A stretch of DNA of 64,000 nt from a virus. The stretch spans positions 45,137 to 109,136 of the IMG/VR virus record IMGVR_UViG_3300020193_000005; one strand, 5' to 3'. Under the pieces are notes generated by a model that made no database searches, was not told where the DNA came from, and saw only the letters and a list, made by a program, of their open reading frames with translations. Position numbers and translations under genes: made by a program. This document shows positions 1 through 64,000 of this stretch, piece after piece; positions within the stretch are counted from its first letter, which is position 1; the number at the start of each line of letters is the position of its first letter.

Positions 1-3000
1 AGAGACGACGAAAAGATCATCATGGAGAGCTTGGAGATCTCCAAGGACGAAGTCTTCGCTTACGTCACGCGACGTGGCGAGGACGAAATAATACTGGACA
101 TACGCAACGTCGTGGAGAGAACGGCGAAGAAACAACAGTTGCCACGGAAACCAAAGACGAGAATACCCTCCAAAAATAGGAACCTGACTCCCCCCGGCGA
201 CAGCGGAGCGATGAGTTCGCTAAGCAAGGAACAGATCGACGAAATGACGCAAAGATACAAAGACGGAGATTCCGTTCTGGAGTTGGCTAACGATTACTCA
301 GTAACCCAGGGCACCGTCTACTATCACCTGAGAAGAAAAGGCGTCGCCAGAAGGCCGGTCGGAAGGCGGAAAAAGCCCGGGGGATTTTCTGCCATAAAAC
401 GAAGATTGAAGGATTCCCTGGGACAAATCGGACTATTCGCCGCCTTCTCCAACGATCCGCAAAAAACTCTGAGATCTTCCAACCAAATGAAAACTTACTT
501 GCTTTCCGAACCCGTCCGAACACCGGACGACCTACATCCGGACGAGTTCGCATTGCGTCCGAATTTCGTTCGAGCCGCGATAGCCGCCGGATTGGGACTA
601 TTCAAGGCATTGAACCATAAAACCTTCAAAGTTCAGGGTCCGATAGCTAGGGAATTCACGGAACTAATGGTCGGACCCAAGATGGTCAACGACGCCATCG
701 GAACGACGTACCCGACGCTCCAGGAATTGGGGGAAATATTCGCGGCCAACGCAATCGTCAGGGCGCGAATCAGGTCTCTTTTCGGAATCAATGATCCGAC
801 CGCGCTCGCGTGGGCGATCCAATCGGGAGCTCCACTCCGCGAAGGCGGAGAGAGGATATTCGACATACCCGAATCGCCTCCGTACACAAGAAACCTGGTG
901 GGGGGTGGCTATGTCTATTTCGAGGGAATCGACAATAGAAGACCGTTCGTTCTATCGGTCATGGCGAATATGCCCGAAGCGGTGAGGAGCAAGTTGTACT
1001 GGGATAGTGACAAGATTCCGTGGAGCAAGAGAGACGTGCCCATAACTGTGGAGAAGGGGGAACTACCAGGCGGTAGGAAATACGAACGATCGCCCGTGGA
1101 CGAAGTTTTACCGCTTTTTGTTCCCGGTCACGATACGAGTCGATTGGATTTAATCAAGACGAATCACTCTTCGCCGGACGGAGCGAGGCTGGCCCAATAC
1201 GTGGAAATGGCGAAGGAAGAAATACGACAGTGGGCGGCGGATCACGACGAATGGGCCAGGAGATGGGCACAAAGCGTATATCGAATCATGAGCGAAGCTG
1301 GTCTGAGCGACGACGAAATAGCGGAAGTGATAAACAGGGACTGGTTGCAAAACATAACTTTCGGAATCGGAGATGCGGGAGACATATTGCAAAACGCCAT
1401 GTTTATGGCACTCCTTATGACGAGATCCAAGTTCGCCCCGGTGGTGCATCTAGAAAACGGATTTGACGATCCGAATTTGGCTCTTCATGAGTTCTTTCAC
1501 GTCCACCTCGGTCAAGGCTTCACGAGACACGGCGAGTACGTCGCCTTCAGGGGACCCGCGGAAGTTTACGACTCCTGGTATCCCCACACGCTATTCGCCT
1601 TAACCTTCAACAGCGCTTTTTGGCAAAACGTAGTGAAAGAGTCGGGAGGAACGGAAGAGCTCAGGAAAGAAATGCGAAAAGCCGTCGAAAAAATGCTCGC
1701 CCCGGAGTACGACTCGGACGTTCGTCTTCTTTTTGAGCTTTTCCCGGAATATCAGCGCGCCTCGGCGGAAATCAGAAAGAAACTCAACGAAATGATCATG
1801 GCGGAAATAATTGAGGACTTCGAAGACTCCACGGGATTCAGGAGGGTAGCGGGAATGCCCAGAGCAACCGAAATAATAAATGCTCCTGGTTTCAGGATTC
1901 CCAAAAGACTATGGCCGTGGGGTTCCAGCTACGGAGGCAAGGAAAGAATCGCCGACGTCCAGGGTAAAACATACGCGAAGTTCGAGGAGAGAATTTTCGG
2001 GGTTCCGGATCCGACGTCCGGCGACGGCGGGAATACGGGGAAAATGTCGCTGGAAAGAACTCCGAAATTCGACGGCGGTCACAGTAGTAGGGGAAGGGGA
2101 ACTCCGTTGGGTGACGGAAAGGACGTCGCAATGAGGGAGGTCGCCGACAGCGCGATCGTCGAGCTGGTCGGCAACCGAGGAAGTAGCTCGCTCACGACCC
2201 TAAGATTTCTCGGACCCTATAGGGCTGGAAGCAGGGTCGTGATGCTTGCGAGGAACGGCGAGTTACGTGGCGTGCCGTTGAAGAACGAAACCAGATCGGC
2301 GATAGCCAACGCCCAGAGGAACGGAGCGAGATTCGTCGTGGGGGACATGCCCGACGTGGATTCTCAGTTCGTGGACTTTTTGGAGGAGATCGGAGCCGAC
2401 TACACGATTTATCACGCCGGAAACTCCCCGAGATTCCGTCCCGGATCGAAAATCCCCGGGACGAACGCGGGAACATTGTCCGAGACGAGAGCCGGCGAAT
2501 CGGATTCTCCGAGTAGGTTGGAGACGATCGGAAGAAACTTGGCCACGGCGGCCGCCGAAGTGGTCGCCGCCGGTTTCGAAGTCAAGGTGTACGGAGGGCG
2601 ATCCGACTCCCAGTCTGGCTCGAATCCGATCGGCGGGATGCTCTCCGCCCTGAACAAAATGAGGGAAAACCCCGATGCTCCTACGGGAAGAAAATTGGCG
2701 GGGTTGACGATGATGATGAGCGCTATGGAAAAATACCTGACGGATTCAACGAACCAACGCCTAGTCGTCGTCTCGAGGGGAGATCGGGTCGTCGGGGCGT
2801 CGTTGATCAAATTCCCGGAAAAGGACTCCGTGGCCGAACTCAGATACGCCGGTTCGTTGTCTCCCGTGAGGGGGGTCGGTAGCGCCATGGTCGCCGAAAT
2901 CATGAGGCTCGCGGCGGACTCGGGCAGATCCATAATCGGAACTTCGTCTCAAGATTCGGTATCCTTTTGGAGAGGGGTCGGCGGGAAAGACGCCGATTGG

Positions 3001-3135
3001 GACGGTCCATATCGCGGAAATACGATATTTGAAATCGACGACGTGAGAAAGGTCGTCGCCGCGATAGACGCCCGTCGCAAGGAATTGAGAGCCCAAAAAC
3101 TACTAGGCACGACCGACGGGGGGAACCCTAGATGA
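1..3135 (+). CDS. Giant multidomain protein, 5'-truncated: HTH, HExxH zincin-like, SLOG/Rossmann-like and C-terminal GNAT acetyltransferase domains
   Basis: Frame is open from base 1. HTH (LELANDYSVTQGTVYYHLRR) follows DSGAMS at 199. HEFFH at 1486-1500. FVVGDMPDVD Rossmann-like segment follows NTGKMS at 2032. GNAT signature RGVGSAMVAEIMRLA...SVSFW at ~2755-2985. Confidence 0.75.
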   Translation, partial: RDDEKIIMESLEISKDEVFAYVTRRGEDEIILDIRNVVERTAKKQQLPRKPKTRIPSKNRNLTPPGDSGAMSSLSKEQIDEMTQRYKDGDSVLELANDYSVTQGTVYYHLRRKGVARRPVGRRKKPGGFSAIKRRLKDSLGQIGLFAAFSNDPQKTLRSSNQMKTYLLSEPVRTPDDLHPDEFALRPNFVRAAIAAGLGLFKALNHKTFKVQGPIAREFTELMVGPKMVNDAIGTTYPTLQELGEIFAANAIVRARIRSLFGINDPTALAWAIQSGAPLREGGERIFDIPESPPYTRNLVGGGYVYFEGIDNRRPFVLSVMANMPEAVRSKLYWDSDKIPWSKRDVPITVEKGELPGGRKYERSPVDEVLPLFVPGHDTSRLDLIKTNHSSPDGARLAQYVEMAKEEIRQWAADHDEWARRWAQSVYRIMSEAGLSDDEIAEVINRDWLQNITFGIGDAGDILQNAMFMALLMTRSKFAPVVHLENGFDDPNLALHEFFHVHLGQGFTRHGEYVAFRGPAEVYDSWYPHTLFALTFNSAFWQNVVKESGGTEELRKEMRKAVEKMLAPEYDSDVRLLFELFPEYQRASAEIRKKLNEMIMAEIIEDFEDSTGFRRVAGMPRATEIINAPGFRIPKRLWPWGSSYGGKERIADVQGKTYAKFEERIFGVPDPTSGDGGNTGKMSLERTPKFDGGHSSRGRGTPLGDGKDVAMREVADSAIVELVGNRGSSSLTTLRFLGPYRAGSRVVMLARNGELRGVPLKNETRSAIANAQRNGARFVVGDMPDVDSQFVDFLEEIGADYTIYHAGNSPRFRPGSKIPGTNAGTLSETRAGESDSPSRLETIGRNLATAAAEVVAAGFEVKVYGGRSDSQSGSNPIGGMLSALNKMRENPDAPTGRKLAGLTMMMSAMEKYLTDSTNQRLVVVSRGDRVVGASLIKFPEKDSVAELRYAGSLSPVRGVGSAMVAEIMRLAADSGRSIIGTSSQDSVSFWRGVGGKDADWDGPYRGNTIFEIDDVRKVVAAIDARRKELRAQKLLGTTDGGNPR

Positions 3136-3380
3136 AATCAGACGACAAGAAAATTGGACAACTTCCGTCCCTGGAATGGTTGGACGAGGCGGCCGACGGA
3201 GCGGATGTTCCGATCGTGAAGGTAGTTCCGGATCCCAGGCACAGGGAGGCCGCCCTAAGGGAGGCTTATGCGTTGCTCGGCGAGATGAAACCCTACTTTG
3301 AGGCGGTTCGGGAGGATTTTTTGTCCGAGTCCAATGCCGTCGGCAAGATGATCAAAGATCGTAAATATTCGGTTAGCTAA
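3132..3380 (+). CDS. Small hypothetical protein coupled to the upstream giant gene
   Basis: 82-aa ORF with ATGA start/stop overlap. Confidence 0.7.
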   Translation: MKSDDKKIGQLPSLEWLDEAADGADVPIVKVVPDPRHREAALREAYALLGEMKPYFEAVREDFLSESNAVGKMIKDRKYSVS

Positions 3381-3450
3381 GTTGATTATGTCTATAATTG
3401 TTGAAGTAGATCGCCAGAACCTCCCCCGCCAAGCAGAGGAACGACGCTAA

Positions 3451-6400
3451 ATGTCGCCGATATTCGAGAACATACCACCCAACTCAAAGGTGATAGCCAA
3501 GCACGGGTCGAAGGTCCTTTTCGGTCTTAGGAACGGGTCAACCGCCTTATACGATTCGAAAAGCGGATCCTTCAGGCGAGGGGACGACGCGGATTTGATG
3601 GCCATGGACGACTTTTCGTCGTCGCACAACGGCGAATGGGCGGACGACAGATTGAGGAGATTCGCCGCTTCTCGAAAAACCCTGAACCTGGGCTCCGATA
3701 TTTCCTTCAAGGTGGTTCAAAAGCCTAGAAAAAGTTCCTCCCGAGACGACGTCGCACAACCACAAGACCTGGCCAACATGCTCCCCAGGGAGTTCGTCAA
3801 CTGGGCCAGATCGTACGTTCCCGGGCAACGTTTACCGATCTCTCCCCCGGGTTACAGCGGAACCGATTCGTGTCTGGGTCAGAACGCCGGCGGTCGATCC
3901 TCCGCAAAAATGCCGAACGCCGACGAGTTGACTTCGATGATTCTGAGAACTTACGGTTTTCCGCAAACGGCGCCGGTCGACGCCACGAAGGAAATGCGCT
4001 CCGCTTACGAAAAGGGTCTCCTGGGCAGAACGATTAGGGAAATGGCGACCCCGAACATTCTCTCGATGGTCGCCGCGGCCAGGGGATTATGGGTTGACAG
4101 GTTGAACAAGATTCGCTGTTTGGGCGGACCCGCGGCGAACAGATTCACGAATATCTTCGGGGTCGGTTGCGACATTCCGTCGTCCCCGGCGGAATTGGCG
4201 CGCGACGCGGCTTCCGCGGCGAGAGAAGCGGCCGGAGACGCCTCTCGCGCCGTCGGCGAGGCAATGGAGAGAGTCGGAGAAGCGCGAGCCGGAGTGGGAA
4301 TAGCCAAAGAAAGAGTCGGCGAGACGATAGAAGCGACCGACGAGATTCCGGGCGATCTCTCCGTGACCAGAATGATCGGAGAGCTCCGACAGTCCGAACA
4401 AACGTTATTCGATACCGATACGGGACAAATGACCAGGCGCGCAGGGGGAAACCAACCGCTCCTCATCAACTCGGCGAACGCGGTCGCCGATGAGACGAAC
4501 AAGAAAGCCACGCGTCGCGTGCTTATTCACGAGGGCGCCCGCAGATGGATAAATTCCTGGGTCGAAAGACAAAAGGGCGAAGATCCGTCCAACCCCCTCG
4601 GCGTTATCAGATCGGCCATACGCAGACGCAGGAGTCGTCAACAGGCGACGACCACGGGAGCGCTGACGCCACAGCAGCTCAACGAGCAGGAAGTGAAGTT
4701 GTACGCACAGGGAGTGATTGAACTCATCAGACTAACGGATCCGGAGCTGGCGGACGAATTGAGCGAACCAAGCCATCTTTTGAACGACATCAACGATCCG
4801 GTCGCAGTGCGTAACGCAGGTAACCAAAATAGCAAAAACGTAATAGAAATGATGCTGACCGACGCCCTCGGCCCAGACGCCGGAAGGGACAGAGCGAAGC
4901 TACAGCGCTACGCGGCGAATTTATTCGCCATCTATCAGCCGTACATCGAAGATAGGCAAAATCATCCCGAATTGAAACAAACTCCCGTCAACTTTGCGCC
5001 GCAGAAAAATTTGTGGGAAACATCGAACGTCGTAGCTTTCTTTACGGTTCCGGGTTTCGGCGGAGGCAGAAATCAGCCTCTTAGCAACTACGTCGCCCCA
5101 ACGCCGACGAATCCAGGATATGCGGGTTCTGGGATGCTTGACCTTTTGGACAGGGGAGAGTTTCCCTTATTCGGAATGGGTTATCCGGGCAACAACGTCG
5201 TCGAGGCGGTAACGAGGAGCGGCGTAACCCCGCTGGACGGATACAAGCACACCACGGATTCGTTCTACAACAAAGTGGTCAAAAATATTGGATCAGGAAA
5301 CGCTCCGTTTCACGGCGTGTACCTTTTTGACTCGAGACTCATAACCGAGCCCGAAAGTTTGATGCGACTATTCGATTCCCCGGACGGACATTTGCCCGTT
5401 TCGGGTTTGTCGCCGGCGGCGGTCCTCCAGCACACCTTGGAACACGAACCCAAACACTTGGTCGCGTTTTCGCAGAGGTTGAGATCGAATCTCGGATACA
5501 CGGAAGCCGAATGGGCGGAAAGACTCGGAAGACAGTTCAAACTCGGGGGATCGGGATTGGAGGACTCGAGGTTCGGCGATCCCATTCTGGGAGAGAATCC
5601 GGATCACGTTTACGGACCGATAGATCTTTTTAGGGACGCTAGGAGCGGGACTTTCATTCGTAGGCAGGTGGACGAACTGATGATAGCGCTACGACATCCG
5701 GACTACGAGGGGGTGGTTTTGCCCGACGGCCTGCGGGGGTGGAAAAGTACGGATCCGGTCCTCAACGGAGCTCAAAAAATTGCGCTTCTATGGAAATTTT
5801 ACGCCAACAACATATCCTGGGATCGCACTACGGCCCAAAACGTCCAGAACTTATACGCGTTGAAAGCCGGCAAGCAAGCGGCGGCGCAACTCGTTGCGGA
5901 AATAGACGAATCGCTCAAGAGACGCGGGTTCGACGACGGCGTTCGGCGAATACTCCAGCAAGCGATCAGAGAAGATTTGATGTATTACGAAGACGGTCCC
6001 CTTGACCGAAGACGGATACTCGGTAGTTCCAGCGAAGACGCGTTGCATCAATCAATAAACGAAGCCGCCATCGACGCCGAGATAGCCCAACGAATCAGCG
6101 CGGGAACGCCCAATCCCGACAGAGATCAGGTAATAAACGATTTGATAGCGCAAGGAAGGGTGATTCCGCTCGGCAGTCGACCGGATCCCGGTCGACCAGT
6201 AACGGGGCCACTGTCGCAACACAATCGACTTTCGGGACAGAACAGGTTGACGGAAAAGCAAATAGTGCTGGCGCAGAATTTCGTCGGCGACGCCTACGCC
6301 ATGTCCTCGGCGATCGAGTTGGACGCCGAATTCAACACGGCCATTGCGCAACCCGATGCCCCGGAAAGAGTAAAACAATTTATCGCCGCTTACAGAGCAG

Positions 6401-9400
6401 TCGACCCGAACTTTACCGATAACGATTTTTACGACATCATAGAATTGATGGCCGGAAGAGAAGCCAGATACAGGTTGCAACATCCGAATCGGCCGAGTCC
6501 ACCTCGGGCATCGGCCGCGCCGAATAGAAATTTGATCGGTGCGCCACCCGCTCAAGCGCGACAGGCATCCCCGCCCCAGGCACCCCCTGCGCTGGGCGGA
6601 GGATTGGGTCCGGGCGGAACTCCGCCGCCACCCGGTGGTGGTGGTGGTGGTGGTGGTGGTGGTGGTGGTGGTGTTACGCCGTCGCCTGGAGGAGGCACGC
6701 CGTCGCCTGGTACGCCGTCGCCTGGTACGCCGTCGCCCGGAGGAGGCACGCCGTCGCCTGGTACGCCGTCGCCTGGGGGCGGTACGCCGTCGCCTGGTAC
6801 GCCCGCCAAAAAACCTCGCAAAAAAAGAACGCCGAAACCCAAGCCGGGCGCGCAAACTCCCCCCGCTTCGCCGACACCTGGCGGGCAAACTCCCCCCGCT
6901 TCGCCGACACCTGGCGGGCAAACTCCCCCCGCTTCGCCGACACCTGGCGCTACGCCGGCGACCCCTAATCAGTCGCCGCTGCCTCAAGGCGGATCACCCG
7001 TTCCGAGACCCAGACCCACGACTCAACGCCCGCCGCAGGCGAAGAGAACCGGTCCGAAACCTTCCTCAAAGGCGGATACAACTACGGTGCAGAAAGCCGG
7101 AGCCTTGTCTGCCGATATAGTACAAACGATAGCGGTCGGCGACCCGAACGATTCGCAGTGGTTGCAGAAATCTCTCGACTCGTTGGACTCCGACGATCAA
7201 GCCGCCTCGGATCATAGGGCAAGGGCCGTTCAGAAAGTCGATCGAGCGTTGGACGATGTTGTCGCGTGGGCGAACGGTCGGCTGCTGCCGAAACCGGTCG
7301 GAATCCATCCCCATTACCCCATACAAATAGTTGCCGGTCCGGACGACAACCCGGCCGTGCGAGAGCTTAGACAGTCGACCGGTCCAAAAGACTTGTTGGA
7401 CAGAATGGATCGACTCGGATACATCGTTCTCGATACCGAAACGGCGGGTCCCGACCTCGAGATTCACGGCGGAGCAATATTCCATTTCTACGCCAAAAAA
7501 AGAAATCCGGACGGCACCGTCGAGGAGCTTGATCTCTACATCAAACCGACCGTCACTCCGGCGATGCCAGTCGATCGCTATCCGGACGCTTTCGAAACCC
7601 TTCCCGACGGAACGAGGATAGCGCGACTCTCCGAGGAGTTGACGAGCGGTCCCCAAAAAATGCTCGACAGAGCCGAATACGACAGAGCCGTAAGCCAGGG
7701 AATCGACAGAACCGAAGCGGCGGCGAGAATAGCCGCGTTTTTGAATCCCGATATGCCGGTCGTGACGATGAACGGAAACAACTTCGATCTTCCGTTGCTG
7801 GACGAAATGCTCGACGAAGGCAGGGCGGCCGGAACCGTCGACAACGACTTCGGGCTTATCGATCTAGCCAGCGTCGACTTGTTGGCGATAGGTCACAACC
7901 TTCTTCGGGGTCGCCACGAACGTCACGATAGAAATCGCAAAGTTGCCGACTTGGCGAGACGTCTATATAACGGGGATAAGATCCCGAGCGGACCAGAACT
8001 AATCGGTCCGTGGATGACTTCCAAAATAGGATCTCCAAAAGGAAGCGTGGAAGGTTACAATCCCGCGACTGCGGATATAAAAGAATTTTGGTCGGAAGAC
8101 GGAGTCAAACACTTCGTAGAAACCCTTCCGGACGGGACGAAAATCAAGGGCGAGGCCATGACGATGCTCAAGACGAACAACAAATTGGACGCTCTCGCCA
8201 ACTACGCGGGAGTCCGCGCCCGCGCGACGCACGACGCCAAGGTGGACGTGGGCAAAACCGAAGAAACGATGAGAGCACTTCTCGAGCAAGGCGAAATACA
8301 AGGAATGAGCAAATACGCCTTCGATCACGAGGCGGCCGCCAAGGCCCAGGAGGCGCTCGGAATGGGCCCACCGCAGGGAGGAACCCTAGACAGGAAACGT
8401 CCGGGAGACGTAAGAAAAGCCAAGGGGACGGCGCAGAGACTCGCCGGTGGTCCGGGAACGAGATCGTCCCGGACGGACACCGATCTCGACTTGGAACAAG
8501 ACGAAAGAGTCGACGCGTTCGCTCCGTGGCCGGATGCCGCCTCGCGGACGGGAATGTCGGCTAACCCCAATCTCCAGGTCATCGAACCGCAAGACGGAAT
8601 GACCTCCGCGGAGAAAAATGAAATGACTACGTTGCTGGAAAAGCTCGAGGGATTGGATCAAATCAAGCAAGTAAGAAAAGCGACGAACCTCACCCCGGAG
8701 GAGAGACAACGACTAAAAATTCTCCTGACCAAAGCCGCGGACGCCTACAAAAAAGCGAAAACTCGCATCAGTGATTCGCAAGGAGATTTGACCGATGACG
8801 AAGGAATCCGAGCTTGGTTGGCCCAACTTGCGAAAATGGAAAAATTCATGAAGGAAAATCCGGATTTGTACAGCGAGGAGGCGATACAGCTGATGGTCGA
8901 CGGCGTCATCAACGGGGCGGGAAACCTAACCCCGGAATCGCTCGTGGCGATGGAAAGACGCGTGAACGATTTGATTACGAAGCTCGGATATCAGGGAGAA
9001 TTTTTTCAAGATATGGTCGCGGCTCATTTGTCCGTCGCGCTCGACAGGGCCGTGCGGGAAATGCGTCGCCGAAACCCGTCGCTTAGCGCGAACGAAATCC
9101 GCGAACTTCTAGGCATGGATCCCGACGATACTCCGTTGGTTGTGGCCATACTCGGCGACTCTGGGGCGATGCGATCGGCGCGAAGAATCGCCGGAACACG
9201 CAGAATCGACGATATCGCTCCAGACTCGGGGGCGATGCGATCGACGCCGGTAGTCGCCAGAAACCCCGACTCCTCCAGAAAGACGGCGGAAAAGACGGCG
9301 TCGATCCTGGGGAGAGCCGAATCCGTCGGGGTGGATATCGACAGACAAGAAAGAGAAGTAGTCCCCCGAATGGCTCAGAATAGAAAAAATGAGATTTTGA

Positions 9401-11034
9401 ATCCTCAAATACTGGAAAGAAACAAACAAGACATCATCCAGGGACAAAATTTGCCGGATCACGTTGACAAATTCGTCGATCGTGCGGTCGGCGAGGGGAA
9501 AACCGATTTAGAAATACTCCAAGATCCTATTTTGAAAAGCGCAAATTCCAAGGATAGCTACGGCAAGCGTTTGGGGTTGGCTAGGCGAATAGCTATCGCC
9601 CGCGGCGACGAGAAACTCGTCGAACAAATAGACGAGTTCGTGGACGAGTTGCAGCGTTTCACGCCCGAACAGTACAACTCGGCGCTAGAGGAGGCCGTCG
9701 AAAAATTCAATAGCCCGTTCGACGAGCGACCGGTAGTCCTCGTACAAAGCCCGCTGGAAATAGTTTCCTCCGGCAGATATCGGACCGTTCACGACGGGAT
9801 GTCTTCGCAGAACAACGAGAACCCCATGACCCGCGGAACGAACGTCCCGGAATTACGGAGGACAGCCGAGTCGATGACTTTGAACATTCCCTTCGAGGAC
9901 GACGAACAAATCAGGTCGCTCAGACCCGCGTCGGCGATGGTGGCGCAAAGAACATCCAGCGAGGCCAGAAACGCGAAACTGCGCGAAATTTACGGCGACG
10001 ACGTGGAGATCATGCACGACGGCCCCTCGATCGGGAAAGAAGCAAACTTGGAAATCACGGAGGGAACCAGCGCAGAACAAAAAGGGCAAGGGCGGCAGTA
10101 CGGATTCAGCTCCATCATTCTCCGCCCCGAAACGGCGAACAGAACGCTCGCCGTCGACGGGGACGTGATAAGCGATCAGGGCGAATCTGGCGGCAGAATC
10201 TCCGCCGCTGGCGCAAGACTGACGAATCTTTCCCGAAAAGGCGAAATCGCCTCGCTGTTCTTCGATCCGCTGGCGCTACTGTTCGAGGAGAGAACCGGAA
10301 GAAGGGACACCGTCGCCAGCGTAAGAAACAGTCAAAACAAAAGATACGTAGAGGGTATGGTTCTTGGGTCTTTCGAGGTTTCCGACATCGAATCGGTGGT
10401 GGCTAATCCGTTATACCTTCGCGGATCCGGCAAAATTTGGGATTTCGATAAGAAAAAAACGAACTTGGTCGGAGTTACTCCGCAGGCTAGTTTCACGAAC
10501 CTAATCGCCGCCGCCAGACAGCGCGAAGACCTGGTTGACCGGTACGGAATAGACGTGGTGATCGATTCGCCGTATCTGCCGTTGGACGAGGTCGAACCGT
10601 TCAACGCCCAAATGACCGAAACCTGGGTGGGCAGAAAAATCGCAAACGGGGATTGGACAGGGGTCACGAAGTCGGATCTCATAAAAAACAGACGAACCAC
10701 CCCGTACGAAGCGTTGTTGAGATATCGAAAAGTGTTGGCGGAACGAGAGGGAACAATGGGGCTTCCGATTTTTGATCACCCCGACAACGACTTCAGGGAC
10801 GAACCAGGACAAGTCAAAAATTTCGTCTCCATGATTGACGAAGAGTTGGCGAGAATCGGCGGGTTTGGCGGGGTTTCGGATTCGGGAGCGATGCGAAGCG
10901 CACGGGTAAAGATGCTCATTCAAAGAATAAAAATGGGACAAATGAGCGTAGGTGAAGCGGCCGAGCAACTGGGCGTATCGCCGTCGACCATTTACGCGTT
11001 GATGAGGAAGCCCGCCGAAGCGGTCGGGAGGTGA
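3451..11034 (+). CDS. Giant multidomain virion-associated protein (2527 aa): HExxH-like, Pro/Gly linker, DEDDh 3'-5' exonuclease, DUF3626/ART-like and C-terminal HTH domains
   Basis: SD GAGGA upstream. HEPKH at 5443. ExoI/II/III motifs VLDTET...NGNNFD...HDAKVD at ~7420-8250. QYG...RT...GD...YVEG segment at ~9750-10400. GEAAEQLGVSPSTIY HTH after DSGAMR at 10879. Confidence 0.8.
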   Translation: MSPIFENIPPNSKVIAKHGSKVLFGLRNGSTALYDSKSGSFRRGDDADLMAMDDFSSSHNGEWADDRLRRFAASRKTLNLGSDISFKVVQKPRKSSSRDDVAQPQDLANMLPREFVNWARSYVPGQRLPISPPGYSGTDSCLGQNAGGRSSAKMPNADELTSMILRTYGFPQTAPVDATKEMRSAYEKGLLGRTIREMATPNILSMVAAARGLWVDRLNKIRCLGGPAANRFTNIFGVGCDIPSSPAELARDAASAAREAAGDASRAVGEAMERVGEARAGVGIAKERVGETIEATDEIPGDLSVTRMIGELRQSEQTLFDTDTGQMTRRAGGNQPLLINSANAVADETNKKATRRVLIHEGARRWINSWVERQKGEDPSNPLGVIRSAIRRRRSRQQATTTGALTPQQLNEQEVKLYAQGVIELIRLTDPELADELSEPSHLLNDINDPVAVRNAGNQNSKNVIEMMLTDALGPDAGRDRAKLQRYAANLFAIYQPYIEDRQNHPELKQTPVNFAPQKNLWETSNVVAFFTVPGFGGGRNQPLSNYVAPTPTNPGYAGSGMLDLLDRGEFPLFGMGYPGNNVVEAVTRSGVTPLDGYKHTTDSFYNKVVKNIGSGNAPFHGVYLFDSRLITEPESLMRLFDSPDGHLPVSGLSPAAVLQHTLEHEPKHLVAFSQRLRSNLGYTEAEWAERLGRQFKLGGSGLEDSRFGDPILGENPDHVYGPIDLFRDARSGTFIRRQVDELMIALRHPDYEGVVLPDGLRGWKSTDPVLNGAQKIALLWKFYANNISWDRTTAQNVQNLYALKAGKQAAAQLVAEIDESLKRRGFDDGVRRILQQAIREDLMYYEDGPLDRRRILGSSSEDALHQSINEAAIDAEIAQRISAGTPNPDRDQVINDLIAQGRVIPLGSRPDPGRPVTGPLSQHNRLSGQNRLTEKQIVLAQNFVGDAYAMSSAIELDAEFNTAIAQPDAPERVKQFIAAYRAVDPNFTDNDFYDIIELMAGREARYRLQHPNRPSPPRASAAPNRNLIGAPPAQARQASPPQAPPALGGGLGPGGTPPPPGGGGGGGGGGGGGVTPSPGGGTPSPGTPSPGTPSPGGGTPSPGTPSPGGGTPSPGTPAKKPRKKRTPKPKPGAQTPPASPTPGGQTPPASPTPGGQTPPASPTPGATPATPNQSPLPQGGSPVPRPRPTTQRPPQAKRTGPKPSSKADTTTVQKAGALSADIVQTIAVGDPNDSQWLQKSLDSLDSDDQAASDHRARAVQKVDRALDDVVAWANGRLLPKPVGIHPHYPIQIVAGPDDNPAVRELRQSTGPKDLLDRMDRLGYIVLDTETAGPDLEIHGGAIFHFYAKKRNPDGTVEELDLYIKPTVTPAMPVDRYPDAFETLPDGTRIARLSEELTSGPQKMLDRAEYDRAVSQGIDRTEAAARIAAFLNPDMPVVTMNGNNFDLPLLDEMLDEGRAAGTVDNDFGLIDLASVDLLAIGHNLLRGRHERHDRNRKVADLARRLYNGDKIPSGPELIGPWMTSKIGSPKGSVEGYNPATADIKEFWSEDGVKHFVETLPDGTKIKGEAMTMLKTNNKLDALANYAGVRARATHDAKVDVGKTEETMRALLEQGEIQGMSKYAFDHEAAAKAQEALGMGPPQGGTLDRKRPGDVRKAKGTAQRLAGGPGTRSSRTDTDLDLEQDERVDAFAPWPDAASRTGMSANPNLQVIEPQDGMTSAEKNEMTTLLEKLEGLDQIKQVRKATNLTPEERQRLKILLTKAADAYKKAKTRISDSQGDLTDDEGIRAWLAQLAKMEKFMKENPDLYSEEAIQLMVDGVINGAGNLTPESLVAMERRVNDLITKLGYQGEFFQDMVAAHLSVALDRAVREMRRRNPSLSANEIRELLGMDPDDTPLVVAILGDSGAMRSARRIAGTRRIDDIAPDSGAMRSTPVVARNPDSSRKTAEKTASILGRAESVGVDIDRQEREVVPRMAQNRKNEILNPQILERNKQDIIQGQNLPDHVDKFVDRAVGEGKTDLEILQDPILKSANSKDSYGKRLGLARRIAIARGDEKLVEQIDEFVDELQRFTPEQYNSALEEAVEKFNSPFDERPVVLVQSPLEIVSSGRYRTVHDGMSSQNNENPMTRGTNVPELRRTAESMTLNIPFEDDEQIRSLRPASAMVAQRTSSEARNAKLREIYGDDVEIMHDGPSIGKEANLEITEGTSAEQKGQGRQYGFSSIILRPETANRTLAVDGDVISDQGESGGRISAAGARLTNLSRKGEIASLFFDPLALLFEERTGRRDTVASVRNSQNKRYVEGMVLGSFEVSDIESVVANPLYLRGSGKIWDFDKKKTNLVGVTPQASFTNLIAAARQREDLVDRYGIDVVIDSPYLPLDEVEPFNAQMTETWVGRKIANGDWTGVTKSDLIKNRRTTPYEALLRYRKVLAEREGTMGLPIFDHPDNDFRDEPGQVKNFVSMIDEELARIGGFGGVSDSGAMRSARVKMLIQRIKMGQMSVGEAAEQLGVSPSTIYALMRKPAEAVGR
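6634..6948 (+). repeat. In-frame low-complexity repeats: (GGT)13, GTPSP(GG) units, and three 33-bp QTPPASPTPGG units
   Basis: GGT x13 at 6634-6672; acgccgtcgcc units to ~6800; 33-bp repeats starting at 6853, 6886 and 6919. Confidence 0.95.
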
Positions 11035-11038
11035 CGAA

Positions 11039-13909
11039 ATGATTGAATCCGCCACGCAAAGATTCATTTCGGCGATGGGCGAAATCGACGCGACCAGAAT
11101 GGAATCCAAGAAAAAGTCTCTCGGTCGGGACATGAATCCGTACACCGCCAGGGACGCCGATTTGGACAGATTGGTCCTCGAGGGAATAGCACGCGTAAAC
11201 ATGGGTAGGGGCATCCCCGATCCGACGCCGTTCGGAAACGTCGGAGCGATGACGCGGAATCAACCCCCCCCGGCGAGACCCGAGAACAGATTGCGCAGGG
11301 CGGTCAGGCGTTCCATGCGCGACACCCCGAAGAGGGTCGCGAGGGGAACCAGCTCATTGCGACGATACCTCGAGTCGAGCGACGGCGTCTCGGGGAGGAT
11401 GGCCTCGGAAAGACCGATCGATCAAATTTTCCAGAATTTCAAAAGGGTGTCCATCGACGAGATACGAAGCGGCGTAAATTCAGTCGTCGGGAAAGTCGAT
11501 TCAGTCATGGGGCAACGACCGAGAACGATCGGCGAAATATTGAGAAATCTGAAAAGTTTGGAAAATCTCATCAACGGAATGAATCCGGACGGATCGCCGA
11601 CCCCGAACGGAGAGAATAGGAATTTTCGTTTGCTTCCCCTTTTTTTCATGGCGTCCACACAGAATGCTCTTAGGGAAGCGATGGGAGATAGATTCGACGG
11701 AGAAAAAACGATTCCGTCGAAGCACGACATCGGCGTGTACTACGCGACGGCGTACTCGATGCTGGAGAATCCGGAGGCTTTTCGGGACGTCGATTTCATA
11801 ATTCAGCCGATGTCCATGCCCGACATCTTCGGTCATCCGGGCGCAGAAGGATCAGTTTCGATGGTTCCGTCGTATTACTCCTTCCACGCGCGGCCGCCGA
11901 AAAGCAGCGTTAGGCGTGAAAGGGGCGGCGGGTTCGATACCTCCGGAGTAGCCGACACCTACGTGGCGTTCTCGCCGGTCAAGGACTATAGCGAAGGTCT
12001 AATGATAAACGTGACCCATAATCCAAGGATCGTCGGCGGTCGACTGCCGGTGCTCATGAGATTGGCGATGTACGGAGAAGAAGGGGACAAAGAAACGGTC
12101 GTCAAGGGTTTCATTGTGCCGAAGTCGCAAACCGGAAAACGATCCGTTACCGAGAAGTTTCAGGAGACGGAATTCGTGCACGAACGGCGGACCGGCGAAA
12201 GGGCGACGTTTCAGAGACTTTTGAAGGAAGCCAACGATTTCATGGATGCCTATTCGGAAGAAATTTCTCCGTCGTTCGTTGTGGAGACGACGGGACTTGA
12301 CATAGTGCTTTCGCTGATCGAAGAGGCTCAACGAATTTTCAAAAAAGCGAACGACGCGTTGGCCGAAGATCCATCCGTTTCGCCGTCAATGGTGGAAGCC
12401 ATGCGCGACGAGGGCAAGCGGCTTATTGATCTGGCCGACATGACGGCCTCCATGGCTTTGGCTTTTCACGAATTCGGTCACTTTTTTGACAAAGTTGGCG
12501 ACTACAAAAATAGTCCCGCCTACCCGGAGGCGTCCGATACGGGGGGTAGGGGTTTGAATACCGCGTACGAGTACAGAAGGGATCTGGCGATACTCGAATC
12601 GCTGAAAAAGGGAGAACCTTCGCCGTATCTTGAATCCGTCGCCGAAGAGCTTATGCACGGCAAAGTGAAGAACATTTTGAAAAACTTTTTGACCACGTAC
12701 GTCGATATGACGGCCGCCCTAACGGCAATGGAGAGATTGTCGCTGGTCAGATCCTCCCTGAATCCGTTGATCGGCGACGTGGCGAAATTGGTAAACGACA
12801 ACGACGGTTTAGCCGGCTGGGCCTGGGTGAAAATGGTAGTGACCGGACAAACCAAAACGGTCGAAGACGCGGTTTCTACGATCAAAATGGCGGGGCTCGT
12901 CAAAGTAAACCCGGATAATTCGCCCTCCAGGGTCGAAGCGGAGGCAAGGCGAATCATAGGGGAATTGCGAAAAATATTCAGCTACGGGGCGGCCCGTGGC
13001 GTCGCTTGGGATATGCGCTCGCGCGCGTCGCGCCTGTTGACCCCCTCGGCTTTTGCCGCGCAAGCTATGGATAACGAAAATTTTAATTCCCTTTTGGCCA
13101 AGGCGGACGATCGGCAAAGAGCGATGATGCTCGCAGTGATGGCGGACGCCCTGGTTCGCGGCTACGACAACCAACTAAAAACATCCATAGAAGCCACGAA
13201 AGAGCGAATCATCGAAAACGAAAGGTTGTTCAAGGGTGAAGGAGAGGTGCCCGATAAATACATGGGACTAAGAAGAAACGCGTGGCTTTCGGAGTGGCTG
13301 TCCGGGCAGTCGTTCAACGTCGACGGGTATGCGACGGGCTGGAGTAGTCTCATGTCCGAATTGATTTCATCCAATCCCGACGTCGTCGTTGAGTTTCTGG
13401 AACTATTCGGCAGAAAGAACGCGATAGACGGTTGGTTTGACGCCGACGGCTCCTTCAGTAAAAAAGAATTCGTCAAAAGGGAAATAACAAGAAAACACGT
13501 AGACCAACCCAGTTCGTATAGTCCGATTCTTCACGCCATAAATAACGCCGTAAACGGCAGGGGTTATTCCGGATGGAAGGATCTGACCGACGACGAATCG
13601 GCGACTTTGGCCGCCGTGATCGGGAAAATAACTCAGTATGCGGATCAAACGGATTACGACATGGCGAATCCGAGACCCAAGCACGTTCAGGTCTCAAACG
13701 CCGAAACTTACGCGGAACTCAACGCCATCCTAAGCCTGAATATTCTTTCCTTCCTGAATGGGTTGACGCAAAGAGAGAGGGACATCGCCCTAAAATTGCG
13801 TTCGCAGATGATGTCAAGAGTAAACGAAATGCGAGGACGAATGTTGCGTAATTCCAGGCGATTGCGAACCCCCGAGGAACAAATGCGAACCCCCAAGGAG
13901 CAAAGATGA
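11039..13909 (+). CDS. Large virion-associated protein with shared N-terminal tag and zincin-like (HEFGH) domain
   Basis: DMNPYTARDADLDRLVLEGI...PDPTPFG at 11129-11236; HEFGH at 12467-12481; distal QYA...ETYAE. Confidence 0.75.
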   Translation: MIESATQRFISAMGEIDATRMESKKKSLGRDMNPYTARDADLDRLVLEGIARVNMGRGIPDPTPFGNVGAMTRNQPPPARPENRLRRAVRRSMRDTPKRVARGTSSLRRYLESSDGVSGRMASERPIDQIFQNFKRVSIDEIRSGVNSVVGKVDSVMGQRPRTIGEILRNLKSLENLINGMNPDGSPTPNGENRNFRLLPLFFMASTQNALREAMGDRFDGEKTIPSKHDIGVYYATAYSMLENPEAFRDVDFIIQPMSMPDIFGHPGAEGSVSMVPSYYSFHARPPKSSVRRERGGGFDTSGVADTYVAFSPVKDYSEGLMINVTHNPRIVGGRLPVLMRLAMYGEEGDKETVVKGFIVPKSQTGKRSVTEKFQETEFVHERRTGERATFQRLLKEANDFMDAYSEEISPSFVVETTGLDIVLSLIEEAQRIFKKANDALAEDPSVSPSMVEAMRDEGKRLIDLADMTASMALAFHEFGHFFDKVGDYKNSPAYPEASDTGGRGLNTAYEYRRDLAILESLKKGEPSPYLESVAEELMHGKVKNILKNFLTTYVDMTAALTAMERLSLVRSSLNPLIGDVAKLVNDNDGLAGWAWVKMVVTGQTKTVEDAVSTIKMAGLVKVNPDNSPSRVEAEARRIIGELRKIFSYGAARGVAWDMRSRASRLLTPSAFAAQAMDNENFNSLLAKADDRQRAMMLAVMADALVRGYDNQLKTSIEATKERIIENERLFKGEGEVPDKYMGLRRNAWLSEWLSGQSFNVDGYATGWSSLMSELISSNPDVVVEFLELFGRKNAIDGWFDADGSFSKKEFVKREITRKHVDQPSSYSPILHAINNAVNGRGYSGWKDLTDDESATLAAVIGKITQYADQTDYDMANPRPKHVQVSNAETYAELNAILSLNILSFLNGLTQRERDIALKLRSQMMSRVNEMRGRMLRNSRRLRTPEEQMRTPKEQR

Positions 13910-14208
13910 CCGAAACGAACGAAATGCCCCCGAAAGAAGAGATTGATCCGCTCAAGCAGAGGGAGATGGACGTCGCCGACGACATGTTCGGTTTTGGCAG
14001 AAAGAGCGCTAAAAAGGTTTTCCTTTCACTATTGACGGACAAAATGATGGAAAATGGAGTAAAGCCGGAATTAGCGAAGGACGTGGTGCTCTCGTTGTTG
14101 CCGGATTTGACCGAAATCGAAAAAGCCATCAGCGAAAATATAAGCTTTGCCGATCTGGCGAAAAGATACGAAAATTTCATGGATGGGGAATTGAGGGAAA
14201 ATGAATGA
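13906..14208 (+). CDS. Small acidic hypothetical protein
   Basis: 100-aa ORF, ATGA overlap, SD AAGGAG. Confidence 0.75.
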   Translation: MTETNEMPPKEEIDPLKQREMDVADDMFGFGRKSAKKVFLSLLTDKMMENGVKPELAKDVVLSLLPDLTEIEKAISENISFADLAKRYENFMDGELRENE

Positions 14209-14770
14209 GTTCTTGAACTCAAAAGCCGATCCGCTCGGAGGTCTTTTGCCCCAGGAGGTCGTAACCGGCGACGTCATGCGCGGATACGGTCCCAGAAGGG
14301 GAAATCTGGAGAGATTGCTTCGCTACTGGAGACCGATCATGAAGAAGCCCGGCGGATTCAGGAGGTGCAGGGTCATTCTCGCCGATCATCCCGAGCTGTA
14401 TCCGCTCAACAACATATGCGCCTGGTTGCATCACGAAACGACCGGATTATGGCCGAACGAAGGCTGTCACCACCCGGGCATGAAAAACTGCAGAAGAAAA
14501 CTGCGCGGCGTCGTCAACGGATCGATCTGGAGCGACTCGGATTTCAACGACAGGCTCAAGAAAATTACGAGGAGAAGGGGAAAGAAGGATCTCAGATCCA
14601 GTGGCGGTATCGACGCGGCCCAGACCTACGATCCGTTCGTGCCGGTCATAACGGACGACGACTGGAATCACGCCTGGGTGGTTTTGGACGACTTCGTAAA
14701 GATGGAACCGACCTTCGTCGCGTACGTTTGCTCGGACGATAACTGGGAGATGTTCGATTCGGATGTCTGA
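14201..14770 (+). CDS. Phage head-associated hypothetical protein with a Cys/His motif
   Basis: GNLERLLRYW...GGFRRC...CAWLHHETTGLWP resembles a motif I recall from actinophage head-region proteins; overlaps both neighbours in an operon. Confidence 0.65.
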   Translation: MNEFLNSKADPLGGLLPQEVVTGDVMRGYGPRRGNLERLLRYWRPIMKKPGGFRRCRVILADHPELYPLNNICAWLHHETTGLWPNEGCHHPGMKNCRRKLRGVVNGSIWSDSDFNDRLKKITRRRGKKDLRSSGGIDAAQTYDPFVPVITDDDWNHAWVVLDDFVKMEPTFVAYVCSDDNWEMFDSDV

Positions 14771-16856
14771 CGCTATGGGCAACGACGACTGTTGCGGGAG
14801 TAGAACTCTCGTCAAGAGGACAATTTCGCCGGCGCTCGCCGTCATGCGAACAAACGTATACGACGTGCCGCTGTATTTTTTTCGCAATAGACAGAAAACC
14901 GTGGACTACAAGTGTCTGATGACGAAATCCATATCCGAGAGAAGGACGACGAGTCATCAAATCAGCGTCAAGTCGGGGATAATTTCGTCGGACGACCCGG
15001 TCTCCAGGGCGGTTCAAACCGTGGGCGGAATTTTGATTCCGGGGAATATGTCCAGGATCAGGAGGCCTTTCAGATCCACCATCGGTTCGGCCGTGGTTAC
15101 GGGACCACGGGGTCTGATTCCGTCCACGGTTTCCAGACTTTCGCCGGGAATGATCCCGAAACCGGACAGGGGATTTAGGTGTCCGGAGGGTTTTCAATTC
15201 GGGGGACAATTCACGGACAAGTACTACTCGACGTGCGGGAAAAAACTCTTTCAGCTAGCCCTGACCGTGGGAGCGAATTTCGACAGATACGTAAAGCTGT
15301 CCTCCGCGGGCGCCCTGAGAAAATTCAGGATAAACGGATTCGAATTGTCTCCCATCTCCAGGGAGAGACAAATATCGGCATCGGATCAAATCTCGACCAT
15401 TCGGAATCCCCAAATTGATATACCCGAAGTCGGCTCGTATAGCGTGTCCAAATTCAGGGAAGCATTGCAATCCGTCGTGAAGGATATGACGGACAGGGGA
15501 GAGTCCTTGTCCCGCCTGGTGAGAAGGGACGGGTTGGTCCTGGAACCGCTCGTATCCGCCAAAGTCCTGAGGACGGTTCCGGACAACAAAAGCATGGAGG
15601 AATCCGCCTACGTGACGTTCGCTAAAAATCCCGCATACATAGGCGGAGACGAAATGTGGATGTTCTCCAACAGCGGAGTGAATTCGCTCGTTTACGTACT
15701 CCCCAACGGCGGAACCCTGACACTAAGAAAGAAAAGGAATCTATCGAACGGGGAACGAAGGAAGCTCGGGAGAACGATATCCGACGCCAGGAAAATGACC
15801 CTGTCCGACAATCCAGCGATCAGGTTGGAACACGTTTCCTCGGAAATGGACGGACCGATAGCGTACGAACAAAATTTTAGCGACATAGATTTTCCCAACG
15901 ATATGGTGATCGTGTTCGACGCGAAGACCAAAAAACAACGCCAGGTTCGCAAATGGCACAGGGACGCATATCTTCTGGATCCGAAAAAGAGAGTGATCTC
16001 CGAAAGGTCTACGCAGATAGAGGACGTCGCCGGGATGCAGGACGATCTCGGCGAGGCCGTTTCCATGCTGAACGACGGAGGGCAAATCGGAAACATAAGT
16101 CCGGAAATACGGATACCGGCTATGGAAAGATCCGGGGTTTTTAGAGCCAGGCGCGCCGGCGACCGCGCCACGGAGTATTACAACGGTCGGCAAAAACTCG
16201 TCGCCATGAGTTCCAGGGTCGAATTCGAGCACATCGGAGCAATGACGACCGCAGAAATACAGTCGCAATTGGGGGCGGTCGCTCCGTACGTTTGGTTCGC
16301 CGGATCGGGGATAAGAAGACCCTACATATATTCGATGCCCGACGGCGACAAGAACGCAACCAGAACCTCGAGGGTAAGCGACGAAAGTTTCGCAAACGCG
16401 GAAGATATGACTCGACTGATGATCGCCGACATCCTCACCGATTCTCTGTCGAGAAATCCTTCGCTGATATACACCTCGCAGTTCGACGGAAAAAACAGGA
16501 CCTATTCGGCGCCTCTTTCGCTGTCGGCGATGTCGGGAATGAACAGGAAGGAAAAAGAGAAGAGAATATCCGAGACTTCCGCGGAGGTAATGCGCGATCT
16601 TCGGGTCTCCATATATTCGGATTACTTCCGTTCGTTGAGGGCAGCTCAAAGAAAAAGATCCCTGTCGTTGCTGGAGGAACTCCTAGAGAGAGCTAAAATG
16701 TTCTCGTTCGCCGATTTTGCGAGAAGAATGGCCATAGACGGAAAAATGTCGGAAGCCGAACGCATTCATCTCGAATCGGTGAAAAGACTCTACGAAAATA
16801 GGGTTCAACATCTGTACTCGGGCATAAAGACGATCAGGGAGATAATCGGTGAATAA
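14763..16856 (+). CDS. 697-aa virion-region protein; RCPEGFQFGGQFTD motif, possible degenerate HipA/PI3K-like C-terminal fold
   Basis: Long ORF in the operon; RLMIADILTDSLSRNPSLI loosely matches the D-x-L-x-x-N-x-D-R kinase-like motif. Confidence 0.6.
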   Translation: MSDAMGNDDCCGSRTLVKRTISPALAVMRTNVYDVPLYFFRNRQKTVDYKCLMTKSISERRTTSHQISVKSGIISSDDPVSRAVQTVGGILIPGNMSRIRRPFRSTIGSAVVTGPRGLIPSTVSRLSPGMIPKPDRGFRCPEGFQFGGQFTDKYYSTCGKKLFQLALTVGANFDRYVKLSSAGALRKFRINGFELSPISRERQISASDQISTIRNPQIDIPEVGSYSVSKFREALQSVVKDMTDRGESLSRLVRRDGLVLEPLVSAKVLRTVPDNKSMEESAYVTFAKNPAYIGGDEMWMFSNSGVNSLVYVLPNGGTLTLRKKRNLSNGERRKLGRTISDARKMTLSDNPAIRLEHVSSEMDGPIAYEQNFSDIDFPNDMVIVFDAKTKKQRQVRKWHRDAYLLDPKKRVISERSTQIEDVAGMQDDLGEAVSMLNDGGQIGNISPEIRIPAMERSGVFRARRAGDRATEYYNGRQKLVAMSSRVEFEHIGAMTTAEIQSQLGAVAPYVWFAGSGIRRPYIYSMPDGDKNATRTSRVSDESFANAEDMTRLMIADILTDSLSRNPSLIYTSQFDGKNRTYSAPLSLSAMSGMNRKEKEKRISETSAEVMRDLRVSIYSDYFRSLRAAQRKRSLSLLEELLERAKMFSFADFARRMAIDGKMSEAERIHLESVKRLYENRVQHLYSGIKTIREIIGE

Positions 16857-19800
16857 CGATCTCGTTTTCGCCCCGATTCGCGACGTCTATACGGATCTGA
16901 TATTTTCCGTGCTGCTGAGCGACGGAATAAAGTGCAAGGCGATAGGAAACATGAACCAGGGCGACGACTGGGCGCGTTGGGCGAACGGGTCGGGCCTGAG
17001 TAGTTCGCTAATACTGGATTCGCTCGACTACACGTTACGAGCCGACGAGTTCTCTCCCCTAACGGAGTCGTCCCTGATCTCCGTCAAGTCGATCCTCACG
17101 GCGGACGCATACGACGCGCTTTCCGTTTCGCTGGATGGCATTTCCATCAAGTCTCAACCCGACGACGACGAATCGCAAGCCGACGAGGATCTCCCGGAGC
17201 CCGAACAGGAGCCCGTTTCCGCCATATCGGTGATCGAGGTGGGGATGTCGTTGTTCGACGCCCAATTCAAGAAATTGGCGGTCGACTACAAGGCGAATTA
17301 TCAGAATACGAAGATAGACGTGTCCTCCTTGGCGCTGAGCGTAAAAGCCACCAAGTCCGTGTGGGCAAATAAAGCGGACGGCGTCGCTTGGAAATCATTG
17401 GTCAGCAACTCCTACTCCGACGATCCTGGCAAATTGATTTACGGAAAGATGTACGGGCGCGGTCTATCGCGGCGTTTCGCCATGTCCGTAAAAGCGGTTT
17501 CCAACATGGATCCGCGAACGGCGAGGGACGCCGATTCGGACAGATTGGTCCTCGAGGGCATTCCCACAGTGAACTTGGGTAGGGGGGTTCCCGATCCGAC
17601 CCCGTTCGGTGCAGCGAGGCTCGCCAGAAGAACCAGAAAAAACCGAGATTACGCCGTAGCCGACGGTAAAAACAGAAAGCGAAGAATGGAGTCCCGTTTC
17701 TCCGCCGAAATCAGGACGGGCGGATTGGATTCAACAGCCGTCGGAGGGCGCGATTACTTAAAAGACGACGAATCCGATTCCGGAAAAACGACGTTGAACA
17801 GAAGAATGAATCGCAGAACCGCGGGAAGCTCGACGAGCGCGACCGCGAGAGGAACGAGCGCTTCGTTCGATTCGGGCAATCCGGCCCAGTCGGCGACGCG
17901 CTCAACTAGAGGAAGGTTTCCGAAGACTTCCAGGATCATTCAAAAAATAAGGAACAATCCTCCGGTGAGGAGATTGTCGGAAAACGTTTTCGGGGATCGC
18001 AAGATTTCGGGAAAGAAGCCGAGACTCGACAAAAGGACGATGGCCAATCGATCGACCGGGTGGCTGAATAAACTTTCCGAGAGAATAGCCTCCGCCAGTC
18101 CCCCGAAAATGGACACCGGTTCGCCGATAAGGGAAAATAGAAGAAGAAAATCGCCCTTCGCCGGCGAGAGCGACACCGGTCGGATGAGGCGCGTCGTCTA
18201 CAGCCAGACGACACCGATGAGGAGTTTGTTCGGATTGAGAAACTCAATGGACGACGATTCCGCCAACAGAAAGAATCTCTCCGAATATACGCCGACCGAA
18301 AGGGCGCTGATACTCGGAGAGGCGAAAAAGGTCAGAAGCGACCTTCTCTCGCAATGGAGATCGCGTTTGGGTCTATCCGAAGACGCCGACGTACTCGAAG
18401 ACGGAATTTTGACCTATATCCAGGATCAGGAAGCACGTGGAAAAAACGTCTATCCGCTCCAGGTTCAGGCACATAATTTGCTGATCCTCGACGAAATGCT
18501 CTGGGATGCGGAAACGAAACCCGACAAGAACATGGACAACATGTGGTGGAACCTCAAGGAAAACGCTAGAGCCAGAATAGTTTCCGATTCTGGCGTTCTC
18601 GTTCCTAGCGCCCAAAAACAGGGGGACAACGATCTTTCCAGGCCACCGGCTCGTCCGGTAAAAACCCCGATAACCGCTCCTCCTCCGAAGAGCGCCGACG
18701 AAATCGTCAAAACTCAGGTCGCGGCAAACGACAATCCCTGGAAGATGGATAAAAATACGAGAGATCAGGTCATGTCGGATCTGGGCGAATGGTTGAAAAA
18801 CTCTCCGGAATTCCTAACGTTTAGCGATAGGTTCGGCGAAAACGAAACCGAGTGGGACGAATTCAGCCCGTCGGAACAATCCGCGTTGAAGAGGGAAATG
18901 GGATACCGCGAGAATGAATTGGTCAACACCATAAACGAAATAATGACGCCGACGTCTGCGAACCAAAAGGATTACCGAATCAACGGCAGAATCACCCCGG
19001 AATCGTTGAGAAACATGACGAACGATTCCTACGTTTCCCTCAATCCCGGCGGCGCAAATCTCTACCCAGACATCAGATCCCTGATCGCCATCATGGATCT
19101 TCTGGGGGCTCCGAACTGGGACGTAAAAACCCAGAAAGAAGCGTGGAAGGCGATCGGAAACAGAAACAGGAATGTCGTGTCGAAGCGCGCCGACATACTC
19201 CGGAGAGATTTGAGACGCGGGGGTAGGTACGGCGGCGTCGTCGGAGAGCGAACGCAGGTTACGCCTAAATCCAGGGCGACGGAGACCGAAAAGCCGGTAG
19301 AGCGGCCGGTCGAGCCGGTCACGACCGAACCGACGCAAACCCAGAATCCGTCGGTTCGAGCGACGCAGTCGCGTCCGTCCATCAACCTGCCCAGAACCGC
19401 TAGAGGGGGCGCCGTAAAAACGGTGACGCTCGTCGACGAGGACGGGAAAGAAATCGTCAAAGAGGTTTCCGCATTCGGGGATCCCTTCCAATACGACCAC
19501 GAAGATCAGTACGTTGACCGAAACGGAACTCTTTATTTATACGAAAGGCAGAGCAAGCTCTACAGAAATCCCGTCACGGGTGAATATCTCGAGAACTATT
19601 CGGATCCGGGCATGGAAGTTGACGTCGGCATAGATTCCGAACTAGAGCATCCACCGGTAAACCAGAGGGTACAAAAGTCGGCGAAAGTCGGGAATGTCGT
19701 CTCCTACCCGCAACAAAACGTCGGTGGCAAGCAGCAAAAACCCAGGTTCTTCAGTAAAATTTCGAATCTCAGGCTAGCCAGGGACGGGGGGAAAAATTCC

Positions 19801-22800
19801 GACAAACTAAGCCATTTCCAGGTTTTCGCGACGGCTCTCGGAATTTCCGAATCGGAACTGTTGGAGAGACTCGGCATGACGGCGGATAGTGGCGGAAAGG
19901 TCTTTTATCTTGCGCCTGGCGTTTTGGAAGGTCTGAGCCCGGACACGGCGAGACAAGCCTACGAAATTATGTTGATGCTAGACGACGAATACATGACGGA
20001 CGATATGAAAATCGAGGAGTTGACGACCCTCGACGTAATAGACGCAAGCGAGTTGTTCGCCGACGGTCGTCGGGCGACGGCGGCCGAGGTGTACGCCTAC
20101 TACGTCGATCCAGACTTGTTGGATTTGGGTTATTCTGCGGATCCGGGGATTTACGGTCTTGCTCCCGGAACGGCCAAAGAACGAGTTCTGGCCCACTACA
20201 TCTCGGGTTCTCTCCTTCTCCCGAGAGACAAAGATCCAAGCTACGGCGACTCCAACTTCGCGGTGGCGATGCCGGACGGTTCAAAATTGGTCATAGGTCA
20301 CGACGTCGGTTCTAGAGGCAGCGCGCGAGCCATTCAGTATCCGAAATACCTGAACATGGATCTGACGACGAGGCAAATCGTGGTTCCTTTCGATTTATTC
20401 CTCGAAGGACAGAGTCGCTTCGTCAACCGATACAACCAAATCGGGGTTCCGCTCATTCCGGGTATTCCCGACATCGGAGACGTAAGACTGAGCGTTCCGA
20501 AATTGGTCGCCGTTAGGTATCATCCTGCCGGCGTCGCCAGACAGAGGGGCTCGTATTGGAAGGGATCCCCGAACGACGAGCCGATGCGCGTCCTGGCCAG
20601 GAAGGTGAATAAGGCGATATTAGACGACACGGATTCGGATTGGTTTGAGGCCATAAGAGACGCGGTGAGGAAGTACAACCAAGCGTCCAACCAAATGCAA
20701 ACGGCTCTAGCCGAATGGAGAAAAATCAGGGGTAATCGCAGCAGGGTAAAGGGACCGAAACGCTCATTCATCATGGAACAGGAAAAATTGGAGGCGATCG
20801 GAAAAATAATCACCGAAATACTGGCTCCGAACGCGCATAAAGCCCTCAATAGGGTGCGCGGGACCAAGTCCGCTACCGCGAAAACGAGGAACCAGGTTCA
20901 ACGGATGAGGTTCAACAGGTCGTCGAGCGCCGGAGCGAAGAACTCGCCAGATCTGGAAGAACGACAACTTTATCCGACTCACGACGAAGCCGGAAATATT
21001 ATCGTAAGGAGTCCGGAGACGTTGATCGAGTTGTCGAAACTCAACCACACCGAGGGATTTTTGCCCATGATCAAGCTCGACGTAAAACCAGATAGCGATT
21101 ACGAGATTTCTCAACTAACCGAAGATCAAATTAGGAGCCTGGCCAGCATAAGGCTCGCCGAGGAAACGTTGATTGATCCGAGCGACCCGGATTTCGAACT
21201 ATCGGAAGAATTGAAAATAGAGAGCTCCTCTGAACAGAACGAGGAGAGAGTGGCGAGGGCATCGGCCAGAAAAAAAATGTCGCAAAAGGTGGCACTGGAT
21301 CTCGCCGGCTACACCTACAAACCCGTCGCGGCGACTCAGGTTGAATTCATGGAGTTGCTTGCTGACGCCGACGAACTTGACCCCGTACCAGAGGATAAAT
21401 TGCCGACGAATTATCCCTTAGACGCAGACTGGACCGTGCTGCCGATAGTGAGGGGAATAAATCACAAAATAGACGTTAGAAAACCAATTAGAGAAAAATT
21501 ATTTAAATGGTTTTTCGGCGGAAACAAATTTACCGACGAGGCGGCGAAGGAACTTATTGACGGTCCTTATTTCGTTCCCTCCGGCTACAACGGCGCCGTC
21601 GGCGGCGAAGGTTTGAACTTTTATCACGCCAGCGGTGGCGGCTCCGGTGGCTACACTGGCGGGAAAAACGACAAAGTCATGATGGCCGTGATGCCGAACG
21701 CGAGAATTTTCCACCGCGGTTTGTTGAAGTATCTTGCGACGCAAATGACCGTGCTACACCAAATGGTGTCAGCGGCGATCTACTCGGACTCCGGCGTTGA
21801 GAGAGAATTACCGATAGACGAAGACGCCTGGAACTCGAAAAACTTCGATTTCGCAGATAATCCGAAGATCTACTCGCATTTCTACTCGCCGTACGGGGGG
21901 GCTTACCAAAACTACGAAGTCAGGTACATCGACGACGACGGAAGCATCGCGCAATATACCGTCTCGGGCTCTCAGGGTTTCGGCGATTCCCTGGATATAT
22001 CGAACGTTCAGGCACAAGAACAAGAACCCGTTCCGAAGAAACCGAACCAAGAAGACACAAGAACGCTCTCCGAGCAGAGATACGATATTTTCAGAAACCT
22101 GTGGTTCGGTATTTTCGGGGAAGAACCTTCGGAGAAATACAGGGGCCTCGACTCGAGCGACGCCAAAACCATGAACGAACTACTGGAAGAAATAATGAAG
22201 AAACTCGTCACGGTCGTTCCGGCCCAAGCCCAGGAAAGACGAAAAAGGGGCGATAGTTTGACGCCGAAGTCGAGGCGCACGGGGATTGCTGACGACGCCC
22301 CAAATAGAAGTTTTCCGATTGATCCGAGATTTTTTGACATTGACTTCGTAGCGGAGACGAGCTTCAATGCCGACTATTACCTAAGTCCGGAAGAGCTTCG
22401 CGAATATTCAATTGCGGAATGGGCGAAGAGAACCAGGGCGCAGATGCTGTCGTGGTTCATTCAGGCGGAGATAGCCAAGGGTGCCGAAATAGCAAAAGCC
22501 AGATTGGCTGGCAAAATCCCGTGGAACGAAGAAATAAGGAAGTATGTCGCCTTCCAGGAGGTGCTGCTAAGACTTGAGGACGAAGTCGTACTGGGAACGA
22601 TAATAGGAGTCGACGGATACTGGAGCGACGACGACACGGATGAACTGCTCAAACTCACGGAAACACCGGCAATCTCCGAAAGGTCGATTGGGAGAATGTT
22701 TGTTCGGAACAATAAAATGATCTTTTCTCCCGTTTACCAAGGGAACTTGGGCGGGCAATTCATGCTTTTGAACAGAACCGCCGTCGTCGCCAACGACCGA

Positions 22801-22971
22801 ACGTTATATCCGTCACAGGTCGGAGAATTTTTGCAGTCCCTGAGGAGCGCGTTCGGCAAGCCCGGTGGTCGAGAACGGTATGCGCCTACGGGGAACATGT
22901 TCAATAATTCAGTAAGGTCTACTTCCTGGTGGAAGAGGCTAGGATTGAAGGCGCCCTATGGCCGATCCTGA
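16849..22971 (+). CDS. Giant virion-associated protein (2040 aa) with shared tag and a putative C-terminal ADP-ribosyltransferase-like domain
   Basis: GTG start with SD GGAG; tag at 17503-17610; DTGRMR at 18172; IVRG...GGEGLNF...GVDGY...LLNRTAVV at ~21445-22790. Confidence 0.75.
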   Translation: MNNDLVFAPIRDVYTDLIFSVLLSDGIKCKAIGNMNQGDDWARWANGSGLSSSLILDSLDYTLRADEFSPLTESSLISVKSILTADAYDALSVSLDGISIKSQPDDDESQADEDLPEPEQEPVSAISVIEVGMSLFDAQFKKLAVDYKANYQNTKIDVSSLALSVKATKSVWANKADGVAWKSLVSNSYSDDPGKLIYGKMYGRGLSRRFAMSVKAVSNMDPRTARDADSDRLVLEGIPTVNLGRGVPDPTPFGAARLARRTRKNRDYAVADGKNRKRRMESRFSAEIRTGGLDSTAVGGRDYLKDDESDSGKTTLNRRMNRRTAGSSTSATARGTSASFDSGNPAQSATRSTRGRFPKTSRIIQKIRNNPPVRRLSENVFGDRKISGKKPRLDKRTMANRSTGWLNKLSERIASASPPKMDTGSPIRENRRRKSPFAGESDTGRMRRVVYSQTTPMRSLFGLRNSMDDDSANRKNLSEYTPTERALILGEAKKVRSDLLSQWRSRLGLSEDADVLEDGILTYIQDQEARGKNVYPLQVQAHNLLILDEMLWDAETKPDKNMDNMWWNLKENARARIVSDSGVLVPSAQKQGDNDLSRPPARPVKTPITAPPPKSADEIVKTQVAANDNPWKMDKNTRDQVMSDLGEWLKNSPEFLTFSDRFGENETEWDEFSPSEQSALKREMGYRENELVNTINEIMTPTSANQKDYRINGRITPESLRNMTNDSYVSLNPGGANLYPDIRSLIAIMDLLGAPNWDVKTQKEAWKAIGNRNRNVVSKRADILRRDLRRGGRYGGVVGERTQVTPKSRATETEKPVERPVEPVTTEPTQTQNPSVRATQSRPSINLPRTARGGAVKTVTLVDEDGKEIVKEVSAFGDPFQYDHEDQYVDRNGTLYLYERQSKLYRNPVTGEYLENYSDPGMEVDVGIDSELEHPPVNQRVQKSAKVGNVVSYPQQNVGGKQQKPRFFSKISNLRLARDGGKNSDKLSHFQVFATALGISESELLERLGMTADSGGKVFYLAPGVLEGLSPDTARQAYEIMLMLDDEYMTDDMKIEELTTLDVIDASELFADGRRATAAEVYAYYVDPDLLDLGYSADPGIYGLAPGTAKERVLAHYISGSLLLPRDKDPSYGDSNFAVAMPDGSKLVIGHDVGSRGSARAIQYPKYLNMDLTTRQIVVPFDLFLEGQSRFVNRYNQIGVPLIPGIPDIGDVRLSVPKLVAVRYHPAGVARQRGSYWKGSPNDEPMRVLARKVNKAILDDTDSDWFEAIRDAVRKYNQASNQMQTALAEWRKIRGNRSRVKGPKRSFIMEQEKLEAIGKIITEILAPNAHKALNRVRGTKSATAKTRNQVQRMRFNRSSSAGAKNSPDLEERQLYPTHDEAGNIIVRSPETLIELSKLNHTEGFLPMIKLDVKPDSDYEISQLTEDQIRSLASIRLAEETLIDPSDPDFELSEELKIESSSEQNEERVARASARKKMSQKVALDLAGYTYKPVAATQVEFMELLADADELDPVPEDKLPTNYPLDADWTVLPIVRGINHKIDVRKPIREKLFKWFFGGNKFTDEAAKELIDGPYFVPSGYNGAVGGEGLNFYHASGGGSGGYTGGKNDKVMMAVMPNARIFHRGLLKYLATQMTVLHQMVSAAIYSDSGVERELPIDEDAWNSKNFDFADNPKIYSHFYSPYGGAYQNYEVRYIDDDGSIAQYTVSGSQGFGDSLDISNVQAQEQEPVPKKPNQEDTRTLSEQRYDIFRNLWFGIFGEEPSEKYRGLDSSDAKTMNELLEEIMKKLVTVVPAQAQERRKRGDSLTPKSRRTGIADDAPNRSFPIDPRFFDIDFVAETSFNADYYLSPEELREYSIAEWAKRTRAQMLSWFIQAEIAKGAEIAKARLAGKIPWNEEIRKYVAFQEVLLRLEDEVVLGTIIGVDGYWSDDDTDELLKLTETPAISERSIGRMFVRNNKMIFSPVYQGNLGGQFMLLNRTAVVANDRTLYPSQVGEFLQSLRSAFGKPGGRERYAPTGNMFNNSVRSTSWWKRLGLKAPYGRS

Positions 22972-23401
22972 TGAAAATAACCTGACCGCGGAAGAAATTT
23001 ATTCCATGATCGCCGATTTTGCCGAACTTTCGGAATCGGCGAAATATCCTCCTTTTTCGGTTTCGCACGTACCGAACCAGTTGCTTGAGGCGTTGAACAG
23101 GGAGTTCGAGGACGTCGTGCTCCGCGGAAAGTCCTACGATTCTTTTGACAAAGTGAAGGAGGAATTCGCCGAGGGCATCTCCGAGGCCAGGGCTTGGTCC
23201 AAATTGTTCGATACTCCGAAGGACGCGGCCATCGAATACCTGAGGAGGAGTTACGAGAAATTGGGCAGGGATCCGAAGAGCACTCTCGCCATGGCGAGGG
23301 GAATGCACGAACGGCTCGGACGAACCTACGATTCCAATAAAATCATTCCACCTCTGGCGGAACATATGGGGTTTGGTCAATACGAATCGCAGGACGAATG
23401 A
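22958..23401 (+). CDS. Small hypothetical protein following the giant gene
   Basis: 147-aa ORF overlapping both neighbours. Confidence 0.7.
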   Translation: MADPDENNLTAEEIYSMIADFAELSESAKYPPFSVSHVPNQLLEALNREFEDVVLRGKSYDSFDKVKEEFAEGISEARAWSKLFDTPKDAAIEYLRRSYEKLGRDPKSTLAMARGMHERLGRTYDSNKIIPPLAEHMGFGQYESQDE

Positions 23402-24261
23402 TGTCCGACGACCCCAACTCGAAAAGACAAGTGGCGAAAATAGCCAGATACATGGGGTGCAGGGGGGTTCATTTATCCTCCGAAGGAAAATGGCTTCCGT
23501 GCGCGGATGCCGAAACCCTGAGAAGACTGAGCACCGCCGCCGAGGACGATTCGTGGATAAAAAAGTACGAGAAGTCGCTGTTCCTGCTTCCCGGCGGGAT
23601 CGTGGCCGAAAAAACGGCTTACACCAAACCCAAATTGAGGGAGTCTATAAAGAACAGAATCATGGCGGGATCGCGCGGCGGAAAACCGGGTCAATGGTCG
23701 GCTAGAAAAGCCCAATTGGTGGCCATTGAATACCGTAAGGCCGGCGGCGGATACAGGGGGAAGAAAACAAAAAAACAAAGATCTCTCTCCAAGTGGACGA
23801 AGGAAAAATGGACCACGTCCGACGGCAAGCCGGCGATAAGAAAAGGAGGGACCAGACGGTATCTACCGTCCAAGGCGTGGCGCAAGCTGACGCCCGCACA
23901 GAAAAGAGCCACCAATCGCAAAAAAATAAGCGGCAGCAGGAAAGGTAGGCAGTTCGTCGCCAATACCGATGCCGCCGCGGAAGCCAGACGATCGGCGACT
24001 AAATCTCTGATTTCCCAAATGTCAACCAAATCAATCGTCGTACAGAATTTCTCCGAGCTCAACGGTCGCGGTTCCAAGAGAAAAAAGAGGGGGAGGCGCT
24101 GGGAAAAATTGCACGAAAGGGGTCCTTTCTCCGCCCTCGGAACGCCCGGTCTTGGGATCACCTCAAGCCCGGGAGTGATCTCGGCATCGCTGACCAAGAG
24201 GCTCTACGACGCTAGCGACGACGTCAAAAATTATCTGGATATCAAAAGACGTAGCTACTAA
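23398..24261 (+). CDS. Basic protein with DUF3721-like Cys motif and DUF5872-like domain
   Basis: ARYMGCRGVH...WLPC; YTKPKLRESIK...GGKPGQWSARKAQL...YRKAGGGY...SLSKWTKEKW...RYLP. Confidence 0.8.
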   Translation: MMSDDPNSKRQVAKIARYMGCRGVHLSSEGKWLPCADAETLRRLSTAAEDDSWIKKYEKSLFLLPGGIVAEKTAYTKPKLRESIKNRIMAGSRGGKPGQWSARKAQLVAIEYRKAGGGYRGKKTKKQRSLSKWTKEKWTTSDGKPAIRKGGTRRYLPSKAWRKLTPAQKRATNRKKISGSRKGRQFVANTDAAAEARRSATKSLISQMSTKSIVVQNFSELNGRGSKRKKRGRRWEKLHERGPFSALGTPGLGITSSPGVISASLTKRLYDASDDVKNYLDIKRRSY

Positions 24262-24338
24262 CGCCACGGATACCGAGGAAAGAGTATCCTTATCGGTACG
24301 ATAAGCGCGCCGCGCCGTCGATACACACGGAAGAAACG

Positions 24339-27300
24339 ATGACCGAAGATCACGAACAAGGCGATTGTTGCCCGCTCTCGCCGGACGGGCATTCGCCCGA
24401 GGAAAAATCGTTTTCTTTCGGTCCGAGACAAGTCAGGCCCGACGAATTTGACGCATTTGTTGACAAGGAATCCGCTAGATCGAGGGCTCGACAACTCGGG
24501 TGCATAGGAATCAGGCAGTACAGTTCGACCGCCGGCGGTTTGATATGGATGCCCTGTAGTAACGAATCGGACTACAGAAGGGTGACCGGCAGAAGTCCCC
24601 TGGGAAGAAGGGAAAGAAGACGGATTCTTCGAAACGAAATTGAATCCGTCATGAAGAAAAAAGATCTGGGCCCGTCACTCGGAATGAGCGACGCAAGGGA
24701 CATGAACCCCGCCACGGCCATAGACGCCGACCTGGACAGACTCGTACTCGAGGGAATACCGACGATCAACCTCGGTCGCGGGGTGCCGGATCCCACTCCG
24801 TTCGGAACGGAAATTCCGAAAATTCCGGAAACTCGAAGAGTGTTGGACGCGCCGGAAAAAATTGAGGCGAGAACGCCGGACGAACCCAGGAAGAAAAAAC
24901 TGAAGCGGATACGCAAAATAATCGAACCCGTCGTCGCGCCAAAGGCGTCCCCTCTTTCGTCTGCGGCGAAAAAATTCGGAAAAATCAACTTTCAAAAAAT
25001 AACGAAGAAAAAGAAACCGAAGAAGAAAAAACTCAACTATTCGACGGTTATCGGCAACATGGAGAAACTCCTGACGGATTTTCCCGTCGACTACTCCTTC
25101 GTTCCGAAACCGATCTCCGACGATGCGAGATCGAAGCTCGGCTTGACGGGGGCGGCGGGACTACCGGCCGAAAGAATAAGATCCGGCGCGGCGATCGCGG
25201 AAATTTCGGAACAATCCATAAACTCCATGAAAAATATTTTCCAAATGATCGGATCGCAGACCGGAAATCAATACGCGTCCTTGATTGATTCGCGAATAGC
25301 GAAGATGAATTCAGCCCAGAGACCCGTCGCCCCTCGGCCGCCGACCGGATCGGCGACCTTACTGGGCGCCATTCTCTCCGTTCAGCGTTCCAATAACGAG
25401 GAGTTCATCGGAACATACGGAGTTGGGGATTCCGATTTGTTCTCGGAGAATTACGTATCGTCCATGGAGAAACTCATATCGCAGGGATTTTTTCCGGAGA
25501 CCGCGTCCTATCTGGTTTCCAATTTCAACGACATGGACGGAGGGCAGAGAAAAGCGGCGAACATGCTCGGCATGTCGGATCGCTCCCTCAGGAGACTGAG
25601 GCGGGCGGCCGAGAAATCGAACAAGGTCTTCGGGGTCGGTACGGAAACGATCGGCTTGGCGAAGGTGGACTCGGATCCTTTTGAGGTGGCGACCGCGGTC
25701 CTATTGGCGAGAAACTATCTTCTAGAGAACGCTCGCAAAAACGGCGTCGATTACGACATGTGGCGGGCCGTCAGCGAATTGACCGGGGCGAACAAGCAGG
25801 TCACGCGCCGAATGTTTTCCTCGATTTTTTCCGCGAACAGAGATTATCTCGGGGAGGTTTACGGGGACTCTCGAAACGTCTCCGAGTACGGTAACGGGCT
25901 ACTGAGGCTCGCCAGCGGCGCGGCGGCGAACATGTCGGAGAACGACGCGACCGACCTGAACTCGATGATGAACGACAGCGATTCCGGGGCTATGGCCATA
26001 TACATTCCCCCCTCGAATCGGAGACCGAGGGATATCAACCCCAAAGCATCCCTGATTTACCCGATGCACAAACGTCAATCCGGTAGTTGGAGCGAAATAG
26101 CCAAAGACGTTCAAAAAATTCTGCGAAAGATAAAGAAGAACTTTCGCCACGTGGGGGACGCAGAACCGAAGCGATTCTCGTCTCTGGAAAAAGACATCGG
26201 GCAGATCCTGTTGGAATTGTTGCCCTACAGTTTCACCGACTACGCGAGGGAGATAGCGATACTTCAGGCGATACTGAGGGATAGGGTCGAATTCAATCTT
26301 CTTCCCATCGGAGAAGTGGGGAGTAACATCGGAGGAAAATTCGTTCCGGACGTACAGAAACTCTCCGTGTTGGGGCAAAACGGATTGTTGGATTTGTTCG
26401 AACCGATCAATGCGGTCAACGCTAGAACGCCAGAAAGAGACCTCGTTCCGAAACCCCTAAGTCTCGTGAGGGCGATATCTCTTCTAACGGAGGCGCTCGA
26501 TATCGCCTCCCGAGCCGCTTCCGAAATTCTCGCCACGACCGGCAGGGAGCGATTTTACGGTGACATCGGTTTGAGAACGAGACAGGAACTCGAAAGGCGA
26601 GACAAGTCAGCAGTCAATTTTCTAGTTTCCGACGCCTACCGCACCAGAGACTACGCCGAAGACGTGGATGGGTTCTCCCCGTATGAGCAACTCGTCATTT
26701 TCGGTCGAGGAATGAAGACGACAACGGACGACGTCGGGCAGATTCGCGATTACCTCAGCGATCGCCTGAGAAGATTGGAGAGAATCACCAATTTCGGTGG
26801 CACGATGGATGCCAGCAAAATAAACATGTTCGAAGCGACCGAGTCGGGGCTCGGCGACGAAATTATCGACGCAATCAGGGGCATAAACGAAGCTTGGTTC
26901 AACACTCTTCTCCCCTCCTACGTCAAACCGGTACCGGTGGCGGATCCGTCGACTCGAGAAATTCGCGAATTGTCCCCGGGGAGTACGGCGAGAAGGTACA
27001 GAACGGCGAAACAATTCTCCGACGCGCTGGCCGAGACGTTTGACTCGCTATACATGCGAAACGCTTCGCCGGATCTCCCGTCATCTCTTTTCGACCCGGA
27101 AGGCGAAACGATAGTCAAGGACAGATTCTTCGACGCCTACGAAGAACTTTTGCCGCTGATACTGGATCCCGAGAATCCGAGTCGCCCAGCGTTTACGTAT
27201 TCGGAGATAGATGCGGCGATCCGGGAATCTTTCGCCGAACTATTGGATCGAAAGCCAAGAGGCGTCGCAGAGTTGATGAAGAATCTATTGAACGACGGTC

Positions 27301-30300
27301 TCATGGAGGACGTAAAGAGAAACTTAAGGAATAGGTTCGGCGGTTACGACGCGTCCTTGGGCGGAGATCCGCGGGTGACGGAAAAATTCAGGTTCGTAGA
27401 CGCTCAATCGATCATACCTCGCCTGACCAGGGAGCGTTCGGCGAGAAGGCTCAGGAGGGCGACCGCCTCGGTTTCCGACGACGGAGATTCGGGAAGAATG
27501 GGCGGTTTTTCCGTTCCGAGACCCATCCAGTCGGCGACCGGCGGAACCCCCGGGGGAATCGGCTTTGATAAGAATTACGTGCGATCCGGTGATCTCGCCA
27601 ACGAGATGCGTCAAATAGACGAAAACAGCAAAAGGTTTTGGGACATGGTCGACGACAAGGTGTCGTTACGGGTGGCGGCGCGCGGATTGGCTCTACTCGA
27701 AGACCTAAAAGATCCTCAAAAACTTAGATCACTCATCGACGACATTTCTTCCCTTGCCCCGACGATCAACGGCCAGAGACTGGAGCCCTATTCGAATAAC
27801 GATGCCATCGCCATAGTGAAGGGGATGAAGGATTTATTCGATAGAAACGAATTGTCGGATATTGCGAATAATTCGGTTACCTACGATCCGGACAGACCGT
27901 GGACGGCGAACGTGATGACCTTCCTGATGGGCAGGCAAACGGGGAAAAATCCGCTACCGAAACAGTTTTTCGGGGCGCACCCCGACAAGCTCAGAGACTT
28001 GAGATTCGCGCCCCTTTATTACGACAACAACATGAGAACCCTGAGACCGTTCATGGAGTCTCTAGGAATCGGATCCGACGGAGAGATGATCAAATTCGCA
28101 ATGACGGGAAGACCGATTACCGGGAGTAGAAAGCACACGAGTCCGAAGAACAAGGACAATCAGGAAGCCAATTACGTGGGAGACGTGATGGCGATGTTCG
28201 TAGAGGGTCCGGAATCTTTGTCGAGGTACTCGGGCGGCGACAACGAGAACGATCCGAGAAGAAACTCCGACGTTGGCATAGGTCAGGCTTTCGAATACGC
28301 GTATCAGGTTTATCTGCGCGATCCGAGAAGAAAAATGAACGGTTCCCCGCTTTTGACGGTGGTCGGCGATCCCGCTAGAGAATTCGCGGTGAGGAACGAT
28401 TTCCGTAAACGCATTCACGACCTGTGGAACGAAGCGGAAAGAGTCTACGGCAGAGAGATACAGGGAAGGCCGGCGCCGATTCAGGACGAAGCGTTGTATT
28501 ACGCGGCGACGCAGGCGGTCAAATTGGCGGAGACGAATTCGTCAAGATTGGTCACGAGAGAAGATTTCTCCGAGGTTATGGACGTCATCCTACGAAACGA
28601 TATGGGAAGGGGATTTAGCACCTTCGGAGAAATCGCAACGGCTATTTTGGGAGAAAAAGCCGAAGCTTTCCGCGAACTTTCCGGTGAGGATTTGCGAAAA
28701 GCCGTAATCAACTCCATGACCCCCGAGTTGAAGAAGAAATTGACGGACAAAAAAAAGAGAATGAAAACGGCGGAAGAAATCTTCTTCGCCTCGGCTGTGG
28801 CGATCGCCGATTTCCCGTGGGATTCGGACGACGATCATTCAAATAAGAAGAAAGAGGATTGGATTGAAGTCGGAAAGAGAATCGGGGAGCTGAACCAAGC
28901 CTCGGTTTTTTACGACGAATTTTATAAGTATTTGTCGGAAAACGGAGGGGATAACGCCAAGTATTTTGACGCGCGATTCGGGAAGTTCATCACATCCAAT
29001 CAATTGAGCGTGATAGTCGACGACATAGCGCCAGGATTAACCGAGGGAATCTTCGCCGGAGAATCGGGTCGCATGTCGAAGGGCGAAATGATGAGCGAGG
29101 AAGAATACAAAGCCATTGTCGCGGCTCGCAATGCCATCGTAGAAAGAGTCAGGCGAAGCAGGTTTTTGTCCTCCCTTGATTTCGCCCAGGAAAAAGTCGA
29201 CGAAATCAACGAATTAGCCGAGAAGGCCGACAAGCTGATCGAATGGAAGAGAGCGAGACTCCTGAGCCTTGTCACGCCGCGCGATGGCGCACTGACGGAC
29301 GACGACTGGTTCGTCTACGCCGCGATAGGCGGTTTCTATCGACCCTTCCGATCGATATTCCTGCAAAGATTTGACGAAAAAAGCGCTCCGATCAGCGTGA
29401 CAACGGCGAGAGATAAGCTTCGCACGTTCATAGCCGAGGCCGGATCGGACGTCGTTAGGGAACTGTTCGGATGGGTTTCGACCGCGATCAGGGGGGAGGA
29501 AGACGAGCCGACCGAGGACGGAGAAACCAAGTTTAGAACGGTCTACGAGCTGACCTCCGACGGCGGAGTATCGCCGATTTTGGATCGACCCGACCTATTC
29601 GAGCGATCCGACGACGCAAGAAACGAAATATCGTACATAGATCCGAAGGCCAAAGAACCGATCATGGTGAGAGCCGAAGACGGGAGCCTGATACCGAAAC
29701 AGAAATCCCCGGCCGAATTGAGGAAAGCCAGCACTCCCATCAAGGTATTGACTCCCTACGGAAAACTCAACAAAGCGATACTTGACGGAGCGCTAAGAGC
29801 CGGTCTCGTCGCGATGCCGTCGGCGGACGAGGCCGAGAACGAATTACCCCTAGATATAGCACTCTCCGTCTTCGGGGGAGAATTGCCTCTCATCGAATTG
29901 CCGAAATCCTGGCACGAACCGCTGAGCGACGAGGAGCTTGAGCTCACCTTCACGCGAGCCGATTTGGCCGAAATAAGTAAGCAAGTAAAATTGTTCAACA
30001 GAAGATTTGCGCTGGAGATGCTCACAGGGGAAAAGGTTTCCCCGGACGTTAGCCAGAAGGTAGTCCGCGGAAAAGCGGAATTTATCGCCACGCCGGAACA
30101 GTTGAGTCAGAATCAGGCGTTGGAAGCCATGAACCCGCTGAATCAATCGAGCGTAAAGTCCTTCGTGAATACTCTTTCGCCCGAACAGTTGAAAACGATC
30201 GGTGCGTTGTTCGGATCCGATCAATCCTCCGCCATCAAGCTGACGCCGGAAATGTTGCTCGCCGCCAACGGCGGGTTGGATGAAGTCAATCTGAGCGTCG

Positions 30301-33300
30301 CCAAATTAATCGTTGAGGCGGCGAAAAAAGTCGCATTTCTGAGGAGAACGGAAAACGGCGACGATTTGATAAACCAAAGAGTTGCGACCATCCTCGGCGA
30401 CTCATCTTTGGGCGACAACGAAAAAAAGGTGATAACCGCCGTCGGCTCCGGCGACTCGGACGCGGCGAAAAAAGCCTTCATTGATCTCCCGAGAGAGTCC
30501 GCGGCTTCCTTGTCTCGATCGTTGCTCAAACCCATTTACGACCTATCGGCGAAGGATGCTCAGGGAAATTTGGTCGCCGGGATCGCCGACGTCACGCAGA
30601 CGGACGCGGAATCGGGTCTGCAGTGGACGAGAAATCTACTGGAACATGTTTTGTCGATGCCCGAACCTTTGCAGTTTTTGGAGGAGTTCAGGAAGGGGTT
30701 GAAAACGGGTGCGGCGAGACGCGCGGTGATAGAGGTTGGCACCTCCAGAACGGCAGACCCGGGAGCAGAAACAACGGCTCTCCGAACCGTCAAACTCGAC
30801 GGAGAGTGGATGAAGCGTTTCGTGATCGGAAAACCCGTCGACGGAAAAGGGTACATAATAATGAGAGTTCTGGACGGCCAGGACAGAACGAGATTGGACG
30901 AAATGCGAGAAAAAATACAAAATTTCTCCGGTTCCTCTAGCGAAGCCGCCGAAATAATCTCGTTGATGACCGACGAAGAAGTAACGAATTTTCTCATCAA
31001 CAAGGTTTACCCGGCTTTGGTGGCGAAAGGAATGCGCGACAAATTCTCCTTCGGAATGGCCCAAGTGACGGCGGAACTTGACGCAAAAATGAGATCCATA
31101 GGCAGAAGACTGCGTAAATCCTCTTCCGTTACGGAAATCCTCGACGCGACGGAGGCGGCGATAGCCGAGGCGTTCGACGGCAGAACCAGGGACATGCTGA
31201 CCCGGGAGGAACTCGTACAGTACGGGGATCTCGTTGCGTACTTCGCCGCCGGCGGAAAGCAGATTCTCCCTCCGGAAAAATACCGATCGGCTCTTGCGGA
31301 AATGGCGGCGGAGCGACGAAGAGTGGTGCAAAGAATAAAGGATCGGGCGGACGAGGAAACGAGGGAGGAAGAGGAACTATACGAGGCGATGATGGATCCG
31401 CCCATCGAGCAGTCTCTCCTGGAGGCCTTGCAAAGAGCGAGGGATCCGCAAACCATCGCCGATTTGGCGGAGCAGGAAGAGCTGTACAGGATCATGGGCG
31501 GCGGCAGAATACCCGGATCCGGTTTGAGGCCTTACGACGGAGTAGACGAGAATCTGGGGGAGTCGACTTTCTGGAAAATGTTCCGCCCCGACCCGGTGAC
31601 GGACGACGATTCCGAACAGAACCGTTTCGGGGAGGGCGATCCGTTCGGACAATCCGATACCGGACGCATGACCATGCCGCTGCCTCCCCCGCCCCCCGAC
31701 CCGGCGGTCAACATCGGGGATAGGGAGTATTCGAGACTGACCAAGGAGAACGCCGAAAGAACTTTCGGCGCATGGACATATCAGATGATATTCAGAAACT
31801 ATTCGACCATATTCGGGGGAAGGGGTACCGGGGCACCGCACATATCTCCGCAATCATATCCGACAGCGCCGCTGACCAGAAATCCCTATCATTACGACAG
31901 GGCTCGACGCGCGATAGACGCGATGTGGAGATTGACGACGGGCGACGTGCCGGAGGCCGTCCGTATACGTCTGGAGAACGACGAGAAAGTTCAACTGGAA
32001 CAAGCCAAGGAGTGGTTGGACGATTTGATTTGGGTCACCGCGGAATACATGCGCATGGCGGGCATTGACGTGCCGGACGACTACGACCCGAAATTGGCCG
32101 CGAACAAGAACAATCCGATACAACGCATCTTCTTGGACAACATGGCGGAGGCGACTCTTCTCGCCCTTTACTTCCCGTTCACTTTCAAGATACCGGTGAG
32201 GAGTTCGGGAACGGAAGGCGCCGCCGATTGGGTTCCACAGGACGACCAGGATTTCAATGTGGAAGGGTTGAATTCGGCGGACAGACCAAATCTTATTTAC
32301 GCCGCTTATCACTCGATCGTGGCCGGGGACTTCTCGGTGTCGAGCGGCATCGATTCCGGAGGAAGGGACATCTCCAGGTGGATATTCAACCCGAAACCGC
32401 AAAACGAAGGACCCGTTACCCCGCTCGGACCCATAGAAACGGAAATTTACGGATCACGGGATGACGGAACCCCGCCGACAGACGTCGTGAGCGACGCCAC
32501 TTCGGGCGGCGAACAAGACGACGGTTCGCCGTTCCTGGAGGATCCGCTAATCAAAGAACTTACCGATTTCATCGCCACGATTATCCTGAATCCGTTTGGC
32601 GGCAGTGAATACTCGTTCAACGAATGGCTCGATCAGGCTAATCGGTACTCAAAAATTCTGGGCTCTTCGCACTACGAGAAGAGAGGTAGCGGAAAAGGCC
32701 TGATTGATCTCGTGACAGAAGATCGTAGCGTCATCAACGTGGACAAGGTGTTGTCCGAGATAATCAAGACCGGCGGCGCAGGCGACGAATTCTCGACGCC
32801 GGATTCCCTGATTTCCTTCGGGGATCTATCCATCGCCGATCCGGACTACGGTCCTTCGTTCCCGGGTGTTTCGGACGAAATCAACGCTCCGTCCATGTTC
32901 GACAACATGTCCCCTCAGGAGATATCAAAACAAAGAAAAATCGGAATATCTTCGACCAGCAAGGCGAGCCAGGCCGCGCGAGCGGGATGGTGGGCTTCGC
33001 TTCAGTCCGGAAAACACCCGATGGAGATAGCTTCCTCGGAAAAAACCAGCGACGGAATCAACTGGCATCCGGACATAGTGGAAGAGGGAATACGCAAACA
33101 CGCGAAGCAAAACGGCATTGCGTCTTCTGTCGTTGACGCGGCTTTCGACGCCGCCGAAAAGGCATACGAAGCGAAAAATTTGAGCACGGCGAAACTCAAA
33201 TCGATCGCCGCGATAAGAGAAATAGTCGACGCGAACCCGAACAATCTGGCGAAAGTTTTCAACGATTTGGAAGAACTACTGAAACAAAGAGAGTCGGAGA

Positions 33301-36300
33301 GAAAAGAAACGTCGAATCAATACCAGGAAAGAATAAGAAGACCGATTCTGGCCCACGCCGCGACGCTGAAAGCCTACGAAGAAATCCTGAAGGTAAAGCT
33401 GAAAGAATTGAACGACTTGATGGCCGGCGATAAGACGTCAAAATCCGAGGCGGTAGACAAATACAGAAAAGCAGTCGTAGGCGTGTATGCCGACATCGTC
33501 AATATCACCAGAGCGATCAGGAAGATGCATAGAGACTCCGTTGCGTCGAAAAGGGCATTGGATGCAATCGACGAAGAGATTGAACAAATTCGGGACTACG
33601 TCCAAAGAGCCGCGAAGGCCGTAAACGTCTCGGTAAAAGCAATAAATCAAAGAATGCAAATGATTCGAGCGATAAAGAACGGAATAGCCGCCAGTGGCAC
33701 GGACAGCGGAGCGATGTCGATTCCGATGAAGTTCGGGAGCGAAATTCTCTACATTCCGGCGAATCCGAGAATCACGCGGGAAAAACCGCAGTCCCTTCTG
33801 TCGTCTTTCGAGAAGGCGTTGGTCAGGGCGGCCGCGACCATCGGCGACGGCACCAACGAAATCCCCGAACAGGCCTCGCTGGTTCTCCCGAATCTGCGAA
33901 TGATCCGCTCTGGTTTGTTCGAGGAGTTCGTCGGTTTGCCGAATAGAAATTCGGTTCGGTCGATAGGAAACTCCCTCAGGGTTGCGCTCAACAAATTCGC
34001 CTCGGCGGTTACCGCCGAGGAATTCCTGAGAGAGTCGATGGGCGACAGATTCGTAAATTTCCGCTCCTTGGGCTTCAATCTTCTCCCGGAAAAGACTAGA
34101 AGAATCGCCGAGGACGCCATCCTCGACGGAACCATGGTTTCTTCCGCCAATAACGGCGTCACCGAAAACGACGCCATAGGCGCGATGATCATGCACGCCG
34201 AAGCAACGGAGGCGGTCAGGAACGCCATAATCGGGAGCTCGATACGGGACGCGGCGGAATACCTAAACGTCTCCCAGGACACGGTGCGAGACGCGATAGA
34301 GACGGAAAGCAAGTTGGCCGATTTGACAAGAGACGTGACGAGGGCTCATTCCCTGGCGAGACGTCTATCCAAGTCGAACGATAGGAGATACACGTCGAAC
34401 TTCGTGAGACGAAAGTTTTACGACCTAATCCAGGACGGGTTCCCGGAGGAAAGACTTCTGTATCCCTCAACGTTCTCGAGAAATCAGGCGGTGGCCGCAG
34501 CACAAAATGCCTTGAGGGTCAACGAAATTTACGGTCTCACGGAACAGGAACTAATGGCCGCTTCCGGATCGGACGAAGAAATATCTAGGTTGATTTCCTA
34601 CCTAAGAACCAGGGAAGCCAAAGCGTCGGCGAGAAAGTTCAACGACTTGCCAGAAAACTGGACGAGAATGTCGTTCGCCGAAAAGAACTCTTGGTTGTCG
34701 TCCGAGGAGGGCCTGCGCGCTTTCGGAAGATTTGGAGTAATGGTTCAGGCACAGTTGATTCAACAAGAAATAAACGATTTCGGAATACCCGACGGTCCAG
34801 TTTTTGCGATGGGAACGAAGATATTCGAAAAAGAAACGATGATTCCGTCGATGATAAACGAAAGAGGAGTTAGCAGGCTGTTCGTCGCCGACCCGTTGAC
34901 ATCGTACGATCTGCTTCGTTCGGGGAATAATTCGTACTTGATGCTTGAGGATAGATTGCCGTCGTTGTACGAGATATCCGACGAGGGTATGGCGAGGTTC
35001 CTGAATTCCTCTCCGGAATTGATTTCCGAATTCAGAAACGGAAATCTCATGCTTTCGGAAAAAGCCGCCGAAAAAATTGCCAAAGCCGTCGGCTTGGATT
35101 ACGCGGAAATATGGGGTATGCGCAGACCGCAGATAGCTACCAACGAGGGGAATTTCTACTGGCTGGCGAGCAACTGGGCGCTCGTGGGTCCGACGATATC
35201 GGCGATCAACGACGGAACGCCGACCAATTCCATATCCGATTTGGTGAACGACGGGGGGAGAAAGATACCGCAGAAAGTAAGCGAGTTGATTTCCTCCGGG
35301 GTGGTCGACGCTTTCTACGACGCGGTCAATCCGAACGGAATAACCCAGGCCGACGCCGACGGGTACATCGCGTCGCTGGGCAAAAAGAAACGAAAGGAAG
35401 TAATATCGATTCTGGCTTCCGCTGGTTACGGGGAATCCGAAATCGTGGCGAGCACCGGTTTCAACCCGAACACGGTTAGAAACGTTCTCAGGGAGACGAG
35501 AATGTCGGGCATGGCTCCCGCGGCCGTCGGTTCACGAGAGTGGACGATGAGCAACGCTCGGGCCATCAGGGCGGACTCCAAGAACGGCGTATCCAAGCGG
35601 GAGTTGATGAGAAAGTACGGAATAGGCGCCAGGAGCCTGAACTCGATTCTTTCCGAGGGGTCTTCGGTCGCGTACAGGTCGGCTTACCGTTCGGATTCCG
35701 GAGCGATGGCGAGCAGAAGACTGAACGACGAGGCGAAGGTCGCAAGACGCGAGGCGACGGATCAAGACAAAATCGTCGTCGGCGAGGAGATGGGAATAAC
35801 CAAGGACGTTATGGGGAACGAAATACGGGACATACCCGGATTCCACCCGATAGTCGCGCGCGTGGCGAATCCTTTCGAGGCGGAAAACGGAGCCGGGCTC
35901 AACGCTGACGGAACCAATAAGGTCGAGTCGCCGGAAAATACCGTGATTGAAAACATCGTTATGATGTGGAAGTCAATTACCGATCTCTTCGTGAACTACG
36001 CCCTATCCGGGGGAAGAATAAGACTTCCCTCCGACAAATTCCGTTACGTCGCCGGATTCGGAGAAGACGTCCTGGTGGATCTGGTCTGGGCGGACAAAGT
36101 ATCCAACATGGGTAGGGAGACGAACTCCTACGGAACGACGTACGCTAAAACTCAGCTTGACGCGATGCGGGGGGAATTCAGTTTCGCCATCAAAACTTTG
36201 CTGAAAAAAGTGATGGAAGAAAAAGAACTTCGGGGGGGAATCGACGGTCTTGCCAACGCGATCGCCGGTCAGCTCGGTCTCGTCCCGAGTTTGTTCGGAT

Positions 36301-39300
36301 ACATGTTCGCCATGCACGAAAATTTGGACGAGGTAATACAAGATTCGACTCCGGGTAGATCGCGCACCCCGTTCAAGCCGTTCGGCACGCAATACAAACG
36401 AGCCCTCAAGGCGGTGCTCGCGGCCGACGACCTCTCTCAAACAATTAACGGGGTTCGTAAATCCGAGGACGCAATCAGCCCGCTCTTGCGCGATCCGAGA
36501 CAGATGATGAAGTACATTCCGGAGGATCTGAAGCGACGTTACACGGAGACCATTACAACGACCGACTCCGAACCGGCACAGGTTGAGGTGTCGGGATTCA
36601 ACGGACAAGAAGACGTGCGGGTTCTCGCCTACGTGGCATCCACAATCGCCGACCTCGCAAGTGGCGACGTTGATCGATACTTCGATGAGACGTCCCCTGG
36701 TGACACGACGATGTATTTCAACAGTCCGGAAGGAAAATTCATCGCCCTGATGGTGGCGCTGGGCAACATCAGACCGACATTTAGGTATCTACCGTACGCA
36801 AACACCCTCGGTATGTACTACAGCGGAAACGAAAACGACGAAGTGCTTGACGGTTCGGGTTTCGTGCGTGAGGTAATTTCGGAGATAGAACAAAACTACG
36901 CCGCGTGGGCGGAGCGATTCATTGATCGGTTGACCCCGATGGTGAACGACGGGGATCAAAATATGCGACTTTACGACGTGTCAAATTTCCGTGATCCGCT
37001 TACGGATGGATCGAATTGGGGAAAGAGAGTTTTCCTCGACGGAACAAATTTCAACAACAGCATCAAAGATGCGCTATTCCTGCAAGGGCAAATCGACGAC
37101 TCCGATCAGCCGACTTCCATGGTGTTGCAACTGTCGATGACTGGAGACGGGAGCGTCGTGCCGAGTTTGTCGGTCCTGGATTCGATCATTGCGCCGATGG
37201 AGGAGGCTTATTTTTTCGCTCCAGATATCAGGGACGGCATACCGGTCTCGAATTCGGGATTTTCGTTCGTCATGCCGTCGCCGATGCGGGAAACAATCAG
37301 GAGAGCGAGGGGCGACATAACCGCCGAGGGCATATTGGCGGCCGGAGAAATGGGCATAAGCATCCCTTCGTCCGAGATCGTCGAAGAGAAGTTGAGCAAT
37401 TTCATTACGCCCGAAAATTACGGGGGAGACACCGAATATTATCCGGGCATAGAAAATATGATCCGTTGGATGGTGGAACGAGGACTCGCCTCGGAGATAG
37501 TAAGGGGTCTCGATTCTCAATCGCCCGGCAGTAAGTACTCAGTCGATCCCGCCGTATTGGAAGAAATAGACATTTTGACGAGAAGCGAACCCGACTTGTT
37601 TCCGAGCGGCGGCCGCTCCGCCCCCATAGATTACACGCTCTCCCCGGATTTGGCGGCTTTGGAAAAGCTAGTGAAAGCGCCGAACGTATCCACGTCGGTT
37701 CCGCTATTCAAGAGGCAGGATTACTTCCACCTAAGGGACGCCATCCCCTATCTCGTATCGCTACTCGAGGTGATGAAACAGCGGAATACGGCGACGTTGC
37801 CGCCTTCGTACGATCTCATGCCGATCCTGAACGCAGAAACAGGCGACGTCATAGGTATGTCCCCCGGCAACATTGTTGATTCGGGTATCGATCCGACGGT
37901 ATCCCTGAACCCGAATTACTGGCCGAGGGCGACGAGATTTTCACAGATGATCATAGAAGCCGTACAGCAATCCGAAAAAATCGCCGGCTTTCCCGCGGAG
38001 CTAAAACAAATAGTCAACGAAATGACCCCGAGGGAGTTTGCCCTTCTCGATTGGATCGTTTCCATGAATCAGTCGTTACAACCCATTTTTGAGTTGTGGG
38101 ACACGAGCACGCTTGTGGCATTCGAACAAGAAGGATCGCATCCTTCGTTCAACACTAGGCGCACGATGGCGGGCACAACCGAGTATCCGTCCAGCATCTT
38201 CTCGACTGGCGAGAGGGCGTCCGGACTGCCGCTCGTAGTTCCGCCGAAAAACGTCAGAGGTCAGCAATTGACGGCGTTCGATGGCCAGGATCAGGTGCTG
38301 GATCAGGTTCCTTTCGGTTCGGAAAGAATTGAGTTCGGCGGAACGCAACCCAACAGCGTCGTCGACGATCAGGTCTACGCCTACGCAATGGATCAAATAT
38401 TCAAAAAACTCGCGTCCTACGGATCCAAGTCGTCGGAAACTTTGGTAAACGAAGTGATTTTCAACTCTCCGGTAATCCAAACGCTAAAAAACAAAACGCA
38501 GATAGACGACGACGACCTGAGAACGCTCCTTGACGACGGCAAGGAATCCGGGGAAGTGGTGGCGATGATTTTGTCCGACCTTTTGGCCGAGGGGATCATG
38601 CGGGCGGCCGTTAGAGAATCCGGAGCGAATATAAGGTACGCTCCGTTCTCGAGCGGAGACGAATCAATCAGGGTCGACGGCGTTCGGGGAGAAAATCTCC
38701 GCAAGTTTTTGGACGCGGTCCGACCCAGGCGAGATTTTTACGGATTTTGGTCGATGTACGGACCCGACGTCGTTTATTCCCTTCCCAACAACGACGAGCC
38801 TTATCTTCCGATTTGGGAAGACGACCGCAAACTGACGGAGTTTTTCGGCGTTCGACCTTACGCACCGGAAATTTTCTTCCCATACGGATCAACGGAAAAA
38901 CTGGAGAACGACGCCTCCCTGAAGGGCAGTCTCGTAGGAACCAACGAATTGTTCGACGCTCTACAAAGAAGTCCGTCCCGCTGGTGGTGGGATAGACAGG
39001 CGCCGCTAATCGGATCAACGGCAGACGATGGAAACGTTACGACCCCGGAAGCGATCGTCGACGATGCCGAAAGAACGGCGTCCCAGTACGTATTGAACAT
39101 GTCCCCGGACGAGCTGATCGAATACCTTCTCTCCGTCCAAGAGAGCGCATCGGGAAGAAGAACGGAAGAATCGGGAGTCGCAGTTAGACCGCCGAATTTA
39201 CCGTCGATTTTGCGACGAGCTTTCGGCGACATGAACGATTTGACTTTCGAAAACATTCCGTATAACAAACTGGACGAATGGACCGGCACGATAGTTTCGG

Positions 39301-42300
39301 AGCTCAACCCTCGCGACGTTACGCCCGAAAGAGTGATGGAAGAACTGCGCAGAATATTCCCGTACATGGGCAACGGAGACGAGGACTATTTCCCAGTAGT
39401 CGGAACGCTCTTTGACGAAGCGATGGAGACACTGTCCAGGTTCGGCGACGAAAGTGACCCGCTAAAGATGAGTCCTTCGCAATTTTTCGGCGGAGAAAAA
39501 CTGGACGAGCTCGCAGAAATTAGTTCGCGTACCCGAGAAGAAATAGAATCCAGAATAAGGGCGATCATGCGTTTTCCTGAGATTTTCAACGACCAAACGT
39601 TGATTTCGGACAACGATAGTTTGCTCAAAGCAATCGGCTACGTGGAAAGCGAAACCGTCAGGAAAGCCCGCTTCAGCAATCTGATGTCCCAGCTGAGACA
39701 ATCCCTCGATACGCAAATGAGAAGGGTCGCCGAGGGTCAGAGGATGTTGAACGATTTGAGGAGAGCCGCGGCCGTACTGACGAAACCCGACGATCAATTT
39801 GCGAAAATGTCCTCGGTGGCGATGGCGATAAACGAATACATAGATTCCCGTCGGGTGGCCGGGGACATAAACGACGTCACCGCTTTTAGGTTGAAGTCCG
39901 AACTTCAACAAATCATAATCAGAAACGTCTTCGGTACGGAAATTGACGGCGTCGGAGGTAGCGCGCTCATGATGCAATTCGCAGACATGATTCCGTACAT
40001 ACCGGAAAGATTGGAGTCCTTCTCTAGAACGCGGGACGAAGCGAGAAGCGGTTACAAGACCATCTACGACTCAATCATATCCTCGGGAACCTCTCCTTTC
40101 GTCGGCGTCAAGGCGACCTTTCCCACCCTGGCCGACGTGGAAAATTTCATGTCCGAGTTCGAGAAAGAAACGGGTAGACCCTTCGATCCGGACAAAGACA
40201 TGAATGCGATCCCGGCGGGTGGCAACATTCCGTCGAACATTTTCGTCAGAATATTGGCGCAAAGAATCAACGACGACGCGACGGAAAGCTTGGTGGATCG
40301 CGGCCTGCCGCTACCACAATCCGAGAACGCGGAATTGCTGGCCATTCTCGACGCTCTTTCGCAGGCACAGACGATGATCTACGCAAAACTTAGGGGTTTT
40401 GAGCGGGCGGACGCCAACGCGGGGGTCTTCGGAAACGTCAAGACGATGAAGGACGTCGGCAGGGAGATATCGGAACTGACCGCCAGAAACGAAGCGGTAA
40501 AAGCTCGATACAAGCTGATAGGTCGCTATAAAGCCGAGGTCGTGGATCCGATGCTCGAGTCTTTCAACGACAACCAGGAAGAAAACCTGCAGAAGATGAA
40601 GACGTTCAGGGAATGGTTGGCGGACTCGGGTTACGAGGACATGTTGGGAGACGGTTCCGACTCGGATTCGGGAGCCATGTCGACTCATGCCATGGTCGTG
40701 TCAAGGTTCAACGATCCGGCGAGAGCGGCGATTCTTTACGGAGCGGACGAATCCATGGCAGACAAGACGGATTTCGTGACGACCGGTCACTTGCTCATCG
40801 GGGCGTGGAGAGCGGTGGAATCCGTCATGGAGGAAGAAGGATCCTTGAAGCTTTCTCAAATAGCCTCCGTTACGACCCTGAGAAATGTTCTCGCCAACAT
40901 GAACAAGGCCGCCGGAAAAGACAGGGGAAACAAGCCGAGAATCACCGACTTTACCGCGCACGCGAAAAAAGCCATGACGAACGCAATTCTCGTCGCTTCG
41001 CAAAGGGGATCCGATCTAATAGACGTAGCGGATCTCGTGTCAGCGATTCTTAGACCGTCCCTGAACGAGGGCAAAGACGACGGTTTGGGCGACGCGCTTT
41101 CCGAGGCGGGAATATCGGTTGCCGATACCCTTCTGGCTTTCCAGGGGTACTTGACGGCAGCGACCGCCCCCGCTCAAGCCGACTCCGGCTCGATGACCGT
41201 GGGAAGAGCCGTAGACGCCAGAAGAGAATCGGTCAGGGAAAGAACAAGGGCGCGTCTAGCGCATAAGGCGGCGTGGTTCAACCCGTACGGAGCTTATTTG
41301 CTCGGGAAGAGCGACGACGGCGAGATTCCGCCCGGATTCTCGCAGATAAATATTTCGCCCGAAAAAATCAACGACGAAGCCCTGGTTAGGGAAGTCTCCA
41401 GACTGGGCGACATCTACGCCATGTCGATAACGTCGGGCGCGCTTCCTGCGGAGGATTTCCGATCCGGCGAATCGCCGTTCGACGACGTACCGGAACGACC
41501 GTTCAATTCAATATCGACTTTCGGGGAGCTCGGGCAAAGACCGACGGATCTGGTCGGAGCCATCCGTGACGCGATAACGAGGGCCGACGCGTTGATCGTC
41601 GATCAGACGCAACGGGACAGGTTGAATCAATACCTCGCCGACATGAAGTTGATGTTCGACAATTACCTGCACGTCGACGAAGTAATGGGTGGCGATTCCG
41701 GGGCGATGAGAAGAAGAAATCCCCGTACCATCGCCGAAATAATAGAGCCGATCAGGGACATGTTCGCGAAGGAAGAAAAATACGGACAAAAGAAGTATTA
41801 CGAGCACATCTACGGTCCCGTTTACGATACTCAAAGCCAGTTGAACAAGTCCGCTAGATACGAGGCGTATAGGTCGCCGTTCGAGCTGTCCAATAATCTC
41901 AGGATAGAAAAAGACGACATTCAGTGGAGCACCAACGACTGGGTCTACAAGAAGGACGACAAATTCATAGAGGCCGCGGACGCCGTGATAATCAAAATGC
42001 GGGACGGAAACTTCGCCACCGCACAAGTGGCCATGATCACCAGGAAGAGCGGTCCGTTCAGGGGATCCATATCTACGGTCGGAGGTCTGAGGGACGGCGA
42101 CGAAGATTTGATGACCACCGCCATAAGAGAGGCGACGGAAGAAGTCGGACTGCCCGAGGAGATGATCCTGCAGGCGGTTCCGCTCGGAATGATAGAAGCC
42201 CCGGACTGGGATCCGCGATTCGCGAACGGAATAAGAGTGGCGGCGGGAATGTTCGTCGTCCCCTGGGATACGGATCTTTCCGCCGGATCCGACGCAAGCG

Positions 42301-43739
42301 GAGCCGAGTGGATTCCGCTATCCGAAATAGCATCGGGACAAAGATCGATCGGTTTCGGACACGCCGAGTGGTTGAGAAGGGCGGTTGCGTCGATGACCAT
42401 AGATCCCGATAGCGATCCGTTCGGGGAGCTGAGAACGTCGATAGCCAGAAGGCTCTCCTTGCTTTCCAAGGCGGCGAGATTACGCAACCAAAGAATGATC
42501 GAGAGAATAAACGACATCCGCAGAGCCACCGGTAAGCCCCTGCTTCTCCAGTCCGGAAAGATGCCACACCCCATGATGCCGTGGGGGAAGAAGGTCGCCA
42601 GGTCGGTTTGGTCTTTCGGTAAATCGGAGAGCTCCGGCGACTCGGGTGCGATGTCGGCGGAGATGGGACGCGATCTACGAAAAGCTCTCGGTCTGGGGGA
42701 CGAAAACGGCGCTCCTAAATCCGAATACATATCTTCCCAGGAATGGAACGGTGCGAATTCCGCATCCCTTCCGAGCACGTTAGGTTTTTACGGAACTCCG
42801 CAAATTTCGTTCGGAGAAAAATCCGAGGTAGAACAATCAATCGCCGGATTCATGGATCCGACGCAGTATTCCGTTCCGAGTAGAGCAACGGGCCTCTGGA
42901 TACCCTACATAGACAGGAGCGTCGCCAGGGCGGCGGCCAATAGAACAACGGATCCCAAGGCAGTGCCGACGGCGTACATTATCGGCGGACCCTCCGGCGC
43001 CGGAAAGTCCTATCTGAGGACTTCCGGTTACGACGGAATACCGGGTTACGATTTCGCCGTTACGGCGGATCCGGACGACGCAAAGATCGTTTCCCCCGAA
43101 TTCGCTTACTTTGCCGAAGCCATAGGCAAGAGAGAAAACGGAAAACCCATATACCGTGGACCCTCCATAGCGGCCGCGTTGCATGAGGAGACTAGATCCG
43201 TATCCAACGCTCTCTATATGTCAGGCATGAATTCCGGTCTGGACGTCGTGTACGACACCAGCGGTCAGTTCAGGGACGGCAATACCCTGGGACTGACGAA
43301 GGCGTTCGGTTATTCAATCAAGGGTTATTACGTATTCGGTCAGCCGGGAATACTGGAGAGCAGGGTCGCCGAAAGAGGGGATACCAGTGGAAGATTCGTG
43401 AGCAGAGGCATGTCTGAAACCATAGGAAACAACCTGGCTAGCATCATCCCGCAAATTGTTCAGTACTTCGACGAGTTGAAGATTCTCGACTCATCGACCA
43501 ACGTGGAGAGACCGAAGGTCGTGGCGATATACAAGAAGTCCCCGGACGCCATTCAGGGCAAACCCGATAACGGACAACTAATCGGTCAATGGGAAGTTTT
43601 GTCGCCGATATTCTTCAAGTACGTCAATGTCGTCGGTCCGGCTGGCGCGGGAAGCCAGGAGATGCAAAAAAACTTCAGACAATACAAGATCATCCCTGTG
43701 ACATTTGACTCCAGAACCATGTTGTGGCCCGATCAATAA
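24339..43739 (+). CDS. Giant 6466-aa multidomain virion cargo protein/polyprotein: DUF3721-like and shared tag, HTH arrays, Clp-N repeat, Nudix hydrolase, C-terminal zeta-toxin-like kinase
   Basis: Single 19.4-kb ORF; Nudix box GLRDGDEDLMTTAIREATEEVGL at 42084-42152; P-loop GGPSGAGKS at 42984 with DPDDAK; Clp-N-like RFNDPAR..GHLL and FTAHAKKA..DLVSAIL; ten DSGAM-type motifs. Confidence 0.85.
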   Translation: MTEDHEQGDCCPLSPDGHSPEEKSFSFGPRQVRPDEFDAFVDKESARSRARQLGCIGIRQYSSTAGGLIWMPCSNESDYRRVTGRSPLGRRERRRILRNEIESVMKKKDLGPSLGMSDARDMNPATAIDADLDRLVLEGIPTINLGRGVPDPTPFGTEIPKIPETRRVLDAPEKIEARTPDEPRKKKLKRIRKIIEPVVAPKASPLSSAAKKFGKINFQKITKKKKPKKKKLNYSTVIGNMEKLLTDFPVDYSFVPKPISDDARSKLGLTGAAGLPAERIRSGAAIAEISEQSINSMKNIFQMIGSQTGNQYASLIDSRIAKMNSAQRPVAPRPPTGSATLLGAILSVQRSNNEEFIGTYGVGDSDLFSENYVSSMEKLISQGFFPETASYLVSNFNDMDGGQRKAANMLGMSDRSLRRLRRAAEKSNKVFGVGTETIGLAKVDSDPFEVATAVLLARNYLLENARKNGVDYDMWRAVSELTGANKQVTRRMFSSIFSANRDYLGEVYGDSRNVSEYGNGLLRLASGAAANMSENDATDLNSMMNDSDSGAMAIYIPPSNRRPRDINPKASLIYPMHKRQSGSWSEIAKDVQKILRKIKKNFRHVGDAEPKRFSSLEKDIGQILLELLPYSFTDYAREIAILQAILRDRVEFNLLPIGEVGSNIGGKFVPDVQKLSVLGQNGLLDLFEPINAVNARTPERDLVPKPLSLVRAISLLTEALDIASRAASEILATTGRERFYGDIGLRTRQELERRDKSAVNFLVSDAYRTRDYAEDVDGFSPYEQLVIFGRGMKTTTDDVGQIRDYLSDRLRRLERITNFGGTMDASKINMFEATESGLGDEIIDAIRGINEAWFNTLLPSYVKPVPVADPSTREIRELSPGSTARRYRTAKQFSDALAETFDSLYMRNASPDLPSSLFDPEGETIVKDRFFDAYEELLPLILDPENPSRPAFTYSEIDAAIRESFAELLDRKPRGVAELMKNLLNDGLMEDVKRNLRNRFGGYDASLGGDPRVTEKFRFVDAQSIIPRLTRERSARRLRRATASVSDDGDSGRMGGFSVPRPIQSATGGTPGGIGFDKNYVRSGDLANEMRQIDENSKRFWDMVDDKVSLRVAARGLALLEDLKDPQKLRSLIDDISSLAPTINGQRLEPYSNNDAIAIVKGMKDLFDRNELSDIANNSVTYDPDRPWTANVMTFLMGRQTGKNPLPKQFFGAHPDKLRDLRFAPLYYDNNMRTLRPFMESLGIGSDGEMIKFAMTGRPITGSRKHTSPKNKDNQEANYVGDVMAMFVEGPESLSRYSGGDNENDPRRNSDVGIGQAFEYAYQVYLRDPRRKMNGSPLLTVVGDPAREFAVRNDFRKRIHDLWNEAERVYGREIQGRPAPIQDEALYYAATQAVKLAETNSSRLVTREDFSEVMDVILRNDMGRGFSTFGEIATAILGEKAEAFRELSGEDLRKAVINSMTPELKKKLTDKKKRMKTAEEIFFASAVAIADFPWDSDDDHSNKKKEDWIEVGKRIGELNQASVFYDEFYKYLSENGGDNAKYFDARFGKFITSNQLSVIVDDIAPGLTEGIFAGESGRMSKGEMMSEEEYKAIVAARNAIVERVRRSRFLSSLDFAQEKVDEINELAEKADKLIEWKRARLLSLVTPRDGALTDDDWFVYAAIGGFYRPFRSIFLQRFDEKSAPISVTTARDKLRTFIAEAGSDVVRELFGWVSTAIRGEEDEPTEDGETKFRTVYELTSDGGVSPILDRPDLFERSDDARNEISYIDPKAKEPIMVRAEDGSLIPKQKSPAELRKASTPIKVLTPYGKLNKAILDGALRAGLVAMPSADEAENELPLDIALSVFGGELPLIELPKSWHEPLSDEELELTFTRADLAEISKQVKLFNRRFALEMLTGEKVSPDVSQKVVRGKAEFIATPEQLSQNQALEAMNPLNQSSVKSFVNTLSPEQLKTIGALFGSDQSSAIKLTPEMLLAANGGLDEVNLSVAKLIVEAAKKVAFLRRTENGDDLINQRVATILGDSSLGDNEKKVITAVGSGDSDAAKKAFIDLPRESAASLSRSLLKPIYDLSAKDAQGNLVAGIADVTQTDAESGLQWTRNLLEHVLSMPEPLQFLEEFRKGLKTGAARRAVIEVGTSRTADPGAETTALRTVKLDGEWMKRFVIGKPVDGKGYIIMRVLDGQDRTRLDEMREKIQNFSGSSSEAAEIISLMTDEEVTNFLINKVYPALVAKGMRDKFSFGMAQVTAELDAKMRSIGRRLRKSSSVTEILDATEAAIAEAFDGRTRDMLTREELVQYGDLVAYFAAGGKQILPPEKYRSALAEMAAERRRVVQRIKDRADEETREEEELYEAMMDPPIEQSLLEALQRARDPQTIADLAEQEELYRIMGGGRIPGSGLRPYDGVDENLGESTFWKMFRPDPVTDDDSEQNRFGEGDPFGQSDTGRMTMPLPPPPPDPAVNIGDREYSRLTKENAERTFGAWTYQMIFRNYSTIFGGRGTGAPHISPQSYPTAPLTRNPYHYDRARRAIDAMWRLTTGDVPEAVRIRLENDEKVQLEQAKEWLDDLIWVTAEYMRMAGIDVPDDYDPKLAANKNNPIQRIFLDNMAEATLLALYFPFTFKIPVRSSGTEGAADWVPQDDQDFNVEGLNSADRPNLIYAAYHSIVAGDFSVSSGIDSGGRDISRWIFNPKPQNEGPVTPLGPIETEIYGSRDDGTPPTDVVSDATSGGEQDDGSPFLEDPLIKELTDFIATIILNPFGGSEYSFNEWLDQANRYSKILGSSHYEKRGSGKGLIDLVTEDRSVINVDKVLSEIIKTGGAGDEFSTPDSLISFGDLSIADPDYGPSFPGVSDEINAPSMFDNMSPQEISKQRKIGISSTSKASQAARAGWWASLQSGKHPMEIASSEKTSDGINWHPDIVEEGIRKHAKQNGIASSVVDAAFDAAEKAYEAKNLSTAKLKSIAAIREIVDANPNNLAKVFNDLEELLKQRESERKETSNQYQERIRRPILAHAATLKAYEEILKVKLKELNDLMAGDKTSKSEAVDKYRKAVVGVYADIVNITRAIRKMHRDSVASKRALDAIDEEIEQIRDYVQRAAKAVNVSVKAINQRMQMIRAIKNGIAASGTDSGAMSIPMKFGSEILYIPANPRITREKPQSLLSSFEKALVRAAATIGDGTNEIPEQASLVLPNLRMIRSGLFEEFVGLPNRNSVRSIGNSLRVALNKFASAVTAEEFLRESMGDRFVNFRSLGFNLLPEKTRRIAEDAILDGTMVSSANNGVTENDAIGAMIMHAEATEAVRNAIIGSSIRDAAEYLNVSQDTVRDAIETESKLADLTRDVTRAHSLARRLSKSNDRRYTSNFVRRKFYDLIQDGFPEERLLYPSTFSRNQAVAAAQNALRVNEIYGLTEQELMAASGSDEEISRLISYLRTREAKASARKFNDLPENWTRMSFAEKNSWLSSEEGLRAFGRFGVMVQAQLIQQEINDFGIPDGPVFAMGTKIFEKETMIPSMINERGVSRLFVADPLTSYDLLRSGNNSYLMLEDRLPSLYEISDEGMARFLNSSPELISEFRNGNLMLSEKAAEKIAKAVGLDYAEIWGMRRPQIATNEGNFYWLASNWALVGPTISAINDGTPTNSISDLVNDGGRKIPQKVSELISSGVVDAFYDAVNPNGITQADADGYIASLGKKKRKEVISILASAGYGESEIVASTGFNPNTVRNVLRETRMSGMAPAAVGSREWTMSNARAIRADSKNGVSKRELMRKYGIGARSLNSILSEGSSVAYRSAYRSDSGAMASRRLNDEAKVARREATDQDKIVVGEEMGITKDVMGNEIRDIPGFHPIVARVANPFEAENGAGLNADGTNKVESPENTVIENIVMMWKSITDLFVNYALSGGRIRLPSDKFRYVAGFGEDVLVDLVWADKVSNMGRETNSYGTTYAKTQLDAMRGEFSFAIKTLLKKVMEEKELRGGIDGLANAIAGQLGLVPSLFGYMFAMHENLDEVIQDSTPGRSRTPFKPFGTQYKRALKAVLAADDLSQTINGVRKSEDAISPLLRDPRQMMKYIPEDLKRRYTETITTTDSEPAQVEVSGFNGQEDVRVLAYVASTIADLASGDVDRYFDETSPGDTTMYFNSPEGKFIALMVALGNIRPTFRYLPYANTLGMYYSGNENDEVLDGSGFVREVISEIEQNYAAWAERFIDRLTPMVNDGDQNMRLYDVSNFRDPLTDGSNWGKRVFLDGTNFNNSIKDALFLQGQIDDSDQPTSMVLQLSMTGDGSVVPSLSVLDSIIAPMEEAYFFAPDIRDGIPVSNSGFSFVMPSPMRETIRRARGDITAEGILAAGEMGISIPSSEIVEEKLSNFITPENYGGDTEYYPGIENMIRWMVERGLASEIVRGLDSQSPGSKYSVDPAVLEEIDILTRSEPDLFPSGGRSAPIDYTLSPDLAALEKLVKAPNVSTSVPLFKRQDYFHLRDAIPYLVSLLEVMKQRNTATLPPSYDLMPILNAETGDVIGMSPGNIVDSGIDPTVSLNPNYWPRATRFSQMIIEAVQQSEKIAGFPAELKQIVNEMTPREFALLDWIVSMNQSLQPIFELWDTSTLVAFEQEGSHPSFNTRRTMAGTTEYPSSIFSTGERASGLPLVVPPKNVRGQQLTAFDGQDQVLDQVPFGSERIEFGGTQPNSVVDDQVYAYAMDQIFKKLASYGSKSSETLVNEVIFNSPVIQTLKNKTQIDDDDLRTLLDDGKESGEVVAMILSDLLAEGIMRAAVRESGANIRYAPFSSGDESIRVDGVRGENLRKFLDAVRPRRDFYGFWSMYGPDVVYSLPNNDEPYLPIWEDDRKLTEFFGVRPYAPEIFFPYGSTEKLENDASLKGSLVGTNELFDALQRSPSRWWWDRQAPLIGSTADDGNVTTPEAIVDDAERTASQYVLNMSPDELIEYLLSVQESASGRRTEESGVAVRPPNLPSILRRAFGDMNDLTFENIPYNKLDEWTGTIVSELNPRDVTPERVMEELRRIFPYMGNGDEDYFPVVGTLFDEAMETLSRFGDESDPLKMSPSQFFGGEKLDELAEISSRTREEIESRIRAIMRFPEIFNDQTLISDNDSLLKAIGYVESETVRKARFSNLMSQLRQSLDTQMRRVAEGQRMLNDLRRAAAVLTKPDDQFAKMSSVAMAINEYIDSRRVAGDINDVTAFRLKSELQQIIIRNVFGTEIDGVGGSALMMQFADMIPYIPERLESFSRTRDEARSGYKTIYDSIISSGTSPFVGVKATFPTLADVENFMSEFEKETGRPFDPDKDMNAIPAGGNIPSNIFVRILAQRINDDATESLVDRGLPLPQSENAELLAILDALSQAQTMIYAKLRGFERADANAGVFGNVKTMKDVGREISELTARNEAVKARYKLIGRYKAEVVDPMLESFNDNQEENLQKMKTFREWLADSGYEDMLGDGSDSDSGAMSTHAMVVSRFNDPARAAILYGADESMADKTDFVTTGHLLIGAWRAVESVMEEEGSLKLSQIASVTTLRNVLANMNKAAGKDRGNKPRITDFTAHAKKAMTNAILVASQRGSDLIDVADLVSAILRPSLNEGKDDGLGDALSEAGISVADTLLAFQGYLTAATAPAQADSGSMTVGRAVDARRESVRERTRARLAHKAAWFNPYGAYLLGKSDDGEIPPGFSQINISPEKINDEALVREVSRLGDIYAMSITSGALPAEDFRSGESPFDDVPERPFNSISTFGELGQRPTDLVGAIRDAITRADALIVDQTQRDRLNQYLADMKLMFDNYLHVDEVMGGDSGAMRRRNPRTIAEIIEPIRDMFAKEEKYGQKKYYEHIYGPVYDTQSQLNKSARYEAYRSPFELSNNLRIEKDDIQWSTNDWVYKKDDKFIEAADAVIIKMRDGNFATAQVAMITRKSGPFRGSISTVGGLRDGDEDLMTTAIREATEEVGLPEEMILQAVPLGMIEAPDWDPRFANGIRVAAGMFVVPWDTDLSAGSDASGAEWIPLSEIASGQRSIGFGHAEWLRRAVASMTIDPDSDPFGELRTSIARRLSLLSKAARLRNQRMIERINDIRRATGKPLLLQSGKMPHPMMPWGKKVARSVWSFGKSESSGDSGAMSAEMGRDLRKALGLGDENGAPKSEYISSQEWNGANSASLPSTLGFYGTPQISFGEKSEVEQSIAGFMDPTQYSVPSRATGLWIPYIDRSVARAAANRTTDPKAVPTAYIIGGPSGAGKSYLRTSGYDGIPGYDFAVTADPDDAKIVSPEFAYFAEAIGKRENGKPIYRGPSIAAALHEETRSVSNALYMSGMNSGLDVVYDTSGQFRDGNTLGLTKAFGYSIKGYYVFGQPGILESRVAERGDTSGRFVSRGMSETIGNNLASIIPQIVQYFDELKILDSSTNVERPKVVAIYKKSPDAIQGKPDNGQLIGQWEVLSPIFFKYVNVVGPAGAGSQEMQKNFRQYKIIPVTFDSRTMLWPDQ

Positions 43740-43809
43740 ACCCTTTCCGACGATGTCGTTTCGGGATACTTTAAACTACCGATTCCGAATTTGGTGGTAG
43801 ACTGAAGAC

Positions 43810-44001
43810 ATGCGAGAAAGAAGCAAAGCGACCTCCGGTCTGAATCCGCTGGAAGCCATACAACTCGTCGCCCTGGGGATGGGTTCTTTGAAAGACTACG
43901 GATTGGCCGACGACGAAAAAAATCGGAAAACGGTTGACGACCTAAAGAGGGAATATTCCGAGGCCCTCGAACAAGGTTACTGGGTTGACGTAATAGCCTG
44001 A
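43810..44001 (+). CDS. Small hypothetical protein, probably leaderless; candidate partner of the zeta domain
   Basis: 63-aa ORF; extended -10 TGGTAGACT ends 6 nt before the ATG. Confidence 0.6.
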   Translation: MRERSKATSGLNPLEAIQLVALGMGSLKDYGLADDEKNRKTVDDLKREYSEALEQGYWVDVIA

Positions 44002-44127
44002 TTTTGAAGCTACTTACACTACGGACTCAAGTATTCTGCTAACTTTGAATGCAGACGCAAGCAGCGGGTGCTTACCTGGCGCTGTCTAATCAAGCAGCAA
44101 CAACAACCATGCCCAGGAGGCAAAATC

Positions 44128-45501
44128 ATGTCGGAAGACACGAGCAGACTCCGCGAGTTGCAGTCAGCGCTCCGCGAGAAGATGCAGCAAAACAAGGACA
44201 TCGCGGATTCCTTCCGCGTTGACAACGGAGCGGTCGTCGTTACGACCGAGCAGAAGTCGGCGTTCGACAAGAACATGTCCGACATCCGCGAGATCAAGGG
44301 ACTCATCGAGGGTCTCGAGTCGCTGAAGAACATTCAGGACTGGGGTTCGGCTCCGGTCGACGCTTCGGTCGCTGCTCAAGCAGCCGCCCATGCTCCTCAG
44401 CAGGCTCCCCGCCCGTCAAGCGTCGGACAAGCGTTCGTCGAATCGGTCGAGTTCAAGGCGCTCAACAACGGACGCAACGGCGCGAACATGCCGTCGGCGT
44501 TCCAGTACCAGGGTGCCCTGACGGCCTACGGTCAGAAGGACATCTACACGGCGCTGCCGACGACGGGTCTCGTGGCTCGCGCCGGCGGTCTTGATGACTT
44601 CGGCACGATCCAGCGCGATCCGATGGTCACCCCACCGCAGCGCACGAAGCGCGTCCGCGACCTTTTCCCGGTCCGTACGACTTCGGCCGCGGTGATCGAG
44701 TACTTCCAGCACATCGGCTTCACCACACCGGTGACCGGTGCCGTTGGCGCTGATCGCACTCGCGGAACCAACAACGCAGCCGCGGTCGCCGAGCGCACCA
44801 GCGGAGCGTTCACGTCCAAGCCGCAGTCGAGCTTCCAGTTCGTCGGTCAACAGGCTCCCGTTCGCACTCTCGCGCACTGGGAAGCCGCGCACCGCAACGT
44901 GCTGGCGGATGAACCGCAGCTTCGTTCGATCATCGACAACGAGCTCATGTACGGCTTGCGCCTTCAGGAGGACTCGCAGATTCTCAGCGGAGACGGCACC
45001 GGCGAGAACCTTCTCGGCGTGCTGAACACCCAGGGCGTTCAGGAATACTCCTGGTCGTCGGGTGCCAACGCTTCGGCGAACTCAAAGGCGGACACCAGGG
45101 CGGATGCGATTCGTCGCGCCGCTACCTTGGCGTTCCTCGCCTACTACGAACCAAGCGGCGTGATTCTCCACCCCAGTGACTGGGAGAGAATCGAGCTGGC
45201 GAAGGACGGAAACGGTCAGTATCTCGTGGCGGTCTCCGTCGCGTTGGGCGGCGAGCCCCGCGTCTGGCGCATCCCAGTGGTCGAAACCCCGGCGATCCCG
45301 GTGGGTACGGCGCTGGTCGGTGCGTTCGGCACCGGAGCCCAGCTGTACGACCGCGAGCAGGCGAGCATCAGGGTCAGCGAGCAACACGCCGACTTCTTCG
45401 TCCGCAACGCAATCGTCATCCTGGCCGAGCAGCGCCTGGCGCTGGCGGTCAAGCGTCCGGAGTCGTTCGTCAAGGTCACGTTCGACAACGCGCCAGCCTG
45501 A
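44128..45501 (+). CDS. Major capsid protein, HK97 fold with N-terminal delta/scaffold region
   Basis: SD AGGAGG before ATG at 44128; coiled-coil N-terminus; RVRDLF, QILSGDGTGENLLG, HPSDW, FVRNAIVILAEQRLALAVKRPESFV; strong C/G-ending codon bias. Confidence 0.95.
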   Translation: MSEDTSRLRELQSALREKMQQNKDIADSFRVDNGAVVVTTEQKSAFDKNMSDIREIKGLIEGLESLKNIQDWGSAPVDASVAAQAAAHAPQQAPRPSSVGQAFVESVEFKALNNGRNGANMPSAFQYQGALTAYGQKDIYTALPTTGLVARAGGLDDFGTIQRDPMVTPPQRTKRVRDLFPVRTTSAAVIEYFQHIGFTTPVTGAVGADRTRGTNNAAAVAERTSGAFTSKPQSSFQFVGQQAPVRTLAHWEAAHRNVLADEPQLRSIIDNELMYGLRLQEDSQILSGDGTGENLLGVLNTQGVQEYSWSSGANASANSKADTRADAIRRAATLAFLAYYEPSGVILHPSDWERIELAKDGNGQYLVAVSVALGGEPRVWRIPVVETPAIPVGTALVGAFGTGAQLYDREQASIRVSEQHADFFVRNAIVILAEQRLALAVKRPESFVKVTFDNAPA

Positions 45502-45530
45502 TCTGATCTGAGCTGACGCAAAAGCTTCGT

Positions 45531-45578
45531 CCCCGTCCTAGCCGAGGAACATTCGGTCGGGGCGGGGGTGTCGCTTTT
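45531..45578 (+). terminator. Putative intrinsic terminator after the capsid gene
   Basis: GC-rich stem ccccgtcctagccga...tcggtcggggcgggg followed by a T tract. Confidence 0.55.
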
Positions 45579-45631
45579 AACGGCTTTATTTTTTCGTCGT
45601 TATTTTGAAGTTGTATAATTTGTATTGAGCC

Positions 45632-46030
45632 ATGAACAATCCTTTGGACATCCTTAATGGAATAATGTCGGGGAAATTGAAGCTCGTCGTCGTGGACGCT
45701 CCGCCGGAAAAACCGAAGCTTTCTCCGGACGAACAGGCTCTCTCCGACGCTCTCGTGGCGATCGCCGACAGATACGGAAAATTCAACGAGGACGAAACCG
45801 GGATTTGGGCGGGCTACGACTCCCCGAAGGAGAATCTCGTCAAGGAAATAGGGGTCAAATGCGCTAATTGCGCGCTCTACCAAGGCAACGGAGTCTGCAG
45901 AATAATCGCGCAAAAGGTGGAAGATGAGGGTAAGTGCAGGTTCGCCGTAATACCGGACGGCGTGGTCAAAGGAATATACGATCCGAGTAAATCAGTTTTT
46001 TCTTCGCGTAAGAAGAGAAGAAAGAAATGA
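45632..46030 (+). CDS. Hypothetical protein with a HiPIP-like four-Cys motif
   Basis: CANCALY...CRII...GKCRFA; TATAAT upstream at ~45614. Confidence 0.65.
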   Translation: MNNPLDILNGIMSGKLKLVVVDAPPEKPKLSPDEQALSDALVAIADRYGKFNEDETGIWAGYDSPKENLVKEIGVKCANCALYQGNGVCRIIAQKVEDEGKCRFAVIPDGVVKGIYDPSKSVFSSRKKRRKK

Positions 46031-46434
46031 GCAAGGAAAGATTCTGGTACGGAGCGAGAGTGCTGAACGTGGTTGACGGGGACACCGTGGACCTCATGAT
46101 CGACCTCGGGTTCAACATTCACCACAAGATCAGGGTCCGCCTCTTCGGAGTGAACACCCCCGAGTCGAGGACCAAGGACGCGGCCGAGAAGGAGATGGGC
46201 CTGAAAGCCAAGTCGTTCACCAAGGACTGGCTGGACAGGCACCAGTGGGTTTTCGTCAACACCATTCCGGACAAGAACGACAAGTACGGAAGGATCCTCG
46301 CAAAGGTCTACTCCTCGGACAAGGTGGACGACCCGACGACGGCGTGCCTCAACGTCGACATCGTGCAGGCGGGTTTCGCCAGGGAGTACTATGGCGTCGG
46401 CGACAAGACCTGGGCGGAGTACAAGACCAAGTGA
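46027..46434 (+). CDS. Thermonuclease (SNase-like) family nuclease
   Basis: VVDGDTVD, RVRLFGVNTPE, DKYGRILA, GFAREY. Confidence 0.92.
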   Translation: MSKERFWYGARVLNVVDGDTVDLMIDLGFNIHHKIRVRLFGVNTPESRTKDAAEKEMGLKAKSFTKDWLDRHQWVFVNTIPDKNDKYGRILAKVYSSDKVDDPTTACLNVDIVQAGFAREYYGVGDKTWAEYKTK

Positions 46435-46640
46435 AGAAAAACGAACAGTACGAGCTCGACGATCGTTTCTCCCTACTGGAGGAGAGAATAAGAAGACTCG
46501 AGTCGGTCATCGAGGCAATCGTCGAATCCAAGACGGAACCGGATCGAGGATTCGCGACGAAACCGGATATCGAGTCTTTCAACGCCCTGGGAATAGCTAC
46601 GGTCGCCCAGATATACCTGGCGAAGAAAGCGAACCGGTAA
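46431..46640 (+). CDS. Small hypothetical coiled-coil protein
   Basis: GTGA overlap start at 46431 (MKKNEQYELDD...). Confidence 0.55.
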   Translation: MKKNEQYELDDRFSLLEERIRRLESVIEAIVESKTEPDRGFATKPDIESFNALGIATVAQIYLAKKANR

Positions 46641-46654
46641 ACGGAGAGCGGAAA

Positions 46655-47566
46655 CTAACGCAGTTCCCTTAGAAGGCAAATTCCGACGACGCGGGCGAGC
46701 TCCACCGGAACCGCGTTCCCGATCATTTGTTCGATCTCCGATTTGTTTCCTACGAGCCGAAATGAGCGCGGAAAGGTTTGGATGCGAGCTCGCTCGGCCA
46801 TCGTGAGCGGACGAAGGATCGGCGTCACTTCGCACGCGTCGTTTGGATGACCCGGGTAGCCAGGGGGAACCGGACGATTCACTCCGCGAATCGTTGCGCT
46901 GGGCTCGTCGATCGAATAAACCGCGCGCCTTGAATAATTTCGGGGGTGTCGGTAGTAGTACTCGATACCGAACTCGTCGCCCAAGTACTCCCTGACGGTC
47001 ATCGGTTGCGAACTGGCCATTGCCGCGACTTTCTTGGCGATACCGCCTTCATCCGCGCCGTTGAGAATACCTACGCAGAAAAGCCTTTTCCTTATCTGCG
47101 GAACACCGAAGAAGCTGGCGTCGAGAAGCAACTCCGTTATCCGATAACCCGATTTTGAAAGGATTGATTTCGCCTTGGCATAGGCAACGCTCAGCCGCGC
47201 TCGTTCAACGTTCTCCATCACGAACGCCGCTGGTTTTATTGTCGCAACAATTTGAGCGAAAGAATTGGTTAGATCGGCACGACCGGCTTCAATTCGTTTT
47301 CCGGCGCTCGAAAAGTCCTGACAGGGCGGACCGCCGATGATTACCTCCGGTCGCAGGATCTTCAGTTCGGGCACGACCGAGGTCACCCTGGAGAGGTCGG
47401 TCTTGAGAATCGGGTGATTGAAGTTGGTCGAGTAGCAGTTGACGGCAGGATCCCAGGAGTCGAACGCGGCGACGACTTCAAACCCAGCTCTCTCAAAACC
47501 GAGACTCATGCCACCGCAACCGGAAAATAGGTCGACCACGCGTGGTTTGGCTCGTCGTCCCGTCAA
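46655..47566 (-). CDS. dcm: DNA (cytosine-5)-methyltransferase
   Basis: Motifs DLFSGCGG, GGPPCQDFS, ENV, QIRKR, RPLTMAERARIQTFP, IGNAVP. Confidence 0.95.
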   Translation of the reverse strand: MTGRRAKPRVVDLFSGCGGMSLGFERAGFEVVAAFDSWDPAVNCYSTNFNHPILKTDLSRVTSVVPELKILRPEVIIGGPPCQDFSSAGKRIEAGRADLTNSFAQIVATIKPAAFVMENVERARLSVAYAKAKSILSKSGYRITELLLDASFFGVPQIRKRLFCVGILNGADEGGIAKKVAAMASSQPMTVREYLGDEFGIEYYYRHPRNYSRRAVYSIDEPSATIRGVNRPVPPGYPGHPNDACEVTPILRPLTMAERARIQTFPRSFRLVGNKSEIEQMIGNAVPVELARVVGICLLRELR

Positions 47567-49509
47567 GACTCAAAGCCCCTGTCCAGGAACGACATGACGA
47601 GTCGCCTGACCGACTCGTCCTCTCCCTCCTCGTGGTTCCCGTCCACGGCCGCGTTGACGACCTCTCGCTTCGACTCGATCAATCCGTAGATACTTTCGTC
47701 CACGGTGCCGTCGGCGATGGAGTAGGTGACCATCACCGATCCCTTTTGTCCGATCCTGTGACATCTCGAGTAAAGCTGATCCACGTCGGCGGGAGTCCAC
47801 GGCAATTCCACGAAGAGAACTTTTTGCGCCGCCGTAAGCGTGTGACCGGTTTTCGCCGCCTGAATGGACAAAACTATCACCGGCGCATCCTCCACGGATA
47901 GCGTCTGGAACTTCTTCTTCGCCTCTTCCACCTCCTCGACTTTCATACCGCCCTGAATCTTGAGACCCCCGAACTCGGCGGCCAGCTCGTCGACGACGTC
48001 CCTGTGGTGGGCGGCGATGACGACCTTCTGGCCGGCCTCGATGTTCGCCTGCACCCACTCCTTGATGGATTCCATCTTCGCCTTGGCGGCGAGTCTGCGC
48101 AAAACCGAGATCTTGACCAAATGTAGGTGCGACTCGGCTTTCATTTTCGCCATCACGGCGGCCGAACGCGGGGACTTACCGAGCTCCTTGGCTATCTCCT
48201 TGGCTCGTTCGACGAGATACTCGACGATATCGTCCTCGGCTTTGGCGTATTCTTTCGCTTGCTTCTCCGTCATGCCCACGTGATACATATCGTGTACGAC
48301 GTCGGGTAGTTCGGTCAAGACCTGATCCTTGGTTCTTCTGATGTAGCAGGAGGAGCGGAGTTTGTCGTTCAACTCCTCGAGGTTGGAAGATCCGGTCAGA
48401 ATCCAGTGACCGAACTTGTCCTTGAAGGCGGCGCAGTAACGGCGATAGAACCCCCACTCTCCCCCGAGTTCGTTGATTCTGCCGATGATGGACAGCTGGC
48501 TGGCGTACTCCATGGGCCTATTGGTGACCGGGGTGCCCGTGAGACACAGGATCAGACCGTCGTTTATCGACTTGGATATCTTTGTGGCGGCCCTCGTGCG
48601 CTGAGCTTCCTTGGTTTTTAGGTAGTGGGATTCGTCACAGACGAAACTTTCGTAGTTGCCACTTATCAATTTGTGCCAGTGATGAATGTTGGAATATCCG
48701 ATCACCAGTACGTCGTGTCGCTCGTCGACGGGGAAATTCTTTCTATCCGTGACGACGGATATCGTTCTGTGCGGAGCCCACCTAGAGAACTCGGCTTTCC
48801 AGTTCAGAACCAGGTTCGGGGGACAGGCGACCACGACAGGATAGGCGACCCCGCCGTTTTGTTCGTGGTACTCCAAGCTGGCTATCGCCTGCAAAGTCTT
48901 TCCGAGACCCATGTCGTCGGCGATGAAACACCTTCTGGCGTTTACCGCGTACGCCACGCCGGCTCGCTGGTACGGCATCAGATTCCCGACGATCTTTTCT
49001 ATCTCTATGTCCGAGCTCTCGGCGCGCGAAGCCTCACGCATGGCTTTGCTCTTTTCGAACAACCTACCCACCTCGCTCCTGAGCGAGTCCGGAACGGAAA
49101 TTTTGTGCGAGTCCGCCCAACCGACGACCTCGCGCACGGAACTTTTCGGGGCTCGCCAAGCCTTGGTCTGTTTGTCCCAGGTAACCCCGGGTATCTTCTT
49201 GATGTGGCGAACCTTCACCTCGTCGAAACCGACGTCAATATGTATCCACTCCTCGCCGAACGTTATTCCGCTCGGATCGTGCAATTTTTTCGGAGCGTCG
49301 AATCTGGCCACGGCGGCGGTCATGCGAAAACCCCTCGCCATGGCGAATTCTCTGGCTTCGACTATGGAAGTGACTGGAATTCTCCATATTTTGCCCAGCT
49401 TGTCCCATTTTGCGCCTTTGATTTTTTTGATCGCTTCAACGTCGTCCTTCTCGTACGGGAAAACGAGAAATAGATGATCGTCGCCGAGATCTATGAGTTT
49501 CTGGTTCAC
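47563..49509 (-). CDS. SNF2-family helicase with two N-terminal HARP-like repeats (SMARCAL1-like)
   Basis: Likely GTG start at 49509 overlapping the WhiB stop; ADDMGLGKT, DESHY, LTGTP, SRCHRIGQ; IKKIKGAKWD and IKKIPGVTWD repeats. Confidence 0.9.
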   Translation of the reverse strand: MNQKLIDLGDDHLFLVFPYEKDDVEAIKKIKGAKWDKLGKIWRIPVTSIVEAREFAMARGFRMTAAVARFDAPKKLHDPSGITFGEEWIHIDVGFDEVKVRHIKKIPGVTWDKQTKAWRAPKSSVREVVGWADSHKISVPDSLRSEVGRLFEKSKAMREASRAESSDIEIEKIVGNLMPYQRAGVAYAVNARRCFIADDMGLGKTLQAIASLEYHEQNGGVAYPVVVACPPNLVLNWKAEFSRWAPHRTISVVTDRKNFPVDERHDVLVIGYSNIHHWHKLISGNYESFVCDESHYLKTKEAQRTRAATKISKSINDGLILCLTGTPVTNRPMEYASQLSIIGRINELGGEWGFYRRYCAAFKDKFGHWILTGSSNLEELNDKLRSSCYIRRTKDQVLTELPDVVHDMYHVGMTEKQAKEYAKAEDDIVEYLVERAKEIAKELGKSPRSAAVMAKMKAESHLHLVKISVLRRLAAKAKMESIKEWVQANIEAGQKVVIAAHHRDVVDELAAEFGGLKIQGGMKVEEVEEAKKKFQTLSVEDAPVIVLSIQAAKTGHTLTAAQKVLFVELPWTPADVDQLYSRCHRIGQKGSVMVTYSIADGTVDESIYGLIESKREVVNAAVDGNHEEGEDESVRRLVMSFLDRGFES

Positions 49510-49748
49510 GCGACGACCTTGTTTTTGGATCTGATTTTGCGGCGCTGATTTTCCGTGGTTCCACCCCAAATACCGTAGAGAATCTCGTTGTCCAACGCGT
49601 ATTTCAAACACTCCTCCCTAACTACGCAAGCGCTACACAGGGCGAGGGCGCCTTTCACGGAATGCTTGTTGGCTGGGAAAAAGGACACTTTCGGGGTGTC
49701 GGCGCAATTGGCTTTCTTGCGCCACGATTGACCGGGTACGAAAAACAT
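49506..49748 (-). CDS. whiB: WhiB-family Fe-S transcription factor
   Basis: SD AAGGAG; W..KANC...CSACVVREEC...YGIWGG. Confidence 0.92.
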   Translation of the reverse strand: MFFVPGQSWRKKANCADTPKVSFFPANKHSVKGALALCSACVVREECLKYALDNEILYGIWGGTTENQRRKIRSKNKVVA

Positions 49749-49828
49749 GATAATTAGCTCCTTATGAGTAGCAACAACACTACCCCTCCCGTACGCCGAA
49801 AACAACCCCAAAACACTAGAATTTAGAC

Positions 49829-50179
49829 ATGCGGATCGTACACGAAATTACAGATTCCGAGATGCTTGACGATGCCATAAACTCGGGTCTGAACGTCGTC
49901 GTGGACGTATGGGCGGAGTGGTGCGGTCCGTGCGCCGTCGTCGCACCGATGTTGCTGGAGTTGTCCGAGTGGAATCCGCATATCCTCTTTTACAAGCTGA
50001 ACGTCGACGAACTTCCGGATTTGGCCAAAAGGTTCAACGTCATGAGCATTCCGACGCTTCTGTTCTTCAAGGAAAAGAAACTCGCCGATACGATCGTCGG
50101 GGCGACGAGTAGACAGGCGCTGGGAGAAAAAATCTACGGTGCGTACGGTCGCCCGCCGTATTGGATGGTCGCGCCGTAG
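49829..50179 (+). CDS. trxA: Thioredoxin
   Basis: WAEWCGPC and SIPTL; TAGAAT immediately upstream suggests a leaderless gene. Confidence 0.92.
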   Translation: MRIVHEITDSEMLDDAINSGLNVVVDVWAEWCGPCAVVAPMLLELSEWNPHILFYKLNVDELPDLAKRFNVMSIPTLLFFKEKKLADTIVGATSRQALGEKIYGAYGRPPYWMVAP

Positions 50180-50184
50180 TCGGC

Positions 50185-50802
50185 TCACTGAGCCGACAGT
50201 TGTCTCAGGAACTCTCCGCGCTCCCACATGATCCCTAGCGCCGAGTAGCCCATGACGTCCACGACGCTGTCGTAGATGGACTCGTTTTCGGCTTCTTCGT
50301 CGGCGACGCCCTTCGAAATGAGGTTTTCCAACCTTGCGACCTTGTCCTGCATCCTGATGATGAGACCGATTCGTCCGAATCTGGATATGTTGCCGTGACC
50401 GTAATCCTTCTGTTTTTTGACGAGCACGTTGTGGATCTCGGAAAGGACTTTGTCGCTCTCCAATCCGTTCCTGTAGCAAGCGATGAGACCGAATTCGTGT
50501 CCGAAAATCCCGACGCTTTGCCATAACTGAGAAATTTGTTCGGAATCGTTTTCGCGGCGTTCCAAACTTGAGCCGTCGTCGGAGAACTGCGTGGCGATCA
50601 GTTTGTCCACGGACTTCCTGAGTCTCCCGAGTCGCTCGGCGACGTCCTCTCCGGAGTACTCCATCCTCGTCAACCAGTGCGACAACGACCACCCCTTACA
50701 GGAATACTGGGAGTTCGATTCGGGCAAAAACTCCGCGAGAGCCAGGTAGGCGGACTCCTGCCACGAACCTCGGATTTGGTCAGTTGGAGAGTATCGCGGC
50801 AT
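50185..50802 (-). CDS. DUF1599 / nucleotide-modification-associated domain protein
   Basis: KKQKDYG...IRMQDKVARLENL...ESIYDSVVDVMGYS. Confidence 0.8.
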   Translation of the reverse strand: MPRYSPTDQIRGSWQESAYLALAEFLPESNSQYSCKGWSLSHWLTRMEYSGEDVAERLGRLRKSVDKLIATQFSDDGSSLERRENDSEQISQLWQSVGIFGHEFGLIACYRNGLESDKVLSEIHNVLVKKQKDYGHGNISRFGRIGLIIRMQDKVARLENLISKGVADEEAENESIYDSVVDVMGYSALGIMWERGEFLRQLSAQ

Positions 50803-52423
50803 ATTGCTTCGCTATCCATTCCGCGACCGGGGAAGCGACCCCGTTGCCGCATTGCTTGTATCTATGGGTGTCACTCAACTCTTCTCCGTCGTCCGTCCAT
50901 CTCGTGTGATCCTTGGGCCAACCCATCAGCGCCTCGCATTCCGACGGCATCAATCTTCTCACGACCATGTTTTGAACTACGCCGTTGGATTGCTTGGTGC
51001 CGGAGCGAAGCGAGTGATGAATTTGTCCGTCCACCAATCTGTCGTTGTATTCGTCGTAAGCGATGGCATGAACGTCGGTGGAGGTGAGGGTGAACATCGG
51101 ATCGCCTTCGTTGGTGTGACCCTTTCCGGCTGGACCGTTGTGATCCTGTCGGCCGATGACGTTCCCCTGGATTCCGTACGCCACGGATTGCGCCCCCGTT
51201 TGATCCAGCGTGTACGAAGGAGCGTCTTCGTCGCCGACTCCGAGACCGTTCTGGTGTTTCTCCATTTCCCTACCGTCTTGTATCGGGAAAGCGACGACGC
51301 TGCGTTCGATGACCAAATTTTCCCCCCTCGACGAGGGGACTCCGCCGTCGCCCCCGGATCTCAGCGTCATCGCCAGACCGTCGTTCATGTCCGGGTGAGC
51401 CACGGCGTGGCCGGCTCCGCCCGTCCTGAGCGTCGGGAAGGCGACCTCGGATGGTTGCGCGTCCAGACATTGCGTATGGGAAAAACCTATCGCCTGAGCG
51501 ACCATTGGGGTGTTGAGACCTCCGGTGCCCATGAACGCGGTAAGAGTGTTGACCGTTTCTCCCTGCATTCTCACGCCGTCCTGCCTGTGCGGATGAAAAA
51601 CCATCGGCCCGTCTTCGGAAACGACGATAGTTTCGCTCCCGCCACCGAGATCGCCGCCGGCCGCCCGAAGAGTGCCGACTCCCTCAACGTATTTGGCGAA
51701 GCTCGTGGCGGTGAAAGTCCCTACGCCGTCTCCGAAGTCGAGTCGTTCTTGTCCCAATCCGGGTTCTTGTCCACCACCGCTTGAAGCGCCGACTTCAGTC
51801 TCTCCGGGAGAATTTTGTTTCTTCTTAGCGCCCTTCTTAGAATTCCTGCGCACGCCCTGGCCGACAAGTAATACCGGGAAGGTACTTCTTCCTGCGGCGC
51901 CAGTATCGAAGAGAGCACACACGAAGACCCTTCTACGTCGCTGGGGGACTCCGAAGTGTTGCGCATCCAGGACTGCCCACTCGACAGCCACAGCCCCTGC
52001 GTCAGCCATTTCGTCGAGGACGACCCCGAAGTCAGCGCCTTTGTTGGAGTTGAGGGCTCCTGGGACGTTCTCCCAAATTGCGAGTCTTGGAAAAGATCCG
52101 TTTGTTGCATCGCGCATCTCCCTGATTATCCGCATTGCTTCGTGAAATAAGCCGGATCGAGAACCGGTGAGACCGGCTCTCTTCCCGGCGACGGAAAGAT
52201 CCTGACACGGCGACCCGAAATTGATCGCATCGACCGGTTCTAGAACCTTTCCGTCGACGTCCTTTACGTCGTAGTACTTCGGGATGTCGGGCCAGTGTTT
52301 CCGGAGAATCCGTTGGCACTGCTCGTCCCATTCGGCTTGCCATCGGCAACGCCAGCCGGCGGCTTCGAATCCGAGATCGAAACCACCGACGCCAGCGAAG
52401 AGACTGCCGAAAGTGAGGGTCAG
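50780..52423 (-). CDS. dcm: DNA (cytosine-5)-methyltransferase with long repetitive variable region; probable CTG start
   Basis: Frame extends 96 codons upstream of the listed ATG and encodes SLFAGVGGFD (motif I) and FGSPCQD (motif IV); downstream ENV, QRRRR, RRLMPSECEAL, GNGV. Confidence 0.88.
   Translation of the reverse strand: MTLTFGSLFAGVGGFDLGFEAAGWRCRWQAEWDEQCQRILRKHWPDIPKYYDVKDVDGKVLEPVDAINFGSPCQDLSVAGKRAGLTGSRSGLFHEAMRIIREMRDATNGSFPRLAIWENVPGALNSNKGADFGVVLDEMADAGAVAVEWAVLDAQHFGVPQRRRRVFVCALFDTGAAGRSTFPVLLVGQGVRRNSKKGAKKKQNSPGETEVGASSGGGQEPGLGQERLDFGDGVGTFTATSFAKYVEGVGTLRAAGGDLGGGSETIVVSEDGPMVFHPHRQDGVRMQGETVNTLTAFMGTGGLNTPMVAQAIGFSHTQCLDAQPSEVAFPTLRTGGAGHAVAHPDMNDGLAMTLRSGGDGGVPSSRGENLVIERSVVAFPIQDGREMEKHQNGLGVGDEDAPSYTLDQTGAQSVAYGIQGNVIGRQDHNGPAGKGHTNEGDPMFTLTSTDVHAIAYDEYNDRLVDGQIHHSLRSGTKQSNGVVQNMVVRRLMPSECEALMGWPKDHTRWTDDGEELSDTHRYKQCGNGVASPVAEWIAKQYAAILSN
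51721..52110 (-). CDS. Alternative-frame protein nested in the methyltransferase gene
   Basis: 129 aa; LSSIL...VPSRYYLSARACAGILRRA...LPERLKSAL, a motif I recall from ORFs nested in C5-MTase genes. Confidence 0.65.
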   Translation of the reverse strand: MQQTDLFQDSQFGRTSQEPSTPTKALTSGSSSTKWLTQGLWLSSGQSWMRNTSESPSDVEGSSCVLSSILAPQEEVPSRYYLSARACAGILRRALRRNKILPERLKSALQAVVDKNPDWDKNDSTSETA

Positions 52424-52890
52424 AAGGGATCTTGCCCTTCGAACGCCTCCTGTGATCCGCCGCCGACCCGCGCCGTCTGCTTGGTTTGCGGCTTCGAACG
52501 AGACTGTTCCTTGCCGTTGCCATCGCCCTGCTGGCGTTGCTTACGCTCGAACTTGTCTATCGATCGCACGGAGATACCGATTTCGTCGGCGAGCACGTGC
52601 ACGGCCGAACGCTTCTTGCCGGTCTCCTTGTCGTCCCAGCTCTCCTGCTCGAGGCGACCGCTCACGGTGACGCGCACTCCCTTGACGAGCACGGCGGCGC
52701 CGTCCTCGGCCAGGTTCCTCCAGGCGACCACGTTGAAGAACGAGGTTTTCTCCTGCTTTTCTCCCTTGGAGTCCGTCCAATAGTGATTTACGGCCACCGA
52801 AAAGGTGAGCTTGGCGGAGCCGGAATCGAAGTATTTCACTTCGGGATCCCCCGTGAGATTGCCGATGATTGTTACTGGCGCTAGTGACAT
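52420..52890 (-). CDS. ssb: Single-stranded DNA-binding protein
   Basis: SD AAGGAGG; IIGNLTGDPE, FFNVVAWRNLAE, acidic DPF C-terminus. Confidence 0.95.
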   Translation of the reverse strand: MSLAPVTIIGNLTGDPEVKYFDSGSAKLTFSVAVNHYWTDSKGEKQEKTSFFNVVAWRNLAEDGAAVLVKGVRVTVSGRLEQESWDDKETGKKRSAVHVLADEIGISVRSIDKFERKQRQQGDGNGKEQSRSKPQTKQTARVGGGSQEAFEGQDPF

Positions 52891-52951
52891 GTTAGTATCC
52901 TCCTTGTGTCGGTTGATTTCGCCACTTGCAGCATACCACAAGTACTAGGAT

Positions 52952-53224
52952 GTGTCAATGCCAATAGAAAGAACCCCAGAAAACGCAAGAATCATACTCG
53001 TTAGACAGTTGCAGGATGCGCTGTTCGACCTCTCCTTCGATGCCAACGAATCGGACGACAAGAACGAGGAGCTACTCGACAAGCTCGCCGTCGTCGCCGA
53101 CCAATTGGTAGAGCTCACGGGGGCGAAGGTAACTCAAATCGACGAAGACGGAAACGCCTACGTGAAATTCATTTTTTCTCACGTCTGGGACGACGAAAGG
53201 TTCAAGAGTATCTTCCTTTCGTGA
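52952..53224 (+). CDS. Hypothetical protein
   Basis: 90-aa ORF divergent from ssb; could start at ATG 52958. Confidence 0.65.
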   Translation: MSMPIERTPENARIILVRQLQDALFDLSFDANESDDKNEELLDKLAVVADQLVELTGAKVTQIDEDGNAYVKFIFSHVWDDERFKSIFLS

Positions 53225-53466
53225 TGAAGGACGAGAACAGCCTTGATCCGGCTTTCGTCAAATCGGAATTGGACGAAGCAGAAAAGAAGATCAACAACAT
53301 CGTCTGCGAACATCACTGGTTCGCGTCGGAGTTCGGTCCGTATTCGCCACTACACCCCAACAGCGACGGCGGAAAAGAAGACGAGTTTCTTCACGCCCTC
53401 GGAATGGCTCACGATTGGCTGAGACAGGCGATGGTGTACTACGACGAAATGCACGAAAACGAATAG
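53221..53466 (+). CDS. Hypothetical protein
   Basis: 81-aa ORF, GTGA overlap. Confidence 0.65.
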   Translation: MMKDENSLDPAFVKSELDEAEKKINNIVCEHHWFASEFGPYSPLHPNSDGGKEDEFLHALGMAHDWLRQAMVYYDEMHENE

Positions 53467-53849
53467 TGGAGCTGGGGGGAATCGAACCCCCGTCCGAGCG
53501 GATACCGAGGAAATCGCTACGACCGTTCCCGTTTCGACGCTGACGCTACGTCGCCGACGGGTCGGCTACCCGGTCGCCCGAGTCGCGTCTCGTCTTTCCG
53601 AGATGTCGTCGGGCTTTCGTTCCCCGAGGTCAACGGTCTTTCTCGTCGTCATCCCCGCTTCTGTTGCCGGGCTGCGGTGGATCGGCCCCGTGCGACCTTG
53701 CGGCTCACGAGTGCTCTCCGACGCCTAATGAATTAGGCGGCGAGAGCGAACTGCTTGTTGGCAGTTGTTTGGTTGCCCTGTTTTGCGAGTCTGAGCAACT
53801 CGGGTCGCGCCTTCTCCGGACAGACCGATCGTCGAAACCTGTCAGCCCC
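53467..53849 (-). ncRNA. ssrA: tmRNA with tag peptide ANKQFALAA
   Basis: 5' GGGGCTGACAGGTTTCGAC; 3' GGGGGTTCGATTCCCCCCAGCTCCA; G3-U acceptor pair; tag ORF at 53762-53733. Confidence 0.95.
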
Positions 53850-53858
53850 TTGAAATTG

Positions 53859-54059
53859 CTATGTAATCATACCATCGTTTAGTTCCTTCAGCAACTTGAT
53901 CCCGCACTTCTCGGCCAGGTCGGCTCGCTTGTGGCTGTGGTGACAATCCACGACGACGTTTTCGCCGCGCGACAACCTGGCGAAGTAGGGAGGGTTGGAC
54001 GACCAGCTCGGTCTCAAAAGTACCGTCACGACGACGGGTTCTTGATGTTCATCGTTCAT
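53859..54059 (-). CDS. Hypothetical protein with a Cys/His motif
   Basis: MNDEHQEP start with GAGG SD; CHHSH...AEKC. Confidence 0.6.
   Translation of the reverse strand: MNDEHQEPVVVTVLLRPSWSSNPPYFARLSRGENVVVDCHHSHKRADLAEKCGIKLLKELNDGMIT
53864..53875 (-). promoter_or_regulatory. Extended -10 promoter for tmRNA
   Basis: TGGTATGAT just upstream of the tmRNA 5' end. Confidence 0.55.
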
Positions 54060-54090
54060 GACGTCCTCATTACGTTGATGTAAGATGAAA

Positions 54091-54176
54091 TCGGTCCCCG
54101 AGACCTTGCTTGGGAGGGAGGGATCCGGGGACCGACTCATCCCAGGCGTCGCTAGGGGGAGCCAAACGCGCCAGGA
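54091..54176 (-). ncRNA. Two-hairpin element with C-rich loops (6C/anti-SD-like sRNA or terminator)
   Basis: Stem tcggtccccg/cggggaccga with CCCUCCCUCCC loop; second stem with CUCCCC loop. Confidence 0.4.
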
Positions 54177-54183
54177 AGGGTAC

Positions 54184-54234
54184 TTAGGCGAACCAAATCG
54201 TCGCCAAGGCGAACAGGAAGATCACCCAGTCCAT
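54184..54234 (-). CDS. 16-aa hydrophobic peptide MDWVIFLFALATIWFA
   Basis: TAATG overlap with the HTH gene stop. Confidence 0.55.
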   Translation of the reverse strand: MDWVIFLFALATIWFA

Positions 54235-54467
54235 TAGATTCCCTTGGTTACGGCGGAGACCTTGATGTTCATCACGGCGCACAGCCTGACGAGGGTGTCC
54301 ATGGACGGAGAGAAATGACCGTTCTCGATGCGGTTGACCGTCTTGCGGTCAATGCCGGCGGCGCCGGCGAGGCCCTCCTGGCTGAAGCCAGACTTCAACC
54401 TGGCGTTCCTTAGTCGTTCGGAGACGATGCTCTCGGCTCGCTCCAGTCTCTTCTTGTCAATTTTCAT
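54234..54467 (-). CDS. XRE-family HTH transcriptional regulator
   Basis: LRNARLKSGFSQEGLAGAAGIDRKTVNRIENG..PSMDTL; ATGA overlap start. Confidence 0.9.
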   Translation of the reverse strand: MKIDKKRLERAESIVSERLRNARLKSGFSQEGLAGAAGIDRKTVNRIENGHFSPSMDTLVRLCAVMNIKVSAVTKGI

Positions 54468-54727
54468 ATCGCGCCTCCTCGTTTGGCGTATTCGTTGATG
54501 GCATCCCCGAACTCTTGTTCGAAGAAGTAACTCCCCCGATGGCAGGAGAGAAATTTTTCGCCCGTTTCCGAGCTTTCGTTGCGGCAGTTCCACACGACGT
54601 AGGGGGTGAAATCGTTCCAGCGCTGAGCCAGCACCACCCATCCGCTCCCGACGGCGGTGCAATGCACCACCGTCGCTCGTTGTTTCTCGAGCGGTAGACC
54701 GACTACCGGCGCAAGCGTGGCGGTCAT
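54464..54727 (-). CDS. Hypothetical protein
   Basis: 87 aa, coupled at both ends. Confidence 0.7.
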   Translation of the reverse strand: MTATLAPVVGLPLEKQRATVVHCTAVGSGWVVLAQRWNDFTPYVVWNCRNESSETGEKFLSCHRGSYFFEQEFGDAINEYAKRGGAI

Positions 54728-55134
54728 TAGGCGTTCACGGCCTTCACGTCGGAAATCATCACCGACACGACCGGGGTCACTTCGGTGGCTTGATCCACCA
54801 CCGCCTGCGAGACGAGATTCATGGATACGGCGCTGGCGACCAGCTTCTGATCCACCTCCTCCACCACGAGCTTCTTCAGCACGGCGGGCTTGACGAGCTT
54901 ACGCAGCTTGTCGAGGATGATTTTGGTACGCACGGTACGGCGGATGTAGACCTTGCGGCTGTCGTCCCCCTGACCTGTGATGACCGACTCGAGACCCTCC
55001 TTGGTGCAGGCCTCGATGAAGTCCTGCTCGGCGATCTTCTTCGCCTTGCTGGCGATGTCGTACGAAGTTTTGGCTTCGGCGAAAGCGATGGCGGCCTGGG
55101 CCGCGCTTGTCGGTTTCTTGCGTTTGTCGTTCAT
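54727..55134 (-). CDS. Hypothetical protein
   Basis: 135 aa, SD AAGGAG, strong codon bias. Confidence 0.8.
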   Translation of the reverse strand: MNDKRKKPTSAAQAAIAFAEAKTSYDIASKAKKIAEQDFIEACTKEGLESVITGQGDDSRKVYIRRTVRTKIILDKLRKLVKPAVLKKLVVEEVDQKLVASAVSMNLVSQAVVDQATEVTPVVSVMISDVKAVNA

Positions 55135-55172
55135 GATTGCTCCTTAGTAACTAGATGGATAACTTGTGGGAC

Positions 55173-55204
55173 ACGCTAGCGAGTCATCCTTGGTATTGCA
55201 ACCC
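55173..55204 (-). promoter_or_regulatory. Promoter GGGTTGCAA-N17-TAGCGT
   Basis: Same hexamers and spacing as the two promoters at 63783-63875. Confidence 0.7.
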
Positions 55205-55447
55205 CAAACCGAAGTTTTTTGTAAATACCTACGCAGAAATTGATATGACATGAGTCACGTCACTTTTACCGAACGTTCGTCCGTTTACGTCGTCAGATAT
55301 GGGTGAGACGTCGGGGGCGGCGCCTTTCCCGTCCTCGGCGTCTCGTGAAGCCTTTCACTTGCGTTTATTGCGTTTGGAACCCCGAAACGGTAGTGATCGG
55401 GTAGCCGAAATTGGAGCGTTACCGAGAGACGAGCATCCCCACCGATA

Positions 55448-64000: not shown

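Follow-up and report, generated by a model that had tools for sequence, protein, structure and literature searches.

In phage T4, the head protease gp21 cuts at L/I-x-E, and the internal proteins and Alt bear a capsid-targeting sequence. HK97 gp4 (MEROPS S78) is a small separate protein that is chiefly known for cutting the delta domain of the capsid protein after Lys, and the herpesvirus assemblin (S21) has Ala-Ser sites. In giant phages of the phiKZ/SPN3US type, the head protease (gp175/gp245, A-x-E) cuts many head proteins at one consensus; it removes N-terminal targeting propeptides and shreds propeptides, and cargo is ejected into the host (PMC10052503). A further related concept is that of the polyvalent proteins (Iyer, Burroughs, Anand, de Souza, Aravind 2017), for which transfer together with the DNA and release by embedded peptidases are predicted (PMC5512222). 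Their usual hub is a zincin-like metallopeptidase, and assemblin-like peptidases occur at C-termini; the passages found by keyword in that paper define no cleavage motif, and the word "linker" is absent from that text (PMC5512222).

Here we describe an uncultured tailed phage represented by a contig of 109 kb (IMGVR_UViG_3300020193_000005), in which giant proteins account for more than half of the genome and share a short motif, DSGAM. The window, that is the whole stretch analyzed, comprises 64,000 nucleotides of this contig. Like T4, phiKZ and SPN3US, the DSGAM phage has one short consensus common to many head proteins (about 36 sites in six proteins). Unlike T4 with its gp21-type enzyme, it encodes an S78 HK97-type protease, and its sites consist of small residues followed by Met in place of the Glu sites of T4 and phiKZ. 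Moreover, where T4 and phiKZ process single proteins with one propeptide, the putative substrates here are polyproteins that reach 6466 aa and hold as many as 12 internal sites. One of these polyproteins includes the protease itself, and the motif is also present in a tape-measure-like protein. With HK97 gp4 the system shares the position of the S78 domain between the portal and capsid genes and a delta-like N-terminus of the capsid protein, but here the protease is joined to 3,500 aa of cargo, and its putative substrate repertoire is wide. The small P1' residue of the DSGAM sites resembles the assemblin sites. As in polyvalent proteins (PMC5512222), several unrelated effector-type domains (HTH, Nudix, zeta-like, ART-like) are found within single polypeptides next to virion genes (portal/MuF); unlike those described there, the DSGAM phage has an N-terminal S78 peptidase and an explicit lineage-specific site code. 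The giant precursors, the embedded protease and a consensus that differs between related viruses, together with the predicted cutting, also recall RNA-virus polyproteins (picornavirus 3C, potyvirus NIa), although these belong to a different realm, have unrelated proteases and use polyproteins as a whole-genome expression strategy and not in one virion module of a dsDNA phage. In the literature searched, the coverage of which was incomplete, no description of the motif or the clade was found.

Recurrence of the motif in the giant-protein block

According to Pfam and PHROG searches, the gene order is TerL, portal-MuF, a 3750-aa protein with Peptidase_S78, nine more proteins and the capsid gene. 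The ten proteins encoded between the portal-MuF gene, which lies directly upstream of the block, and the major capsid gene comprise about 19,800 aa and 56% of the contig. The window covers only part of this system: the sites that the sequence-only reading had reported are real, but the 3750-aa protein with 12 sites and the N-terminal protease and also the first half of ORF1 (gpC) are located upstream of it. Complete gpC contains seven sites, two of them inside the window, together with several HTH modules and one ART-like module. The gpJ protein carries ClpC-N-like, Nudix and zeta-toxin-like modules near its C-terminus. These Clp-N, Nudix and zeta assignments and the HTH assignments, which had been made from the letters, were upheld by domain searches and models, and the module repertoire of the giant proteins comprises HTH, sigma-like, exonuclease-like, ART-like, ClpC-N-like, Nudix and zeta domains. 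The 287-aa block protein showed matches to DUF3721 and DUF5872 below the Pfam gathering score and to phrog_17747/phrog_14910 with E values of 1e-20 and 3e-19. The major capsid protein has a conserved, coiled, delta-like region of about 100 aa at its N-terminus.

All ten exact DSGAM copies and all nine variants that had been noted in the window are present in frame at their coordinates, in giant ORFs of the + strand (Table 1). The pattern [DEN][ST]G[ARKQS]M had no match in any other frame of the window. In the whole contig, exact DSGAM occurs 21 times, whereas composition alone predicts 0.02 copies (at most 2 in any of 2000 shuffles), and the loose pattern 34 times compared to 0.5 expected (maximum 4). 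The scan of the contig confirmed an enrichment far above chance. Outside the tape-measure-like protein, the motif was restricted to the + strand of the head block from the portal-MuF gene to the capsid gene. Its general form is [G/S]-D-[S/T]-G-[A/R]-M, with S, R, T or A as the next residue. In the logo of 36 sites, Asp was found at P5 and Ser at P4 in 30 sites each and Gly at P3 and Met at P1 in all 36, the search pattern itself fixing G and M and restricting the choices at P5, P4 and P2.

Three similar sequences were not taken as sites. QSGKM in gpJ, which the earlier list did not contain, is a look-alike: its Met-Pro-His-Pro is conserved in all lineages, and the preceding residues differ from the lineage motif. 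SGPM inside DUF6321 was rejected, as Leu replaces Met in some relatives and the lineage dialect is not followed, and so was SGIM in the portal, which is invariant in nearer relatives (L006-L028), absent further out and likewise does not follow the dialect. The agreement of DSGAMS with the eukaryotic DSGxxS degron was taken as coincidence, because the relatives' dialects lack it.

Table 1. Genes, motif sites and tag copies in the window.
Feature	Position	Strand	Remarks
gpC C-terminal 1044 aa, of 2180-aa giant protein	1..3135	+	gene start 3407 nt upstream of window
DSGAM site, gpC Met1207	199..213	+	HTH match starts at motif; AF2 pLDDT <50 just before
NTGKM variant site, gpC Met1818	2032..2046	+	
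gpD, 2527-aa giant protein	3451..11034	+	exonuclease-like region, TPSPG repeats, terminal 46-aa HTH fragment, 4 sites
DTGQM variant site, gpD Met327	4417..4431	+	
DSGAM site, gpD Met1907	9157..9171	+	
DSGAM site, gpD Met1929	9223..9237	+	22 aa downstream of gpD Met1907 site
DSGAM site, gpD Met2481	10879..10893	+	precedes terminal HTH (residues 2490-2520)
gpE, 956-aa protein	11039..13909	+	N-terminal tag, then 2 sites
Tag copy in gpE	11129..11242	+	candidate capsid-targeting module
NVGAM variant site, gpE Met71	11237..11251	+	directly after tag
VSGRM variant site, gpE Met121	11387..11401	+	
189-aa block protein	14201..14770	+	without sites
697-aa block protein	14763..16856	+	without sites
gpH, 2040-aa giant protein	16849..22971	+	tag, 1 site
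Tag copy in gpH, residues 219-254	17503..17610	+	
DTGRM variant site, gpH Met446	18172..18186	+	
287-aa block protein	23398..24261	+	without sites
gpJ, 6466-aa giant protein	24339..43739	+	tag, 10 sites
Tag copy in gpJ, residues 121-158	24699..24812	+	
DSGAM site, gpJ Met552	25980..25994	+	
DSGRM variant site, gpJ Met1054	27486..27500	+	
ESGRM variant site, gpJ Met1579	29061..29075	+	
DTGRM variant site, gpJ Met2444	31656..31670	+	aligned with ITASM of relative L114
DSGAM site, gpJ Met3126	33702..33716	+	relatives' own motif a few residues downstream of junction
DSGAM site, gpJ Met3790	35694..35708	+	orthologous AGM, PTASM, PSGAM in five lineages; conserved domain start after Met
DSGAM site, gpJ Met5447	40665..40679	+	precedes ClpC-N-like module
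DSGSM variant site, gpJ Met5619	41181..41195	+	after ClpC-N-like module; orthologous in five lineages
DSGAM site, gpJ Met5790	41694..41708	+	precedes Nudix-containing segment
QSGKM look-alike, gpJ 6071	42549..42563	+	inside conserved domain, not a site
DSGAM site, gpJ Met6105	42639..42653	+	precedes zeta-toxin-like module
Major capsid protein	44068..45501	+	probable start ATG 44128; last gene of block

Linker position and lineage-specific dialects

Overlaying the sites on AF2 models placed them in low-pLDDT linkers, as expected from the domain-boundary position that had been proposed, both in the gpC model and in the weaker gpJ model. In gpC (mean pLDDT 82.9), the sites at Met961 and Met1207 flank one confident domain: pLDDT is 53-54 before Met961 and mostly ≥84 in the domain between the sites, where two stretches have lower per-10-residue means of 74 and 80; it falls to 47-48 immediately ahead of Met1207 and reaches 88-94 in the HTH that follows. 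In the model of the gpJ tail, four sites lie in segments with pLDDT <50 between the ClpC-N-like and zeta folds; since half of this model is below 50 (mean 52.6), these four sites are weak evidence. The flanks of the sites are more disorder-prone (z 3.7; reached by 1 of 5000 samples) and less hydrophobic (0 of 5000 samples) than random positions, and no Pfam or PHROG match in the giant proteins searched spanned a site.

For the segment of gpC bounded by two DSGAM sites (residues 962-1207), proteins of 135-431 aa included 159 homologues; these are mostly free-standing and 220-250 aa long, e.g., a Mycobacterium phage protein of 238 aa. In 44 of 60 homologues no residue extends past the second site, and the others extend at most 17 residues beyond it. 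For cellular Clp-N proteins, the alignment begins at their own residue 3, which falls on residue 8 behind the site. Foldseek and VIA-align gave only weak ART-type matches for the gpC module (E 0.04; Z 4.9-5.7), and we tentatively regard it as ART-like.

Searches of IMG/VR yielded 153 relatives of the portal and 286 of the capsid protein. The nearest cultured capsid proteins in GenBank phages are those of Gordonia and Brevibacterium phages, with a best identity of 47%; in Gordonia phage DalanDe, which has a 1633-aa protease fusion, no recurrent motif was found. The uncultured relatives carry motifs of their own, namely [E/D]AGM, PTASM, NAGM, P[I/V]G[K/S]M, PSGSM and ISGRMG and, further out, (R)LSSG. 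The near-relative dialects have in common a short run of small residues ahead of a Met, whereas (R)LSSG of the distant ones has no Met. Within the block, the genome-wide counts were 27 [EDS]AGM in relative G1, 20 SGSM in G2 and 14 SGRM in G3, and outside the block the search pattern matched the tape measure only (AGRM in G3, SGAM twice in G2). At the gpJ junctions 3786, 5443, 5615, 5786 and 6101, relatives carry [E/D]AGM, PTASM, NAGM or P[I/V]G[K/S]M, and at junction 3122 their motif lies a few residues downstream. The Met column is aligned at four of these junctions. At 5786 and 6101 the alignment is shifted by one to three residues; junction 3786 shows most clearly that the start of the domain behind the Met is conserved. 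Lineage-specific motifs occupy orthologous junctions also in the first giant protein (3750 aa). Within the loci compared, no orthologous junctions were found between the DSGAM phage and the LSSG-dialect relatives. The concerted change of the dialect at orthologous positions points to one recognition factor that co-evolves with the motif.

Protease, putative targeting tag and possible roles of the motif

Residues 32-177 of the 3750-aa protein match Peptidase_S78 (PF04586) with 43.7 bits (cut-off 21) and phrog_80, head maturation protease, with an E value of 8e-26. Together with the gene order and the delta-type N-terminus of the capsid protein, this corresponds to the usual context of S78-type proteases. 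In the alignment of 31 protease sequences, His72, Ser136 and His168, which may correspond to the catalytic residues of HK97, are invariant; the region had no match among PDB sequences. No other peptidase was recognised when the larger ORFs of the contig were compared with Pfam and PHROG, and by Pfam no zincin domain was found in any giant protein, a type of search that remote homologues may escape. A conserved tag of about 36 aa (core DADLDRLVLEGI ... GRGIPDPTPFG) is present in five block proteins, once per protein, and probably directs these proteins to the procapsid. A site follows the tag immediately in gpC, in gpE and in proteins of G2 and G3. In the protease-bearing protein the first site is downstream of the tag, so that the protease would keep its tag.

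Taken together, these data make it rather likely that DSGAM is a cleavage code which splits capsid-targeted polyproteins into about 45 proteins. The giant-protein block appears to sit where a scaffold gene normally lies. The tag would direct five proteins into the procapsid, and the S78 HK97-type prohead serine protease at the beginning of the first giant protein would be the cutting enzyme. Cutting after assembly at the approximately 36 linker sites would remove the N-terminal tags and give rise to about 45 domain-sized proteins, with HTH/sigma-like DNA binders, ART-like, exonuclease-like, ClpC-N-like, Nudix and zeta-kinase-like proteins among the released products, which presumably are ejected with the DNA. 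For the scissile bond we favour Met as P1; Met as P1' is possible. The shared cleavage or docking signal postulated by the sequence-only reading is thus in line with the enrichment, the linker position, the free-standing homologues, the S78 fusion and the orthologous dialects, whereas cleavage itself, its bond and its enzyme as well as the packaging and injection of the products are our inferences.

The tape-measure-like protein (1776 aa, encoded outside the window) carries two tandem NSGAM at its N-terminus. In G2, G3 and G4, S/T/A-G-x-M occurs at the same place, matching the own dialect only in G3, and G1 and G5 have only MAAM at the equivalent place. A motif in a tail protein counts against a procapsid-confined protease, which should not reach such a protein. 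In the capsid protein no lineage-specific site was found; GGRNGANM in this protein was rejected as a lineage motif, being invariant and without co-variation with the dialect. The conserved tape-measure position and the capsid protein without a dialect site would both fit a cleavage signal that is read in the cytoplasm by a host enzyme or an unrecognised phage protease, the giant ORFs then being an expression strategy and not necessarily packaged. Staphylococcal phage 80-alpha, which uses the host Prp protease, is a precedent for a host enzyme. Also in favour of another enzyme is that the protease region is 89% identical between the DSGAM phage and AGM-dialect relatives; if the S78 protease does read the sites, the dialect change would rest on few substitutions or only the shared core would be read. 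G49N and G130D are the substitutions found in the DSGAM phage only. We nevertheless consider a cytoplasmic protease unlikely, as the S78 domain is the only recognisable protease and is fused to the first polyprotein, as the tag-then-site layout is sensible only if cutting comes after incorporation, and as phages with portals that are still 70-76% identical already use different dialects, a faster change than expected for the specificity of a host protease. The dialects could be explained equally well by the co-evolving partner of a short linear docking motif that remains uncut and anchors the giant proteins to the inner surface of the capsid, the portal or a chaperone, and a linker position suits such motifs. 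Several features speak against docking, and we judge it quite unlikely: the sites match both ends of free-standing homologues and directly precede natural N-termini, the tag followed by a site resembles removable targeting peptides, the tandem sites 22-26 aa apart (gpD 1907/1929; gpC 69/95) would yield tiny peptides typical of propeptide shredding, and a protease is fused to the system.

The synonymous variation of the motif codons was confirmed: Ser is encoded by AGC and TCN, and the Asp, Gly and Ala codons vary as well, which argues for a constraint acting on the protein. In relative G2, the P4 serine is encoded by AGY in 12 sites and by TCN in 8. On the other hand, the codon just before the ATG is GCG in 17 of the 21 exact motifs compared to a background of 41%, GGA or GGG encodes the Gly in 15 of the 21, and relatives show similar biases; a DNA-level or common-descent effect may underlie the codon bias before the ATG. 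Such biases, and Met (ATG) as the sole invariant residue among near relatives, would fit an ATG that starts translation internally, or a recombination joint of 15 nt for module shuffling. A signal of this kind at the nucleic-acid level is very improbable, since the true gene starts have GGAG-type sites 5-8 nt upstream and the G-rich codons of the motif are only 2-3 nt away from the ATG, the codons of the PTASM and PSGSM dialects do not resemble a Shine-Dalgarno sequence, Ser is drawn from both codon families, LSSG of the more distant relatives has no Met and fifteen degenerate bases are insufficient for homologous recombination. Internal translation starts in particular were rejected because of the wrong Shine-Dalgarno spacing and the several dialects without purine-rich codons. 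Common descent as the source of the codon bias would also suit a relic without present function that arose by repeated duplication of one linker, but this is hardly credible: the joined segments are unrelated in sequence, and the retention of orthologous positions while the motif changes in concert in each lineage is not expected of neutral relics.

Implications for the phage family

The cleavage code that we favour can be extended to a more comprehensive proposal, to which we give slightly less than an even chance: a self-contained, co-evolving code by which the cargo-fused HK97-type protease would recognise small residues ending in Met, cut head-packaged polyproteins into about 45 injected effectors and trim the tape measure, and which would drift between sister lineages as in RNA-virus polyproteins. 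With the motif also present on the tape measure, the place and time of action of a head protease come into question. If the proposal is true, HK97-type head proteases can run polyprotein systems at the scale of RNA viruses, and the lineage-specific dialects represent a natural experiment in the co-evolution of protease and substrate. For biotechnology, the motif might offer a compact orthogonal protease/site pair, and it could provide a route to cargo proteins from sequence. With such a code, the sequence alone would reveal the boundaries of mature proteins throughout a large family of uncultured phages, and if the sites are cut, annotation could resolve the giant ORFs of this widespread clade into dozens of discrete host-takeover proteins that are probably injected.

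The head block and its recurrent motif

The window is the final 64 kb of a virus contig of 109,136 bp. Genes for a large terminase, a portal with a fused MuF domain, a tail sheath and a baseplate wedge protein mark it as a myovirus-type tailed phage. Among GenBank phages the closest capsid proteins, from Gordonia and Brevibacterium phages, were just 47% identical, and the IMG/VR relatives (153 by portal, 286 by capsid) are uncultured without exception. An actinobacterial host is weakly hinted at by a ClpC1-N-like module and the actinophage-like capsid protein. DSGAM sites and their variants occupy a block of 61 kb, or 56% of the contig, with the portal-MuF gene on one side and the major capsid gene on the other. 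Its proteins comprise, in order, 3750 (gpA), 674, 2180 (gpC), 2527 (gpD), 956 (gpE), 189, 697, 2040 (gpH), 287 and 6466 aa (gpJ).

The motif is genuine, and chance falls far short of explaining it. The ten exact DSGAM copies and nine variants claimed by the sequence-only reading were each found in frame where it had placed them, and the other frames of the window contained zero matches to the motif pattern. A scan of the whole contig, which it had proposed, placed the motif far above chance: exact DSGAM occurred 21 times in the contig compared to 0.02 expected, a number that no shuffle approached, and a loose pattern matched 34 times compared to 0.5 expected, with shuffles far below. Codons differ among the copies and Ser draws on AGC and TCN families alike, so that conservation is at the protein level, as had been claimed. 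Counting variants gives about 36 sites. Their consensus is [D/G]-[G/S]-D-[S/T]-G-[A/R]-M with S/R/T/A as the next residue, and they partition six proteins into 42 fragments, whose median length is 321 aa.

At its N-terminus gpA carries a prohead protease of the HK97 type (Peptidase_S78), with DUF6321 next to it on the C-terminal side, and the protease residues His72, Ser136 and His168 are invariant across 31 sequences. Pfam and PHROG searches of the larger ORFs recognised no further peptidases in the contig. A tag of about 36 aa (DADLDRLVLEGI ... GRGIPDPTPFG) is present as a single copy in each of five giant proteins that are unrelated apart from it, and is well conserved in relatives (five copies in contig G1, three in G2 and two in G3). 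It is often directly followed by a site; in gpA the first site lies further downstream. The tag may be a module for capsid targeting or for protease docking.

Coordinates of features of the contig, and motif versions of its relatives
Feature	Location	Strand	Description
Tag, gpA	gpA 580-615, upstream of window
Tag, gpC	gpC 30-65, upstream of window
Tag, gpE	window 11129-11242	+
Tag, gpH	window 17503-17610	+
Tag, gpJ	window 24699-24812	+
Tape-measure-like protein	contig 6289-11619 (L001), outside the window	-	1776 aa; NSGAM x2 in residues 94-110
Protease changes	L003:2789-3793, outside the window		I34V, G49N, K97R, G130D
Repeat, gpA	gpA 800-880, just past first site		Proline-rich tandem PEKVP, eight units; similar PE[KR]VP repeats in relatives
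Repeat, gpD	gpD 1076-1112 (window 6676-6800)		Proline-rich tandem TPSPG, seven units
Paralogous regions	gpA 2373-2682; gpD 1300-1627 (about window 7350-8330)		23% identity over 350 aa; each matches phrog_192 (annotated DNA polymerase exonuclease subunit)
phrog_4776 module	gpC 962-1207 (L004:5612-6349), outside the window
ClpC1-N-like module	window 40680-41195		172 aa
Major capsid protein	window 44128-45501
G1 motif	117-kb contig		[E/D/S]AGM, 27 copies
G2 motif			PSGSM, 20 copies
G3 motif	complete 137.8-kb genome with terminal repeats		ISGRMG, 14 copies
Other relatives' motifs			GPVG[S/A]M, LSGSM, VSG[K/R/S]M, ITG[A/S]M, PTASM
(R)LSSG loci	L126, L141-L147, L150, L157-L166, L171, L180, L186, L189		Capsid 66-70% identical

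Sites and domain borders

The sequence-only reading had placed the motif at domain boundaries, and not one Pfam or PHROG match spanned a site. Several matches begin a few residues past one: DUF4314 after Met901, HTH after Met1207 and Met2481, zeta after Met6105, and two modules that are enclosed by two sites, phrog_4776 by Met961 and Met1207 and Nudix by Met5790 and Met6105. Sequence around the sites is more prone to disorder than random positions, and its hydrophobicity is lower. The overlay on predicted structures agreed with the claim: a model of gpC 940-1275 (61-sequence alignment, mean pLDDT 82.9) was low only in two linkers ending in DSGAM, with the HTH match to Hin and GcrA beginning at the motif. 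In a low-quality model of gpJ 5430-6466 (six sequences only, mean pLDDT 52.6), all four sites, located between a ClpC1-N-domain fold and a zeta-toxin fold, fell in segments below 50. The gpC segment between two DSGAM matched 159 proteins, mostly free-standing and of 220-250 aa, most of which do not extend past the second site. In alignments with cellular Clp-N domains, the match begins at the N-terminus of those domains and just after a site.

The phrog_4776 module of gpC is one member of an extensive family of phage proteins, free-standing and about 230 aa long, in which Arg, Ser and Glu-x-Glu positions are invariant. It weakly resembles ADP-ribosyltransferases and Tpt1/KptA in structure and is a possible ART-type effector. 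The ClpC1-N-like module (Foldseek E 1e-5, target TM 0.74-0.78) could act as decoy or adaptor against host Clp machinery.

Lineage dialects

Every relative has its own recurrent peptide, or dialect, within the equivalent block. The last giant protein, gpJ, is collinear across six lineages, and each lineage carries its own dialect at the junctions orthologous to gpJ 3786, 5443, 5615, 5786 and 6101; at the 3122 junction the motif of the relatives is displaced downstream by a few residues. At four junctions the Met column lines up, and at 5786 and 6101 the alignment is shifted by one to three residues; a conserved domain start past the Met is clearest at 3786. The first giant protein, gpA, shows the same pattern. 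Co-evolution with one recognition factor predicts just this: uniform sites inside each genome, and orthologous sites that differ from one genome to the next. The DSGAM and AGM lineages share 89% identity in their protease region. Four protease changes are private to this phage, at positions at least 90% conserved in 30 relatives. These candidate determinants of the dialect change include G130D, six residues upstream of the invariant Ser136.

Proposed cleavage and its alternatives

A protease cleavage code is the most economical reading of the sites. Tagged polyproteins and the tagged protease would go into the procapsid, and the S78 domain would next cleave the linkers, free the cargo modules and strip the N-terminal tags. 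Since Met is invariant among near relatives, it is suggested as P1, with a small residue or Arg as P1'; possibly it is instead P1', which would leave a Met N-terminus on every product.

Several observations pose problems for this reading, the 89% identity of the protease region among them. The codons directly upstream of the motif ATG are biased (GCG in 17 of 21 here, GCC-GGA in G1, TCA in G2, and more weakly CGC in 6 of 14 in G3), possibly because linkers spread recently or because the mRNA is under selection. This bias would also suit internal translation starts at the motif ATG, but such a role is unlikely because Shine-Dalgarno spacing does not fit and some dialects lack purine-rich codons.

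In the tape-measure-like protein, NSGAM occurs twice in tandem directly before a membrane segment. An S/T/A-G-x-M site stands at the equivalent position in G2, G3 and G4 (LSGAM, AGRMG...NGRMG, LTGAM); it agrees with the lineage's own dialect in G3 only, and G1 and G5 have just MAAM there. As a tail protein carries the motif, either the enzyme would act beyond the head or a different enzyme would be involved. No dialect site was found in the major capsid protein, which has a conserved, coiled N-terminal delta-like domain of about 100 aa. Its invariant GGRNGANM, about 55 residues upstream of the conserved N-arm strand, does not track the lineage dialect and may be a capsid maturation site.

The T4 protease gp21 frees cargo and takes off N-terminal propeptides by cutting at Glu-containing motifs. 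The proteases of phiKZ and SPN3US likewise do so at such motifs (PMC10052503). For polyvalent proteins, release by embedded peptidases was predicted (Iyer et al., PMC5512222); the concept fits, and the passages of that article considered here describe no site code. Cleavage, as proposed by the sequence-only reading, is the best available explanation, though unproven.

Giant proteins of more distant members of the capsid family are punctuated by (R)LSSG, with A/R/K as the next residue, and not by a motif that ends in Met; this is a second dialect group within one phage family. The known kinds approached are prohead-protease maturation and polyvalent proteins; distinctive are the new motif class, the unusual scale and the visible co-evolving dialects.

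Follow-up and report, generated by a model that had tools for sequence, protein, structure and literature searches.

The stretch of viral DNA analysed here, which we call the window, is 64,000 nucleotides long and covers positions 45,137 to 109,136 of the 109,136-bp record IMGVR_UViG_3300020193_000005. In this record, five large open reading frames (ORFs) carry copies of one peptide tag of 36 amino acids. All five lie inside a 61-kb block that runs from the portal gene (PF04860+MuF) to the capsid gene (PF05065), and no tag was present elsewhere. The genes and tag copies of this block that fall within the window are as follows.

1..3135, + strand: C-terminal 1044 aa of gpB (2180 aa), whose tag lies about 3.3 kb upstream of the window
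11039..13909, + strand: ORF of gpD, 956 aa, tagged, without Pfam or PHROG match
11129..11236, + strand: tag copy of gpD (956 aa), aa 31-66, from translation and HMM
16849..22971, + strand: ORF of gpE, 2040 aa, tagged, without Pfam or PHROG match
17503..17610, + strand: tag copy of gpE (2040 aa), aa 219-254, from translation and HMM
24339..43739, + strand: gpF, 6466 aa, a tagged polyvalent protein with DUF3721-like, HTH, NUDIX and Zeta_toxin domains, adjoining the capsid gene directly upstream of it
24699..24806, + strand: tag copy of gpF (6466 aa), aa 121-156, from translation and HMM
44128..45501, + strand: HK97-fold major capsid protein with an N-terminal delta-like region, listed as context and as candidate receptor

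An earlier note, made from the sequence of the window, had described three peptides of about 36 amino acids at 11129-11236, 17503-17610 and 24699-24806, and translation reproduced all three exactly. Their number, however, had to be raised, since a search of the whole 109,136-bp record in six frames with an HMM built from the three copies returned five, with E values of 1e-23 to 1e-26, and no further tag above noise. The fourth and fifth copies lie upstream of the window, at aa 580-615 of gpA (a 3750-aa ORF) and at aa 28-63 of gpB (a 2180-aa ORF). The tag thus starts at aa 28 in gpB, 31 in gpD, 121 in gpF, 219 in gpE and 580 in gpA. Among the five copies, 25 of the 36 columns are invariant, and the tag itself is acidic, with a net charge of -2 to -4. 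The carriers had been called otherwise unrelated, and blastp among the giant proteins agreed with this: gpD, gpE and gpF have in common only the tag and the basic stretch that follows it, and the tag is the sole sequence that gpA has in common with all four other carriers. Extended profiles revealed no sixth, divergent copy in gpC, gp674, gp697, the portal protein or the capsid protein. The first three of these (gpC being a protein of 2527 aa with four DSGAM sites) lie in the same block without a tag, indicating either that they enter by another route or that the tag is not required.

Together, the five tagged proteins comprise about 15,400 aa, or about 42% of the genome. The N-terminus of gpA is a Peptidase_S78 domain (aa 32-177), that is, an HK97-type prohead protease, and the same protein also contains DUF6321. 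The portal protein is fused to a Mu F-like domain, and the true start of the capsid protein is probably M21 of ORF 44068-45501. Polyvalent proteins of phages are a described class of giant multidomain effectors whose genes lie among those of the head, and for which packaging and injection have been predicted (Iyer, Burroughs, Anand, de Souza & Aravind 2017, PMC5512222). The tagged proteins have the same character, with unrelated effector-type domains in gpF, S78 and DUF6321 in gpA, and a location among virion genes.

The tag was found to have no relation in Pfam, PHROG or PDB. Searching 50,697 phage records with it by tblastn gave zero matches at E<=1, and blastn of window positions 10600-18500 against the phage collection, from which this record or its near relatives may be missing, gave zero matches as well. 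At the DNA level, the tag copies are 71 to 86% identical with many synonymous differences, and this identity does not extend into the flanks. The copies differ by a near-saturated dS of 0.5 to 2.1 at a dN/dS of 0.08 to 0.21. They are thus old, purifying selection has conserved them as protein sequence, and a recent DNA repeat does not account for them. That the tag is functionless, being either a duplication remnant or a DNA recombination hot spot that shuffles cargo genes, could be imagined from its multiple copies at the 5' ends of mosaic genes. We find this barely credible in view of the low dN/dS at near-saturated dS, of a DNA identity that does not reach into the flanks and of the retention of the motif across phages whose capsid proteins share only 66 to 78% identity. 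We also considered strict concerted evolution within genomes and rejected it: mean identity is 0.69 within a genome versus 0.72 at the same position across genomes, and there is thus no general homogenisation among records with the G000-type tag, the form found in the present record. Variants specific to a lineage do emerge at greater distance.

An exhaustive profile search of 1.84 billion proteins identified only 34 true clusters carrying this form of the tag. All 34 consist of large proteins or their fragments, and the tag occupies five recurrent N-proximal positions. Four further candidates from this search (P0042-P0045), with 6-7 short stretches, turned out to be Kelch-type repeats and thus false positives, not relatives of calcium repeats, and P0046 was discarded as another tandem-repeat protein. 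A broader profile detected lineage-specific variants of the tag in 28 of 33 related phage records, typically with 1 to 5 clear copies per record; the tally for G006 rises to 7 if weak matches (E 1e-4) are included. Every copy whose position was worked out is on a large protein, between the protease and the capsid gene. The co-occurrence with HK97 head genes that the earlier note had anticipated was observed: the G000-type tag sits on large ORFs in all eight related records that carry it, and in the five records in which gene order was resolved (this one and four others), the tagged ORFs lie between the S78 protease gene and the gene for the HK97-fold capsid protein.

Paralogous carriers of one lineage use the same variant. 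Three near-identical copies are present in G038, and G026, G031, G034 and G039 harbor 3 to 5 copies each of their own lineage variant. Variants that are specific to a lineage and common to its paralogous carriers are the pattern expected for peptides with one co-evolving receptor. In distant relatives, whose capsid proteins are 66 to 70% identical, a diverged tag is kept in the protease orthologues, about 400 aa past the catalytic domain. The tag was located C-terminal to the S78 domain, at the same position, in ten records (G005, G006, G017, G020, G024, G025, G026, G031, G034 and G039), and the protease protein is the sole carrier in six (G017, G024, G020, G023, G025 and G040). As judged from these sequences, the existence of protease-only lineages and of diverged tags at the same position suggests that the protease protein was the original carrier, from which cargo proteins later acquired their copies. 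Protease and cargo do not always have the same version of the tag, as seen in G004, where two cargo proteins carry the G000-type tag and the stand-alone protease protein has only a degenerate variant, FDGDSDGF.

Each tag copy had been reported to lie shortly after a lysine followed by S, A or D and to be followed by a basic disordered stretch. The corresponding elements in the window, together with the first linker motifs downstream of the gpE and gpF tags, are as follows.

11114..11125, + strand: K-S-L-G upstream of the gpD tag, part of the conserved K[AS]LG motif; putative protease site
11237..11416, + strand: basic stretch after the gpD tag, +10 over 60 aa, beginning with N-VGAM, a degenerate linker motif
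17491..17502, + strand: K-A-V-S directly upstream of the gpE tag
17611..17790, + strand: basic stretch after the gpE tag, +6 over 60 aa
18172..18186, + strand: first DSGAM-type linker after the gpE tag (DTGRM, aa 442), marking where the tag module ends; this module can be aligned with gpA 580-798
24660..24671, + strand: K-D-L-G upstream of the gpF tag (KKKDLGPSLG)
24807..24986, + strand: basic stretch after the gpF tag, +9 over 60 aa
25980..25994, + strand: first DSGAM linker after the gpF tag (aa 548)

The lysine sites and the basic charge of the following stretch were both confirmed. The lysine sites are K26-S in gpD, K215-A in gpE and K108-D in gpF. In relatives, a more sharply defined motif, K[AS]LGPx[IV]G, is conserved 10 to 16 residues upstream of the tag. 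Over the 60 aa that follow the tag, the net charge is +3 to +10 in this genome; 29 of 38 homologues are likewise positive there, the background mean being -1.6. The first DSGAM-type linker is always found downstream of the tag. In gpB, gpD and G004 it comes directly after the tag, which would then be removed like a propeptide, and the gpB and gpD tags are bracketed by candidate cleavage sites, K[AS]L upstream and a DSGAM-type linker downstream. The linker motif differs by lineage. Reading DSGAM as a Shine-Dalgarno sequence plus ATG, and hence as internal starts, was rejected since the Ser and Gly codons vary synonymously.

In the N-arm region of the capsid protein, an invariant EFK[SA]LNGG is similar to the K[AS][LI]G motif, as is the HK97 maturation site K↓SLGS. 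On alignment to mature HK97 chains, the HK97 cleavage position fell about 35 residues downstream of EFKAL; with this offset, homology of K↓[AS]L to HK97 K103↓S104 is not established. The resemblance to the capsid motif raises the question of whether K[AS]LG and the tag constitute an exosite or propeptide junction that is bound by the S78 protease and starts ordered cleavage, unrelated to head entry. A capsid-like lysine motif 10 to 16 aa upstream and a tag that adjoins linker motifs in gpB, gpD and G004 would fit such a junction, as would a separate linker motif for each lineage, which suggests that protease and substrates co-evolve. We nevertheless consider this unlikely, given that gpC has four DSGAM sites and no tag, indicating that cleavage sites exist without it, and that about 36 conserved residues are more than a cleavage site alone needs. 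The 35-residue offset from EFKAL also argues against such a junction, as does the predicted structure of the protease polypeptide, in which the tag is not docked in cis on the protease domain.

This prediction was obtained with AlphaFold2 for gpA 1-703, where residues 580-615 reached a pLDDT of only 34 to 49 and the tag was docked neither on the protease nor on neighbouring domains. Modelled alone, the tag module adopted no fold (pLDDT 53). These models predict that the tag is intrinsically disordered and are compatible with a peptide that needs a partner in trans in order to fold.

Within the tag, 46 copies from related phages define a family-wide core, DxDxD[G/R]xVxEG. Among these 46 cores, D1 is present in 41, D3 and D5 in 44 each, G6 in 23 (R in 12), V8 in 38 and both E10 and G11 in 40, and Cys is absent, these counts being partly shaped by the extraction pattern. 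The core had been likened to an EF-hand-like Ca2+ loop. This did not hold, as the Glu is at position 10 and not 12, no flanking helices are predicted and the EF-hand in Pfam gave no match to the tag at E<=10. The spacing resembles that of Excalibur, DxDxDGxxCE, a calcium motif of the DxDxDG type that works without flanking helices and is found also in disordered proteins (PMC8391695). Aspartates occupy positions 1, 3 and 5 of the tag core, most lineages have Gly at position 6, and position 10 is acidic, much as in Excalibur, whereas the tag core has no Cys at position 9 and carries Arg at position 6 in this genome. The Pfam Excalibur model scored 12.9 bits (E 0.15) against a cut-off of 22, and this with one variant only.

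Since the tag combines predicted disorder and acidity with a DxDxDG-like loop and is flanked by basic residues, and since its carriers include effector-like domains (NUDIX, zeta kinase), it could instead act after injection. As a short linear motif, perhaps dependent on Ca2+, it would bind a host protein or the membrane and so gather the effectors at one host site. Such a role appears very unlikely to us. The tag is also found on the protease polypeptide, which acts during assembly, and in several lineages it is found in the protease protein only. Moreover, each polyprotein has one tag, upstream of the first linker, leaving most modules without it.

Only in a few model phages is it understood how proteins are chosen for packing along with the DNA. 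In the present phage, the maturation protease and four giant effector polyproteins all bear one conserved peptide, and lineage-specific versions of it occur across hundreds of related metagenomic phages. The S78 enzyme works only inside proheads, so that the gpA polypeptide needs an entry signal. We give about an even chance to the reading that the tag is a prohead-targeting or cargo-loading peptide which originated within the protease protein and from there spread to polyvalent cargo. The uncleaved giant precursors would be recruited through a tag module, comprising the K[AS]LG motif, the tag and the basic, partly helical stretch, during assembly of a procapsid from the portal and the HK97-fold capsid protein with its N-terminal delta/scaffold region. 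The module would bind a common receptor on the procapsid interior, with the capsid protein or its delta domain as the favoured candidate and the portal-MuF protein as the alternative, and the S78 protease, as the N-terminus of one tagged protein, would enter in the same way. Inside the head, the protease would cut the precursors at the recurrent linkers (DSGAM-type and/or K↓[AS]L), thereby detaching the tag and freeing domain-sized effector modules that would be kept in the head for ejection. As the tag docks, its DxDxD[G/R]xVxEG core may become folded, with a divalent cation bound to it. Binding, receptor, cleavage and metal binding are the parts of this scheme that we infer.

The portal also features in a different proposal, in which the tag would be a portal-docking or ejection leader that binds the portal-MuF protein or the tail channel and positions proteins to exit with the DNA, the 12 portal sites limiting the copy number. 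The fusion of the portal to a Mu F-like domain, a head component with known effector fusions (PMC5512222), is in line with this proposal, and about 2.1 MDa of cargo per single set would argue for a low copy number, as a 12-site receptor would give. However, an exit signal would be of no benefit to the protease, and if the linkers are cut, most effector modules would lose the tag before ejection; we therefore judge such a leader quite improbable.

Precedents for a prohead-targeting peptide are the T4 capsid-targeting sequence (CTS) of IPI-III and Alt, the long N-terminal propeptides of SPN3US ejection proteins and the C-terminal propeptide of the SPN3US protease (PMC7411985). In T4 and SPN3US, an N-proximal peptide common to unrelated internal head proteins is thought to bind the prohead interior and is cut off by the prohead protease after assembly, and the cargo is ejected into the host (PMC7411985). 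The T4 CTS is 10 to 20 aa long and located at the extreme N-terminus, whereas the tag measures 36 aa (about 55 with K[AS]LG) and lies 28 to 580 aa from the N-terminus. That three of the five carriers have it 120 to 580 aa from the N-terminus, whereas the T4 CTS is terminal, counts against targeting. So do the absence of a tag from gpC, gp674 and gp697, the degenerate variant on the protease protein of G004, and the coexistence of two sub-variants within one genome in G005, G006 and G007. T4 has a T4-type (gp21) system with a separate scaffolding core, while here the S78 protease polypeptide is itself tagged and the capsid protein has an HK97-like delta domain. The tagged cargo is also unlike that of the T4 CTS in being 1 to 6.5 thousand aa long. 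No sequence relation of the tag to known CTSs or to T4-type head genes was found in the search of 50,697 phage records, and the head genes are of the HK97/S78 type. The earlier note had suggested a capsid-targeting role analogous to that of the T4 CTS; this proposed role is partly supported, the co-occurrence with head genes and the tag on the protease polypeptide being good circumstantial evidence for it.

With regard to HK97 itself, Duda, Oh and Hendrix are said to have reported in 2013 that the maturation protease owes its entry into the prohead to its C-terminal region, by which foreign cargo can be brought in as well. The tag is comparable in that its probable ancestral place is likewise C-terminal to an S78 domain. 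No similarity to the HK97 region was detectable, however, and the element described here is separated from the catalytic domain by about 400 aa, which include DUF6321 and two more folded domains; as many as four other proteins have received a copy. Encapsulin cargo-loading peptides are short, conserved and disordered, occur on diverse cargo, usually at the C-terminus, and serve a shell that is a bacterial nanocompartment. The tag resembles them as a disordered peptide on diverse cargo whose genes adjoin that of an HK97-fold shell protein, but the motif differs and the shell is a virion. In common with polyvalent proteins, the present system has head-associated fusions (MuF or portal domains) and putative protease processing. 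For polyvalent proteins, an assemblin-like peptidase is found only at C-termini and no common targeting peptide is described (PMC5512222). In the phage studied here, by contrast, the S78 protease occupies an N-terminus, and five polyproteins are organised by the tag that they share and by linker motifs specific to the lineage.

If the tag is a loading signal, this would explain how such large cargo is recruited, would tie cargo loading to the protease's own entry route and would make available a small tag with which HK97-type shells could be filled with foreign proteins. A more specific version, which we put forward as a tentative and somewhat doubtful proposal, is that of a portable, cation-dependent docking peptide, a "mini-dockerin" with a single loop. 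The entry element of an S78 protease would have been copied onto up to four giant polyvalent proteins, and encapsulin-like loading, through tag-receptor pairs co-evolving lineage by lineage, would bring effector polyproteins of at least 2 MDa per set into the HK97-type head of a large group of uncultured contractile-tailed phages. The natural tag variants, together with their receptor, would then represent a ready-made specificity series.

The tag is a real, selected and clade-wide peptide module and constitutes a new sequence family. The three peptides that the earlier note had read in the window were recovered there exactly as described, in gpD, gpE and gpF. An HMM built from these three copies and scored against all six frames of the virus record (G000, a single record of 109,136 bp, about 73% complete according to CheckV, in which the window spans bases 45137-109136) found five copies in total, the rest being noise. 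When the five copies were compared, 25 of the 36 positions were invariant, with a DNA identity of 71 to 86% and many synonymous differences. Pairwise dS ranged from 0.5 to 2.1 and dN/dS from 0.08 to 0.21, indicating ancient copies maintained by selection acting on the peptide rather than a repeated DNA segment or the product of a recent gene conversion. Beyond the tag and its following basic stretch, gpD, gpE and gpF shared no similarity, so that they can indeed be called otherwise unrelated.

The tagged genes are all on one strand, within a 61-kb block that is ordered as follows.

Gene order of the head block of G000 (L001, a stretch upstream of the window)
L001:228-2513 = G000 25427-27715: portal (PF04860) fused to a C-terminal Mu F-like domain (PF04233)
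L001:2590-13842 = G000 27789-39041, upstream of the window: gpA, 3750-aa polyprotein; N-terminal Peptidase_S78 prohead protease (within the first 180 aa or so; aa 32-177), then DUF6321 (aa 241-312); tag at aa 580-615
Small ORFs and a 674-aa protein
Ending at window 3135: gpB, 2180 aa; tag at aa 28-63, upstream of the window
Window 3451-11034: gpC, 2527 aa, untagged
Window 11039-13909: gpD, 956 aa, tagged
Small ORFs and a 697-aa protein
Window 16849-22971: gpE, 2040 aa, tagged
Window 23398-24261: 287-aa protein
Window 24339-43739: gpF, 6466 aa, tagged
Window 44068-45501: HK97-fold major capsid protein (PF05065), its delta-like N-terminal region at least about 100 aa long; likely start M21 at window 44128

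No separate scaffolding gene was apparent in this block. In the terms of PMC5512222, the giant proteins count as polyvalent proteins; gpF, for example, harbors domains of the DUF3721-like, HTH, NUDIX and Zeta_toxin types. The DUF3721-like, Cys-containing mini-domain occupies aa 43-76 of gpF, ahead of the tag (window 24339-24700), and another opens the 287-aa protein, which also gave a weak DUF5872 match. A region of about 300 aa is common to gpA (2369-2682) and gpC (1296-1627), and gpC weakly matched PHROG families for a DNA polymerase exonuclease subunit (aa 1324-1505) and a portal-like stretch, with an HTH at its C terminus. Farther upstream, on the opposite strand, a second stretch (L002) carries a tail sheath (phrog_23; L002:7588-9036, -) and the large terminase (L002:18610-19899, -), the former identifying a contractile-tailed phage; no PHROG match was found for a 1776-aa ORF at G000 6289-11619. 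Elsewhere in the window, two DNA methyltransferase genes (303 and 451 aa) flank a 682-aa helicase-like gene (46655-52135, -), and a metallophosphoesterase gene lies at 56295-57512 (+).

The tag consensus is x-M-N-P-x-T-A-[RI]-D-A-D-L-D-R-x-V-L-E-G-I-P-x-[IV]-N-x-G-R-G-[VI]-P-D-P-T-P-[FG]-G, and its heart, D-x-D-x-D-[G/R]-[LIV]-V-x-E-G, was largely kept across 46 copies. In homologues, K[AS]LGPx[IV]G is conserved 10 to 16 aa before the tag, and a basic region follows the tag. In G000 the tag has a net charge of -2 to -4 and the next 60 aa one of +3 to +10; the basic stretch noticed earlier is genuine, and 29 of 38 homologues carry a positive charge there, compared with a mean of -1.6 in the background. 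Since gpA 580-798 aligns with gpE 219-458, that is, from the tag through the first linker motif, the unit is a propeptide-like module longer than 36 residues. Modeled by itself with AlphaFold2, the module had no fold (mean pLDDT, 53). When gpA 1-703 was modeled, folded structures were obtained for the protease and another two domains (pLDDT, 70 to 89), and the tag, at pLDDT 34 to 49, was not packed against them and was followed by a long helix at 655-702. The tag had no Pfam match at an E value of ≤10 and no PDB sequence match. Its core had been likened to an EF-hand-like loop, but the spacing is not that of an EF-hand and resembles that of the Excalibur calcium motif, DxDxDGxxCE; Pfam Excalibur scored one tag variant below threshold (E value, 0.15). 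The Excalibur motif can act in disordered chains (PMC8391695), and cation-dependent folding of the tag upon docking is proposed purely as a hypothesis.

When 1.84 billion representative proteins were scored with a profile built from the five copies, 39 matches resulted, five of which were repeat false positives (four Kelch-type, one another tandem repeat). The other 34 were large proteins or fragments of 220 to 6391 aa, with the tag at about residue 28, 37-48, 121, 203-229 or 532-539, corresponding to orthologues of gpB, gpD, gpF, gpE and gpA, respectively. The capsid protein has 286 relatives in IMG/VR. Records in which it is at least 73% identical (G001, G005, G006 and G007/G008) carry three to five copies of this tag, with the gene order unchanged, and G004, complete at 138 kb, carries two. 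In the five records for which coordinates were worked out (G000, G001, G004, G005 and G006), all copies lie between the protease and capsid genes. More distant records retain a diverged tag in the protease protein at the homologous position; in G017, G024, G020 and G025 this is the sole copy, reading ...DP-x-x-A-x-D-x-N-x-N-G-I-V-G-E-G-L...P-D-P-T-P.... With a broader profile (A7), the motif was detected in 28 of 33 records. G038 has three near-identical copies of a lineage-specific variant, and G026, G031, G034 and G039 have three to five of the form F-D-P-x-A-x-D-G-D-G-D-G-x-V-Q-E-G-T-P..., with a protease-led protein among the carriers in each of these four sets. In relatives the protease protein is either stand-alone (789 to 896 aa; G004, G028, G033 and G035) or fused to giants of 2300 to 4800 aa. 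Two sub-variants occur side by side in G005, G006 and G007: one, at the gpD and gpE positions (copies L133, L134, L138, L142 and L143), starts L-P-P-P-H-L-V-R-N-A-D, has I-Y-E-G in place of V-L-E-G and is kept at the same position across genomes. In contrast, the copies of G000 are homogeneous at all five positions.

Our leading reading, at about even odds, is that the tag is a prohead-loading tag common to the protease and giant polyvalent cargo; in concept it would be a further version of the capsid-targeting and cargo-loading signals already described. The strongest support for this reading is that five unrelated head-module proteins have no other sequence in common, that the prohead protease, which has to be incorporated into the procapsid, is one of the five, and that the protease protein is the only carrier, with the tag at the same position, in several related lineages. 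It is weakened by the absence of the tag from gpC and the 674-aa and 697-aa proteins, by G004, in which the protease protein has only a degenerate variant and two cargo proteins the full tag, and by the coexisting sub-variants of G005, G006 and G007. Given the protease-only lineages and the shared peptide, the simplest history would be one in which an entry element that first served the protease itself spread by copying to cargo proteins.

The HK97 protease, as reportedly described by Duda et al. 2013, offers an analogy that leads us to favor the capsid protein, or the delta region of it, as the receptor. The main alternative is the portal-MuF protein, whose 12 sites would also cap the copy number of bulky cargo. 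The lineage-specific variants common to paralogous carriers fit one shared, co-evolving receptor. The capsid protein probably starts at M21, since 120 homologues are 422 to 494 aa long and cover 92 to 96% of the query. EFK[SA]LNGGRNGANM is invariant across the family in the N-arm region, and alignment to mature HK97 chains did not place the HK97 cleavage point there.

The motif D[ST]GxM, mostly DSGAM, occurs 30 times in gpA, gpB, gpC, gpE and gpF (G000 27789-88875, that is, window 1-43739 and upstream), versus 0.43 expected from shuffling. Its Ser and Gly codons vary synonymously, indicating a protein-level signal, plausibly a processing site. In every case the tag comes before the first of these motifs, with DSGLM in gpB and N-VGAM in gpD directly after it. 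One tag could therefore bring an entire polyprotein inside and afterwards be cleaved off, much like T4 CTS peptides and SPN3US propeptides, which carry cargo in and are then removed (PMC7411985). Candidate cleavage sites for the protease are K|[AS]L, the DSGAM-type sites or both. The untagged gpC has four DSGAM-type sites. Each lineage has its own recurrent linker in its giant proteins (DSGAM in G000; ISGRM in G004, with about 13 occurrences; R[FL]SSG in G017, with about 19; and RLSSG in G024, with 5 to 8), and these motifs look like lineage-specific processing sites. In G017 and G024, the delta/N-arm junction of the capsid protein reads QLSSRE, which recalls the R[FL]SSG linker of those lineages.

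Follow-up and report, generated by a model that had tools for sequence, protein, structure and literature searches.

A giant phage open reading frame ahead of the capsid gene as a candidate capsid-cargo polyprotein with ten Met-ending sites

Introduction

What does a phage make from a single open reading frame (ORF) of 6466 codons placed directly ahead of its capsid gene? The ORF lies in the window analyzed here, a 64,000-nucleotide stretch (positions 45,137 to 109,136) of IMG/VR virus record IMGVR_UViG_3300020193_000005. An initial annotation, made from the sequence alone, described its product as a chain of about 11 units punctuated by a recurring motif and proposed that it is a modular cargo cassette able to gain or lose units. 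On balance, and from comparison of sequences, we think it probable that the ORF encodes the largest of five polyproteins destined for the capsid as cargo, and that this tagged chain yields 11 products on cleavage by the prohead protease.

The record is a 109-kb contig representing the genome of an uncultured, myovirus-like phage. A prophage lying beside a tmRNA was ruled out, as the whole 109-kb record is viral and the tmRNA is phage-borne.

Results

The motif and its distribution

Searching the 6466-aa protein with the regular expression [DE][ST]GxM returned 10 matches, beginning at exactly the residues where the initial annotation had placed its motifs, whereas 2,000 shuffled versions of the protein held a mean of 0.25 and a maximum of 3. 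The matches delimit segments 1 to 11, of 552, 502, 525, 865, 682, 664, 1657, 172, 171, 315 and 361 aa, respectively. The ORF and its sites are as follows.

24339..43739, + strand, ORF of the predicted 6466-aa polyprotein, the last cargo gene ahead of the capsid gene
25980..25994, + strand, site 1, DSGAM, aa 548-552; position kept in orthologues
27486..27500, + strand, site 2, DSGRM, aa 1050-1054; missing in orthologue P0004
29061..29075, + strand, site 3, ESGRM, aa 1575-1579; kept in orthologues P0003 and P0004, aligns poorly in more distant ones
31656..31670, + strand, site 4, DTGRM, aa 2440-2444; position kept in orthologues
33702..33716, + strand, site 5, DSGAM, aa 3122-3126; position kept in orthologues
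35694..35708, + strand, site 6, DSGAM, aa 3786-3790; followed by a conserved A/S-N/S-R-R-L in all orthologues
40665..40679, + strand, site 7, DSGAM, aa 5443-5447; position kept in orthologues
41181..41195, + strand, site 8, DSGSM, aa 5615-5619; position kept in orthologues
41694..41708, + strand, site 9, DSGAM, aa 5786-5790; position kept in orthologues
42639..42653, + strand, site 10, DSGAM, aa 6101-6105; position kept in orthologues

Gly and Ser are enriched in the residues preceding the sites. All three sites within an AlphaFold2 (AF2) model of the C-terminal 1019 aa lie where pLDDT drops under 50, which is weak evidence for linkers because the model itself is poor (mean pLDDT 54; 41% of residues under 50). 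Scans for promoters and terminators at both ends of the ORF gave none above background.

When all six frames of the 109-kb contig were searched, the motif occurred 32 times, always in frame within five giant + strand ORFs, all of them in the interval bounded by portal-MuF and the HK97-type capsid gene, and nowhere else in the contig; the shuffled head module held 0.92 motifs. A similar confinement to the coding strand was seen in two relatives, whose local spelling, EAGM, occurred in the giant-ORF module 18 times forward and never in reverse in one and 15 times versus once in the other, with 0 to 1 in controls. Within the motif, D and E exchange with each other, as do S and T, and the fourth residue is variable. 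The codons vary as well, Ser being encoded by AGC, TCC, TCG or TCT and Gly by all four of its codons. Since the variation is synonymous, selection acts on the peptide.

Homologues and movement of units

Giant homologues of 3.7 to 6.4 kaa were found in 22 cases, drawn from independent JGI, ENA, Logan and NCBI assemblies, and all were full-length, colinear and without internal stops. The possibility that the ORF is an assembly chimera, which had been named at the outset as an outcome that would overturn the modular reading, is thereby ruled out. Orthologues of the 6466-aa ORF align from residue 1, and the sites recur at aligned positions in the 22 homologues in spellings that differ by clade (DSGAM, PTASM, AEAGM, PVGxM and ISGxM), all of which share the final Met. 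Clade-specific spelling at a conserved position is what marks a protease site and not a recombination joint. Coevolution of protease and substrate is inseparable here from shared descent because the motif class tracks the phylogeny.

The proposed gain and loss of cassettes held only in part. Orthologues at 34 to 67% identity are colinear, their length differences are indels inside segments (P0004, for example, has a DUF4314 insertion within segment 7), and among close orthologues a single site has been lost, with no whole-unit indels at sites. For close relatives, then, the comparison largely contradicts shuffling at the sites, and the only movement observed is long-range, between polyproteins of distant clades. 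In clade E, the capsid-proximal polyprotein contains a cassette that belongs in the window to the 2180-aa protein and also takes in the separate 287-aa gene, and the Nudix cassette is flanked by sites in both clades, at 327 aa in clade E and 315 aa in the window. The cargo set as a whole differs strongly between clades.

This long-range movement of site-bounded units of similar length, together with the ATG that ends every site, might suggest that the motif functions in DNA or RNA, as a recombination joint through which cassettes are exchanged or as an internal ribosome-binding site and start codon for each unit. We consider this very improbable. The nucleotides are conserved no further than the peptide requires, 15 variable bases could not guide homologous exchange, and the colinearity of close orthologues speaks against a joint. 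The spacing of Shine-Dalgarno-like sequences is inconsistent, and PTASM and ISGRM encode none. With synonymous codon variation at the motif and no conserved Shine-Dalgarno sequence, both forms of the idea were rejected, and we return to a motif read as peptide.

Domains within the segments

The initial annotation had described a regularly punctuated multi-unit protein in the head module, several of whose segments carry one recognizable domain each (HTH, Clp_N, Nudix and zeta), and profile searches confirmed this description. The recognizable features are as follows.

24417..24668, + strand, N-terminal Cys-motif domain, DUF3721-like, aa 27-110; Pfam DUF3721 E 1.3e-4, under the cut-off
24648..24824, + strand, N-proximal tag, aa 104-162; core DADLDRLVLEGIPxxNLGRGxPDPTPFG
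33717..35708, + strand, segment 6, helix-turn-helix array, 664 aa; HTH_23 and PHROG matches
35709..40679, + strand, segment 7, the largest unit, 1657 aa; without recognizable family
40701..41075, + strand, Clp_N double-repeat domain without ATPase in segment 8 (172 aa); profile against PDB
41196..41708, + strand, segment 9, conserved helical unit, 171 aa; alignment, AF2 pLDDT 54
41997..42374, + strand, Nudix hydrolase domain within segment 10 (315 aa); PF00293 score 32.4 bits (cut-off 21.1) and phrog_1198
42948..43490, + strand, P-loop kinase domain, zeta-toxin-like, within segment 11 (361 aa); PF06414 score 35.8 bits (cut-off 22.3)

The DUF3721-like domain was found in 58 related loci by tblastn and in many relatives lies within a small separate gene just upstream of the capsid gene. 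HTH_23 scored 27.7 bits in segment 6 against a cut-off of 24.6 and also matched five of six orthologues, and PHROG helix-turn-helix and regulator profiles matched local aa 421-472; DNA binding is the predicted activity of this unit. Segment 8 was matched by a single-sequence search only at E 0.02, whereas a profile built from six orthologues matched ClpC2 (PDB 9p2p) at E 2.5e-11 and many ClpC1 and ClpC N-domains at about 1e-9, over residues 8-132 of its 172 aa; PF02861 is precomputed in most homologues of the giant ORF. This ATPase-less ClpC N-domain is likely to be a decoy or adaptor for host ClpC. The Nudix box of segment 10 is complete (GGLRDGDEDLMTTAIREATEEVGL, pattern Gx5Ex7REUxEExGU), and the segment 11 kinase has the Walker A sequence GGPSGAGKS. 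In each of these last three segments the sites enclose a single domain, as they do around a 159-aa DUF4314 unit in a 3750-aa chain of the same contig.

About 80% of the 6466-aa protein has no recognized family. Profiles of segments 4, 5, 7 and 9 gave no significant match against PDB sequences, segment 7 (about 660 aa longer than its counterpart in clades B to D, 1657 versus ~990 aa) gave no usable match in the ESM Atlas, and PHROGs over all segments returned only the helix-turn-helix and Nudix matches. Searches with Pfam and PHROGs detected none of the hub domains of polyvalent proteins (MuF, ArdC-N, MPTase, SNF2, methylase and others) in the ORF.

The head module and its protease

The same module holds TerL, a portal fused to MuF, Peptidase_S78 and the HK97-type capsid gene, whose position downstream of the giant ORF, as annotated at the outset, was upheld by its PF05065 match. 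The neighbors of the giant ORF in the window are as follows.

1..3135, + strand, C-terminal part of a predicted 2180-aa polyprotein; six motif sites, one of them in the window, helix-turn-helix arrays and an N-terminal tag
3451..11034, + strand, predicted 2527-aa polyprotein; four motif sites and a DEDD exonuclease-like region
11039..13909, + strand, 956-aa tagged protein, candidate zincin; invariant HExGH...NxETYAE
16849..22971, + strand, 2040-aa tagged protein; one motif site, DTGRM
23398..24261, + strand, 287-aa protein (DUF5872, DUF3721-like); in relative L066, joined to the giant ORF as a fusion
44128..45501 (alternative start 44068), + strand, major capsid protein, HK97 fold; PF05065 E 6e-43, phrog_10

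Peptidase_S78 (PF04586) is found at aa 32-177 of the 3750-aa ORF, the first of the predicted polyproteins, with 45.4 bits against a cut-off of 21. Its His (WGH) and Ser (EWSIGY) are invariant in the alignment; a phmmer search of this N-terminus against PDB gave no match. Protease-bearing ORFs carry motif sites right behind the protease and DUF6321 domains. The capsid protein, which is what an S78 protease canonically cuts, lacks [DE][ST]GxM. It has an N-terminal delta-like region and a GRNGANM sequence that is invariant in an alignment of 14 relatives; this is the sole candidate site, Met-ending and at a plausible border of the delta domain, and it is invariant across clades, with no covariation with the motif.

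The missing motif in the capsid protein is one reason to ask whether the chain is cut at the motif by another enzyme, either the tagged 956-aa zincin-like protein or a host protease, and perhaps only after injection. HExGH and the distal NxETYAE of the 956-aa protein are invariant in five orthologues, the protein bears the same tag as the giant chains, and polyvalent proteins have been proposed to be processed by a zincin (MPTase), either inside the head or once injected (Iyer et al., PMC5512222). Its peptidase fold is without support from Pfam or PDB, however, where no match was significant and the best (E 0.08 to 0.1) was due to HExxH alone. Furthermore, the 956-aa family is missing from two of the three complete clade-E genomes, which still use an x[ST]GxM site (I[ST]GxM), whereas S78 is present in all three. 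We therefore regard another enzyme as unlikely and S78 as the better candidate.

The shared tag

A tag of ~36 aa occurs in N-proximal copies, 60 to 83% identical, in five large proteins of the contig. Among 1.84 billion proteins it is carried by 35 clusters, 33 of which exceed 850 aa. Its start falls in the first 300 residues in all but a few, such as protease-headed chains, in which it lies near residue 520-580. In two tagged proteins motif sites come directly after the tag, an arrangement like that of a removable targeting peptide.

It is improbable, in our estimate, that the motif goes uncut and the chain acts as one giant polyvalent protein, with the pentapeptide serving as a docking or hinge element bound, for example, by a site on the capsid interior or a chaperone. 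Repeated short linear motifs could provide multivalent binding, and classical polyvalent proteins and the N4 virion RNA polymerase can act without cleavage (PMC5512222). Against this, the motif lies at domain borders and not inside domains, it directly follows the removable-looking tag in two chains, and the system itself includes a fused protease gene. In addition, motif copies stand in tandem pairs 17 to 21 residues apart in other giant chains, and in relative L060 two copies are only two residues apart.

A comparably low probability attaches to the proposal that the chain is cut and its products are mainly structural, forming an internal head body or scaffold that orders assembly or the packaged DNA rather than being injected as effectors. 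The large unrecognized fraction of the chain, the helical model of segment 9 (at low confidence), the processed inner-body proteins of phiKZ-like phages (PMC10052503) and the fact that no separate scaffold gene was recognized between the portal and capsid genes all fit such a role. Nudix, zeta-like kinase, Clp_N and helix-turn-helix units, on the other hand, are enzymes or host-directed domains that make little sense as scaffold, and the variation of cargo between clades is unlike that of core structural proteins.

A proposed mechanism

Having weighed these alternatives, we infer cleavage, the cutting enzyme, the scissile bond, packaging and ejection alike, in a scheme that would run as follows. 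The giant chain would be translated whole, and the shared tag would recruit it into the procapsid. There the HK97-type Peptidase_S78 at the N-terminus of the first polyprotein would cut at the ten [DE][ST]GxM sites, most likely just after the invariant Met. Eleven products of ~19 to 182 kDa would be released, retained in the head and carried into the host with the DNA. Four of them would be readable: the helix-turn-helix array of segment 6, the ClpC N-domain of segment 8 with its missing ATPase, the Nudix hydrolase of segment 10 and the zeta-like kinase of segment 11. The remaining seven, without a recognized fold, may act as effectors or may build internal structure of the head. To our knowledge, Met at P1 has no precedent among prohead proteases, and we found neither this lineage nor a Met-ending prohead-protease code described in the literature.

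Discussion

More tentatively, we suggest that the lineage may give about half of its genome to cargo delivery, loading giant polyproteins by means of a tag into an HK97-type procapsid with a fused protease and using a clade-specific, Met-ending five-residue code, which would be a new prohead-protease specificity, to set free some 37 proteins per virion set, mostly of unknown folds. If the proposed mechanism is correct, the 6466-aa protein would be among the largest known phage proteins and a clear case of polyprotein processing in the style of RNA viruses by double-stranded-DNA phages, delivering many proteins with the genome. The capsid would then be a programmable multiprotein injector, with a logic like that of encapsulin cargo loading joined to viral polyprotein processing, the cleavage code would be a simple one, and the candidate tag of ~36 aa might serve to bring foreign proteins into HK97-type capsids. 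It would also offer about 37 candidate early effectors, mostly of unknown folds, of which the ClpC N-domain mimic, the Nudix hydrolase and the zeta-like kinase may counter host defense or proteostasis, and the respelling of the site from clade to clade would be a natural experiment on the coevolution of a protease and its substrates.

One close parallel is the polyvalent proteins, which have 2 to 15 domains, are predicted to be packaged and codelivered with the DNA, and are possibly released by proteolysis, for which an embedded zincin (MPTase) has been proposed; their hubs are MuF, ArdC-N, SNF2 and methylases (Iyer, Burroughs, Anand, de Souza, and Aravind, 2017; PMC5512222). Like them, the 6466-aa ORF joins unrelated effector-type domains and lies beside portal, terminase and head genes. 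Unlike them, it has no hub, it shares a strict clade-specific pentapeptide with the other giant chains (32 sites across the five), and its partner protease, an S78 of the HK97 type, is built into the first chain.

Processing of head proteins at a short motif is known from T4 and from SPN3US and phiKZ, whose head proteins lose propeptides to the prohead protease and whose internal proteins are ejected (PMC10052503). In T4, a capsid-targeting sequence is cut from IPI-III and Alt by gp21, and the ejection or inner-body proteins of phiKZ and SPN3US are cut by gp175 and gp245 (PMC10052503, PMC5694885). As in those phages, a prohead protease gene lies in the module and one short motif is common to several head proteins. 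There, however, the substrates come from separate genes with one main cut each, made after Glu (A/S/G-x-E, for example) by proteases of the T4 gp21 type, whereas here a single ORF is predicted to yield up to 11 products, Met closes the motif, and the protease belongs to the HK97 S78 family. The N4 virion RNA polymerase, a protein of ~3500 aa, is likewise packaged in the capsid and injected, but it is a single enzyme; the 6466-aa ORF specifies a punctuated chain of unrelated units in which no RNA polymerase was detected.

By capsid protein, the nearest cultured relatives are actinophages, at ~46% identity; capsid-gene matches in metagenome-assembled genomes (MAGs) carry inconsistent host labels (Actinomycetota, Phycisphaerae and Bacteroidia). 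In Gordonia phage DalanDe, gp27 (1633 aa), an extended "capsid maturation protease" gene, occupies the same place just ahead of the capsid gene as the giant ORF does. It is a quarter as long, its protease is at the C-terminal end, and no regular repeated motif was evident in it. Finally, segment 8 resembles the stand-alone ClpC2-type proteins of actinobacteria (PDB 9p2p and 8ad9) in having a double Clp_N repeat without an AAA+ module, but unlike them it is phage-encoded and would be made as one bead of a polyprotein.

A 6466-amino-acid reading frame carries ten copies of a pentapeptide

The initial annotation described a 6466-aa open reading frame (ORF) with ten motifs directly upstream of the capsid gene, and this description held in full. 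The ORF runs uninterrupted from 24339 to 43739 on the + strand and carries ten matches to [DE][ST]GxM, at exactly the residues that had been listed (548, 1050, 1575, 2440, 3122, 3786, 5443, 5615, 5786, and 6101), compared with a mean of 0.25 and a maximum of 3 matches when the protein was shuffled 2,000 times. The capsid gene (HK97 fold; PF05065, E = 6e-43; phrog_10) lies downstream at 44068/44128-45501. Five orthologues fetched in full (4975-5553 aa) are open frames with zero stops, and a database query with the C-terminal 1019 aa returned 22 giant homologues, 3739-6396 aa in length, in separate JGI, ENA, Logan, and NCBI assemblies. We therefore ruled out the possibility that the ORF is an assembly chimera.

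The source record is a single virus contig of 109,136 bp, with the window as its right-hand 64 kb, and it encodes a tail sheath, baseplate J, a large terminase, and a portal-MuF fusion. A run of + strand genes leads up to the capsid gene (encoding, in order, 3750, 123, 674, 2180, 2527, 956, 100, 189, 697, 2040, 287, and 6466 aa). The head module spans ~60% of this sequence, and ~47% is accounted for by the five giant ORFs on their own. A DUF4314 unit, together with its upstream site, occurs as a duplicate in the 3750-aa and 2180-aa chains.

Features of the contig (window positions unless stated; L001-L003 are pieces of the same contig)
Contig 18131-20049 (L001:18131-19261 + L002:4261-5049), -, PAPS-reductase-domain protein adjoining a ParB-N-domain protein, a pairing frequently linked to phage DNA modification
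Contig 25427-27715 (L002:10427-12712), portal protein with C-terminal MuF domain (PF04233)
Contig 27789-39041 (L002:12789-19997 + L003:4998-9038), +, 3750-aa polyprotein with Peptidase_S78 N terminus, 11 sites, DUF6321, and DUF4314
3451-11034, +, 2527-aa polyprotein; aa 1324-1505 DEDD exonuclease-like (phrog_192, E = 1.4e-7), with a paralogous stretch (23% identity) at aa 2373-2682 of the 3750-aa polyprotein
11039-13909, +, 956-aa tagged protein with HExGH and a distal NxETYAE
46027-46434, +, SNase-like nuclease, downstream of the capsid gene
46655-47566 and 50780-52135, both -, C5 cytosine DNA methyltransferases, downstream of the capsid gene
47563-49611, -, SNF2-family helicase, downstream of the capsid gene
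53464-53849, -, full-length, one-piece tmRNA (Rfam RF00023, 96.9 bits; tag peptide ANKQFALAA); it belongs to the phage itself, and we rejected it as a host attachment site

Selection at the motif acts on the peptide

When all six frames of the full contig were scanned, 32 motif matches were found, each of them in the reading frame of one of five giant + strand ORFs (3750 aa, 11 matches; 2180 aa, 6; 2527 aa, 4; 2040 aa, 1; 6466 aa, 10). The remaining frames, the opposite strand, and the remainder of the genome had none. Shuffles of the head module gave an expectation of 0.92. Codon choice at the motif is free, with Asp encoded by GAC or GAT, Ser by AGC, TCC, TCG, or TCT, and Gly by all four of its codons, and D/E and S/T are interchanged. 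The constraint is therefore on the peptide, which excludes a recombination joint and an internal ribosome-binding site as explanations of the motif.

The consensus is [G/S]-D-S-G-A-M-[S/R/T/A], with Gly/Ser-rich flanks on the N side and Arg/Pro-rich flanks on the C side. Because the residue preceding Met is the most variable position (A, R, E, K, L, Q, or S), Met is the better P1 candidate, with a predicted cut after it.

Contents of the segments

Segments of the 6466-aa protein delimited by the ten sites
Segment 1, 552 aa: Cys-motif DUF3721-like domain (aa 27-110), then the tag, then a Lys-rich stretch
Segments 2-5, 502-865 aa (502, 525, 865, and 682): without recognizable family
Segment 6, 664 aa: HTH array (HTH_23, 27.7 bits vs. 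24.6, in 5/6 orthologues; PHROG regulator matches)
Segment 7, 1657 aa: without recognizable family
Segment 8, 172 aa: double Clp_N repeat without ATPase (profile E = 2.5e-11 to mycobacterial ClpC2)
Segment 9, 171 aa: without recognizable family; AF2 pLDDT 54
Segment 10, 315 aa: Nudix hydrolase with complete Nudix box
Segment 11, 361 aa: Zeta-toxin-like P-loop kinase

The Cys-motif unit (LGCxGxHx..GxWMPC type, DUF3721-like) occurs both in the 287-aa gene (23398-24261) and at the 6466-aa N terminus (24417-24668). Many relatives combine the two copies in a single small, basic protein whose gene immediately precedes that of the capsid; in the window, the 287-aa gene is the other half of this small gene. 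When the C-terminal 1019 aa were modelled with AF2 (mean pLDDT 54), all three sites in that region fell in stretches below pLDDT 50, a weak hint that the sites lie in linkers, since 41% of the modelled residues are below 50.

Segments are colinear at short range and move at long range

The initial annotation proposed a modular cargo cassette that gains and loses units at the motifs, and named colinearity of homologues as the check. Identity over the C-terminal region is 67% for homologue P0003, 60% for P0004, and 34 to 44% for clades B to D, and all are colinear, so that unit-wise gain and loss is largely refuted at short range. Close orthologues differ in length through indels within segments: segment 7, of 1657 aa in the window, is ~990 aa long in close orthologues, segments 2 and 3 are shorter or otherwise subdivided there, and P0004 lacks site 1050 and has a DUF4314 domain inserted into segment 7 without flanking sites.

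The proposal fared better at long range. The capsid-proximal polyprotein of clade E includes a unit of 228 aa whose homologue in the window is segment 6 of the 2180-aa protein (46% identity over the whole unit), and in one clade-E locus, L066, a counterpart of the separate 287-aa gene (72%). Sites flank the Nudix unit in both clades (327 aa in clade E vs. 315 aa in the window), and in clade E Nudix and zeta are split by other units or located elsewhere. Over this distance, cassettes move between polyproteins, and the proposal of the initial annotation is thus supported in part.

Each clade respells the site at a fixed position

A capsid protein query of IMG/VR gave 286 related loci, the best 80 at 66 to 78% identity, on contigs of up to 169 kb. 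The nearest cultured phages by capsid protein (~46% identity) are Brevibacterium phage Cantare and Gordonia phages GMA6 and DalanDe. DalanDe gp27 (L004:22424-27325) is a 1633-aa "capsid maturation protease" immediately upstream of the capsid gene and might serve in the laboratory as a model of head cargo fused to a protease.

Spelling of the site by clade (P, homologous proteins; L, loci)
Clade A: window, P0003, P0004; [DE][ST]GxM
Clade B: P0005-7, P0009; P[TV]ASM
Clade C: P0008, P0010-15; [AE/AD]AGM
Clade D: P0016-21; P[VSI]GxM
Clade E: P0022-23, L043, L055, L060, L066; [IV][ST]GxM

Met is terminal in every spelling, and sites of different clades share alignment columns at 9/10 window positions. 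In two clade-C records, the local spelling EAGM was restricted to the giant-ORF module's coding strand (18 matches forward vs. 0 reverse in one record and 15 vs. 1 in the other), with reversed-pattern controls giving 0-1. Fixed position, clade-wise respelling, and presence in all giant head proteins of the genome would be expected of a cleavage site that tracks its protease.

A putative loading tag

Five contig proteins share a tag with the core DADLDRLVLEGIPxxNLGRGxPDPTPFG (60 to 83% identity).

Positions of the tag
6466-aa protein, aa 104-162
2180-aa protein, aa 21-89
956-aa protein, aa 24-75
2040-aa protein, aa 210-274
3750-aa protein, aa 563-640, behind the protease

When 1.84 billion representative proteins were searched with a profile of the tag, only 35 clusters matched, 33 of them longer than 850 aa. 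The tag is single copy in 34 (P0053 has nine matched stretches) and starts within the first 300 residues with few exceptions, such as protease-headed chains (residue ~520-580). Motif or motif-like sites immediately follow the tag in the 2180-aa and 956-aa proteins, an arrangement resembling that of a removable targeting peptide.

The S78 protease is the favored candidate

Peptidase_S78, the HK97-type prohead protease, occupies aa 32-177 of the 3750-aa protein (45.4 bits vs. a curated cutoff of 21), followed by DUF6321, DUF4314, and sigma-70 region-4-like HTH units; the same gene encodes only ~800-900 aa in clade E. The S78 domain retains a His (WGH) and a Ser (EWSIGY), neither of which varies when clade-E relatives and DalanDe are aligned with it, and we take these two residues as the putative catalytic pair, by likeness to the His/Ser dyad of HK97 gp4.

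The cutting protease could instead be the 956-aa tagged protein, a possible novel zincin whose HExGH and NxETYAE, ~410 aa apart, are invariant in five orthologues, although Pfam and PDB searches gave no significant match. Three clade-E genomes rated complete, all with the x[ST]GxM code, bear on this choice: S78 is present in 3/3, but two have no member of the 956-aa family and the third has only a 14.8-bit fragment of it. Furthermore, sites in their protease-bearing ORFs lie just after the protease and DUF6321 domains, a placement consistent with self-release of the protease from its own chain. For these reasons, S78 is favored over the 956-aa protein as the probable motif-cutting protease.

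The capsid protein has no [DE][ST]GxM. GRNGANM (44473-44493, capsid aa 136-142), which varies little or not at all among 14 capsid proteins from all motif clades, is a candidate Met-ending maturation site, likely at the border of an N-terminal delta-like region. As a caveat to the choice of S78, this sole capsid site candidate does not covary in spelling with the clade code.

Comparison with known systems

The system most plausibly represents a capsid-cargo polyprotein that carries a tag and is cut by the prohead protease of the phage itself, and we infer that its units would be cleaved, packaged, and ejected. It resembles the polyvalent proteins of Iyer et al. (PMC5512222) in its domain mix but differs from that class in that the 6466-aa ORF is without any of its hub domains. 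It also resembles the T4 internal proteins, in which a capsid-targeting sequence is combined with gp21 cleavage (PMC10052503), and the ejection proteins of phiKZ and SPN3US, which the prohead protease cuts at a short motif (PMC10052503, PMC5694885). We found no paper on this lineage or on this Met-ending code. In contrast to T4 and phiKZ/SPN3US, up to 11 products are predicted per ORF (~37 over the five ORFs), the punctuation is strict, clade specific, and Met ending rather than Glu ending, and the protease, an S78 enzyme of HK97 type, is fused to a cargo chain.
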